Of a DNA stretch of 64,000 nucleotides, positions 1-64,000 are shown piece by piece; positions within the stretch are counted from its first letter, which is position 1; every line of letters begins with the position of its first letter. Origin of the DNA: Botryllus schlosseri (taxonomy: Eukaryota); assembly GCA_051294905.1 (NCBI GenBank), contig CM119371.1, positions 25,360,001 to 25,424,000 on the forward strand. Direction: 5' to 3'. The translations under genes were made by a program, and so were the position numbers. The notes beneath the pieces are model-generated. The model made no database searches. It was not told where the DNA came from and worked only from the letters and a program-made list of their open reading frames with translations.

Positions 1-974
1 TCAACTGTACATTAACCCCGATAAAACGAATGTAAGTTGTAAATATAATTTGGCTAGTATTATGATCACTAGGCAAGTTTCGAAGACAAGGTGAAATGGT
101 ATTCAACTGTTTATTAGCGTCTAATCTGACATGGAGAAATTTTGAACTGTTTGAATTTTATGGATGTAATCGTTTGACTGCATTTCATAAAATTAGAGCA
201 GTACTTCCCAGCCCTGAATTCAATGGAAAAGCGATCATTAATAATGTGCCACTGGGTACTGGTGTTTTAATATGTAAATCAACAATATTACAAATTGTTT
301 TGATGAATTCTCAAACTCTCGTGACACTCTATGACATCGCAGGATAACCTATTATAATCGCTACAGCGGCTCGATCGAACTTAGAAATATGGTCTGATTG
401 ATGTCTTGTCTCGTAAGACTCCCGCAATCCAGTGAGTTGATAATTATTCATTTGTGGGGCCTGTTCTGTCCGACTGAGACTAATCATTTCGAAATTCGTA
501 CTGATTATTCTTTTCTTCTCTCTCCAATTTGAATTTCAATAGGGCATCTGAAACTCAAGGTGATGCGGTAGAAGCACTGCTTAGAGATCCTAAGTTTGCA
601 ACCAACAAATCGATTCTCAATTGAAAAACGTTTCATTCAGAAATCGAAAATGGGTGAGTACAACACACATGCGTTATTTTACTCAAATTATCACAGGTAG
701 TCGCGAATGATACCGCAAAACGTTCACTAAAAGTGTAAGAAGAGCCCGTTATTATTTGCAGTTTTATCTCGGAATGAGTAACTCAGGAATCAATTCCCAG
801 AGCCCGTTGTTAGACCAAGCATTTAGTGGCGACGTAAACGAATCGTCATAATAATCACCAGCTTGCAAGTGCTACATCTCTAACAGTGCGTTTTGATCTT
901 ATGTATTTGCGGCCACATGTGAATAAAATATATATTTATTGACCTAATATGGACGATCACTAGAGCAACAGTAC

Positions 975-1065
975 CTGCACTCTTTCCATCCGTCGCAAAA
1001 GCCTGTAGCAACAAGGCAACCCGATCCATCGTGGCATGTGAACTCTCCTTCGTAACAATTCAATC
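975..1065 (-). CDS. Exon 12 (A6): LNCYEGEFTCHDGSGCLVATGFCDGWKEC
   Basis: 91 nt, CCTCAG| ... AG|GTACTG. Confidence 0.9.
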
Positions 1066-4000
1066 CTGAGGAGATATTCAATTAAAAAAATTTCTTAGTT
1101 CAGCATTTTTGTCGGAACGATTTATTTACTAATAATAATCGAGTTTATTCGACAAAATTTGCTAGCCCCGGTAACTCATTTTATACTAGGCTTGTACCAG
1201 AAGTGATAGTAGTTGCATAAATGATTTATGAAGTTCCAAGTTCCCCTAACTGGTATACTCTCACAACTTGGCCTGCATAAATTTAGTTTATCGTTTACCT
1301 TTAGCCAACGAATCAGAATCAGTAGAATTAATGCGCTGACGCATTATCCGTTTTCAATGCGAAGTGACGCTGCCCGATAAGTCCCCACTGGCAAGTTTAT
1401 ATTTACTGTAGCTGCTTTCAAAAAAGAATTATTTTAACCTATTCATATTTACCATCCCTGCACAGTCTCTTCCTGTCGTGTTCTAGGTATCGTGGTAGAA
1501 TGCAAACTGGTGAAAGGCCTGAGGTTTTCCGTATGCATTTCGTCGCATTGTCAAATGTCGTATTGTGTGGTTCGTCCGATCCATCGCTGTCAAAAACATT
1601 GATACTGTAATATAAATTGCTTGATTACAGTTTGTCATAAATGAATTTCAACAACGCTACCCTGGAAACAACAAACCAGGGACTAAGCGCCTCCCAACCC
1701 TTGACTCTGACGGAAAGTTGTTATATACATTACACGCACAGAACAAATAAATAAGTGATATTAATGAATATTAAATTCAACGGCCGGAAACAATCATAAC
1801 GGAAATGTAAAGTCTACTGCAGGGCTAATTTGTAGGAAAAGTGCATTTGCAAAAGTTAAAAAGTTGCTTGGATCAGGTATAACTCTAATGAAATAAATTG
1901 CAGTCATACAAATTTATTATAATACTATATAACGATACACAAATTCGTGTAAAGCGGTAATAATAGGTGAACTAAGCGGGAGGTGGATTTATATATTGAT
2001 ATGTTCGTTACAGCAATGGTATGTATGGCATTATTTAATTGTTACAATTTCTTCATATTTTGGTTCAAAAGTGGTGAGAGGTAGTCGACGTCGGGAATTA
2101 TGGTTGTCACTATAGTTACGCAGATTCTAAATCCATTCATAAAAACAGTGTTTTCAATCTTTTTGGGGTCGCGCCCACACGCCTATATTTCCAATTTTTA
2201 TTATTAAGAGTAATAAAATACAAAATTTAAACTGGTGGGAAAATTATGCAACTCTGAAGTTTTTTTGACGTGATAGCGAGTCCGGGGTTTACGTTAGACT
2301 TTTGATAATAAGTACTAATATTCAATGTATGTCACAATGTTGCAAGTATTGTACCAAATTGTTTAAAATCAATCTGCATATCTACGGATCGATGATATGT
2401 GATAACAGGCTACATTTTGAACAAAATGTGACGAAATTGGCATGGAAAAGTTGGTGGCATATGACAATATGATGAAATTTGGTCGAAGTCAAGTAAGTGT
2501 TCCTAACATGAACCAGTAGTATCAAAAAGACAAAGGCAAATTTTTTACATAAATAATGTACCATCTCTTCGTTTCAGGCGTTATTGCATTCTGGAATGGT
2601 TTTTAGTTTAGAAATTTCCCTGTTTCTAAAATTCCTATTTCACATTAAAGTGGTAAGTCTGCTGAAAAGGGTTGAAAACCACTTCATTACACAGTCTCTC
2701 TGTGTCTCTCTCTCCTTCACACACACACACGTCAATTTGAACCATTTTTTACGACTAAGGTGAGGTAATATACGTATATAAACAACAGCTACTCCACGAA
2801 AAAATGCAATTTCCTATGAGGTCAAGAACGGACATAGAATGTTCTATTTCTGGTTTTCAACTTTACAGACAACAATTTAATGTATTCATGCTGCACTAAC
2901 CATATAAAACGAGTATGATATACGTCATGCATAGCTCGAGGTGCTCGAACTCAGGAGAGCAAGCCATACGAAACACTATATCACTATAACATCAGAATGA
3001 TCCTATTCCAAAACTGCGGACTCACAAACAAGAGCAGTGACCATTTCAAGTTGCTTTAACGCCATCAGATAAAACAACACATATATAGATAATTATGTTT
3101 ATGCGTGATATCACATCTCACTTGTTACACTCGACTATACAAAATATAATTGAAATCGTGTCACAAATGTTTTCGTTGGGTATAATATCGGCTTTATCTT
3201 GACGACTGCTAAAATAGGCATTGCGTCCGTGCAGTGTGATCTTATATTCCAGTATTCGACTTTATCTAATCGGTACCTGCAGTCCTTTCTTCCGTTACAG
3301 AAATTTGCAACACCAATGCATCTCCTCGAGGGGTCGCGGCATTCGAATTCCGAATCGGTACAATTAATCTCTAAATTGAACCGTTATAATTAAACCAATC
3401 CGAGTTATTAAATAATGTATTTGTAGAAAATCACCGATGACTTGCGTAAGTTTTTGCAACTTTTGTAACTTTTTTACAGCTTTCGGCAGCTTCCTAAATA
3501 GTCAGAAGTTATGTGGAAAGGTGTTTTAAGCTGTTTGAAGGATTCTTATATTGCAACTTTTCTCCATTTTTTTTATGCAACATTTTTGAAACTTTTTCGA
3601 CTTTTCATGAAACATTTTTCGATTTTTCCTGCAATCAATTTTTTCATGGAAATATTTGGCACTATATGGAAATGGATTTTTTCACTGTTTTCTAGATTTG
3701 AGGTCATTTCTGATTTGACGTATCTTCAGGCTAGACCGCCGAAAATTATATTTTCAGTGGGTTAATTTTTGCAGGATATCGATTCTTTCAAGTCGCCAAC
3801 ACTGTGTTTTGCTACAGTGCCTTGGATATGGATTGATTCGAGTATCTCCTACCCTAATAATTTCACGGTAATTGTCCATAAATGCAACATTTTAGTGCAA
3901 CTTTTGTGGAAAATAAATGCAACTTTCCACGGATTTGACTGCAACAAAAACTTGCCCTACTGATGACCGATGGGTCGCCGTGAGAACGGACGACATTCTG

Positions 4001-7000
4001 CAGAATGTTTTGAAAACCGGGATCATTTTTCGTTTTTTGAGTGTCGGAATTTGGAAACAGATTAAACAGTTATTTAATCGGAGGTGTAATATCCGAAATT
4101 ACAATATGAATCTTTGTGACAAGCACAGAACGAATAATTATTAAAAAGTACAAGTGGTGAAGCTAGGCGACCCCTACCACCTATAGAACAAGCTGAATAT
4201 CCGTAATATATCTTTGAGTGATGGGATCAAGTCAGTAATCTCGAGTCACAAGTAATACAATGGTTTTAACATCGCCCATTAATCTATACCCCTTTGCACT
4301 ATTAAACAATTACTTTTACGTTGCTGTTCAAATCAAATTATCTTATAGTATATAATACCTCGTTTCGACCAGCACTATAATATGATTAATAATGATTTTT
4401 TTAATTGTTGAAATCACAATGAAATTAATAGTGATTCAAATTTAGTCAAAACCAAAGTTTCAACTTATCAAATGGGCATTTTTATTGATTTTTCTCGCCC
4501 TAAATCAGAAAATATTGGTTTAAAATAATGATTCAACCATTTTAAAGAACCAAACAGCTTAAACAGTTCACGATTGTAAGGCAAGAGTTGGGTTAATGAC
4601 TTCAAGGCCCAAAATCCAGCTGTAAGTCCACGTGAACCACCTTACTGTCGATGATTGCTGAAAAAAAACTTTGATTCGAAAAAAAAGCAAAGACATGACC
4701 ATGGATTATAATATATTGAATATATTATAATGTTAACTTTCAACCAGGATCGCAATGTGGGTAAACGTGGTCAATTGGGACGGCAAATGAGATGCCCACG
4801 TTAGAAGCGACATAATGATAATCTGTAAACGTGTCTATTTTGACCCAAAGTTATTTCCTGCGAACATATCGATATATGCATCCAACGTCTCGTGAATCCG
4901 ATTATTAGTTTTATCACGTGTCATTAGTAGGGTTGTTGTTATTGTTTGATATTCATGGTGTTTCGACTACATAGATCATTTTACACCAGTCCGATATCAT
5001 TGGTCGACACATATTTTTAGACGGACAAAGTAAAAATGGTTTATGAGGTTCTGAAGGGCACTGATTCCGAATATCACCTTTTTTCAAACTGGATCTTGTT
5101 TTGGAGATAAGCCATGGGTCTATTTTGACCAAAATCTCCCATTTTCGCTTAAATGACTAGATACAAAATCGGCTTGTGCTATAATGTTTTGAAATTCAAT
5201 CTACTTGTTATTTTTACACACAGAAGACTCTTTTAATTCAAAATACAGCAACAGAACTTATTTAGGGGTATTAGATTCATCATAGTTATAGACTTTGACG
5301 GATATCATGCACATAAATAAACACCAGTCATGTATGTAAAGATTTACCCAAATACTCAAATAACGTGACATTGTTTCAATCATTTTTACGTCAACCACCT
5401 ATTGTACATTTGACATATAACAATAATAATTCAGTTTAAAGCGCAATTGTTTTTGTACAACTTTTGCCTGCAAGCACTTTAGTGAAGTTTCTTGAGAGGT
5501 TCCAGCAATGGTCTGCCATAATATGTTCATTTTATCTGCCCTGATATCTTTCTCTTGTTGTTTTGATGTCTTGGTGGAACCTCTGCCCTTGTTAATCAAC
5601 AAGATGATCAGGAAATATATCAACATGACTGAACAGGAAGGGGACTTTTGTAATCATGTTTTTTCCAAGTTTTCGATATACAGATACGAATTTTCGCACC
5701 AGCTGTTTGTAGTTGATTGCTTTGTGATCATCTACAAAGTTTAATTTACTACGTCTCAGGAGAAATTCCATGCAATGATCTCCTTCCTAATATGAAATTG
5801 GAATCTCTCATCCGTATTCGAATCTGAAATTTATCAAAAATACCATATTTTAGCTTCTCGTTTGACAGTGATACTTAATACACACACTTCGTTGACTCGG
5901 CGGGAAATCATCCATTAACAAGTCCAAACGAAAAGAGATGCATATGAGCATTGTAGTTAAGCTTTTTGAGGATAAATTGCATAGTTTTACACTCCTCTTT
6001 AATTTTAGTGGAACGACCAATTGATACAGGAGAATTTGTATTTTCGTGGTGCAAAAGAACAGTTGTTAGGTCATGTTAATATTGATAGAATGACTGACAC
6101 CGACATGCGGATTCTTCATAGTTAATTATCTAGTTAGGCGCTGTATAAAATTAGAAAAAAAATACGATTTTCTTCCTACCGAGTGAAATATTTAGGGGTA
6201 AATACTGCAAGTATGGCCTTGTTTACGGGTTTATTGATGTTCTGAACAATAGCCAATCTGGCAAAACTGATGCGATATTCGTAATCAGCAACCTCGAAAA
6301 TCTCAGAAACGACCCCCAGATGTTCCGCAATTATTTTTTCATTCTGCTGACTACGTCATGAATTCGAGTTTACTGATCTGTAGCACGGCCCACATCTAGA
6401 CTTTTCACGTGGCGATGAGGCGTCTAGATAACCCTCCAGAACTGATTTAGGAATTCTGGAGTCGACCTTTGTCGAACTCGAAACCGTAATTCATTGGTGT
6501 CGCAGCTGAATACTAGGGCGGAGCATGAATCGGAGCCGGATTGACTATTCGGCCGGATTTTTTCAATTTTGGCTGGAGACGGATCGCAGCCGGATCAGTA
6601 CTTTTTCTGATTCGGCCGCAGCCAGATCAGAGTCGGATCAGTACTTTTTTAATACGACCAGAATCTTTATTAATAAGTATGACTTTTGTAAGTGAATAAC
6701 TGCCAACCACACGTCATTAACCGCCAAGTCAATGCGAAGTAAACGAGTCATATTTGTAAATTCACGGAACCACCGTATCGTACCGAATTTTTGCACAGCC
6801 ATCACAACACACATTTTCTGACTAGGCATTTTCCCTCTAATATTCTAGTTTAGTTGTTCGGTGAAATGGCGCATTTTATCGAAGAAAGCAATTAAAGCTG
6901 TTCAGTGTTCATAGAGTAGAGAAACCGAAAGTCAAGGATATCAAGGGAAATGAAAGTGGAATATGGAACAATTTTACCTTGCTCAATCGCACCTGTGAGG

Positions 7001-10000
7001 ACAACTAATCTAAATTCGTTTTGTATCACGCAGTGTGGTTGCACATTCAAACAAGAGAATCGCAGTGGCGCATCACATTTATGCACCCATATTAAAGATA
7101 GATGCATTGTATCTAAAAGGAGATCATCTGGGCAATGTTTGATGTCACACTTTGCGAGAAACAAAAATAATTGCTCTGTTGCAAAGTAACGTTAAGGTTC
7201 AATTACTTGAAACAGCCACATCATACATTGTGAAGGATTTTATACCATCATGCCGTACAGATAATGCTGTTGGGATAGCAGTGCTTCTGTAGAGAAGAAA
7301 CGAAAATCCAGCAATTCGAAATAGGTTATCGACGAATATGCAATGCTTGCGTTCACCTCAGAGATGTCGACTGATATCACTGACTGAAAGGAAAAGAAAA
7401 AGAGCCAGAGAACACCGGCTGTCTGATCACCTTGCATGAAGAAGCAAGCACTCGAGGTATGGAGAATGAAGATCCAATACCCTCCCCCCCCCCCAAAAAA
7501 AAATGAAGAATTGAAAGTCTGCTAATTTCAGTAAGTCAAAAGATTATTTAGCTTCTTACACCGATCGACATTGACTTTTCCTGCAATTGCCGCATCCATT
7601 GCTGACATTAAGTAACTATTTAGTACAGGGGTTATTAAACTTTTTCTTGCCGGGCCCCTTTCGAATATTATCTGGGTCTGGCGCTCCCATATTTTAAGAA
7701 CGCTAGTGAAAACAAGGGATGAAGTTCGAAGTCCGTTCAGGCTTTTCGGGTTGAGACTTCACTATTGGAAATAGCTTGAATCGCGCCAGAGCACCATTCG
7801 ACTAATTAACGCTGTGCTATATTCGCGATAAAATGAAGGGTATCATAACGACCATCGGGTACGTGCTCATATCATCTGGTCAATTAACTTCAACATTAAT
7901 TAATTCCAAACAAAGCAATCCATATTATATCACGTTATTGTAAGGTAGCGGGTCTCAACACAAAACAGTATCATCAATTATGATACGATAAAGAAATATT
8001 CCGAAGATTTAATTTAGAAACCCACAAATACAAATATAATTAATTATTGATTTTGACTAAAAACCTTTAAAGTATCTTTAATGTACAAAGGGCTCTCACT
8101 CTCGCTCTGAAAAGTGGTACAGTGCCCGTTATTCGACTTCGGCAAGCTGTTTGCTGCGGAATAAAATTAGGGTTACCATATTTTGGAATCGGGAAAGGGA
8201 GACACATTTTACCAAATCAGAAAAGTTAGTTGATCAATACTGAAAACTGCGAATTTCGCTATTTTTGCTAGAATATTTGAGGAGTTGACTAAAAACGATT
8301 AAAAAGGTCACCTCCTCCGGTCGACTTCCGATTTACGCACTTTTTACTTGAAATTAGTGGTGTTGACTAAAAAAATATCGTCACTTTCGATCAAATACCG
8401 ATCACCCACTCGAACGTATGTATCTGCTACTTAGCTTCATTTACGCTCATTTTCGGTCTAAGTGGTCCATTATCCTAGCTGTGAAATCTGTAAACGAGGA
8501 CGAATTGCCAAAATGGAGGACATTAAGGGATTTTTGGACGACATTCTCAGAAACCTGAAGAAGAAGGACAAAATCCTCCTAAAGGATGACGTGTGATAAC
8601 CCTAGATAAAATACCTAATTCGAAACATTTTGTGAAAAATAACCCGAGGTAGCGTGATGGTAGCAGTTTAACGGGGAATTGGCGTCTAAAGGTACGCGTA
8701 ATTCATTTCACATTAATTAAAATAAACCACTGCATACATGGATACATATTGCAAACGTGGCCGGCATATATTTCACGCGTAGCGCGACGTAAAGTCTCGA
8801 GATGTGACAGATTTCGTCGAATGTTAATTTGCAATGAGAACTCAGGGATATATAAAACTGTTGTTGGCCTGTGTCCCTATTGCATCCTCTACTGCGACGC
8901 CATTTTCCTTCAGCGCCCCCAATACCGCCCCTGATTCCAGCGCCCCCTCCCCATATCGCCATTTGGCGTTTTCGTCCCTTCAAAATCCAAAATGCCCCGT
9001 GGTGGGCGCTGGCGACAAGGCTGAGAAACACTGATTTAGTACATGAGGCAATACCGCTACAAAAAAGAGCAGCCATCTCCTTTTTCACCCTTGAATCAAT
9101 AGTTACTTTTAACAGTTCATGGGGATAAACCGCTTGCTAAGTCCAAGTTGGTAATATTACTTCAGATAAGCGTTGGCTTGGTCTTTGAGTTTTTAATTTC
9201 TTGTTTGTTTTGTTATCCTTTTTTTTCAATTTTCAATATACAACCTGTGAGTTCTTAATGCCATGTTACCTTTTTTGGCAACATGACCTTTACCCGCATC
9301 ACATAATTCATTGTTTATATGGTTGATTAGAAATAGGTAATCACAAATGATTATAATCGGAGTTTTTCGGATCGGATATTGCTCATTTTAAGAATCCGAC
9401 TTCGGAGTCGGATCGGAGTCGGACCGGAAAATTAAAACAGCAGGACAAGAGTTGTACCAGAGAATTTGTCGATCCGTTCCGCCCTAGAAAGTACCGCAAC
9501 GCTAACTCGCCACTCTTAGTGAGTGTCGTAAAGCAATTAGTGATTCTGATGTGTCCCTGGCTAGTCACTAGTGAATTAAAAAATAAAAATATTCGCACAA
9601 AACGTCAAATAATGCATTTTCAAATGTGCCATATATAATCTACACATATACGGATGTAAATTTGATGTACTTAATGCTAAACTACAATGTATATAATTTT
9701 CAGACCTACCTGATCTGCACAGATCATCTCGTTTATGTTGGAGTTCAGGAGGAAGGACACACAGTCTGCGATTGTTCCACGGTCTTCTACATAATGTTCT
9801 GTTATCTTCATTTAACGCATAAGGCTCGTCAGATCCATCTCTGATAAAATTATATACCAGATTCTGAATGTCAGGGCAGCTAAAACTGTATATTACCGTG
9901 GTCATGACATGCAACATGACATGAGTCACAGAGGATAGAATACGAGCCAATTTAATAAATAAATTAATAAATGAATAATCAAAAAGCATATTGTACGATC

Positions 10001-10981
10001 CCAAAATCGCTTGCTGCTCTAGCATCCGATTTTGTAATGTGCACTAAGCTATATTAATACCATGTGTGTTCCATCCTTTACCAATACGTTTTATTATTAA
10101 CTTTTTTAAATAGTACTCGGTCCTAATCCTCCGATATATTTAAGTGGTATTACACCACTTTAACATTTTTCCAACTCGTTAAATTCCAGCCAACCACTAC
10201 CTTTACTTGAAAGCTTTTATAGTCACTAGGGATGGTGTGAACCTCTGAAAGGTTCAGGTTCGTGTGAACGCGAACCTTTTTGAAAGGTTCTGTGTGAACG
10301 CGAACGTGAACCTCATGACGTCACGTGACGTCATATTGCTAATTCCAGCCCTATCTTTTAATGAAGTGATAGCCTATATTAATGTACACGATACCTAGCG
10401 AAGACTCGGGCCACCTAATGCCACAATGCTGAAGTACATATTGGCGTTTTAAACGTCGCCAAATGTATCAACTGAGACAAACAAATGATATAATAATCCC
10501 ATAAAATCAATATCTTCCGACGCTTTGCCGACAATTTCGACGAGGACTCGCCAGGGAATATAAGCTTAGGTCTTAAAAGTCCAGGCCAGACCAGACAATG
10601 CATTCGGCGTCTGATTATTGCTACATTGATATTGAGCAGAGGGTAAAACAGGTTTCTATACTTGCTACTGATAATGCCCCACAAGTTATACGGATGTAGC
10701 CAACACCTCAATCGCACGGATTTGGTTTTAATGATACAGTAAACCCGCTATATTTGTTACATCAGAAAAGGATGTCAATCTCATTTATTGGTTGGATATG
10801 CATCATTTGCTGACGACATGTAGTGTATTTCGCTCGTGATGTTGTGTGATTGCGGGTCAATATAGGCTTACCATATTTCGGAAATGAAAAAAGAGGACAC
10901 TTTTTCAGAAATTTCAGACATGCAAAACCGGAGAAGAATTCTCAAAAAACGGTAAATTTTCCCCACTTCATGAGCGGTTGA

Positions 10982-11014
<33 letters not shown>

Positions 11015-14000
11015 TTTTCTTTTCGCTCAGAGCTGAAATCACCACTTTTCCCTTCGAAATACCCGCCGGAGCTTCACTTCTGCGCTAATTTGCGGCATAT
11101 CACTCGCAATTTCCTCTAAATCTGACCTAAATTTTCAAAAAAGAGGACAAAATCTCAAAAAAGAGGACAAAAGGGCGTCCTCCGAGGACACTTTCAAAAA
11201 AGTCAAAAAAGAGGACAAATCCTCTTAAAAGAGGACGTATGGTAAGCCTAGTCAATACCACCGGACAGAGTCACTAAATATTCACAACCGGAAAGCTGGA
11301 TATTTCGAGCAAACTTTTGTAACAAAGCCAGTAAAATTTTTGAGATTGTCAAGGTGCATGGTAGTTTAGTGTTGATATTTTTAAGCTGCCAGCGCCATGC
11401 ATAGAGTGGTCCGCAGTTGAAATGCAATTAATTCGAACCAAAGATGTAATAATGGAGCGAAAAATTGTAATATATGAAAAAGGTTCACAGTGCAGAACCT
11501 ACCAAGGTTCTGTTGTGAACGTGAACCTCCAAATTTCCGAGGTTCACATACAGAACGCGAACGTGAACCTCACGTTCACACCATCCCTAATAGTCACACT
11601 GCTGTCTTCCTAATTTTAGATTGTGTCTAATAGGAGGTAATATATGAATACGTTTGCATTCATTCCCCGTGGAATTACGATGACAACTAGGCAAAGCAGA
11701 CATGTAGGACGGTAAATAAGCCTAAGTTCGATAATGACACCTGTTGTTCTCGACACCTGTCATTTTGCGTTATTCGCTAACATGCATCTTGTAATTTTTG
11801 AAACTGCAGGAAAAAAGCATTTGCTAAGTAAAAGTCGGAGCTGCCTGGTCCAAATATCCTCCTTGAAACTGTTCAGTCATAACTAATTAATATAGCAATA
11901 TCAAAGTATCCAAAGACTTTAGTTGTTTCAAGCTCATATACACACCGACTTCGTATTTTAAAGAGCGAGGAATTGTTTTATTAAGCTGCGCCTACCTGCA
12001 GTGACTAGATCCATCGCAGAATTGTGAGTGGCGAAGACAGTTTGACCCATCCCGGCATTCGAGCTGCTCATCAGAACAATTAATGTCTTGAAGGAAAGAA
12101 TTTGAGTAGATAATTCACATCGTAGCTTTAATATTCGATGGTAATGATTCAAGATTGTTGGAGGTTCTAATGAATATACTATCCTGAAACGGTTTCTGAG
12201 GATAATTTGGACTGATTAAGTTGTAACGGAATTTATTGCAAATTATGGTGGTGTGTTAGAGATTGAACTATATCTGAATTTCTCATTTTACATATAATAG
12301 CCTACATATTAGCCTACTTTAGGCCGTTGTAAATAGCCCATTGCCTACTTATTATGAATATTCAACCAATCAGGGAAGTAGCCTACTTGGGCTGTGATGG
12401 TGTGATGCACAACACACCGCAAAACCTGTAAAATGTAGCTGGGTCCGAAGATACTTTGTGCCGTTTGGTTTGAGGTAAGGCGATCAAAATGAACTGTGAA
12501 TGACCGCAAATGGCCTTTGGTCAATATCTAGCGCAACTACAAAGTCATATAAAAAGAACTCCTACTATACACGATGTAATCTACATCTTGAACAAGACTG
12601 CATGATAAATTGTTTTTGTGTTAAGAAGTGCGCGACTACACACTGAAAAGTAGGCAACATTGCCAGTATGAAGCAAATGAATGTGTCACCAGCACACCAT
12701 AAGTTAATGATATTTATTATAGCCTGCCAACAATTGTTGCAGTGGATTTATAGAAAGCAACTTCGTAAGAACAAACAGTTTTATCCGGATAATGTAAAAG
12801 TTACTCCAAAAGAATTAATGTTTCGTGAAACATTGTGTAATTTATACTGGAACTTTTCTTCCGTCACAAATTTTCGAAATATCCATTTTTAAAGTATGAA
12901 AATTTCCCATTTGTAGGTCAGTTTCCGCGTTTTATAGGCGAAAAATAATGGCCGAAATGATATTTTTCCTTTCGATTTCATAGTCAAAATTCGAATTATA
13001 TCTCTACTGTTTAGAGCTATTTTGTTTGAGTATTGCGGGCTGTTTTTTCGCCAACCTTACAATGTCATTCTCGTAGGGATGGCGTAAACCTCTGAAAGGT
13101 TCAGGTTCGCGTGAACGCGAGCCTTTTTGAAAGGTTATGTGTGAACGCGAACGTGAACCTCATGACGTCACGTGACGTCATATTGCTGATTCCAAACCTA
13201 CATTTCAGTGAAGTGATAACCTATATTAATGTACACGATACTTAACGACGACTCGGACCACGTCATGCCACAATGCTGGAGTACATACTGACGTTTTAAA
13301 CGCCGCCAAATGTATCAACTGGGGCTCTCAAATCATATAATGATCCCATAAAATCAATATCTTCCGTCGCTTTCGCCTAAAATTTCGACGAGGACGTGCA
13401 AGTGAATATAAGCTTATACGTTGATATTGGTTAGAGTGTAAAACGGGTTCCAATAATACCCCATTAACAAGTTATACAGCAGTAGCCAACACCCCAATCG
13501 CATAGATTTGGATTTTATGATACAATGAAGATATTAAATCAAGATTGACTCTGTACGTACGCCTGGTTGATTTTTTTCATCAGACTACGATATCAATTTC
13601 ATTGATTTATTGAATAAGCATCATCCGATGACTACCTGGATGTAGCGTATTTCACTGTTGATGTTGTGTGATTGCGGGTCAAGCTCACAGCAGAAAGTCG
13701 CTAAATATTCATATACGTGAAGCTGGATATTTCGAGCAAACTCTTGTTACAAAGCAAGTGAAATGTTTGAGATTGTCAACGTACATGCGCGTTTAGCGTT
13801 GAGTTTTGAAGCTGCCATCCCCATCATAGAGTGCCCCGCAGTTGAAATACAATAAATTTCAACCAAGGATGTTGTAATGACGTGAAAATTGTAATATATG
13901 AAAAAGGTTCACAGTGCAGAACCTACCAAGGTTCGTTTGTGAACCTGAACCTCTAAATTGATGAGGTTCACACACAGAACGCGAACGTGAACCTCACGTT

Positions 14001-17000
14001 CACTCCATCCCTAATATTCAATATGTAGGTAGCCTTCATAAGAGAATTAAATTGCAACATAATGCATTCGTCTCCTGTATGAGTTTAATTACTTTAGTCT
14101 ACTTCCCAATCGTTTGAATCGTTAACAGGTTATTTTCGTTTAGAAAGAAACAAGGTATGGTAATGGGTCGAAGTCTTCAATAATTAAAATACAGATTTTT
14201 GTTCATACTTACTATCACTACAAAGATCGTGTCGTATGTGTCGGAGTGAGGTGGGAAGGATACAAAGTAGTCCTGGTTGTCGATACTTGACTCTTCTACA
14301 TAAAGCTCCATTATCACCATGCGTCGCATATGGTTCATCGGATCCGTCGCTTCAAAATATTTATAGCAATTGTATTTGTTAATGCCTATCTCAGGGGTGG
14401 GCAAACTTTTGAGCTCGCGGGCCGCATTCAACATCTGAATCCATTCGCGGGCCGCACTATATAAAACGCAATATTCGTATTTGATTATATAGTTGAGCAC
14501 ATGGTGATAATATATATGCTTATTCAAAACAAAACGAACACTGCTCTGATGATATCGTACACGCGACAGAAACTGTGGTGAGATTTCATAGACTGGACGA
14601 CCTCAATAACCAGTTTGTCTCAACCGGTGGTTCTCAACCTTTTTTAAAACACGCTTACCTTTATGATAATGTAAAAATTTCGCGCCCCCTGATCGCCATA
14701 TGACAAAATACAACCGGTATGCTAGCAACCCCAACAGATTGCTTGATGGCATGGAAGGTTAATACTGTTGATGAGAAAATTCAAAAATATGAAATTCGAT
14801 GAGAAACACGCGTGAATTGTAGGTAAATCGCGATAATTCGGTGGGAAACACGCCTGAATTGTACATAAACCGCTTCGTTGCGCCCCCCTTTAGATGCTTT
14901 CATCCCCTCAGCCCACCCCCATCCACTGGTCTGAGAGCCACTGGTCTAAACTATGGAGATGAAAGTCGGTTGTCCCGATTTTTAGAACAGGCTTGAATTT
15001 TAAATCCGTGAGTAGCGATCTCTGTTCATAGATTTACTATGGTTCAGTTCCAGGACACATAATGCTGACAGCACCATAACAATTTTAGCTTCAAACACGC
15101 TTCTACTATGTGTAAATAAAATATAAATAGGCTAATTCTACGCATACAGAGAACGAATCTACCTACGACACACGCGAATCGTTTTTTATAAGCATCATCA
15201 CTGAAATAATTAAAACTGGAGTGGCCAATCTGAAATCACATTCGTGATCCGAATTATGTCAAATTATCTCGTTCAGGATTTCTGTAATGTTTAGCAGTTG
15301 AAACCTTTCAAACTGCGTGGGCTGCCGCGCCAGAATTTAAACATAAAGACTAATATAAGAAATATTGAGCATACTTTTCAAGACACGCCCCTTCACACTT
15401 ATGATGATGAAATATTTCGCACCCCCCTGTCGTCATATCCCAAAACGCAACCAGGATGCTAGCAAACCTATCGGATAGTTTGATGGAATGGAAGGTTATA
15501 CGACTGTGGATGAGAGATTTTTAAATAGGAAATTCAGATTAAATACAGAGCAATAATTATGAATGGTATATTATTCGCGAAAAATTTTTCAGTTGAAATC
15601 AGCTTCGCCCCCCCCCCCCTGCCCCCCCCTTCAGGAGGTTTCACGCCCACTGCCTTGGACATATCATGGTGAATTGTACTAAGAGAAAGTTTAATCAAAT
15701 CCCTGCATTAATTCGATTTTTAGTACGCATTTTATCAATATTTTTCACCAGTTTCTTTACACTCTCGCGGGCCGCACAGAACGGTGTTGCGGGCCGCATG
15801 AGGCCCGCGGGCCGTAGTTTGCCCACCCCTGGCCTATCTGATAAGCAGAAGATTGTGTGTTAACTTTAGTCACCTGCTGCAGGTCCTCAGGGACGAATGC
15901 GGGTCTTTTGTCCAAATACTCTAACTCGAGCGTCAGGCGCTTGTATACTATATTGATTACAAAATTCCTGCAAATTTACTCATGTCCCATTTACTCATTA
16001 GCCAACACAGCCAAATAAGGTTGGTTTGTGAGCGCGAACCTCTAAATTATCAAGGTTTCGTATACCGAACACGAGTGTGAACCAAACGTTCGTAATATCC
16101 GCAATGAATATTCGCAATCAAATACAAGAATAATTTCAAGACATTAACTAATATGGTCTCGCTTTCGGTCATCACGCAAGTCACCAATACCTGCAATCTT
16201 TATTTCCGTCGCAAAATAGTTTAGGATGAAGACACCTCGATCCGTCGCTGCAGTGGAGCTCGTCCTTAACGCAGTGCGCACCTATGGAAATATTTATTGT
16301 AAAAATTCACTTCATTGTGCTAAGTATGTGTAGAATTAACGAGATCTGAATAATAGCACTTCTGGTTGAAATTACCTACGTTTTTCAATACGATTGTAGG
16401 TTAATATATCCACTAGTTAAGCAATAATGATAACTAGCTTGCAGTAAAATTTGATCAAACCTCTTCATGCGCATTGCGCACTATCTTTACCTATGATAGT
16501 GACACACAATGACAAAATAGTTGTAAACAATTCACAAGTCAATCCCACATTATGGTTTTGACTCGAGTCAAGTCTGGTCCTCTTCAATCCCCCACCGAGC
16601 CAAGTGCGAGTCCTAGTCAGGGTGCAGAGTGTCGAGTCCGAGTCATAATATTGGGACTCGGGTTCTAGTACAAACATCGTGTTCACTGTTGGGTCCCGAG
16701 TTAACATCATGTTCATCGCACGATTTTGCATTTATGCTTTAAGAAATGTCGAACCTGATGGATCGCATCAATACTTGAATGATTTTTCCTACTCCCAACA
16801 CCTTTATTGAAATAGATAAGAGACAGTTGTTGGTAAAGTACCCGCAGTGAAAGACGTAATATCAAGATTGTGGTAACTTTACTTTTTTTTCGAAGTTGCC
16901 TTGATCGTATGATATGCTCAAAGTAGCCAAGGAGGCTACTCAAGCAGAAGTAGACGTAGCAACCCAGAATTATACCCAAGTACAATTGGAACTATGAATT

Positions 17001-20000
17001 GTCGATGCAGAAAAAACTACTTGACCTAGAAGTGGAAAAGGCCTTATTTGAAAACTAGTCAATAAGGTGTTAAAAAGCAGTCGCACATACGCTGTCATGA
17101 ATCGTCCGAACCTGGAAACTGACGGGCAACTCTAAACGGCGGACCGCGGAACAGCGGAACATGTAATATTAAACGGCGGACCGAGCGGAACTGCGGACAG
17201 AGCGGACCATAAGAAAATAGCTCAATACTAAACGGCGGAACGAGCGGAACTGCGGACCGAGCGGATCATAACAAAATAGCTCAATACTAAACAGCAGAAC
17301 GCGGAACTAGCGGAACTCGCATTACTAAACGGCGGACCGAGTGAAACTGCGGACTGAGCGGACTACTACTAAGACCACGATGTAAACAGCGGACCGACGA
17401 TCAGGCGCAACTCGCGAATGTCGCAATACTCCTAATATCTCAAAGGGTGCCTTTCATTTCGGCAATAAGGAGCATACCGAACATAAGGACATCTTGTCTA
17501 GGGTAACTATGCGGTGTCTTCCAGTGTGGCAATGTAGTACCATCACACCCTAAATATACCCCAGACTTGTCCTGGTTTTAATTGTAACACAGTATGAACA
17601 CACGCCAAACATTCCCCAGACATGATGTCCGGGCTGCAACACAGTACCAACACACTCCAAACATACCTCGGACATGATGTCCAGGTTGCAACACAGTACC
17701 AACACACTCCAAACATACCCCAGACATGATGTCCTGGTTTTAATGCAGTACTCTCCTAACACACCACAGACATGGCATATTTCGACTATCTCTGATGGGA
17801 AAATTTATATGTATGTTTCTACTTGAGTAGTAATTATAATGAAAAGTAACTAGCTAACTCTGATGTTCTTTTTTGATGGATGTTTCCATCACGTTCGTGA
17901 TGGTGCTCTTAGTCTATCTAGCTAAATAAGGAAAGTACTTTTTATTTTAGAACATGCCAGTAGGTTTTCATCTGCTCACTCTTCTCGTGGTTACGTTTCT
18001 GGACTATATCCAAATTAACCGATTAATTTAAAGTTAAAATACGAACTGTTTCCTTTCTGCCATGTAGAAAGTAGTTTTTTTGCTCGAACACGGTAATTTG
18101 GCAAGGAAAAACTTATAACAACTTCCTCTACAAATCCCAGAAGGATTTCTCAATGAAAACGACGGGTCAGACGGCAGATTACACAAACGCAAATCGTGGA
18201 CTGATTCAACAGTGAACAATGTAATAGCAGACTAAGATGAATATGCTTGTCTCAAAGATTAAGCCATGCAGGTGTTAGTACGAACTGAACGTAACGTGAA
18301 ACCCATGCGATAGAGCAAACTTCCCATTACTATACGGCCGTAAACCAAACTTTACTCTGATTGGTCGAGAGACAATGGCCATGAATACGGCGAAAGGACA
18401 GGAAGGCTTGGGAATGCAGAGTATAAGAAGGCAAGATTATTTGTGGCATACATTTGGGCCTGAATTTGATACCAATAAGAGTGATTTACTTGTGATTTCT
18501 GCCAAGTTCAAATTTCATGAACTCATCGCATGTGCTGTTACGATACCTCAAGCACACCAGTGCAGATGAGGTCTGCTCAGCTAGAATCACTCTATCATGT
18601 GAAGCACCCAGATATCCATATGGAAAAAGAACAAGACCAATCTTTGCTATATTCACATGAGTGATGCTTAGTAGTCTTGAATGGCCCTTTCTTCGTGCAA
18701 TAACCCCCACAATATTGAATACCTGTTCATACTGTACTGTCCTTGAAGTGATTTGAAAAGAGATGTTGCATACGGAGTACCTGCTGTCTTGCTCCCCTCA
18801 AAGCAGTCTAAAACCCTACCAAAATTGCTACTTGTGAGTCGAAGAGCCCTATGTATTTACCCCATTCTGCACATCCTCTCTGTTCTGATGTCCTGTGGGC
18901 TTAGGTAGCTAATCTGCATATGGCTGACTTCGTTGGCTTCTAACCCTAAGATTCAGGTGATGGATTTGAAGATTCCATTTCAAGGCTACACGATGGCGAT
19001 TCTAGGTCAGGATCACCAGATGATAATGTAAGATTTGCATGTGCAGCATCCACAACATTGGAGGAAGACAGTTGACACGGCATGGAGTTCAGGGTCCGCC
19101 TCTTTGAAATGCGCATATCTTCTGCTTCACCACGGAGATTGCGACTGGGAATCGCAATTCTCTTTAGACGTGACTGTATTGGTGTATCTATAATGCACTA
19201 GCAGCAAAATCTTCCTTGCAAAAGTGGTAGGAGCAAATTATTATTATTAATATAATTGTACACAACAGTGGTGCTTTTAGCCTGTTTAAGGCTTTGTGCT
19301 CCACGACATGGCAGTATTTGAACTGATCAATGCATTTATTCTTGTCTTTGACATTCTTTCCACTCTCTCATTCATCGGCTCGCGATTCATCAGGTCTTTA
19401 GCTGCCGACTTGTAGCTCGGCTCACTGTGATTTCCGGGCTTTTTAAGTCACTGCAACTGCAGTGAGGTCGGCGATGAGGAGCAAATGAAGCTTGTGGAAG
19501 TAGGCTTGAAATCCTGCCTTCTTACTCTGCATTCCCAAGCCTTCCTGACCTTTGCGTTGGAAGGAAATGAATGGAAAAATCTGTTCTTCCCCAGTTCATT
19601 GCCATTGGTGGCACTGCATTTATAAACACAGCAGTATTTCAGCATTATATTTTAGTATACGTTACTAAATATTTAATATCCTTTCCTAATTTTATTATTG
19701 ATGAAGAAATAAACATTTAACTGTAATCTTCTCGTTTTTATGCAGTCTACACGGCTATAGGAATACATCGCAGTGTTGGGATCAAGTCACTACCTTCGAG
19801 TCACGAGTCATTTCGAGTCATTGCACATTTTGACTCGAGTCAAGTCAAGTCAATCGATTTTCGAAGGTGACTCGAGTCAAGTCAAGTCACTCGTTTTATG
19901 GAGGTGACTCGAGTCAAGTCGAGTCAAGTCAAGTCAAGTCACGAGTCAAGTCACCATTCAAGTCAAATTGGTTTTTCGAAGTATGAGTGATGATTCAAAG

Positions 20001-23000
20001 TCATTACGTTTTGCTAGATATGTGAAAAACAGATGTATTGGTCATATATCTTGAATCAAATAACGATTATAAAGTCAAATATACATGCAAAATGGCGTTG
20101 CATCGCTCACACATATGTAGAGCAGCTAATCAAATTCGTGAGCTAAAACAGAGGATCGAATACGACGCGTCGAAAAGTAGAAACAAATTGATATGGTATA
20201 ATACACTACCCATCTACACATTCGGGAGAATATAAACGCATGAACTATATTCGTTCGATTCGAATCATACAAGGGGGTTGGCTAAGGTGGACAGTGCGCG
20301 AAGTAAGCACTGAGAAACAGAGATACGTTGCTATTAGATTATGGTACTGATAGCACATAAACGTAAGCTGTCATCAGTTCGTTTTCGGTCAATTTAATTG
20401 TGATGTAACAAGGGGGATCAGTGAAAGTTATATTCAGTGATTGCTGGTCAGTCATTACTTGTTGCTCTCACAAGTGACACCGGCGTATCTCGAACAATCC
20501 GAACATACAAAAGATACAGGGATTTATTCGACAGCGTTTACTTGATGACTTGAAATTGACTCGTAAATTTTACTCCGAGTCACGAGTCAATGCCCATTTT
20601 TGAAGCTCCGAGTCAAGTCAAGTCAAGTCATTTCTTCACAGTGACTCGAGTCAAGTCAAGTCATACGAAAAAGTTGACTCGAGTCTGACTCGAGTCAAGT
20701 CATGACTCGAGTCATCCCAACACTGATACATCGTAGTGCCAACTAGGCTTAGGTAAATGCAGCGTCCTCCGTTGCTGCGCCGTATCCATGGCCACTGTCG
20801 ACCAATCAGCGTAAAGTTTGGTTTACGGCCGTATAGCGCAACTATCAGCAAGTAAGCACATGCTGGCTATTGCGGACCACCGGATGAGTACCACTGCCCG
20901 GGAGTACTCTAGTGACAACCATGAAGTCACAATTTCATATCAGGATATGCCATTTTGACCAAACAAAATTTTTGAGTTCATTATCCCACTATACCCGATC
21001 TTGTGACGAGCAGTCACCGCTTTAAACCAAACTAATTTCGTTTCAGCGAGTCGAGCAAAGACCGGTAAAAATTGATGGTACATATATAACGTGCTGCTGG
21101 TTTTCGCCAGAATCAACATTGAGTTCACAAGTTTCTAGCATCATGATTTGGAATGCTCTCACTAACTAACTCATCGCTGATCCCGCTGTAAATACAGCGC
21201 CTTCAAAAAACCCAGAGGAAGAGAGAGCCAAACTCTAGACAGGTGGCAGCAGAGACCATAAAAAGTACGCAAGAAAGCGGAAAGACCTCAAAAAGACAGG
21301 AACATAATGAATATTACATTGCAGTAAAAAATGATCGAAGTGTGGATAAGAGCTAATTGTGTTAATAAAACAAACGAACTAATTCAACGCACTCGGAATT
21401 CTGGTTGGTGGATATTGCTGAGACACGGTTAGCTCGTTTAAAGAATTCCCTGATTTCCCCGATTTCTATGTGAATTGCGAGTTCTTCGAAACTATTTGGA
21501 GCAAAATTTACCAGATTTCATTTAATGTCCAATATTGTGTCTAACCGTTGAAGTCACACACGTGAAATATGCAGTGATCGCAGATAGTGAAAAGAATCTT
21601 TAGGGAAGAAGGTGATATTATCTCATTTCAAATGAAGCTTGAATATCTTTCATATTTACTGTTCCTGCATAATTTCGTCCTTTCATCATCCAGATACCGC
21701 GGTAGAATGCAAAGGGATGCTTCACCTTTGGTCCTCCCTCTGCACAGCGTCTCATTGCTATCGTCAAAAGTGGCATATTGTGGCTCGTCCGACCCATCGC
21801 TGTCAAAAAAAAATTCTGTTTTGCCGGATTGATTACTCGCCGATTAGTAGTCCAGTAGAAATTTCGTTCAACCGAGAAAAGAGTCTTATAAAGACGTATT
21901 ATATGCTGTTGGAAAGATAATTTTTATCAGCTTTTCAATGCAGAGTTTTGTCATTCTCTTTTACCTTGGGGAAAGAAAGTTATGACCAAAAATGTGCCAG
22001 GGGGTAAAGCACTATTTTGCCGAACAATAAAATACAATTTTAAGCTAAAACACGATAACTTCGTAACAGAATACAACACCATAAATTGGACTATCCCTCT
22101 CAGGAAAGCAAACTAACAATCGAAATCAAAGATAACTTTAGGTAGCCTACTTATCATACGTTAAAGGGGCAAAAGTTGACCGAGACGGAGATAACACTGG
22201 TTTACAAATTTTATTGATTGACTTGGGCTAATTTATGGTTGCTGAATCCGATTCTATGCTAATAAATTCTCCATCACGTCAGATTTTCTCCGTATTAATT
22301 TTTCTCATTTTCAATAAGTAATCAAATTTCAGCTTTCGTTACTTACATCACGGTTAGAATACAATAGAAACAGATCAAATATTGCTATTGAAATCTTCTA
22401 TCATGAAACCTGGGTTGTTGTAATACAGAATGAGTGAGTTTTTGGTGAACTGGAATACAGTGATTCTCTATCGTTGTTCAATCAGAAGCTCTTTTCGACC
22501 TATAAATTTACACTGGTCAACAAATTCAAAAAACCACACCAAATACCATACTGGAACAGAAGTAGATATGTTTTTAAATGGTATCGACGCTTTTTGTTTG
22601 TGTTATACAATATTAAACGCCAGTTCTATATGCAAAAAGCTTAATATTTTTGGCGGTTTCTGATTTGCCGTAATATTTTACTATGAACTTGAGCAGTGGT
22701 TCTACACCTTTTTGTATTCGCGGACCCCTTTTGGACCCGCATGGACCCCACGGACCCCCCCCCCCTCCCCCGAAGTTTTATTTCAAATTTAGTTCAATTA
22801 TGGTACAATCGTCATCTGTCTTGTGCAAATGATATCTGTAGGCTAGTCATAAACAACAACAAAATTACTTTTCTTGAAAATAACAGCATTCTATTTATGC
22901 AGAAATTGGGTTGACTTTTATTATTCCAATGCTAATTTTTCAACTGCATTTTTTGAAATGCGTGGTCGTGTCTTTAAAATCCGCGCCTTCGATTTCATAT

Positions 23001-26000
23001 CAACGAGTGCTAAAATTCTATTTAGACAAAGGAAGGTAGTGACGAATATCATAATAAGGCATAACGCTTCGGACGACACATTTGGGTATGATCGCAACAA
23101 TGATGACACCAAAATTGACAAACACTTTTTTATTGAACTTATAACGTCAAGCCTATTAATTTATATCTAACAGCTTATCTTGAAGTTAATAATTAAATGG
23201 TTATGTAGGCCTATATCTCAGGAGAAAACAGATTTTTGTAAACACTTCGAAGTCACCGTGATTGACTTTACTTATCCAACAATTTATTTTTTACACAATG
23301 CCCAGCAAACCATCTCTCTACAGGCAAATATTTGTATCAGTGGGCTATTGGCAATTTAGCAACTAAAATGAGTCCACGCAGCAGGATATTGCATCTCAAA
23401 CGGCCATCCTGCTGATGTGAGTTCTACTGTGATGAAGCAAAACTGCCTCGTGATTTTCCTAATTTGAAAAATATAAATTAGGTTATCAACTATTTTGTAA
23501 ATTCGCTTCGCTTCGTGCACCCCCTAAAAAATGCTTCACGGACCCCCAGGGGTGCGCGGACCCCCAGTTGCGAACCACTGAACTAGAGTTTGTAGAAATG
23601 ATTGGCGTTGCTACTCAAGTAGCACAAGTAAATCCCTATATTTTCTACTCCATTAACAGTATGAATAGTGATTTTTAGGATACGTGAAAACTACTTCAAG
23701 TGGCAGAAATATCTAAGTATATTTGGTCGGGGGGAGGGTGGTCGCATGCTTTCGACAGTTAGTCGGAGATGGCCACATATGAAATCGACACATTTATCTT
23801 ATCTGGTAATGTTTATAATGACACAATATCCATTGGTAGAATATACGAAAATATATTCAGTTACCGCGCTTTAGGGGCTGTTAAGGCTAATTCATTTATG
23901 AAATAACATGCAGCCAACATCGTCACTGAGCGAAGCTTTGTTTGGAATACATTCGTGTTAAAATTAATGAGTGGGTGCAGTGCCAAATTCAATGTCGGCA
24001 GATATCTCCATGACATTCCCAGTTGATTTACTAGTTACCCTAAGCACTAAAACAAAACCCGATACAAATAACTTCCCGTATTGCCAATCACAGATGGGAA
24101 TTCAGATTGCGTACATCTGGTTCGAAGCACATGGTATGAACCCTTCCTCGATGGCTGTTATAACAACCTTGATTTGATCCCGAATATAACACATGCAATT
24201 AATATATATATGTGATATCGAAGCGCAAAATATTTTCAATAGTAAAATCTCAACCAGAAAACAGCGACCGGACTTTGACCTTTTACCAGGACCGTAACTG
24301 CCGCACGCCAAATCGTTTAATTGGGGGTCCCGAGCTCGAAGTGGGCCCGATATTATGTCGGAGAATTAACATAAATTATTTATACATCACTTATTGACAA
24401 TTTATGCAACCCTATTCAATTTTTTTTTTGCGCTGGCCGCGATTACATGTTGCCAAATTTTTGATTATTGAGTACCCTTCCCCCACGAAAAAAAGCAGGA
24501 TTTAGAGAAAATAAAAATACGCATTTCGGCGTCGACCATTACCACGCCGCGATGCACGAAACCATACGAAGTATTTACCAATATGGTACTCTGAAAAGTG
24601 TGCTAATAGATCGCCTGCGAGAAACCTTGGCCGAAAGGGATTGCCCTTATGTTGACCGTGAACTTCGAAATAAATATAAGCCTATCTAATTGTCCATAGC
24701 TGCCTAAATGGCTCGTGTCTAATTATTCTATCGTGGCAATCTGAACCCCGCAGGTCAAACAATATTTCTCAGAGAAAAATTATCTGCCAGTGAAGAAATG
24801 CGAATTTTCGACAGAGCCACCACAAACGTTTCTTGGATCTTGCATGGTTTCTCAATAAATTACGGCATGATGTGTGGCTGTACGTCTCATGGCCATTTTC
24901 TTAATTTTTCAGAAAATTTCCGAACAGCGTTTCACGATTCAGTTTCAAAGCATGACCAATTACAGTGTCCAAGGTAGGGTTGCATTTTAAACAAACGGTG
25001 TTTTGAAACACTTTGTTTAAAACATATTTTAAACAAAAGCCTTATTAAAAAAAACGAATTGTATTTTTTCAAGTTATAAAATTATGCCATAAGTGTGTAA
25101 ATACTTTGCAAAAACATGTTGTATGAGAAAACAGACGATCACCACCCAATTTAGCCGACGTATATCGTTATGGGATGGTTGAAACCCTAAAAAATAGGTG
25201 GTTCAACAGTTGTAGTGCAGATATTTTGTCAAAGGGGCTATATTTATCCTATGTTTTCAATGGTCGATTTCAATCCATTATGATGTCACAATTGAACATT
25301 CGTGACTTCATGGCTTGAAACCAAAAACAAAAAACAATAAAAAACATGTTTTAAATTAAGGTCTGGTTTTAAACATGTTTGTTTTTAATTTATTTTTGTT
25401 TTAAATGCATCCCTAGTGTAAAGGGTGTGTGGTACTATCACTCTCGCAAAACTAAGCTCCCAAATGACACAGTGAATCTCCAGTCCGATAGATTTTTCCA
25501 CACTTAACACAAATTGCTGTTTCTTTTTGACTAAGCACAATCTAAAAAACAAGCAAGGTAAATGAAACAAACCATAATAAGTAAACAATAACTTAATGAA
25601 GTTATAACGAACAACGACAGCTCTACTTGCGCTCCCCCCCCCCCCGGCAATCCGCCTGTCTTGCTCACTCCTACTCGCTGAAACAGATATATAATTCTAT
25701 TTTATTTTCATATATCCCTTTTGTGTCTATATCCTGCTTTTCTCTTGATAATTCATTAGTTTCTAACCTTTTGTTCATATTTTTACGTTAATTTTTTCCC
25801 TAATTTCAATTTTTACCCCTTGGCACGTTTTTGGTCACAACTTTCTTCCCCAAGGTGAAAAAGTGACAAAACCTATCATTGAAAAGCTGTTAGAATTATC
25901 TTTCCGACAGTATATAATACGTCTTTATAAGAATTTTTTCTAGGTTGACCAATTTTTAGACCAAATTCTACAGAAATATAGTGGAAGTAATGATACGCAT

Positions 26001-29000
26001 GCATTTCGTGGAATATGGCTGGATAAACGACTTTGCGCCACTCTCCTCAGACTTCAAACAGGATATGATAATGGCCTTTGTGACATTGGTTATGTTTAGG
26101 AAATGGTAGATGGGGTGTTTCGTTAAGTGCAATAGACCATGCGTACACGGAACGTTTAAAAGAGCAGCTTAGCAGGTGTGAATCTGTTCTACATTAGACA
26201 ACTAAGTGTTGGAGGTTTATCAAAGCTCCTCCTCGCCTCGTGAGCGTTGTCTTATAAAAACCCTAGAAGTGGGCCGTGCTACAAGTCGGCAGTAACGGAA
26301 TATATATGAAAAATATCGGCCTGTCGTAAATGACCACCGTAGTCGACAAACACCATGAATACCATAAAACAAGCAAACAAACCAGACAACTAGTCGGACA
26401 GCCCGACGGTACATCTGGTTGTTTTTCAAGATAAACTATATGAGGCACTACATTGTGATGGTTAGGCGGGCATTTGAGGCAAACGATGTTTTAAAACACG
26501 TTGTTTAAAACATGATTTGAACAGTGTTTTGAACAAACGCTTTTCAAAAAGAAACATTTTTCCAAACGCTGTATAATTATACCATATTAATGTAAATACT
26601 ATTAAAAAACATGTAGCATGAGCCTACGGACGACTTGGAGCCAATATAGTCGACGTATACGATATGGAGTTGCTGGAACCCTGGAGATCGTCGTCGATTC
26701 GACAGTATTAGCAGGTAGGTATAAGTAATTGGTACGAAATGGTTCTTCTGATGATGATGACCACCGACCGTAAAAATGCTGCATAATGATGTACTCCTGG
26801 TTGAAGATATTATGGTCTGTTTATGACAGTGGTCGGAAGCCTTTTTCGTCAAATGAGCAATGTTTACCCTATATATTCAAGTGTCAATGCAAATTTACTG
26901 TGACGTCACAAATAAAGATTCGTCACGTCATGGCTAGAAAAAGATGTTTTGAACAAGGCCACGTTTCAAACATGTTTGTTTTGATTGATTTTTGTTTTAA
27001 ATGCAACCCTAGTAATGGTGCGAAATGACCTCTAAATCGGTGCACCATTTCCTTCCTAATCAAGCAACAACAACTTATCAAGAGTTTCAACTTCCCATGT
27101 CTCGTTGCAGGACAGTGGTACCATGATAGTAAATTCAACACTAAGTCAGATAAACGACGAACGTGTTGAACGTTTGAAGATAGTTGCATCACATGACGCA
27201 CATCTCCGTGCGATGTTTGCGTTTGCAGCTAACTTTTCAATAATCTATCGCTCACAAAACCACAGCTATTCAGGTGTTTACACCAGCATCTGTTAAACAT
27301 AGTTTTCCTCGATTTTTAGGTGAAATTTATAAGTTGATTGCCTAGTATTGTCAAGTAGTTGTGAGTTGAATATAAAATTAAATTTTCAAGACAATCACTG
27401 TATATTTGGCCACCAATTGAAGAATGTTACAATTTAGTCCTCGGTATTGACATTTTCATAATTCATAATACGTTTCCCACTTTGGAACTGAAAATTATTC
27501 ATGCAAAACATATAGTCAATTTTCGCGAAGTTCTATTCAGTGATCTTAAATTTACTAGATAGGAAAATATCTGATTAGAAATGTACCGTTTGCTTGAGTA
27601 AACCATGTAATTTAGTAGTTCGCCAGGAATGATGGTTACCTGCAATCTTTCTCTCCGTCGCAAAAGTATGAAACTGGTATACAGCCAGATCCATCGCGGC
27701 ATTCGAAATCTTCTTCGGCGCATTTCGTTCCTAGCGAAATATTGAACAGATAAATTAAATCGTATATTTTGTTTCTACATGTAATGGACGGCCAGAATCC
27801 TTTCACTACGGACTCTTGGGATATCATTAAACCTATATGTTAATAGCAACCGTTTACTTCCATACTAGCGTAAGTGCTTTAAAAAAAAATTAACTTTCTG
27901 GTACTAAGCTGGTCATCAGGGTAGTCCAAAATTTGAGAAATCTCAAAAATGATGGGTAGCAATGTCTCATTCTACAGATTATTGATAAAAAAAATCGGCA
28001 ATGAGCCTGGAACAAGCTCACAGGAAAGTTGTTAAGATTTGTCGCAAAGCGTTTGTAAGTAGCTACCGACGAGTGGGCGTGCCAGCGACCATAGAACGGC
28101 GACAAGACTAGTAATAACGAAATCACCGCTCTTGATTGGCGAATCGGCTATGCTTCAATGATCACGACGGTGGTGGCTTGCTGATTAGTCGTTAAAGGAG
28201 TCTTATAACGGCAATGATTCTGTAAGCGCATTGTAGGTTGGTTGCCAAATAATGGTATAGGATTAACTCAGGACATCTGGAGTTACGAAATACATGATGA
28301 TGAACAAACAACAGCTGCTTCAAACAAACTTGAAGCATGACTGGCCTCAGGGTTGGATTATCCGGATAACGGTTAACCGGTTAACCTCCGGTTTTTTATT
28401 ACCCGATATCCGGATATAAATCTGCCGGTTAACCGGATAAAATAGCATCGTTTAGGAAGCTTCAATAAGTCGTATAATCAGTGTTGCGCGCGGCCAATTA
28501 GCGAGAAGCGTGTCGCCAATTAGTCAGTGCAGTGTGTAACGCGACGCAATCTCCCGCTGAGAAGATCGCCAGATTAGGTCATTGATTGCCGCGAATTCGG
28601 CTATCGTTGCTGGCCTGATTTTTCGAGTCTCCAAGATGCCCATAGTTCCGCTGGCAGAATCACATCTGATCACGATATTATCACTGGCCTACACAATCGC
28701 ATCTGCAATAGGCATGATACGAACGATAGATATCGTCGCTGGCGTAACCAGCGAGTCTAGGCCCCGGCATGCGTTGGCTCGTATCTCTTGGTGGCTTGGA
28801 GACTATATGCCGGTAAGACTATTTTGATCAGCGATTGTGATTAATGAGTGACATCGCGAAACCGAATGACATCGAATGTTCGCATTACGCAAACATGTTC
28901 GTGCGCGCAAGCGTAATTTATTTCCGCTGATACTAAATTCGAAAAAAAATCCAAACCCCCTCGTTTTATTTAAAACACCCCCCCCCCCCCCGTTATTTTT

Positions 29001-32000
29001 CGGCTGGCTACGGGCCTGATCATGTGAATTTCCTATGGAGGAATTAGAACGAGCTATCATGTCGGCCTCAATTCCAGTATCAACTACTTGTCCTTCCATT
29101 ACTGGACAACTAAACAGAAGAATGTGCCAAAAGAAAGCGCTGCTTACTATATTCAGCCCATTTTGTGGAAGCAGAAAGGGCATTTAATACGTGTGGACTC
29201 TTTGTTACAAAACTCCGGTCCCAGCTACAGGATGCCACTATTGATGCAGTGTACTTTATTAGAAGGGAGTTGCAGAAGCAGTGAACATTAAATTTGCGTG
29301 ATTTTTCTTGTACTAGCTCGCACTGCGCGTGTACGTATAAATCTACAATAACACTGTTTAATGATTTTGCGATCCATTTTTCATGCAGACGTCATGAAAT
29401 CGATCATCTCACTTAGCATTAATTATCCGGTTAACCGGTTAGCTAAATTCCAAATATACGGATATATCCGTTATCCGGATAGTGAAAATTATTGATATCC
29501 GAACTAACTCTAACTGGCATATTGTGAAGGAAACCACTGTAGCCTACATGGCTGTACTGACCGAGGGAAAGCGCAGAACCCGATGAGAAATATTGCAAAG
29601 GCGCTTGTGGCGAACGAATTTTTCGTTTCAGAAGGGATTCATTATCTTGAATACAAATATAAAGCTTAACAATGACACTACTTTGTCTGATCTGATTAGG
29701 CTCCAGCCGTGGTATATAATTGAAGTCTTGAATGCTCTAGGGATTTGCTGAATAAGCCGTTTATGCTGGGGACTTATAAGATTTTTACAGAAAAATGAAT
29801 TCACTCATAAGTGCTGTCATAGTCGACAATGATGCCGCAGAAAGAGGTATTAAAGCAAGTACAGACTATGCTGGTATGACCAGTAGGGGTATTCAAAAAT
29901 GAATATTTTTTCTCAAATCGTACTGGCTACTTGATACAATTGTTAGGTTACCTAATTTAATCCTACACACCAAATTTGGTTCAATTCCAACCAGTAGCCA
30001 CATTGCTACAGGAAAAGAAAGTTTCTATTTATAATATAAAAATAAATACCAACAAATTTGAAAATTTACTGTTCAACCCATGAAAGTGTTAGGTTGTCTA
30101 TAGAAACGATGTTCACCAAATTTGGTTCAATTCGAACCAGTATAAGCGAAGTTATTGTCGTCGAAAAATTTGGATTCGAATAAAATAGTATTTTCGGTGG
30201 GCACCACTATAATAAATAATTAAAGAATTGGTTACCGTAAATATACTATCTTATTCATAATCCAAATTTTTCGACGGCTATAACTCCGCATCCACTGGCT
30301 GGAATTGAACCAAATTTGGTGAACATCGTTTCTATAGACAACCTAACACTTTCATATGGTGAACAGTAAATTTTGAAATTTTTGTTATTTATTTTTATAA
30401 TATAAATAGAAACTTTATTCTCCTGTAGCAATGCAGCTACTGGTTGGGAATTGAACCAAATTTGGTGTGTAGGATTAAATTACGTAACCTAACAATTGCA
30501 TCAAGTAGCCAGTGCGATTTCAGAAAAATGAGCTATTTTTGAGTATCCCTATGACCAGCAAAACGACAGTTTGCTGGTATATAGCTTAGTACATCCTGAA
30601 TGAATCTTGAATCATTTTCGGCTGCATCCCTACAAATGCTGGAATCACATCTGACGTGGATTTAAAACGAGCTAAAAATGCGTCGAAGCAGTGGTATAGT
30701 TTGACTTCTTCCGGGTTCCAATAAATAAGCTCTCTGGTCGGCCCATGTAACATCTTCTGAGCAGATAAGATTTTGTGCGGGATCCATCTCACATATGGTG
30801 TGCTGCACCAGTTTGCGATGACTAATATACTTTACCTACGCCAAGAAAAGTAGGAGCACTGACTTAATTGCGACCATATCCGACTAGGTATTGCTCGGAT
30901 TTAAATGTAGGTCTAAAAGTACATTATCATTCGTCATTTAGACTGTCATGCCAGCAATTGACTAAGCTGTACGTACAAGCAAACTATCTTTTTTTGGTCG
31001 TGCCAGCATAGTCTGTGCTTACCTTTACACATCTTTCTACAGCATTATTGCCGGCTTTAACAGCACTTACGGGTGAATTCGTTTTGATGTAAGAGTCTAA
31101 TAAGTCCGCAGCATAAACGGCTGATTCAGCCAATCCTTCGAGCATTCAAGACTTCAATTATATACCACGACTGGAGCTTAATAAGATCAGACAAAGTAGT
31201 GTCATTGTTAAGCTTTATATTTGTATTCAATGATGATGCATCCCTTCTGGAACGAGAAATTCGTTCGCCAGTTGCATAAGCACCGTTGCAATATTTCTCG
31301 GCGTGTTCCGTGCTTTCTCTCGATCAAAACGGACATGTAGGCTACGGTGGTTTCCTTCACAATCAGCCAGTCATGCTTTAAAAGTTTATATGAAGCAGCT
31401 GTTGTTTGTTCATCATTATATATTTAGTAACTCAACATGTCCTGAATTGATCTTAAATCGATGTCTGCCAACCAATGTACAATGCGCTTACAGAATCACC
31501 GCCGTTAGCAGACTCCTTTAACAACTAATCAGCAAGCCACCACCGTCGTGATCATTAAAGCATAGCCGATTAGCCAATCGAGAGCCGTGATTTCGTGATT
31601 ACTAGTCTTGTTGCCGTTCTATGGTCGCTGGCACGCCCACTCGTTGGTAGCTACTTTCAAACGCTTTGCGGCGAATCTTAACGACTTTCCTGTGAGCTCA
31701 TTTCAGGCTTGTTGCTGTTTTTTATCAATAATGTATAGAATGGGACATTGATAACGATCATTTTTGAGAATTTCTAAATTTTGGACAACCCTACTGTTCA
31801 ACGAATAGTTACGGTGAATGTAAGGAACAGAAATATGTGTATTTCAGTGGGTTTTCAGCGTTTACATCTCCACTATCGCGTTCGATTCCTGCTGCCTGTC
31901 TCCATTGAACTCAACCGCAGCCGATGGTAATCGGCAGTCGAACTCGGGCGGATTCCATTGATGTTGCTATCTCAAATTGTGATGGAAAATATATTGTTAT

Positions 32001-35000
32001 TTACAAATTACTATAATTTCGCTATTTCCCTTTGGTTTCTGTCAGATCTGAGGAATGAAGCCCAAACGTAGGGACGTAATCCAGATGGCTGGGAGCCACA
32101 TGCTCACGGTAGAGATTACTCGTGAAATTCAGTTTGCACCATAAAAACTTTGAGTGGACCATATATCACGTCGAAATGATTAGATGTTTGTTCATAGTTA
32201 CCAGCTTTACACAAAGTATTTAGGCGTTTTTGTGACTCAGGCGGGAGGATACAAAGTGCGTGTGGATAACGTGATCTTCTGCACATCCTGCCATCGTTAT
32301 AATCATCTTCGGAAGCATATTGCTCGTCGGATCCGTCTCTGACAAAAAAAAAGCTTTGGGTTATATTTCATATTCTGACGCACACGGTTGATCGCGTTGG
32401 GTCGTCGCAACGAAACGGACAATTCTTCTCTATCTGGCATCAGTAAACATTATGATTCGTATATTAAGTCTCATTTCGCGTTAGCTCTGTCCCAAAGTTT
32501 CTATCAAACTGATCTTCTTTCTTCAATATGCTTTAGGCTCACCAACAAATGCAACATATTCAACGTATTATACTCTGCTATGTTCTGAAAAAATGATCAT
32601 CAGGGGTGGTCATGAATGACTTATTTATACTCTTTGAAGTACTCAAGTAGATTTTGCTAGCTTGCACCGTGCTTGAATACATTGTTTTATTTAAAGCTAC
32701 TAACTGTTCACACTTCGGATTATGAAGCGGAAAATTGTTTCGTGATAAGTTTGCATCACTATAATCACTATAATCCCCATAAGAAATAGCAGTCATAAGA
32801 AACGCTGATTATATTTCATCGGCGAACTATGTCTCTCGATACCTTTTTCCTACCGCATTAGCCTTGAGCCTCGTTTGCTCGTATCATATGCTTCAATGCA
32901 AAACATGGGCACCATAATGCTGAGCAAACTAACGGCAACAATATTTATGGCAGAAATGATTAAACTTCGTTAATGGATCGGACCGCCATGTTAATTACGA
33001 TGTAGTTGTAGAAATCATAGTCACTTAATTTATTTTCAATTGCCACTATATAAATAGTCATTTGAATGTTGATTTTCTTTTGACGGCCATGCAGACGTTA
33101 GTATTTATTGGATTAACATCTGGATTAGAGTGTAAGGAAGAATTTTAATCCTGCAAAACTATTTTTAAATAATTTTTCTTACCGAACATTTATATTTCAC
33201 TCGATTCCAATATATGTATAAATGGAATAGATACGTGTGCGAATGCTCCGGGCATCAGACTTGTACAAACTACTGGATTTTCAAAAACCACGACTAGAAC
33301 TATAGCTAGAACTACTCAATTTTTAAAACTCGCAACTATAACTAGAACTATAGAACTACCTGATTTTCAAATCCCGCAACTAGGTTGATGATAGTTTAGT
33401 TTGTCTAAGTCTGCTGTCTGAGTAGCTTTACTGGTAGTCGTACAGATTGCAACATACATATGGTATCAACATTGCACACATTTGATAGACTTTTGTTTTG
33501 TGACTCACTGAAAATTAAGATTTCTCCGAAGGCTTGTAGATTAGCGTAGGACAAACCAGGGTATTTTACGGCCCGCGGGTCGAATTCAGATCATACGTGG
33601 GAGGTCCGGAGAAATTTTGAAGAAAAATAAAATATGTCCCAAAAAAACCTACTTCATGTTGATTTACGAAATAATTTGGATTGAAGCTGGTCATTAGGGC
33701 AGTCCAAAATTTGAGAAATCTCAAAAATTATGGGTAACAATGTCTCATTCTATAGATTATTGATGAAAAAAACAGCACTGAGCCTGGAATAAGCTCACAG
33801 GAAAGTCGTTAAGATTTGTCGCAAAGCGTTTGAAAGTAGCTACCGACGAGTGGGCGTGCCAGCGACCATAGAACGGCGACAAGACTAGTAATAACGAAAT
33901 CACGGCTCTTGATTGGCTAATCGGCTATGCTTCAATGATCAAGACGGTAATGGCTTGCTGATTAGTTGTTAAAAAAAGTCTGCTAATGGCGATGATTCTG
34001 TAAGCGCATTGTAGGTTGGTTGGTTAATAATGATATAGAATTAATTCAGGACATCTTGAGTTACGAAATACATGATGATAAACAAACAACAGCTGCTTCA
34101 CACAAACTTAAAGCATTACTGGCTTATTGTAAAGGAAACCACCGTAGCCTACATGCCTGTATAGACCAAGGGAAAGCGCAAAACCCGGGGAGAAATATTG
34201 CAAAGGCGCTTGTGGCGAACAAATTTCTCGTTTCAGAAGGGATGTATTATCATTGAATACGAAGCTTAACAATGACACTACTTTGTGTGATCTTATTAGG
34301 CTCCAGCCGTGGTATATAATTGAACTCTTGAATGCTCTAAGGATTTGCAGAATAAGCCGTTTATGCTGGGGACGTATTTGCTGCCTATCATTTTCAGAAA
34401 ATAGTTGCCCATCTACGGGTTGCCAAGTCATTGAAAACTTAGAACCGTACAGAACTTGATTTCATTCTCCTTGTAAACACATTAATTTTGATTTTCTCGG
34501 AAATATCAGACATTGAATCGACATTTCAATGCAACTAGGTTTCGAGATTGAAATGGGAGAGATTTCGACCCCAAAAAGTCACCCGTCGGCTACGCCACTG
34601 TTAGCAGTGATGACTCTGAGCGACCAACAGCTGCACATAGTTTACAAACATCATTCAACGGAACACCGGCATCTCAATTCGCCAAAAACCACGACACATG
34701 TTTTCTAGTTGTTCGGAAACTAATATTTTTTTCTAATGTGCAACTAGAACTAGAACTACTGAATTTTCAAAACCCGCAACTACGACTAGAACTAGAACTA
34801 ATGAAAAAATTGATAGTTAGTTGACCATCAACTAACTAAATGTTTAGTTTGTTCAAGTCAACCGGGCATACCTTTGCGAACTGGAATAACCTTCTCATAT
34901 TCATAACTAAAAAATATGAATTACTTATTCACGACGTCAGTCGAAAGAAAGGGAAAAACATTCGGTTTTCACAACAAAACAACTCGCATTATAAGATTGA

Positions 35001-37632
35001 TAAAAATCATTAGCTTTATAGGCCCTAATACACACATACTCTCTGCAGTATATACCTTAGTAGCACTGTGTTGTATGTCTATAGCAGTGGTTCCCAACCT
35101 GTGGTACGCGTACCACTAGTGGTACGCGAAGGTCTTTTAGGTGGTACGCGAGTAGATTTTGTTTTTTGTTCGACCGAATAGAGTTATTAGTAAAGATCTT
35201 TTTTTTTTCAACCTCTTGAATGAATTTCATCGATATTATTAGTAGTTTCAGATATTAGTCTCAAATATTTATCAATTGTCAGCCCATGTTATCAAATTAA
35301 CAGGCGTAGCTGATGGAGCGGGTGTCTTCAAAAATCTTAGACATAAAATAAGTGATGATGCACTTTGTTGCATGATCTTATATTTCTCGACCTCCCATTA
35401 TAGGATTGTCGGTACAGTAAAAATTTATTAGAATCACCCCAACGTACCAGAAGTACCTTCATTCGTGAGACGCACTCGATTCTAACTTGATATTTATTTA
35501 TGGCGTAACTTATGTAGGTGGTACGCGGGCACTGCATAAAACCTCGAAATGGTACGTGGGTGGGAAAAGGTTGGGAACCACTGGCCTATAGTATACCAAT
35601 TCTTTATAAATATTTAAAAGGTCACACGGCTTCTTATTCACCAGTGGAACAATCATGTGAACTCAATTGAAGGCTTTAGGCCAGGGATGTCGAACTCATC
35701 TCAGGTCGCGGGCCGTATTCAAATTGCCGGCATGACCAGTCAAATGCTTCCAAAATGTTACCTCCAACTCCAAATCCCTATTTTCACTATATTATCACGC
35801 CCCCGTATACATAATAATACACACGGACCATGGGGACTCTATAGCAGCATCTTTATTCGCAAACAATGGAATTGGCAAAAATGTGATTGCCGGACGGCTG
35901 AATACAATCGTTAACCGCTAGAAAAAATACGGGCTTTAACGACGATACAAGTTGGCATATTTTTATTCCCAGTTGTTTTAGTCGTGATGAGGCGTTTGTC
36001 CTGCGTATGCGTTGTGAGAAATATACGAGAGATTTAACCGTATAGACTTGGGCTTGGACTTGGACTTGGACTTGGACTTGGACTTGGACTTGATTCATTA
36101 TGGAAAATCACCATTCGGTTTTCTCTGCGAGCCGGTGACTTTTGAGTCAGATGAAGCACACCAGTGCGACCGCATAGATTTGAATTGGGTCTTTATTCTT
36201 TGTGTAGCTATTATATTATTCATGTCACCTGTATATAACGGTTTATCATTAGCATTCTCGATTCACTGAATACCAACATTTAGGCTCAATGAGCACCTTT
36301 TTGCCTTCTCGCATTTAGGTGTATCAATGTCAGTGACTGTATCTAATTGTGACTAAGATGGAACCGCAACACTGATCTCGGAAGTATGCGTTTTGGCCTA
36401 TTCATACATTCGACATATGCCGAATACGGGGATTATTGTTTTAATAAACTCCAAATCTCAACATTTGTTAGGAATGTGCCGGATAACAAAAGCAGTTGTC
36501 CATCCACTCGAAACTCGAAATTGCTTCGCGTGTCGGATGAAATCGTCTGTCGCGCCTAATGTTTGACACCCCTGCTCTAAGCGGCTCATCACCCGTGCTA
36601 AGCGCTATGATTCGCGTACTTACATCCGAATTAAGCATTAGACTACTTGTTCTTATTCGAGCCCCTTTTCCACCATCAACGAGAACTATGTTTTCGAAAC
36701 TTTCCCTCAACGTCGCTATATCCCGAAACAACGAATTGTCGCACCGCAGCATCCAAACTTGTAATGCAAGCTAAGCACGTCGGTGGATAAGATATTTCTA
36801 TCACATATCTGATGAACCTATATTATTGCAACAAAGTACAATTGAATAGGTATGGTGAATAAAATTATTTTGATTGCGATTTTAAAAATTCATTCACACA
36901 TATATATATTCACGCAGATTTCCATATCATCCATAATGTAATGATGTGATGAGTAGAGTTATGCTCTGATGCTTGATTCGGAATCGGAACCGGCAAGTAA
37001 TCTAATTTGCACAACCCTATGTCACCTGCAATGTCGCACTCCGTCGCAGTACTTATTGATGCGAATGCATTTACTTTCGTCTCTGCATTCGAATTCACGT
37101 TCCCCACATCTTCGACCTGAAATCATATTGTGTGAATATCAATAGCTCCGAATATCGAAAAATCATATTCTAATCTCGAGTATTTGAAAAGCTTCTTGGA
37201 GGTACAGAACTTCAATATACAATTGAATAGTATATTCATATTGAAATGAACCCGAATATTTTCGGCTGACACTCGTCAGGGGTAATCGTCAGCAACTAGT
37301 TTAGAATTGAAAAGAACATTGTGTATCAACAATCGTATCACAAATCTCGAATAACAGACCAAAATTGTGACAATTTGTAAGCTCCGTTTTCCGCGCGGCC
37401 TTGTCAGGGGCTGCCGTATCAGAGAATATGTTTGAAGCAAACAGACAAAATGTAAATGCACGTACACATTTATAGGAAGGATTAGGGCAACTATATATAA
37501 AGTAAAAGATAATCACGCAATGTTGGATTTCTAGAACTATAGTGAGCGATTATCACACATGCAATAACACTTACCTTGTACGCTTGCAACAGCTATGATT
37601 AAGGCGAAGTCCAAAAAATACATCGACGACAT
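975..37632 (-). CDS. Multi-exon secreted/cell-surface protein with tandem extended LDL-receptor class A-like repeats (5' part; presumably continues beyond the left edge)
   Basis: 12 exons with GT-AG boundaries splice into one stop-free frame of about 428 codons: 37632-37575, 37116-37026, 32338-32202, 27730-27640, 21799-21660, 16281-16191, 14349-14213, 12086-11996, 9840-9710, 3370-3277, 1586-1453, 1065-975. Signal peptide, then repeated C..C..C..CDG...C-x-DGSDE motifs. Confidence 0.9.
1453..1586 (-). CDS. Exon 11 (B5): DGSDEPHNTTFDNATKCIRKTSGLSPVCILPRYLEHDRKRLCRD
   Basis: 134 nt, TTTTTGACAG| ... G|GTAAAT. Confidence 0.9.
2146..2684. mobile_element. Degenerate hAT (Charlie-like) MITE
   Basis: Imperfect TIRs CAGTGTTTTCAATCTTTT / AAAAGGGTTGAAAACCACT; TSD not convincing. 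Confidence 0.45.
3277..3370 (-). CDS. Exon 10 (A5): INCTDSEFECRDPSRRCIGVANFCNGRKDC
   Basis: 94 nt, TTTAG| ... AG|GTACCG. Confidence 0.9.
5490..5742 (-). pseudogene. Chapaev3-type (CMC) transposase C-terminal relic
   Basis: Translates as NFVDDHKAINYKQLV...LGKNMITKV.FLFSHVDIFPDHL..*QGQRFHQDIK....RYQGR*...MADHCWNL. This resembles the EQGERFHQDI..ME.RYQGRW...M.DYCW motif as I recall it; two in-frame stops. Confidence 0.75.
6380..6508 (-). mobile_element. tRNA-derived SINE fragment
   Basis: Shares TAGCACGGCCCAC..CTAG, CTAGATAA(A)CCT and GAGTCGACCT..ACTCGAA blocks with the copy at 43757-44015. Confidence 0.6.
6514..9486. mobile_element. Non-autonomous hAT-like element with nested MITEs
   Basis: TIRs TAGGGCGGA... 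/ ...TCCGCCCTA and subterminal CGGATC/CGGAGT repeats at both ends; TSD decayed. Confidence 0.6.
8168..8604. mobile_element. hAT MITE (GAGGACA-repeat family)
   Basis: TIRs TAGGGTTACCA / TGATAACCCTA; TSD AATAAAAT/GATAAAAT. Confidence 0.8.
9710..9840 (-). CDS. Exon 9 (B4): DGSDEPYALNEDNRTLCRRPWNNRRLCVLPPELQHKRDDLCRS
   Basis: 131 nt, TTTTATCAG| ... G|GTAGGT. Lies within ORF 9576..10025. Confidence 0.9.
10227..11589. mobile_element. hAT MITE, TAGGGATGG-GTGAAC family, copy 1
   Basis: TIRs TAGGGATGGTGTGAAC, perfect 8-bp TSD ATAGTCAC, GTGAAC/GTTCAC subterminal repeats. Confidence 0.92.
10863..11250. mobile_element. Nested hAT MITE (GAGGACA family) inside copy 1
   Basis: TIRs TAGGCTTACCATA / TATGGTAAGCCTA, flanking duplication GTCAATA; absent from the sister copy at 13074. 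Confidence 0.85.
11996..12086 (-). CDS. Exon 8 (A4): INCSDEQLECRDGSNCLRHSQFCDGSSHC
   Basis: 91 nt, CCTTCAAG| ... AG|GTAGGC. Confidence 0.9.
13074..14013. mobile_element. hAT MITE, TAGGGATGG-GTGAAC family, copy 2
   Basis: Same TIRs and colinear internal sequence as 10227-11589; TSD not preserved. Confidence 0.88.
14213..14349 (-). CDS. Exon 7 (B3): DGSDEPYATHGDNGALCRRVKYRQPGLLCILPTSLRHIRHDLCSD
   Basis: 137 nt, TTTTGAAG| ... A|GTAAGT. Confidence 0.9.
14392..15831. mobile_element. Non-autonomous hAT-Charlie-like element
   Basis: TIRs CAGGGGTGGGCAAAC, perfect TSD GCCTATCT, CGCGGGCCGC subterminal repeats. Confidence 0.9.
14625..14943. mobile_element. Nested hAT MITE
   Basis: TIRs C(A/G)GTGG(T/C)TCTCA; TSD GTCTCAAC/GTCTAAAC; related fragment at about 15370-15650. 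Confidence 0.7.
16191..16281 (-). CDS. Exon 6 (A3): AHCVKDELHCSDGSRCLHPKLFCDGNKDC
   Basis: 91 nt, CCATAG| ... AG|GTATTG. Confidence 0.9.
17125..17400. repeat. GC-rich tandem repeat, unit up to about 59 bp, core TAAACGGCGGACCGAGCGGAACTGCGGAC
   Basis: About six degenerate TAAAC(G/A)GC(G/A)GA cores; two near-identical 59-bp units. Confidence 0.8.
17556..17775. repeat. 52-bp minisatellite (about 4 units)
   Basis: Unit CCCAGACATGATGTCC.GG.TGCAACACAGTACCAACACACTCCAAACATAC recurs at 17615, 17667 and 17719. Confidence 0.85.
18241..18302 (+). pseudogene. Isolated 5' fragment of 18S rRNA gene
   Basis: ATATGCTTGTCTCAAAGATTAAGCCATGC is the conserved start region of eukaryotic 18S rRNA. It is followed by AGTAC...GTGAAAC at about the expected spacing; no further rDNA. 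Confidence 0.85.
18334..20832 (-). mobile_element. ISL2EU-like (PIF/Harbinger-related) DNA transposon relic with THAP and YqaJ-exonuclease remnants
   Basis: About 55-bp TIRs ACGGCCGTAAACCAAACTTTAC.CTGATTGGTCGA, flanked by CTAT / ATAG (AT or TATA duplication). THAP start at 19645 (YCCVYKCS..FHSFP..W..RVRRQDFKP..ICS). Frameshifted YqaJ motifs EQRGCAEW, LRLTSSNFGRV, GYLGASHD and GVLEV at about 18540-18890. Confidence 0.75.
19771..20725. mobile_element. hAT MITE with GACTCGAGTC/CAAGT subterminal arrays, nested in the ISL2EU-like element
   Basis: TIRs CAGTGTTGGGAT, perfect TSD ATACATCG; related fragments near 4216 and 16555. Confidence 0.92.
21660..21799 (-). CDS. Exon 5 (B2): DGSDEPQYATFDDSNETLCRGRTKGEASLCILPRYLDDERTKLCRN
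   Basis: 140 nt, TTTTGACAG| ... A|GTAAAT. Confidence 0.9.
22694..23580. mobile_element. hAT-Charlie-like MITE
   Basis: TIRs CAGTGGTTC, TSD AACTTGAG/AACTAGAG, CGGACCCC subterminal repeats. Confidence 0.88.
24287..24800 (+). mobile_element. Truncated copy of the CAGGACCGTAAC hAT MITE family
   Basis: Colinear with the first about 500 bp of 55729-57303. Confidence 0.7.
24975..25415. mobile_element. hAT-like MITE (TAGGGTTGCATTT family)
   Basis: TIRs TAGGGTTGCATTT / AAATGCATCCCTA; related right ends at about 27011 and 41935. Confidence 0.65.
26130..26390 (+). mobile_element. tRNA-derived SINE copy (degenerate head)
   Basis: GGTTTATC..GCTCCTCCTCGCC, CTAGAAGTGGGCCGTGCTA and AAAAATATCGGCCTG blocks shared with 39401-39650 and 43757-44015. 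Confidence 0.65.
27640..27730 (-). CDS. Exon 4 (A2): TKCAEEDFECRDGSGCIPVSYFCDGEKDC
   Basis: 91 nt, CTAG| ... AG|GTAACC. Visible at the end of ORF 27636..27827. Confidence 0.92.
28348..29512 (+). mobile_element. Deleted hAT element with dimerisation-domain remnant
   Basis: TSD ACTGGCCT/ACTGGCAT; ATCCGGAT/AACCGGTT subterminal repeats; VEAERAFNTCGLFVTKLRSQLQDATIDAVYFIR at about 29165-29265. Confidence 0.85.
29884..30551. mobile_element. Near-palindromic MITE (about 300-bp arms)
   Basis: TIRs TAGGG(G/A)TA(T/C)TCAAAAAT extend almost to the centre; flanking duplication TGACCAG. Confidence 0.88.
32202..32338 (-). CDS. Exon 3 (B1): DGSDEQYASEDDYNDGRMCRRSRYPHALCILPPESQKRLNTLCKA
   Basis: 137 nt, polypyrimidine-GTCAG| ... 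G|GTAACT, phase 2 to 1. Confidence 0.9.
33256..34861. mobile_element. hAT MITE with ACTAGA subterminal repeats, carrying a duplicated segment
   Basis: TIRs (CA/TT)GACTTG.ACAAACTA, perfect TSD CCGGGCAT. Internal 33684-34375 duplicates the left end of the 27917 element. Confidence 0.85.
35085..35583. mobile_element. hAT-Charlie-like MITE
   Basis: TIRs CAGTGGTTCCCAACCT, TSD GTCTATAG/GCCTATAG, GGTACGCG repeats. Confidence 0.92.
35682..36574. mobile_element. hAT-Charlie-like MITE containing a (TTGGAC)n microsatellite
   Basis: TIRs CAGGG(A/G)TGTC(G/A)AAC, TSD CTTTAGGC/CTCTAAGC; related right end at about 53820-53914. Confidence 0.75.
37026..37116 (-). CDS. Exon 2 (A1): RRCGEREFECRDESKCIRINKYCDGVRHC
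   Basis: 91 nt, TTTCAG| ... AG|GTGACA, LDLa Cys pattern, phase 1 to 2. Confidence 0.9.
37575..37632 (-). CDS. Exon 1: signal peptide MSSMYFLDFALIIAVASVQ(G)
   Basis: ATG at 37632, hydrophobic core, small residues near the likely cleavage site, strong donor AAG|GTAAGT. Phase 1 matches exon 2. Confidence 0.8.
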
Positions 37633-37654
37633 CACTGTGTAAAACGAACGCTAG

Positions 37655-37662
37655 TGACGTCA
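37655..37662. promoter_or_regulatory. Perfect CRE/ATF palindrome TGACGTCA about 22 nt upstream of the ATG of the LDLa-like gene
   Basis: Motif match and position only; function untested. Confidence 0.3.
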
Positions 37663-39400
37663 CTGAGAGGGTCTCGGAGACGAAAAACCCAGAAGCTGGG
37701 GCTTGGTCAGAAAAATATCTATCGACCGTAATACACCTGGCGGTTAAGAGGTTGTTACAATCCGTAATAATTTATTCGTTGTTATACCGTAAAAGCACAT
37801 CAAGATGTTGAAATGCACATTTGTTGATAGTAGCGTTAGCCTATGCTTCGTTATTATATTTCCAATAACCAATGTTTATTGCGTACTTAAAATTTGATAA
37901 AGAGCTTATGTTATCTGCATGCAATATTTGACAAAATGTTTGGTGGTATAGTATAGTCAGAGGTAATGCTAGTCTAATTCACTACGGGAGAATACGTCCA
38001 AATCCCCAGTTTACAAAACGTGTGTAGTGGATTTCACCTTTAAGTCAACATTAGCTAATTCGCCCACTTCAAAGAGCTTTTGATTATTTCCTTCTACGGA
38101 AATTGTTCAAATACAATATGAAACAGTATGACCTCTTGAATTATCAATCCACGTTACCTTACACGTCAGGGGAATGTTTGCTCAAAAGTGAGGTTTTTGA
38201 AATTTGTTCATAGCTTTCGATTAAAATTTCCCAATTATGCTGCCGACGCCAGGTATGATACTTGACTGTCATAGATAATCGGAACACCGGTTACCTACGA
38301 AATTGCACCGGAATATTTCAGACAGATCACATACTATGCCATGAGTAATAAGATAAATTTAAACTTTTTCTATACATACGCGATATACGATGATTCAGTG
38401 TATAACATGATCTTAATAATTCCACACAAAATATTAGAACTGTGTGTGACGTTCTAAAACTTCGCAATCAATCGTTTCTGCATTGAACACTAGCTTAAAA
38501 CACATCAAAAATCATATCTGAATGATTCCTCAAATAATCCTACCTAAATATAGCCGGACTGGCTCAGTGAAACCGAAACTCCAGCATCAGATGGAAATCT
38601 TGAGAAAATAGCTTACCCCTTGCCATTATAAATAAATTAAATACAAATAAATGAGAAGGCATAAATCAAATCCGGCCACTTCTGGCAACGCGCTAATATT
38701 GAAGTATGTAGGGCCTGCGCAAGATCTAATGGTTCGCGATTCCAGACGCATTTATTTCAAATTCATACCTAACAAAGGCGTAAACATCTCCCTTTGCTTT
38801 GAGGATGTGACCATTGATAAAAATTAATCAGTGATCAAGTTACAATACATTGAACAAGGGTAGGGATTTTGTGGGACATGAATTCGAGTTTTCCACAAAG
38901 CACTATACTATTCACAAAATCGTTTAGAAACCAAGCAAGACGCATAGACGCATAGCTTGCATTTTACCAATAACAATGGACCATTGCAGTGGCATTGACC
39001 AGCTACGGAACCTATGCGAATTAGCACAATACATGGCTTGATATTCCAGATGTCAAACTATTGAAAGAACGGAAGAAGTGTTATAGTACAATACACGGAT
39101 GCTATATTTCCAAACAGTAACATTCGTGAATGCAATCTACAGACTATGCACCAACTTCTCATTGATTTCATGAAGCTAGTATCTTTAGTTTGAATTTGAC
39201 CAAGAGTCCCTATATTTGCTACAGATATGGGCCAACAGCTAAAACAAATACAATTTATATTTAGTAACTTAACGATCCACTTTGGTCTATTCAACCCTAT
39301 AATTATATTGATTTTAATAGGAAATCAGCGTGATATATTTTACATGCTGTAACATAAACGAACATGGACAATGTATCGTAATCTAACCAGCATGAAAAAA

Positions 39401-39650
39401 GTGGCGAGATGGCGAAGTGGTATGATCTACAGTTGCAGAACCGATGGGTTAGGGGTCCGACTAAGGTCTACTCCCTAATTCCTAGCTTGTGTAGGTTTAT
39501 CTAGGCTCCTCCTCGCCGTCTTATCCGCGTCTGTGGCGTGTTATGAAATGCCTAGCACATACAGAATCATATTTAAAAATATCGGCCTGCTGTAATAGCC
39601 ATTGTAGTAGAAAACGCAGTAATTACCATTAAAAACAACAGGAACCACAC
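39401..39650 (+). mobile_element. tRNA-derived SINE copy
   Basis: A-box-like TGGCGAAGTGG, degenerate B box, family body and A/C-rich tail. Confidence 0.7.
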
Positions 39651-40700
39651 CAAGCATTAACTGATATTGTTAATTTATCTACTTGAAGCTTTATAATACA
39701 GACTGTCATCGGTGACGAACTAACAGTTACGATTGCGAACCGCGACCTCTTCTACGTAAGCCACAGGACGCCACGTATCACCACAATTACAGTTACATAC
39801 AGATCGTAGGTAATTCCCTGAAGGAAATGAGGGCCAAGGTTGGCGTATCATCAAGAATCGTATGAGTAAGATGTGTGTCTTGACCTGCGGCAAACTGGCA
39901 GCACTTTTCATGGGATCACACAAAAAATCATATTTGAAATTTCCAAGTCAGCTTTACTTTCTTTTTTGCATTGTAATATAAGTGTTACTTGTGTACTCGA
40001 GTTTTTTACTCGGGTGGAATTCGAACATACCAGGTACTCGATCTGGTCCAGGCCTAATTATGACATTAAATCAAACCAAATTGGTAAATATTCACGGTAG
40101 TTATTTACAAACCAGAGCTAAATCGACGAAAGTAGTACTATATAGTTTGAAATTTTTAGATAAAAGCGTTGACATAAATAAGGGTTGGTGATCAAAATAC
40201 TTATCTGCGCTAGATTCACAACTACTAAACCGTTGTGTCTTCGATGAGTAAAATAATGGTATTTGGTAAAATGTTCATTTCGAATCTTCAGTTCTGTTTT
40301 CCAGTGCTACGCTGTTCATCAAGTTTTCATAAAATACATTTTCGCATGGGGCATATGCGCATGAGGCATATGCATTTACGCTGGTATCTGATTTCTATAG
40401 AACTATTAATTAGTGGCAATCGCTATTTCCTCGTGTGACTTGCTTTTATGCGTAATCGAGTGTTCCGCGATCTGCCCCAACTAATGTCTATCTGTTATCT
40501 GAAATCAATCATATTTACGAGCGATGGCAGTTGCTTGGGTTCAGCAGCATTGGATTCGCATTGGAGCTTCGTTGTATTAAATAACAATTTCCTACAACGG
40601 CATACAGATACAACTAAACAATAGAACGTATGGCTCGTGATATCTAAGGGATGAATAGAATTTCCTATGCGTTGCTGTTGTTACTGTTCGTGGTATTCAT

Positions 40701-43700
40701 CAGGGCATGGTATGGTATGGAATGGGAATTTTCCATACTCCATACCCGCTCAATCGCTCCATACCATACTTGACAATTTTCCATACCAAAGCAACATTCT
40801 TCCATATCATATTTGATACTTTTTTCATGCTTTCGCAACTAGCCCAATTTCTCAAGTGATATTCTATTTTGATGTGTAGAAATGTTCCGACGTTTATATT
40901 CTGATTATTTTGGATGAAATTATTGACTTAAACAGGCCTGATGCACCAAACCAATAGTATCCTCCGTTTACTTATATCATATGTCGGCAGCGATGTAGGT
41001 TGCCTAATCATCGAAGACAGGACATATAGCCTAATATATACACAGGATTATTTGGGAACCACAACAGAATCTTACGACATGTAAATCTAGTGTGGTAACG
41101 CACTGCTAGCTGTAACATAATCTACAACATTACATGAAACAAAGATATCGTCAAAATATAAAATAGGTTCCAAATCTGTTATCTTCGCTCAACACAGCCG
41201 GAAATCGATATTTCAGCCGTTTAAAGTCGCTCCTCTAATAAAATTTGGTAAGTCTTTGGTTTGTAAAGACTTTGCTATTGGTGAAAGTTAAGACCCGCAG
41301 AATTGCAGAGCACGCAATAAGATTAATGAGCAATGAACTGGTATCCGTAAGCGCAATATTGCGCCTCCGTAAAATGTGTATGTCAGGTAAGCCGACACAA
41401 AAATGGTATGGGTTTCCAATTTTTCCAAATGTACAAAGGTAGCATCAATTTACTTGTGTAAATGCCGAATATAATGCATGGGTCAGATAAACTTCCTGGT
41501 ATTGACGAACTTATGCTTATGGTAGATATAAGCCGCCATAAGTTACACTTTCGCACGCAACTATATCTCGAACAGAAAAAATGTGATATTTCATCAATAA
41601 CTAGTCCGGCTATGCTATCAATTAGCGATTACACGATCTCCCGTGAATACATGTTCATAACCATATGAATTCTTATCATCATGAATCAGGTGATTTCATC
41701 CACACCATTTCGCATACGAATGAATATCAACATAAATGAGGGAGATCGCGTACCGCTGTCCAAAATGAATTCCCGCTTTTCGTCGAACAAGCCATATTTA
41801 CGCTATATTTTCAATTGTCAATGCAAAGCCAATGTAACGTCAAAATTTAAGATTCGTGACGTCATGGCTACAAGAACCAATGAAAAACAATGAAAGCATG
41901 TTTTAAACAACGGTATTAGATTCAAATGCAATCCTACACTATTTTACTTACTCGAATGGTTACGTTTTTGAATATTTTCATTTTACTGCTCATTTTTTCG
42001 ACTTCGAATTTTGCACAGTAGAGAATTGTTTTGTGATATGCTTCCATTACGGTTTTGAGTAAAATTGTCATATAGACTGGACGAAATGCATTCAAGTAAG
42101 TAGGTTGACAATATTCTGTGATGAGACACACTTTAATCGATTTGGATATGACCGCGGATATCCGTGCGGTCATATATATAAGATTTGCCTGTAACAAGCT
42201 ACCGTGTAATGTATTTTCAAAAATTGCATAATTTCGTTCATTCACATCTCATTTTGCGTTGGTTACGAAGATGCACCCTGCAGTTACATTTGGTTAACTC
42301 CTAGAAGTTTCCGAACCCTCCATCAACTCTACATTTACAACCTTCCTATTTGATTACTTTTCTGATCTTCATTCTCGACATGCACTTGATATAGTCGTTA
42401 TCGAGACTTCTACTTGTATATGAGTGTAATTGAGCGCCAGTTCTACTTCTTCGTGATTACAAACGACCACTACTTTGAACACGTCTGGCCGTAGGGCGCC
42501 AATAGATGACAGATACTGAAACGTGGCGCTGGTCCTAGCTGCAATAGGGAAAGATGATTCTTTGCATCACATAAGCTCGGATTTTTATGTTATTGAAAAT
42601 ATGTATCAGCATGAACGCAGCTTTCTGCACCTTACGCATTGCCCACGTAGGAATGCAATTCGTGGCTCATGACCTATAGATTGAGTACATGCATTCCGTA
42701 TCAGAGCGTATGCATTCACAACAGCCCTTACTAAGATAGAACACGGATATATCATGTCGTCGAATAGATGTGATGCTGAAAATATATTCGTCTCGGAATG
42801 TAGCAGCTTGAAAGAAGCTCACTGCACCGTCCATATTGATCATGTTGAAATACAGTTTGTAACTCCGGATTAGCTTGGGAATGCACACTTGCATCCTCTT
42901 TGCAGTGATAATATCCTGCGATGAGACAAGGTTTATTTCAGTTGTATATGACTGTGGGTGCAGATTAGATTATATCTTGAAATATTATTTTTCTACAATC
43001 ATTTTGCGACGGCTGGTCAAATGTCCATTTTCCCAGCCAATCTGTGTATCCCACTCATTATCTTCATTAGCCAACATCAGGGTGTTCACTGTCCATGATG
43101 ACAGAGATAACCAGATTTCCTGAAGATGTACCGCGTGTTGCAGGCCGGCATGCCATAACGTCGCTCCAAGACGAGCTATATATTTTTGAAATACAATGAT
43201 GGTCATGTCCAATTGATGTTGCGTGGTAACAATCCTCCAAAAGCGCAGAAAATTATTCCGAAGTTCAACAAATTGGTAATAATGTTCATATAACTTCTAC
43301 ATTCTCAGAGTCTACGATGATAAAACTCTATTGGTTGTGTACGTAGTGGAAGTACGATAAGCGAAACATAGTTTGTAACGCGATAGCGGTCGAATGGCAT
43401 TCGTTTTTATTGGAATAATGATGATTAATATTATTATCAATTATATGAGCTCGTTGCGCAACTTTGTTGTGTTCAAATAGATGACGGCCAGGATGGGTGA
43501 GTCATAAATCACAATTGGAGATTTGAACATTGAACATAGACTGTGAGCGATTTTCTTTGGTATGCAATAAATTTGACAAATCGAAAGTAGGATCATTGTC
43601 ATGGTTCTGGCAAAACTGTCAATATATGGAAAAAGTATGGAAGTTTGAAAAAAACGTTCCATACCATACTTAGGAAACTTCCATACCATACCATACCATA

Positions 43701-43756
43701 CTTGCACTCTTCCATATTCCATACCATACCATACTTCCATACCATATCATGCCCTG
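40701..43756 (+). mobile_element. Degenerate hAT element (DUF659-type transposase relic) inserted into a SINE
   Basis: TIRs CAGGGCATG(G/A)TATGGTATGG with CCATA arrays; partial TSD GTATT; frameshifted TII-CDGWSNVH first-Asp motif at about 42995-43030. It separates a SINE tail (about 40670-40700) from its body (43757 onward). Confidence 0.75.
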
Positions 43757-44015
43757 GTATTATTGGCGTTTGACGACTACTATGGTAATTTCCAGCAGAC
43801 CAATTCCCTTCATTTTTTATTCTATAGCTTCCGACTTCTAGCACGGCCCACTTCTAGGCTTATTCCAACATACATAATACACGGATGACATGGCGAGGAG
43901 AAGCCTAGATAAACCTTTAACACTTAGGTTGGAACTCTTAGAGTCGACCTCGATCGGACTCGAACCTGTAACCGATTGGCGTTGCAGCTGTGGATTATAC
44001 CATTACGCTATCTTC
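43757..44015 (-). mobile_element. tRNA-derived SINE (best-preserved copy)
   Basis: On the minus strand: A box TAGCGTAATGG and B box GGTTCGAGTCC, then the family body. Confidence 0.8.
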
Positions 44016-46546
44016 ATATCATTATACAACTACGCTTCAGATGTGGCAATCAATTGTAGCAGGGGTGTCCACTGTCCAAACTGCGACTCTTTGAGCCTTT
44101 GATTACGGCTCATTAATGACTGCACATGGATATCCCCATATTTCTGAGAAGTGGAATCTGAATATGAGACAATCCGTCATATCATGCATTAACAGTAGGC
44201 GTACTGTATCCGTATTGTTTCTTACCTTACCGTTTACAAAGGGATAGAAAAATTACTGGACGCCGGCTATACGGGTCGTCATTGAGCTATTGTACTGTCT
44301 AATCGAGATCACGTAAGCATTCATACGTGAATGTGGAACATAATGATGTACAGGGAACTTAAAGGTCAACTATATCGGCGAAAACAACTTTGGCTATTTC
44401 TATCGAGTTTTTCTTGCTGATTCCAACAAGGCATATCTTACCTCCCAAAACTAATTAGTTTCTGAGATATGAAGCCGCAAAGATGGCAAAATCCCACCAC
44501 CTGCAAAACGCTGGTAAAATCAGTGAGCCGTATCGATGACGTCAGCACCATGATGATTCCTGGCGGCGTGACTGTACTGTACTGGTATAATGTCAACATC
44601 TGAAGTTGTGGATGTGGAGGCTATGGACTGAACTTATAGCGACATACGATCATACCTGAATCCATCTCCACTGCATAAACTAGATTCATAGTTTTTACAC
44701 CGTCGATCAATTCGCATGCATTCTGACAGCTGCATTCGTCTATCATTATTGTACACAATAAAATGATCCGATTGACAAGATTTTACTTGATACTAATGCA
44801 GATAGATTTTACTTGATACTAATGCAGATAGAATATCAATGATCATCTCGTATTAGTAAGAAATTTGCGAAAAATCCTGGCAAATAATGCTGATTCTGAT
44901 GCTCTGAGGATTGGACAGTATCTTCATTGGTTCTATGCGCCAGAATGATTTCCTCTTCCATGACGGTCTACCTGACTGAAATAACAATTTAATATCAGCA
45001 AATTCAATCCCCATGTACAATCAAGAACATTTTGTAACGCAGCAAAACTCAAAATAATAATTACGTATTGCGATCCTGTATCTTCATCTGCTGTACCGGC
45101 TTCTCTGCTCCCTGATGGCTTGCTCCCGCGGCAATCTTACTCGTGCAGCAGCAAGTGGAGGGGGATCTGGTCTTACCTCCTGATCAGTGATTGAATGTCG
45201 GACACGCCTCCAAACCTCTTTCTGCACATTTGTACAGTATCCTTTGTGGTATAAAAAAGTGTTATCACAATGTGCTTTCGAGCAATCAAAGACTGTAGCG
45301 GCTTACTGTATGTAGCATCCGTCAGCACTTTTTTATCTGACACCCTTCCTTGTATTTGACATACTTCACCGCAAAAAGCTGTTCTCCTGACCTGCTTCTT
45401 TTGTGATCCCTGCAGCTATTCTCATTAAAATGCAGAACAGCTAGTCGCATCCTAAAGAGGTGGTGGTTCATTTGGACGGATATTCGATTGAAACAGAACT
45501 GCATAGGCCTACTTGCCTTGCACGCTGACTTCTGTATCTGTAATGATATAGCTTGGGAGCAAAGTGATTCAGAAGGGCGTTGAAGGTTTCATTTCCCGAA
45601 GTGTTGCTTGAGCCAGACAACTGCTTGATGTCATTCATCATACGTCTAGAATAAATCACATCATGCAGCTTCTGGTATTGAATTGATTCTGAAACAATAG
45701 ATTTGATCATTCACATATTAGCAGCATTCTGCTTTGGTTGAGCATCATTCCGCTTGTATTCAAATAATAAGTGGTGCCATCATTGAATTATTTTTGCATA
45801 CCTTCACTGAACCATTGCCGTGGAATAGTCAACTCCCCATGTTCACAAGCAGGAAAATGTGTGTTCTCTGGGTGAACATGTTGGTTGGTGATGTGGTTAC
45901 CAACAGCCTTCCAAACTTCGGTGTTAACCTCTCCATTTCCATCCCCTCGCCTTGCACAGAAGTAAAGTTGTGCAGTCAAGGCCTTTTGCCACAGTGCAAT
46001 AAGCTTACAGTCCTTCCTCTTTGACAAGGCAGATAATTTCTTTTTCAATCCTGAAACAGCGTGCGACTATGTCACTATAGCTGATGTCGTCACATTGAGC
46101 ACGAAAATAAGGAAAGATGAATGAACATGATACCCTTTGCAATGTGCCAAGTGTCAAAAGAATGCTTGACTTCTGGACATTCATCACGGAGGTACTTTCG
46201 GATCTGTGGATGTCTATCAGTCACAAGCTCTTTTACTGTAGCGGATTGCATTACTGAAGCTAGACAACGCCGCAGACCTTCCTTCTCCATGTACGAACTT
46301 CCTCCAGTTTCGTTGAACTTGGAAAATACAACTGTGCTTTATAAATTTTTAACAGTGCAATATATGCTAAACATACATACCTGAACCAACTCACAACATA
46401 GAATACTCTTCGTGGTTGTGTCCATCAAAGAGTAAACCATATATTTGGCAGAGTGCCCCGGACTGTCAGCTCTTAAAACACACCATGATTTGGACAGATT
46501 TCCATGCCTAATAAACAAGGTTAGGTATGATAAAAAGCATCTAACC

Positions 46547-48530
46547 TAGGGTTGCCATACGTCCGGAATTTCCCGGACATGTCCGGAATTTCACTGAAAA
46601 ATCTGCGTCCGGGAGGAATTTCTGAAATATGCCTGAATGTCCGGAATTTTGAAGGCTTGAAGCAGGCTCAAAAGTTTTTCATAAATCAACATAAACAATA
46701 TTATTTTAAAGCAGATTTATGCTATTCAAAATTGTTCTTCGCGCCGCGTGCGAGTTCATGCAACGTATAATGATATTAGGATGGGAACCAGGCATCACTC
46801 TCGCCAAAAAATGCAAAATAAAATATAAATAATCATCATTTACTGAAATAAGTCTGATTGTAATCGCAATTATAAGCTAACGGACAACGGTATATTCCTA
46901 GAGTTGGTTGGCCGATTGGATGTTTGAGTCACAGACAGTGGTTCCAAATGTTGGGGTCGTTTGCCTTTATCTGGGGATCGCGATGATGTTGGACGTACCG
47001 TAATCAGCTTCCTAGGCCGTGAGTAGGTTTGAGCAAGCTGATTTTTTTTTAGTAATCAGCTTATCAAGTTTTGAGCTTAGCCACGGAACATTTTCAAGTG
47101 GTAAATGAGGTCACGACCATAAAAGGTTGGAGATCACTGGATGTGCAGCCTGCTGGTGCATTTTAAAGTAGCCTAATATATGGAAGAATCAATATTATTG
47201 ACAGAATTGATATACATAAAATTTAACAGTCACATGCATATAGTAAGTGGCCAGCAAGTTACATCGACTACCCTATGGCGGGCCCAAGATCAGTGCTTTT
47301 TTGGGTGGAAGGGGGCAGAAAAAATGTTGTTTCGGACCTGATTAAAACACAAACAGAGAGCCGCACCGACCTAACAGTATAGCAGGACTGTCAAACACAA
47401 TCCTGACAGGCCAGCCACGGCCCGCCAGATGATTTCATCCGGCCCGTGGACGAATCCATTGCAGACCTTAGCAAATAGCAATCACCAGAGCTCACATTAC
47501 AGATGGCCCTATGTTCCACTCCATTCCTGTATAGTGTATACCTTGGCGGCCAACCCGTGGCGCGCGGGCCAAATGTGGCTAACGAGAAGGGTTTGGTTGG
47601 CCCGCGACGTAATTCTCGAAATTAGTTATACCACAAAAAATCAATTAGCCGGATAATTTATTGTGAACTGGCAAGGCCAATTAAAAATTTGATTAACCTG
47701 ACCACGGAATGTATGATGATGATGACTAAAATATCGGTTCTGACGCATTGGCGTAGATAGGGGCCAGCCACCTTTTCCGTAGATCTTCGTACATGACCAA
47801 GCAGTATAATATTTCGTGGCCGATTTATCTGACTTGATATTTTTCTTAGAACTTCTCGCGATTTATTGTCACTCAATTTCTTTTTACTATTGCTACCCCC
47901 ATGCAAATTAAAATACGCCTAATTTACAGAATTGAGTCTGACTGTATTCGAAATTATGAGAGAAGGTGTCGTCCAACATGTTCTAGTCTGCAATGGCAGG
48001 AAGATCGCTGGCGATAAAACCTCTGCGCAAAATGTTAGACGCATATTTTCCGAAGCCATAAAATATTCGATATTAATATGCCCAAGAACCGATTTATCAG
48101 GTCCTTGCCAAATGAGCCTAGCGGTATATAGATTCGACCCACAATATATGCAATAACAATATTATAGACCGAATACGTTCATAAACTTTCAGAAATTTTC
48201 GCAGCGGTTGGGACCTGAGTGCACTGCACACTGACTTTTCGTGACACAATTGTAATCGATTTTGGCGCGTAGTAATATAAGTATTGTTTTCGCCGTTACC
48301 TTACAAATGTTTCTTAACATCAAGTGGTCCGCGCAATGGTTCGTAAATCTAATGTGACCCTTTGGCCCAAAAGGTTGGCCGCCCAAGGTGTATACACTAT
48401 ACAGTCGATGGTCAATGCTTTGATATTTTGACGTCATATTGACGGTCAATGTGTCACACCTTATTTTAAAATCCGCTAGTGGGCGCTAAAGAGTGTCCGG
48501 AATTTGCTTCGCAAAAATATGGTAACCCTA
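46547..48530. mobile_element. hAT element (TCCGGA repeats) inserted in Kolobok intron 4, itself containing nested MITEs
   Basis: TIRs TAGGGTT(G/A)CCATA, perfect TSD ATCTAACC; nested elements at about 46936-47139 and 47541-48388. Confidence 0.92.
47541..48388. mobile_element. Nested hAT-Charlie-like MITE
   Basis: TIRs CCTTGG(G)CGGCCAACC; internal sequence colinear with about 58715-59488. Confidence 0.8.
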
Positions 48531-50543
48531 ATCTAACCTTCCGTCACCCGAAAGGGTTAATGAGTGTCCTGCCACCCTTGCCATACATGCTGCCTTCTCT
48601 TCGTCATAAATATAATCTACTGATGGAATTATGAAAGTTTTTTGATGTTGCATGTATGCAGCATAGGAGATAACATGCATTCCCATGAACTTGAACATCT
48701 TCAAAGCCTTTGCAGGGGAAGATCCACTCATGAATATCGCATTACTTATTGCAATATTTCCTTCACTGGTTCCTCTGCTCAGTTGCTCCTGATTTTTCCA
48801 AACTCGTTTAAATTTGCAAGTATCATTGTCACATAGCTGATGAATAGTCAATAAGCTGCCAGAACAGTTCTCCCGGAGCGAAGCTTCTGAGCTACAGACT
48901 GGGCACTGTGAAAATAGATTAACCAGCTTCTTCTTTTCTACCATGACAAACGTCAGCTGAACATCTTCATCCTCAGAAAGCCTATAACAGAAATTCATCT
49001 TGTGATTCGAAACGCTACTTCAACATTTTAAATGACTTACTCAGAAGTTTCATCACTTTCAGGCAGGTAATCATCGACTTCTGATTCACTATCAGAATTG
49101 CTACCGCTGCTGATGTACTGACTGGAAGTCAAGAAACTTTTACCGAACTGACTGGAGAAATTCGACATAGGTGGGGTTGCTGTAACTCCTAGAAAACTAA
49201 TACGTGAGGTTCTGCTAAAACTTCAACAAGCAATTATTTATACCCTTGCTCCTAAAATGAATGGACTGGACAGCATGTGTTTGACAACTTCTATCTAGCA
49301 TCACAGGAGCTGAGCATATTTGACTGGACTCGCATAACATCGGGAATGATGTAGAGCATCCAGGTGCATCCTCATCTGTTTGTCCAACACTTTCTGGAAA
49401 CGTGGAGACCTGCATTGAGCGCAATGAGTTTTCTTCCTGTTCAAGGTGCTTAAATAGATAATGAATGTCCAGTCTCAAGTCATATCAAAGACGGTTTCTC
49501 TAGCTAAATATTGCAGATCATACCATAAACATGTAGTACACCAAGTTATTACCTTGTCATCAGTGCCTGTGTCCATGGTCGTTGCTGCACGTTTTCTTGC
49601 TCTGTCTAGTTTTTGAACTGCAGATGCTACTTTGGGCTTTTTTGGTTCCCTGTCATGACTTCTGTTATAGAATTTCATTGGAACGGCATCTGGCTTCAAT
49701 AATCCCACTCGACAGTGAAACCCTAATGATGCTTTCACCTTATTTACGGGAAGGTATTGGTCCTCGTCAAAGTGATCAGAACATAAAACACAACCGTGAT
49801 ATGCAGGAGGAGATTTCGGCGGCGGCCCTTTCCAATTATCGCGTGTCCTTCTGACCATTCTCACCCACGTCTCATGGCGTTCTTTATCTTTTTTAACATC
49901 GGGGAACGTGTGGAAAGACACTTTCGGTAGACTGTATTGGCTATTTGAGCAGCCCTATGCAACGCACCTCCGTCCACCAAGATTGAATTTCCGTTTTTTT
50001 CCCCTATAACTCCCTCTACATTACCCATGGTAAATTAAATGAAGCTAAAGTAACATAAAATGAGGATTGAATAGCCAAGTCGAACCTAACGAAATAATTA
50101 AACGCATAATAAATCATCCGATATCTGTTGAGCAGCTTATCTCTGGCTTCCACTTCTGCAAAACATCATGCTGGCTACGTCACTCGTCATGGTTGATGAT
50201 TTTACAACCGTTTCTCAGCAGTTGACTGTTTTAACTACGATATCTCAGAAAATACTTAATTTTAGAAGGTAAGATGCACATTATTGGAATCAGCAGAATA
50301 AACTCTATAGAATTAGCCAAAGTTGTTTTCGTCGATATAGTTGACCTTTAATACTTAATCCCGGTAGCATGTTACATTACCTGCGGACGGACAATAGTGC
50401 ATACGGTAGCACACATGAAAGAATATATATAAATTCTTAATGAGTTGCGAGCTCATGCCTCAAACTCAAACAAACTCAAACAAACTCAAACTCAAACTCA
50501 AACATATGAAAGAATATATATAAATTCTTAATGAGTTGCGAGC

Positions 50544-51288
50544 TCATGCCTCAAACTCGCAAGGATGTGCTCCCTGCTTTACAAACAAGTAATATTGTAT
50601 ATAAATTCCAATGCCACTGTGATAGTCGGTATGTGGGTCGCACATCTTTGTGGTTGGCTGAGCGAGTGAACCAACATGTGCCTAAATCGATTAGGTCAGT
50701 AAACAAACCTATCGATCGATCTGCACTTGTTCTTCGGTGTAAGGAAGCGGTTGACTCTACTTCCTATAACCATGCAGGTCTCAGCGTTCAACTCTGCAAT
50801 TGGTCAACATTTAATGAACTACCCGGTGTGTGCCAGTCATTACTATGACAGTATGTTAACTGTGATTACTAAATGCAGATCTGCCTTCCATCTGTCTGTC
50901 TTGGAGTCAACCATAATAAAATTGACCAATCCGGATTTATGTCGGCAGAAAGAGTTTCTATATATAATCTCAAAATTTCCCATTAGTATATACCGCTATT
51001 TGTCTGTGTGTTGTCTTCCGTGTATTATAGTATAATTTGATTTTCTCTCGTCTCTTGTTATGACTACCGGTACAACTGACTTTGCCTAGCGTTATTTTTT
51101 ATTATTTCATTATTACGTCATACTTTGCCTTTTTGGTGTTCGTTTGAATCTCTCTCTGTATGCTTATTATTGTGCCGTTAACTCTCGATAAGGGGGACAC
51201 GAAAAATCTTCGAGTTGATAAATTCTTTACTGCAATGGATGTAGTTGTGAAAGCAATACTCAAGTTTAGTACCGCCAACCATATTTTC
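50544..51288 (+). mobile_element. 5'-truncated Penelope-like retroelement (GIY-YIG endonuclease end plus 3' region)
   Basis: KDVLP..QTSNIVYKFQCHCDSRYVGRTS..L.ERV.QH and, after a frameshift, SAIGQHL..LSVLES..I..NPDLCRQKE. GAGTTGCGAGCT occurs on both sides. Confidence 0.85.
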
Positions 51289-54200
51289 GAGTTGCGAGCT
51301 ATACAACTAAGTTTTGTAAAGGCTCGAAATGAATAAAAAGCTGGTGTTCAGTTTGCAATTCGTTTTAGTTGTCTGGAATTCGTCATTGGTGTGTTGTTCT
51401 ACAACTTCCCCTTCCAGTCATTGTATCATTTGATATCTATTCTGCTACGAAACATGAAACAATGCAGTGAGCCATTTCCCAAATGCCACGAGACTGGTTG
51501 ATCCCGCCACGAGGTATATTATTACTGATAAAATGCAAGCGTTGCGACTTTGCTTCATAATCCATAGAAATGATTAAGGAAGGAGTGCTTGGTTTGCAAA
51601 CACTTTTTGAATAGTATACTGCTCTGCGCGATACTTGCATTGTTTTTCTGCCAAGCAAAATCCCTGCCCGCTTCAATATACATCCGTAACTAATCATTTC
51701 ATTTTAAAATTGATGGGACAGCGGCGGTTCGTCACATATAGGGCCTTTTAACTGAGGTGAGTTCACTCGAGAGGTTTTCCTAAAACAATTTGAGTTTACT
51801 CGGATTCCACGATGGACTTGTGACTCGGAGTCAAATGTTAAAGTCAATTTTCAGGTCATCAAATATTTGACCGTTCAGGGGTTAGCAGCAGAGATGGTGC
51901 ATTGCTTCTCATAATGATATATATTCCTGCAGTAGACTTCCAATTTTATATATCACTGGAATATTCTTGCAAATGTAGGTTTTATAACAAATTTCATATC
52001 TCCCGATCATGTGTCGCGTTTCACGCTAAATATACCGATGATGGATTCAATAAGTTTTCACAAACGCAACGGCCAGTGTAATTAATGTAAATTGTGGCAA
52101 CGTGTTTATTTCGCGTACTTTCATATCGATTAGTATTCCTCAGTACAAATCCATCTTACTAGATTGGGATTTTTCAACTAAATGTTAAGACGTTTGGTAT
52201 TTTAGGTATTGTTCCATGCAGCACACTGCGTGGTGAGATCCGGGAAAGTGACCCTATACAACTTTTGAGAGTGCACGCAGCAAGATCTTGATAGTTTTCT
52301 CATATAATTTAACCTATTTGTATAGTAGACACATATCCTGCTTCAAAGCTTTTTGGCCAAAGTCATAACCCAAATATCCTTGTATTTGAGAGCTACAAAA
52401 TGAAACTGTCAATTTTTTTCTTCACCGTAGCATAAAGAATGATATCATTTAGTGTAGTGACTCTCCAGCTCACATGCCCGTTATACAATATGCGCTGATT
52501 GTTTGGTTGGTTGGTTGGTTGGTTAGTTTGCAGTAGGATATAGGTGTGGTGCCGATGAATCAAAATTACAAAATGCTATCTGCTACATAAACCTTTGCTC
52601 AAACATATCATCGGTGTCCTCCCGGCGTGTCTGAAGGCACGCAACCTGCATACCAATGATACATACGCTCAAAACTGAATTATTCCAACTTTTTTGCTGT
52701 GTAGGCCTACTATACTCCAAGGCACAGCAAGCCAAAGGAGAATGTTTGGTCGCCACTTTCAAAAAATGCAATAAATATCAAATGCTGACAGAAAATTATG
52801 TTTCGATTTAGGCTCACACTTACACACATATGAGAGTATATTTATATTGCCGTAAACCAACACATGACTTCGAAATGGCTTGTAATAGCGCTAAAATTAC
52901 ACAGGTAAAAATGTCATTAGCCTCTGTTTTTATAGGCGTGTTTCTGTTATTTTGGTTGATTTGGTTACGGAGTATCATTGATCTCCACTCTATAAATTTG
53001 GAAATTGAATTGCAGTGCACTCACGGATGGTACTGAATAAAAAAATATCTGCCGTTATGTAGCACGTTACAAGCCCTACACTTCACATTTTAAATTATTG
53101 CTGTTTTGTTCTTGTTGGAGGTTACAAAGAAAAGTATACACGTCCATCGCATTTTTTTAGAAAATGTATTTCACAGACCCCTCGCTCGCGCAAATGGGAA
53201 GTAATTGCATATGAGGAAAGATTCTACCCGGTGCAATTATAACATCAACTTCACGGAGTATAATCATAGAACTTTATTTAACGAATATTTCACGTATTCC
53301 CGGTCCCAATGTCTCATCGGAACCACATTTCCCCTTCATCCATGCTATACCAGTGGCGCTAACGATGATAAAGGATGGAATACTTAAATGTTCCCTCTGC
53401 CTCAGTCGTAACCTAGAGTTTACGTTTGATTTCGGTTTATTAATATCAAATCGCGTTTCCGATTTCTCATGAGTCCGGGGATCTTTTGAGTCGGAACTGA
53501 AACAACAGTGCGACAATAGCTATTTGAATTATATTTTTGTTGTACTAATATATTCTTAATGTATACTGAACATGACTGTTCTACACTGGCGGTTTTGCGA
53601 CTCTGAATAACTACTTTACGGTCCATCTCCCATAAAACTCCGCCAACTCAATGTGCAATTTTCTCTTTCTCGAAATTGAATATCAATGTCATGGACTTGT
53701 TATGAGTGGTAACTAGAGTGACCACACAACGCCGCAGTCGGGTGGTTTTATCCCATGAATATGTTCGATATTTGCTGTCTTGAGGTACCATGCATTGGAA
53801 GTATATTTCATGCAAACGAATCTCAACATTTGTTTGAAATAAGCCGGATAAGATAAACATTTTTCAATATAGTCAGAATTTAATCGCTGTCCACCTCAAA
53901 TGTTTGACATCCCAGATATAAACACTCTATGGGCGAATCAATATAATTCCAAAAAGATAGGCGAAAGGTAAATAATGAATCATCTTCATAAATCGATTAT
54001 ACAAAATGCCACAACTGCCATTGATTGGTATTTTGTGCCTTTCGCGTTAAGTTACGTAGATCATATCATTGCCAATACGTAGCTCACTAGGTTGGAGAAA
54101 TGAAATAAACTATATCAGTAGCCGTAGGGGTAACATAATCGTTTAATTTTTATTCAAGCATGGTGATAAGCCTACCTAAACTGTTTGTGTGCCATGATTT

Positions 54201-54519
54201 GAACAGCATTCGGCCCGCGTAAAACTGGACGATAGCCTTATTCTAATCTAGGATATCATTGACAGTGGACATTGCGCGAATGGAGAATTACCTTGTAAAC
54301 GGGATGAGTTCTCGGAAAAATCTCGTGGCAATCACAAACATCATGGCTATATCTAAATGTTGCCAGATTCAAATAAAAGGTATATAACTTTTGCATCACA
54401 GAACTGAAACAAACATTGTCGAACGTCACAGGAACAACAAAGAATTAACCCAAAAGCCGGGTCCCCATAAGAGTAAACAAGTCTCATACAATGTACAATT
54501 GCACAACAGATATCGATCG

Positions 54520-55285
54520 GCGATTGGCGCTATTTTATATGATCGAACGAGGAAGCCGACAGGGGATTGTCGTTGAAGGTGATCTTATTAAATCAACGTG
54601 GCACGACCAAGCCATCGAGATTTTTATAGATGGTTCTGAGACGGCTACAGCGACGGGTTTCGCGATTTACATTCCATCACAGGCTGTCCGTTTTAGCCAG
54701 ATCTACGCGAGTTTATTTTCCGTTTTTCAAGTGGAGATGCTAGCTATCGTTAATGCTCTCTTTTGGATATAATCAATCATGGCAGTCGAACCGATAAATA
54801 TGTTATTCTGACAGATTGTCTTAGTGTTCTGAATACAATCGCTACACCGAACCGCATGCCGAGCAGAACGTTCAATAAGATTTTTCCTGTGTTCCTGCCG
54901 TTGGTAGGAATGGGCATCGACGTTGCCTTCTATTGGGTTCCAGGACATGGGGCCATTCCCAGCAATCAGGTTGCAGATGAACTTACCCGTTCTACGGCCA
55001 CTTTCGCATTTGACAGTCAGGAAGCACCTCAAATTACCTATAGAGATGTCAGGAACGAAGTACGCAAATACTTCCGGACTGTGTGGCAGACCGAGTACCG
55101 TTCCATAGAGACGGGAAACCACTACAACCGTTTCCACCAAACGGTACGAGCTACGTTTTCCTCAATGCACAGATCGTGTTTGTATGAAACGATAATATTA
55201 CGTCTCCCATCCGGACATTGCCGCCTAAAAGGGCATTTGCTTAAAATAGGATGCATCGACACGCCTTTGTGTGACACAATCAATA
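54520..55285 (+). pseudogene. Non-LTR retrotransposon (I/Nimb-like group) RNase H and C-terminal relic
   Basis: IFIDGS, SVFQVEMLAI..AL, ILTDCLS.L, WVPGH..IPSNQ.ADEL, LRL.SGHCRL..HL.KIG....PLC; internal stop. Confidence 0.88.
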
Positions 55286-55728
55286 ACGAAAACACATATA
55301 CTGTAGTGAGCAACGAGTACAATCGATACCCCAGTAGTAAATAACAAAACAACCAAGTATTGAACAAGCAGTCTTCTAGTAACTGATTCAGATCATATTT
55401 ACGAGCTCTGAATAAGCACCAACTTAGGAATGCTCCTCTCAAGCTCAGAATTTTTTGTTTTGATACGAACTGACCCTACCAGTAGGGATGGTGTGAACGT
55501 GAGGTACACGTTTGTGTTCTGTGTGTGAACCTCATATATTTAGAGGTTCATGTTCACAAACGAATCATGGTAGGTTCTGCACAATGAACCTTTTCATATA
55601 TTACAATTTTCCGCGTCATTATAAAATCTCTTGTTTAAATTCTTTGCATTTCAACTTAGGTCATTATATGCATGGCTATGGCGGCATAGAAAATCAACAG
55701 TAACTCTGCCGTCAGCTTGACCCGCAAT

Positions 55729-57303
55729 CAGGACCGTAACTGCCGCACCTCAAACCCCCCAATTGGGGGGGCCCGAGCTCAAAGGGGACCCAAAAGTATT
55801 TCGTGAGTTAGCATAAATTATAGAGTTTTTTTTTTAATTTATGCAATTTTTTCAAACTTTTTTCGCGCTACGCGCGATTTCAAGTTGCCAGATACATTGA
55901 TTTTTTGGTACTCTTGACCAACGAAAAAATAGGCAAGATTTATAGAAATGGGCATATTAGCGTTCGCCATTGTCGCGCCACGATGCACCAAGAAATATAA
56001 AGTTCTAGGCCATGTAACATGCGACTCCAAGAAGTGTGCTAGAACGATCGGCAGCGAGAAAACCTTATCCGAAAAGGACTGCCCTTATGCTGACCGAAAA
56101 CTTCGTTATATATACAAAATACATATAGGTTTAATTGTCCATAGGCACCTAAATGACTGGCGCCGAATGTTCCTGTCTTGGCAATCGGAACCTCCCAAGA
56201 CAAATACCATCCCGCAGGGATATATTATATGCCAGTTGTAGAGCCCCTGGCTCTCTCATATCTATATATCACGTGATTTATGTCTTTCTTCTCGTACTAC
56301 GTGACTGACCAAGTGACCATGACCATTTATCAGCCCACGTATTTCAATTACAAAGTAGACTCGTCTGCGATATCCTACTGTTTATTCCATGCATATTCGA
56401 CCAATATATCTATCTGAGGCAATCCTGTCGTTGCATTCACGTTGAAGTTGTCAGATCAAGGACTTAACGCAGGAACGTGCGTCTTACTACCCACGAGCTA
56501 AGTATATCTACCCAGCCACACATTACGTGGAACTCAGGTTACAACTCTAGCAGGTTATCAGACGACACACCTCCCATACAGTGAAGAAATACCAATTTGA
56601 AATCGTGTGCGTCTTTTAGTTTAGTAGCCAACGTTTGGGCGATTCTATATTTTTTTAATATAGCAGACAGGTCACAAAATAACATCATGTTACGGAGTCA
56701 TACCAACGGGCCCTACAATTTCCAAGACACGTCACTCAGCCACCAGAGAGGACAAGAAATTGAGAGCAATATATATTCAATTCCCGATCTTATTCACCGA
56801 TTTTATCATGAATCATCGAAAATTTTCGCGCCTGGCGCTGGCTCACTAAACAGTACAACAAATTTCGTGGCAAAAGCGAACCACGTGATTGGGGGTAGAT
56901 TTGTCACCCTATGGGAGCCCAAGACCCACATTTTTGAGGGGCCTGACGAAGTGCTGTTTTTGTTCCTGCGATTGGATATACGCCCGAGCATGTTTAATTA
57001 TTATTGTGGGGTTCTTCCTTTTCAAACACACCTCACTCAGCTCTACCTGTAAATCTGATTACGTGAGCTGAGAGAGGATAAAAATAGACAGCAATATGTA
57101 TGCAATTCCCGATCATATTGACCGATTAAATCATGAATTATAGAAATTTTTCGCGCTTGGCGCGTTCAGGCGAGAAAAGCTGACTCAGTAAACGTCCCCC
57201 AATGTAAATGATGAATAGCGGTAAACAGCGTACGTCATATAGGGGCCCAATACCAACGTTTTTTTTGGGGGGGGGGGGCTGACGAAGTGCTGTTACGGCC
57301 CTG
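55729..57303. mobile_element. hAT MITE (CAGGACCGTAAC family)
   Basis: TIRs CAGG(A/G)CCGTAAC, perfect TSD CCCGCAAT, internal partial duplication near the right end. Confidence 0.9.
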
Positions 57304-57500
57304 CCCGCAATCACACAACATCAAGAGCGAAATACGCCACAGGTCGTCAGCGAATGGTGCTTATTCAACCAATCCATAAAATTCAAATAAAGAAGACATC
57401 GTTGTCTACTCTAAAAAATCTACCAGACGTATGGGGTCCATCTTCATTTGATATGTTTGTTGTATCATAAAAACGAAATCCATGTGATCAGGGTAATGGC

Positions 57501-58471
57501 TAGGGATGGCGTGAACGTCAGGTTCACGTTAGCGTTCTATGCGTGAACCTCAGAAATTCAGAGTATCACGTTCATAAACGAACCTTGGTAGGTTCTGTAC
57601 TGTGAACCTTTTTCATATATGACAATTTTTCACGTCATTGTATCATCTTTCGTTGAAATTATTTGCATTTCAACTTCGGACCACTCTATGCGTGGCGCTG
57701 GCAGCAATAGGAAATCAACACTAGACGAGCATATACCATGACAATCTCAAAAATTTTACTTGCTTTGTTACACGACTTTGCTCAAAATATCCAGATTTCC
57801 GTATGTGAATATTTCGTGACTCTCAGCTGTGAGCTTGAACCGCAATGACACAACACCAAGAGCGAAATACACTACAGGTAGTCAGCGATTGATTCAACCA
57901 ATCAATGGAATTGATATCGTTGTCTGATCTTTAAAAAATCTAGCAGGTGTACGGGGTTAATCTTGATTTCACATGTTTATAATATCATGAAAAAATATCC
58001 ACGCGATTGGGATGTTGTGGGGTGTCACCTACTGCGGTATAACCTGGTAATGGGGTAATATCGGTTGCAAGTATAAAGACCCGTCTTACACTCTGCTCAA
58101 CATCAACGTCACAATACTCAGACGCCGAATAATACATTGTCCGGTCTGGCCTGGACCGTTAAGGCGTAAGCTTAATTCCCTTGCAAGTCGTCATCGAAAT
58201 TGTTGGCAAAGCGACGGAGGATATTGATTTTATGGGATTATTATTTCATTCGATTGCCCCAGTTGATACATTTAGCGACGTTTAAAACGTCAATATGTAC
58301 TTCAGCCTTGTGGCCCGAGTGGTCGCTAGGTATCGTGTACATTAATATAGGCTATCACTTCACCGAAATGGAGGGTTGGAATTGAGGTTCACGTTCGTAT
58401 TCACACAGAACCTTTCAAAAACGTTCGCGTTCACACGAAACTGAACCTTTCAGAGGTTCACACCATCCCTA
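57501..58471. mobile_element. TAGGGATGG-GTGAAC MITE copy 4, nested in copy 3
   Basis: Family TIRs, perfect TSD GTAATGGC. Confidence 0.92.
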
Positions 58472-58509
58472 GTAATGGCTACTCCTGTATAACTTGTATC
58501 GTTAGCAAG

Positions 58510-60320
58510 CAGAGCTATGGAGTCGGAGTCTGGCTTATTTTCGCTTGATGGAGTCGGAGTCGGAGTCGTGAAAACTATAATAGCTGGAGTCGGAATCGGA
58601 GTCGGAGTCGTGGGAAAAATACTGACTGGAGTCGGAGTCGGAGTTTGTGAAAATGACCCTGACTTCGACTCCGATTCCGACTCCAACTTCTCTATCACGA
58701 AAACAATTTCTTGTGGCCCGCGAGAAGGTTTTGTGTGGTCTGCTAGCTAATTCTCGAAATTATTCATAACATCAGGCCAACCGAAATTTGATGATGACTA
58801 AAACAACAGTTATGACACATTGACGTATCCAGAGGCCAGTCAAATTTATCGCAGATCTTCGCATATGACCATAATGTAGAATATTTCATAGCAGATTTAT
58901 TTGACTTGCAATTTTTATCTCGCATAATTTATTGTCACTAGATTTCTTGCATTTAGTATTGGAGCCCCCTTCTGAAAATTATAAATACATGTTATTTACA
59001 GAATTGAGTCTAACTATATTCGCAATTAGGAGATAACGTGTCGTCCAACATGCCGCTTCGCTTGTGCACTCGCAGCGAGGTCATCGACGACGAAACATTT
59101 GCACAAAATGATAGAGGCATATGTTCACCGAAACCGTCGATATTGCTATGTCCAAACGTCGAATAAGCCTGTCCTTGTCAAATGAGCCCAGTGGTATACA
59201 GATGCGATCACCAATATATGTTAGCAACATATTTATTAATAGAATTCAGTCATTACCTTGGAACAAATTTCGCGCTTCGCGCAACCTGGGCATACCTGCA
59301 CACTGCACAGTTGCATGGCATAATTGTTATCAATTTTAGAGCGTAGTAATATAAGTATTGTTTGCAATGTTACCTAATTCGATTCGCTCCTATCGGATGA
59401 CTAAAAAAGAATATCAACATTCCAGTTGGCCGCGCAATGGTTCGTATATCTCATGTTTCCCTTTGGCCGAAAAAGTTGCCCACCCCTGATATCGATAAAA
59501 TTAGACATTACTTGCAAATTACAACTCAGTTGCGTAGAGAATGAAAATCGCAATATGCATTTTCTCGATACAGTCAAAATTGATGCAATTTTTGGAATGA
59601 TACCATGATACTGTGACAGAGCAAATGCATCGGCTGGCTTTGTAAAATTGTAAAAATGACGTAAATATAACCAAACGATGGATCCCACTTGACAAAATTA
59701 AAACTATTTGTAGTGTAGCTTAGCTGTTTGGGTCGAAAAAATGATTAAGAAAGACTGCAAGTCCCAATCCTTGAATTCTTGACAAGTGGACTAGACATAA
59801 TCTAGTATTTGACTACTTACTAAATTCCATTTATGACCAATGTCTATTAGTAGTAAGAGTGTGTGTGCTTGTAATCAGTATAGTGTATAATGACAAAATT
59901 AGTAAGTTCAATCTCTGTAATATTTGCTGACTCAACAACAAGACTTACACTTGGATTTTTTATCTACATTTTTATTATACAGGATTTGATATATGTCTCA
60001 TTTGAATGATTCATACATATTAGGATAGTAGAGAGTCCATGTTATAAAAACAAATTTTGCATGCCACCGTTAATCATATGTTTGCATATGTTTATTGATT
60101 GTATGATAGTCATTCCACCGACAGTGTGGCATATCATTTTTGAAGTAAATTAATAATACTGTTGTAGTCGGAGTCGGTACTTTTAAAGACTCGGGAGTCG
60201 GAGTCCGAGCCGGAGTCTGAGTCGGTACGTTTAAAGACTCAGGAGTCGGAGTCGGTATATTGACAATGTGTGGAGTCGGAGCCGGAGTCGGTGGTAAAAT
60301 TTATCGACTCCACAGCCCTG
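58510..60320. mobile_element. hAT element with GGAGTC subterminal arrays
   Basis: TIRs CAG(A/G)GCT(A/G)TGGAGTCG, TSD TTAGCAAG/GTAGCAAG; contains a truncated Charlie-like MITE ending at 59488. Confidence 0.85.
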
Positions 60321-60779
60321 GTAGCAAGTATAGAAACCCGTTTTACACTCTACTCAATATCAATATAGCAATACTCAGAAACCGAATACATTGTTCGGTC
60401 TGGCATACTAACGGTAGAAGACTTAAGCTTATATTCCTTGCAAGTCCTCGTCGAAATTGTTTGCAAGCAACGGTAGATATTGATTTTACGGGATTATTAT
60501 ATCATTTGATTGCTCCTGATACATTTGGCGACGGTTAAAGAGTAAGTAGCCTATGTACTTCGCCACTGTGGCACAATGTGGCCCGAGTTGTCGCTAGCCT
60601 ATCGTGTACATTAATATATCAATTCCCTGTAATGTAGGGTTGGAATACGCAATATGACGCCACGTGACGTCAAGCGGTTCACGTTCGCGTTCACACAGAA
60701 CCTTTTTTAAAAAGTTTCGCGTTCACACGAACCTGAACCTTTAAGAAGTTAACACCATCCCTACTTACCAAGTGCTGGA

Positions 60780-62780
60780 ACATCGCTCACTACAGTTGCA
60801 AAACATGTATTCTTAGTTTTGATTTCTAAATCATGGCTTAAAATGTCAGACAAGAAATCGGGTTGTACCGGCCATAAATATTGTGGTTGCCATAGAAAAG
60901 TTGGGCCATTTTTCGACAATGAAAAATGAAGGAATTTCTCAACACTGAGACATCTTCACGCCACATCTGCGGGGTTCAATTTAGATGGAACATACTTCCA
61001 TTGACCGATGTCTGAAACTTCCGTTTTTTTCGACACCCTGTTTGCTACGAAAGTTTGAAATGATTTATCCGTATTGGACAGATATCGGAATACAGTGGTA
61101 CTATCAGTCCAAAAGGTTGAGATATCTGTTTTCATTTTGAATTCCTGTCTCAATTATTTTTCGCTTTCTATACATACTGTAGCGGCACACAGTTACAAAC
61201 TATGAATGTAAATGACTTTCGATGACACTACACTTGTTTTGTCAATCAAGATAGCACAGTGTATATCACGTTTAGCATTTTCCAATCGCACATAAGAAAT
61301 TGCACCATAGGCCTTTTCTGATGCATCAGAAAAATGATGCACTTGACAGTTGGTCACCGTCTCAAACCCAGGAGGCTTAAGGCAACGAGAAACATTGAAT
61401 TCACTCAGTTTTGGTAGATCAATTAGCCATTTGACCAGACCGTTTCTATACTTCAGGTGGGACCGATTCATCTCAGCCATATTTATCGCGACACAGTTGT
61501 TGCAGAGTAACTTTGTCAGGTTGGAGCGCTGGTACTCCCAAGCCTTGGGGATCATGCAAGGAATGAGCAACTGAGATCATCCCCCGAAGTGTTGCCGGTT
61601 TGGATTTCACCTTGATCCGGAAACATAAGGTGTCTAGCTCAGTGTTCCAGATTAAACCCACAGCACTTTCCACAGGTAGCGTATCAGTGCTGAAATTCAA
61701 AATGCGTATCCCTTTAGCTCTATCCCTCTCGGGGATAGCTTCTAATACAGCACGACTATTACTTGCCCATTTGGTTATTTCGAATCCACCCTTGCCAACC
61801 ATCAGTTCGATATTGTTGACATGAATGATTGCAACATGATCGAACTCTGAAGCATTGTCAATTGCTGCTTTTCGAAGAGCGAAATTTTCACAGCTAGGCG
61901 GACAAACAGCACCAAACAAGAATGCTGTCATGCGATATTCCGTTAATGGTGTGTTAATATTACCATCTTGTCACAACAAAAAACGCAGCATGTTACGGTC
62001 ACACTTTTACTTGTAGAAACATGGATTTGATGTCAGCTTGCAACCCAGTTCTTAACACCACGACCAGATGATTAGTTAAATCAGGACATTGCAGGGGAAC
62101 TTCATTCAAGCTTACATCTTTGAATTTAGTGGAACAATCAAAAACCACCCGCAAAGACTTCTCTCAGGATGTTTAACACCATGATGAGACAAATACCAGA
62201 TGATATTATCATTATTCAAATGGGAATAAGTTACAGGCTCGGCAAAGCCTTGATCAAACATATTTTGCATGAAGACTTTGTAGCCATCAAAAAATTTCTC
62301 ATCCCGACAGAACCTGCGTTTGAGAGACATCGCCCTGTTTTCAGCCTGAGCCCTATTATAAAGCATTCGGTTTCCACATTTTCATTGGCAATTTCATTTC
62401 ATAATGACCTTCCATGGTCAGAACGTCAGATTTATTCACCTGGTTCATGAACCTCTGTTGGTTTACCGGTAAAAAGTTATGTTTAGTTTCTACTGAATCA
62501 ATTACATCTGAACACATTTCACTGACACTGTCTGTGCTGACCTTTGTAAAGTTGCAACTGACGGGCAACTTTCAATTGTCCTTCATTTCACTTCTCTCAC
62601 ACGCCACCGCCCAACAAATCAATGTGCGAACGGCGTACAAATCTGCTGGCCCCTCAACCACTTCTCTTGGGCGATGAACACTTCTATTACACTGGCCAAC
62701 AAAAATACTTTGTTTTAAGTGTCGAAGATATTTTAATGGTTTCCAAGTATGTTTGGTCTGCTGATTCCGAAAATGACACC
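60780..62780 (-). pseudogene. BEL/Pao LTR retrotransposon pol relic
   Basis: WYLSHHGV, FLFGA, GGFEITKWASN, HHFSDASEKAYGA..YVR, FWTDSTTV, FVANRV and WKYVPSKLNPAD across frameshifted ORFs. Confidence 0.9.
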
Positions 62781-62879
62781 CGTTTCTCTGAATCGACTCT
62801 ACTTTTTGAGATATCGTCATTTTTTTTTATTTATTGTTCATTTTAATTAATCGTCGTAAGTTGAATACTTGGAATTACG

Positions 62880-63645
62880 ATTTGTGCCTCATTCTGAGGA
62901 AGTACCAGACTACAAGACAAAAACTAACCTGGAACTGGAGCTTCAATAACATTTTACCGTACAAGAGAGAATGAATTACTTCCGTATTTTAGCCAACAAG
63001 ATGAATTTTTTAATGCAAAGAAATCGAAGGGATTTTGATAAAAATGAAAGTTCCACAATATAGACCTCAATAGTGGCGATTATTCATAGACAGTTCGAAA
63101 TGGAGTTTGAAATGTGTATTGGTACGTAATTGTAACAGATATGCATCTCACCAATCTGTTTTATCTGTGTAGACTTGAAAATGGTTGATTTGTTGCTCGG
63201 CCAGCACAGCGTTATACAAATAGGCTACCCATGTTTTATCTGCTTCTGGGATACCCTAGCGCGCACTAATCACTGGATGACGAAAGGGTGACCACCTAGA
63301 GATTCCATCACAATAAGTGAAGCTAACATCATAAATGGACCTTTAGTTGCTCCCGTGAAGATCATCATCCCACCGCTGCACATAAAACTTGGCTTGGCGA
63401 ATCAATTTGTGAAAGCCTTGCCTGTAACTGGAGATTGCTTCAACTATACTTGCAAAACATTTCCTGCTATGACCATCGAAAGGCAAGCACTTTTGATGGC
63501 CCTCAGATCCGCAAACTCATAAAAGCTGTGCATTTTGTGCAGTTCATGACTTACATATACATGCTGCTTGGCAATCGTTTGTATTAGTCACACGGAACTT
63601 TCTTGGTAACCGACAAGCTGAAAATAACCAGGAATTGGTCGAAGA
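62880..63645 (+). pseudogene. Chapaev3-type transposase relic
   Basis: ICVDLKMVDLLLGQH, YPCFICFWD, KIIIPPLHIKLGL.NQFVKAL...GDCFNY and FDGPQIRKL motifs with frameshifts and stops. Confidence 0.8.
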
Positions 63646-64000
63646 TACACTCTTAGAAATATTCGTAGATTTACCCAAATTATACCGGTAAATTTGTCCC
63701 GTCAGTTATACTAATGGTAAATGACCGTTAAATTAATATACGGGCACGTCTAAAGTAAATTTACTTGTTTTTAAAGGTTTAAAAAATTACAGATTAAGTT
63801 CGTAGAAGCAATTTACGGGATAACCAGTATTTAAGATTTACCTTTTGATTTGTAAAAGCAATATACTGTATAATCAGTATTCCGGATTTACTTTTGCATT
63901 CGTAAAAGCGATTTACTGGATAATCATCATTTGCAACATTGCTATCGCACTTACAATTCGATCATTTTACACGCTTATGGTCTTATTATGGACATTTGTA

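Follow-up and report, generated by a model that had tools for sequence, protein, structure and literature searches.

Structure of the gene

The 64,000-nt stretch of Botryllus schlosseri DNA analysed here, referred to below as the window, carries the front end of a real gene whose 12 exons all lie on the minus strand, from position 37632 down to 975 (Table 1). A six-frame motif scan located six A segments that resemble LDLa and five B segments that contain DGSDE, alternating and all on that strand; the 11 introns of the model (387–6339 nt) are GT-AG without exception, and the spliced product runs for 428 aa with no stop. The initial annotation had proposed this arrangement, 12 exons that splice into a signal peptide and 5.5 repeats, and its exon model stands. 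The A exons (91–94 nt) run from phase 1 to phase 2 and the B exons (131–140 nt) from phase 2 back to phase 1, giving repeats of 76, 77, 76, 74 and 76 aa and then a sixth half-repeat. The segment encoded by exon 1 reaches a hydropathy peak of 2.57 over 11 residues, and three relatives introduced below (P0001, P0002 and P0004) begin alike. The pyrimidine-rich acceptor ahead of the ATG points either to a UTR exon further upstream or to a trans-splice (spliced-leader) site; spliced-leader acceptors occur in ascidians.

Table 1. Exons and splice-site features of the gene
Feature	Position	Strand	Evidence
3' splice acceptor, pyrimidine-rich, ends 2 nt before ATG	37635..37650	-	sequence
Exon 1: ATG, hydrophobic stretch resembling a signal peptide, donor in phase 1	37575..37632	-	splice model
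Exon A1: LDLa Cys1-Cys5	37026..37116	-	PF00057 E 3.5e-05
Exon B1: DGSDE, linker, Cys6-8 tail	32202..32338	-	no Pfam match
Exon A2: LDLa Cys1-Cys5	27640..27730	-	PF00057 E 1e-08
Exon B2: DGSDE, linker, Cys6-8 tail	21660..21799	-	splice model; no Pfam match
Exon A3: LDLa Cys1-Cys5	16191..16281	-	PF00057 E 7.2e-06
Exon B3: DGSDE, linker, Cys6-8 tail	14213..14349	-	splice model; no Pfam match
Exon A4: LDLa Cys1-Cys5	11996..12086	-	PF00057 E 0.011, under cut-off
Exon B4: DGSDE, linker, Cys6-8 tail	9710..9840	-	splice model; no Pfam match
Exon A5: LDLa Cys1-Cys5	3277..3370	-	PF00057 E 0.0002, under cut-off
Exon B5: DGSDE, linker, Cys6-8 tail	1453..1586	-	splice model; no Pfam match
Exon A6: LDLa Cys1-Cys5; gene continues past left window edge	975..1065	-	PF00057 E 0.00047, under cut-off
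Donor motif, first 11 nt of intron after B5, GAA at +9..+11	1442..1452	-	
Further B-exon donor motifs with GAA at +9..+11	32191-32201, 21649-21659, 14202-14212, 9699-9709	-	

The A-type pattern occurs six times and the B-type pattern five times in the window, and neither arose in 200 Markov-3 resamples. Identity between repeats at codon positions 1, 2 and 3 is 0.60, 0.69 and 0.46 for the A exons and 0.60, 0.69 and 0.37 for the B exons, and this order, with position 2 above position 1 above position 3, is the pattern of coding DNA under selection. In the B exons, substitutions have saturated the 4-fold sites (16/44 identical), yet all 45 cysteines of the model have been kept. The window holds no additional A- or B-like exons (the best remaining domain hits have E 0.067 and 0.57) and no match to a B6 exon, a 7TM or the membrane-near block of the relatives. 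An arrangement as separate small genes, with one signal peptide per repeat, was considered and rejected: exon 1 has no second copy in the window, only 387 nt of intron precede A6, and the relatives are continuous arrays.

An eight-cysteine repeat with an LDLa core

Every complete repeat packs eight cysteines into 74–77 aa (5 of 5), and Pfam covers only its first part, which bears out the proposal of a distinct repeated unit. All six A exons match PF00057 from position 1 or 2 to position 28 of 37, three of them passing the cut-off on the exon alone. None of the five B exons matches any Pfam family, in agreement with the expectation that their tail would correspond to no described domain. A B-exon profile run against solved structures likewise found no relative by sequence (one chance row, E 8.2), and when the B-exon alignment was used in a word-based protein search, a weak test, none of 187 candidates matched.

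DGSDE is present in 5 of 5 repeats, an aspartate follows Cys4 in 5 of 6 cores, and another precedes Cys5 in 3 of 6; the acidic Ca2+ motif of canonical LDLa modules, D-x-x-x-D-C-x-D-x-S-D-E, is therefore recognizable in the sequence. A sixth cysteine a few residues after DE is absent, the next cysteine lying 17–19 residues past Cys5 in 5 of 5 repeats. The distance between C[IV]LP and the closing LC, originally given as 10 or 11 residues, occurs in none of the five; the gap is 9 in all of them (Cys7-x13-Cys8). The repeat would work like an LDLa module yet is no plain LDLa. Two further positions set its core apart: an aromatic residue directly precedes Cys4 in 6/6 window cores and 31/32 family cores versus 21/300 canonical modules, and tryptophan two positions before Cys4 is found in 0/6 window cores versus 86/300. 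Tryptophan before Cys4 acts on ligand lysines in many canonical modules, and its absence from all six cores suggests that the ligand surface is probably different. The cores in the window have an acidic character (0 to -8), their tails a basic one (0 to +4).

Relatives and the receptor family

A profile built from the five B exons, as the initial annotation had advised, matched 2 of 1.84 billion representative sequences (E 7.8e-09 and 3.7e-07), and both proteins consist of tandem eight-cysteine units. These unnamed proteins, P0001 (794 aa) and P0002 (715 aa), are each encoded by one ORF, with a signal peptide followed by units spaced C-6-C-5-C-6-C-5-C-(17-22)-C-(mostly 6-11)-C-13-C, which matches the window; their sources are single short contigs of 3100 and 2316 nt. 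An alignment search started from the pair returned 39 hits, headed by two Styela clava proteins, below which came Clavelina and Phallusia proteins with LDLa + 7tm_1; broadening the alignment brought in Ciona and unnamed members as well (among the best 120 of 535 hits). The best named matches suggest that the gene probably comes from a styelid-like ascidian. Both Styela proteins are uncharacterised models. P0003 (XP_077966781.1, LOC120342772) is composed of tandem eight-cysteine units and has no TM. Its 14 full repeats are arranged as a higher-order array of period 4, which breaks off within the 15th repeat in unrelated sequence; the model is apparently truncated or frameshifted. P0004 (XP_039271686.2, LOC120346100) is a complete LDLa + 7TM receptor that lacks LRRs and comprises four eight-cysteine units, one ten-cysteine unit, a conserved CF-x-C...CDG...DLSDEC-x-C block and the 7TM, the last matching glycoprotein-hormone and relaxin receptors (RXFP1 7tmw E 2.6e-14). 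It is the only complete GPCR among the four relatives with tandem eight-cysteine units. By Pfam, five of five complete relatives (P0004, P0010, P0021, P0022 and P0024) combine PF00057 with PF00001 and carry no LRR family.

Altogether 153 proteins were fetched and their family membership was labelled by us; 118 of them are other LDLa proteins. The top five in a blastp comparison with the window model all have tandem eight-cysteine units and score 164–212 bits, versus at most 124 for all other fetched proteins. The long-linker C...C-x-L-P unit, a marker of our own making rather than one taken from the published family description (PMC2396169), is present in 5/5 window repeats and is otherwise confined to the labelled family set. 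Arrays of tandem eight-cysteine units were seen only in the window, in Styela and in the two unnamed proteins. Intron content differs widely across the family: P0052 (L001 8561-11554) is encoded by a single unbroken, intronless genomic ORF of 998 codons, versus two introns per repeat in the window. Apart from this intronless relative and distant GPCRs, a metagenome scan gave no intron-bearing eight-cysteine locus, and the ESM Atlas returned only LDLa clusters, under 0.9. Another LDLa + 7tm_1 protein, P0078, is assigned to a Planctomycetota MAG, where its 2469-nt contig is likely a piece of animal DNA.

The gene most likely encodes an orphan G-protein-coupled receptor with a predicted 7TM, and it likely belongs to the ascidian LDLRR-GPCR family, with which the relatives plainly connect it. 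LDLa repeats directly after a signal peptide, by which the family is recognized, are present in the window model. LRRs are absent from the 428 aa and from the nearest relatives, and neither EGF nor YWTD repeats occur in the window part or in P0001–P0004. The earlier suggestion of a lineage-specific receptor ectodomain is most likely right; the LDLa-LRR-GPCR offered as its example gives way to the LRR-less LDLRR-GPCR type of the relatives. Less plausibly, the gene may have shed its 7TM to become a secreted or single-pass LDLa-array protein that carries ligand or acts as a decoy, and reading through a B-exon donor to a stop close by might yield short secreted forms as well; we regard this as unlikely. 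P0001 would fit such a protein, since its nine eight-cysteine units lead into a single hydrophobic 19-mer and the family block is missing, as would P0003 with no TM. Both P0001 and P0002 sit on short contigs, however, so that their ends may be artefacts; P0002, which ends before any TM, does carry the GPCR-family block seen in P0004; and a 7TM is present in all complete relatives that combine a long-linker unit with a well-defined C-terminus. As for read-through forms, reading on past any of the five B donors gives G/S-x-x-E and then a stop within 4–44 codons, but the G-K-Y with which they begin is the plain reading of a consensus donor. An orphan receptor is the reading retained below.

A graded series of cysteine loss

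Laid out by their cysteines, the units of the family take three forms. The ten-cysteine form has Cys1–5 and DGSDE, no Cys6, and then a second LDLa from its second cysteine (Cys2') onward, complete with C-x-L-P, CDG and DE-C. The nine-cysteine form, found in Ciona, Clavelina, Phallusia and unnamed proteins, is the same unit minus Cys4', and the eight-cysteine form of the window, Styela, P0001 and P0002 has lost Cys4', Cys6' and the second acidic motif. A Cys3'-to-Cys5' spacing of 13 persists in 12/13 ten-cysteine units, 12/12 nine-cysteine units, 27/32 other eight-cysteine units and 5/5 window tails; the corresponding spacing, Cys3 to Cys5, is 12 in 297/300 canonical modules. Profile comparisons join the forms step by step, not end to end: canonical with ten-cysteine at 97%, ten- with nine-cysteine at 97%, nine- with eight-cysteine at 84%, and other eight-cysteine units with those of the window at 94.5%. 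Window tails compared alone match nine-cysteine tails (48%) and ten-cysteine tails (30%) only weakly, and canonical LDLa (2%) not at all. Because the series is graded and the spacing of 13 is kept throughout, Cys6, Cys7 and Cys8 are probably Cys2', Cys3' and Cys5' of a second, eroded LDLa, the canonical Cys6 having been lost.

Canonical LDLa modules are bonded 1-3, 2-5 and 4-6. Cys4' and Cys6' would accordingly have been lost as a pair, leaving 2'-5' as bond 6-8, while Cys4 and Cys3', both left partnerless, form a natural pair 4-7. We therefore infer for the eight-cysteine unit the bonds 1-3, 2-5 and 6-8 together with a cross-module bond 4-7; in the nine-cysteine form one cysteine would be left over to pair outside the unit.

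An AlphaFold model of the relative P0002, computed from 32 alignment rows, has a mean pLDDT of 76.8 and a pTM of 0.31, so that the placing between repeats is unsure. Each of its eight-cysteine repeats folds as an LDLa core, two strands that carry Cys6 and Cys7, and a helix towards Cys8. When solved single LDLa modules were aligned to the model with VIA, five ended on the C-x-L strand: 8yw0_E (19..80, rmsd 1.9 over 40 aligned residues, Z 4.7, C78 on the strand), 1ajj (488..548, rmsd 1.3 over 37 aligned residues, Z 4.2, C549 on the strand), and 8xi5, 9rbq and 5oyl, whose alignments reach 551, where C549 sits. Two others (1j8e and 5oy9) end at 539, beside the Cys6-type C538, and 13 further rows end just past DE. 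The alignments lean weakly towards Cys7 taking the place of the canonical Cys6, every Z being below 6 and one of the five supporting rows lying on an eight-cysteine repeat. Foldseek and a wide VIA search, with the tail submitted as part of a longer model, gave LDLa-bearing chains and no clear match to the tail.

The initial annotation had taken the sixth cysteine for a canonical Cys6 moved out by 11–13 residues, still bonded to Cys4, with Cys7 and Cys8 closing a new loop. This wiring is the simplest on the window alone and suits 1j8e and 5oy9, which stop next to C538, but it is probably wrong and we consider it improbable. In the ten-cysteine relatives a full Cys3'–Cys6' half with CDG and DE follows the position, which is consequently Cys2'; moreover, the constant spacing of 13 and the five solved modules that end on the Cys7 strand also speak for a remnant second LDLa, with its predicted 4-7 bond.

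Transcript evidence and intronic repeats

RNA mapping, recommended at the outset and named there as a way to refute the model, was negative, yielding neither junction nor exon reads. It was shallow, covering 3–13% of each of four runs (three under one species label, one under a second) mapped on window positions 1–20000: depth was zero in the bins that cover A6, B5 and most of A5, and none of the joints listed equals a predicted junction. Reads elsewhere in 1–20000 look repeat-derived, 65–100% of them running on unlike the window. The A–B and B–A joins are supported independently of RNA, since relatives carry both parts in one unbroken ORF with the same cysteine spacing. The exons without reads, together with the repeat-rich introns, might indicate a recently silenced copy, that is, a pseudogene. 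We hold this to be quite improbable, as 12/12 exons are open, 11/11 introns are canonical, the 45 cysteines have outlasted saturation at the 4-fold sites, and the RNA null comes from those same small fractions of the runs.

Repeats are plentiful in and around the gene. Four copies of one 270–700 nt element, 84–92% identical and in both orientations (27906-28345, 29513-29882, 31099-31796 and 33684-34378), sit in the introns flanking exon B1, where inverted copies could affect B1 splicing. A dispersed family (10225-11596, 13073-14013 and 55483-60764) recurs both in the introns and upstream of the gene, and takes most of the RNA depth. At 18241-18302 (+), RNA reads fit partly over some 60 nt that have no Rfam match at gathering score; their loose ends presumably resemble the 5' end of 18S rRNA, and the segment looks like a decayed rDNA scrap in an intron. 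A THAP-domain ORF at 49475-49954 (-) (E 6e-12) adjoins a Cys-rich ORF without a Pfam match at 48528-49019 (-), the two probably forming a DNA transposon. Remnants of an RNase H at 54754-55344 (+) (E 0.0019) and of a Pao retrotransposon peptidase at 61193-61970 (-) (E 4.3e-12) were also found.

Origin of the array and a model for its function

The five window repeats form one group in a tree (92/74, under the starred level), in which one of the nine-cysteine units matched the pattern, so that this type is unplaced, and P0003 has undergone a recent four-repeat higher-order duplication. Together, these observations indicate that arrays were amplified gene by gene, separately. A further trace may lie in the donors. 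GAA stands at +9..+11 after 5/5 B donors, although synonymous sites are saturated; read through the donor, it encodes a Glu six places after Cys8, where 12/13 ten-cysteine units have the Glu of DE. The triplet may be a fossil of a lost exon end, a splicing signal, or a product of shared ancestry.

The explanation that we consider probable is that the gene encodes the ectodomain of an LDLRR-GPCR, with a relaxin-receptor-like 7TM and no LRRs, built of one-and-a-half LDLa units that are stapled by bond 4-7 and amplified in tandem into a multivalent, Ca2+-dependent collector. Each repeat would begin with a core of Cys1–5 and DGSDE, minus its Cys6, that is predicted to bind Ca2+, and would continue with a remnant second LDLa that has kept Cys2', Cys3' and Cys5' and lost Cys1', Cys4', Cys6' and the acidic Ca2+ motif. 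The pairs 1-3, 2-5 and 2'-5' (6-8) would retain their usual partners, and the widowed Cys4 would bond to Cys3' (Cys7, in C-I/V-L-P), fixing the tail, a beta-hairpin plus helix, on the core. A two-exon, phase-1-to-phase-1 cassette would have been amplified in tandem within the gene. The resulting chain would most likely collect ligands in a multivalent, Ca2+-dependent manner, a large protein or lipoprotein being a speculative candidate, and the signal would pass through the conserved membrane-near LDLa block to the 7TM.

It is enticing to go further, in a scenario that as a whole we regard as doubtful. A new disulfide-stapled domain would have been born of two LDLa modules through stepwise loss of cysteine pairs, the last step being recruitment of a splice donor in the Gly codon of the second D-G-S-D-E, which left the Glu codon intronic. 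Styelid-like ascidians would then have multiplied the unit separately in each gene, producing variable arrays with which orphan blood-cell GPCRs, and perhaps secreted decoys made by read-through, could sense large protein ligands with no need of LRRs.

The unit has been missed by annotation: Pfam sees its first half, and databases label the proteins 'uncharacterized' or 'LRP-like'. It can serve to mark an orphan family of chordate GPCRs, and the ten-, nine- and eight-cysteine forms offer a clear graded picture of two old domains giving rise to a new disulfide domain. With a length of 75 aa the unit is easily expressed, making the predicted cross-module bond and Ca2+ binding directly testable.

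Comparison with known systems

A GRL101/RXFP type (LDLa, LRRs and 7TM) or an LRP-type endocytic receptor is very improbable: LDLa arrays head both and such proteins appear among the search matches, but they score at most 124 bits against the window model, and the long-linker eight- or ten-cysteine unit is found in 0/118 other LDLa proteins, which hold 1440 canonical modules. According to Kamesh, Aradhyam and Manoj (2008, PMC2396169), RXFP1/RXFP2 and snail GRL101 combine LDLa with a 7TM related to that of the ascidian family. They have LRRs, which the ascidian family lacks, and their LDLa modules are canonical.

Canonical LDLa modules (PF00057; LDLR, VLDLR, LRP2) share with the repeat the Cys1–5 spacing of 6-5-6-5, CDG and DGSDE, and the model cores of the relative superpose on solved modules with an rmsd of 1.2–1.9 Å over 35–40 residues. 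Unlike them, the repeat lacks a cysteine just past DE, extends to 74–77 aa, has three extra cysteines and is interrupted by an intron inside the module. P0003 and P0004 have the same unit spacing and are 31–32% identical to the window model over 421–432 aligned columns; the window repeats, in contrast, cluster with one another and not with the repeats of these two proteins.

The closest system is the ascidian LDLRR-GPCR family itself, in print since 2008 (PMC2396169, the only paper on it found in a search that covered mainly openly accessible journals). Its members likewise have a signal peptide followed by tandem LDLa-like repeats, and the relatives with the window's unit carry a relaxin-receptor-like 7TM and no LRRs. 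For Ciona, PMC2396169 reports ESTs from blood cells. The one-and-a-half LDLa repeat and its putative derivation were not found described within the same literature coverage. Ciona and Clavelina relatives differ in carrying one or two nine- or ten-cysteine units, whereas the window has a tandem array of the eight-cysteine form.
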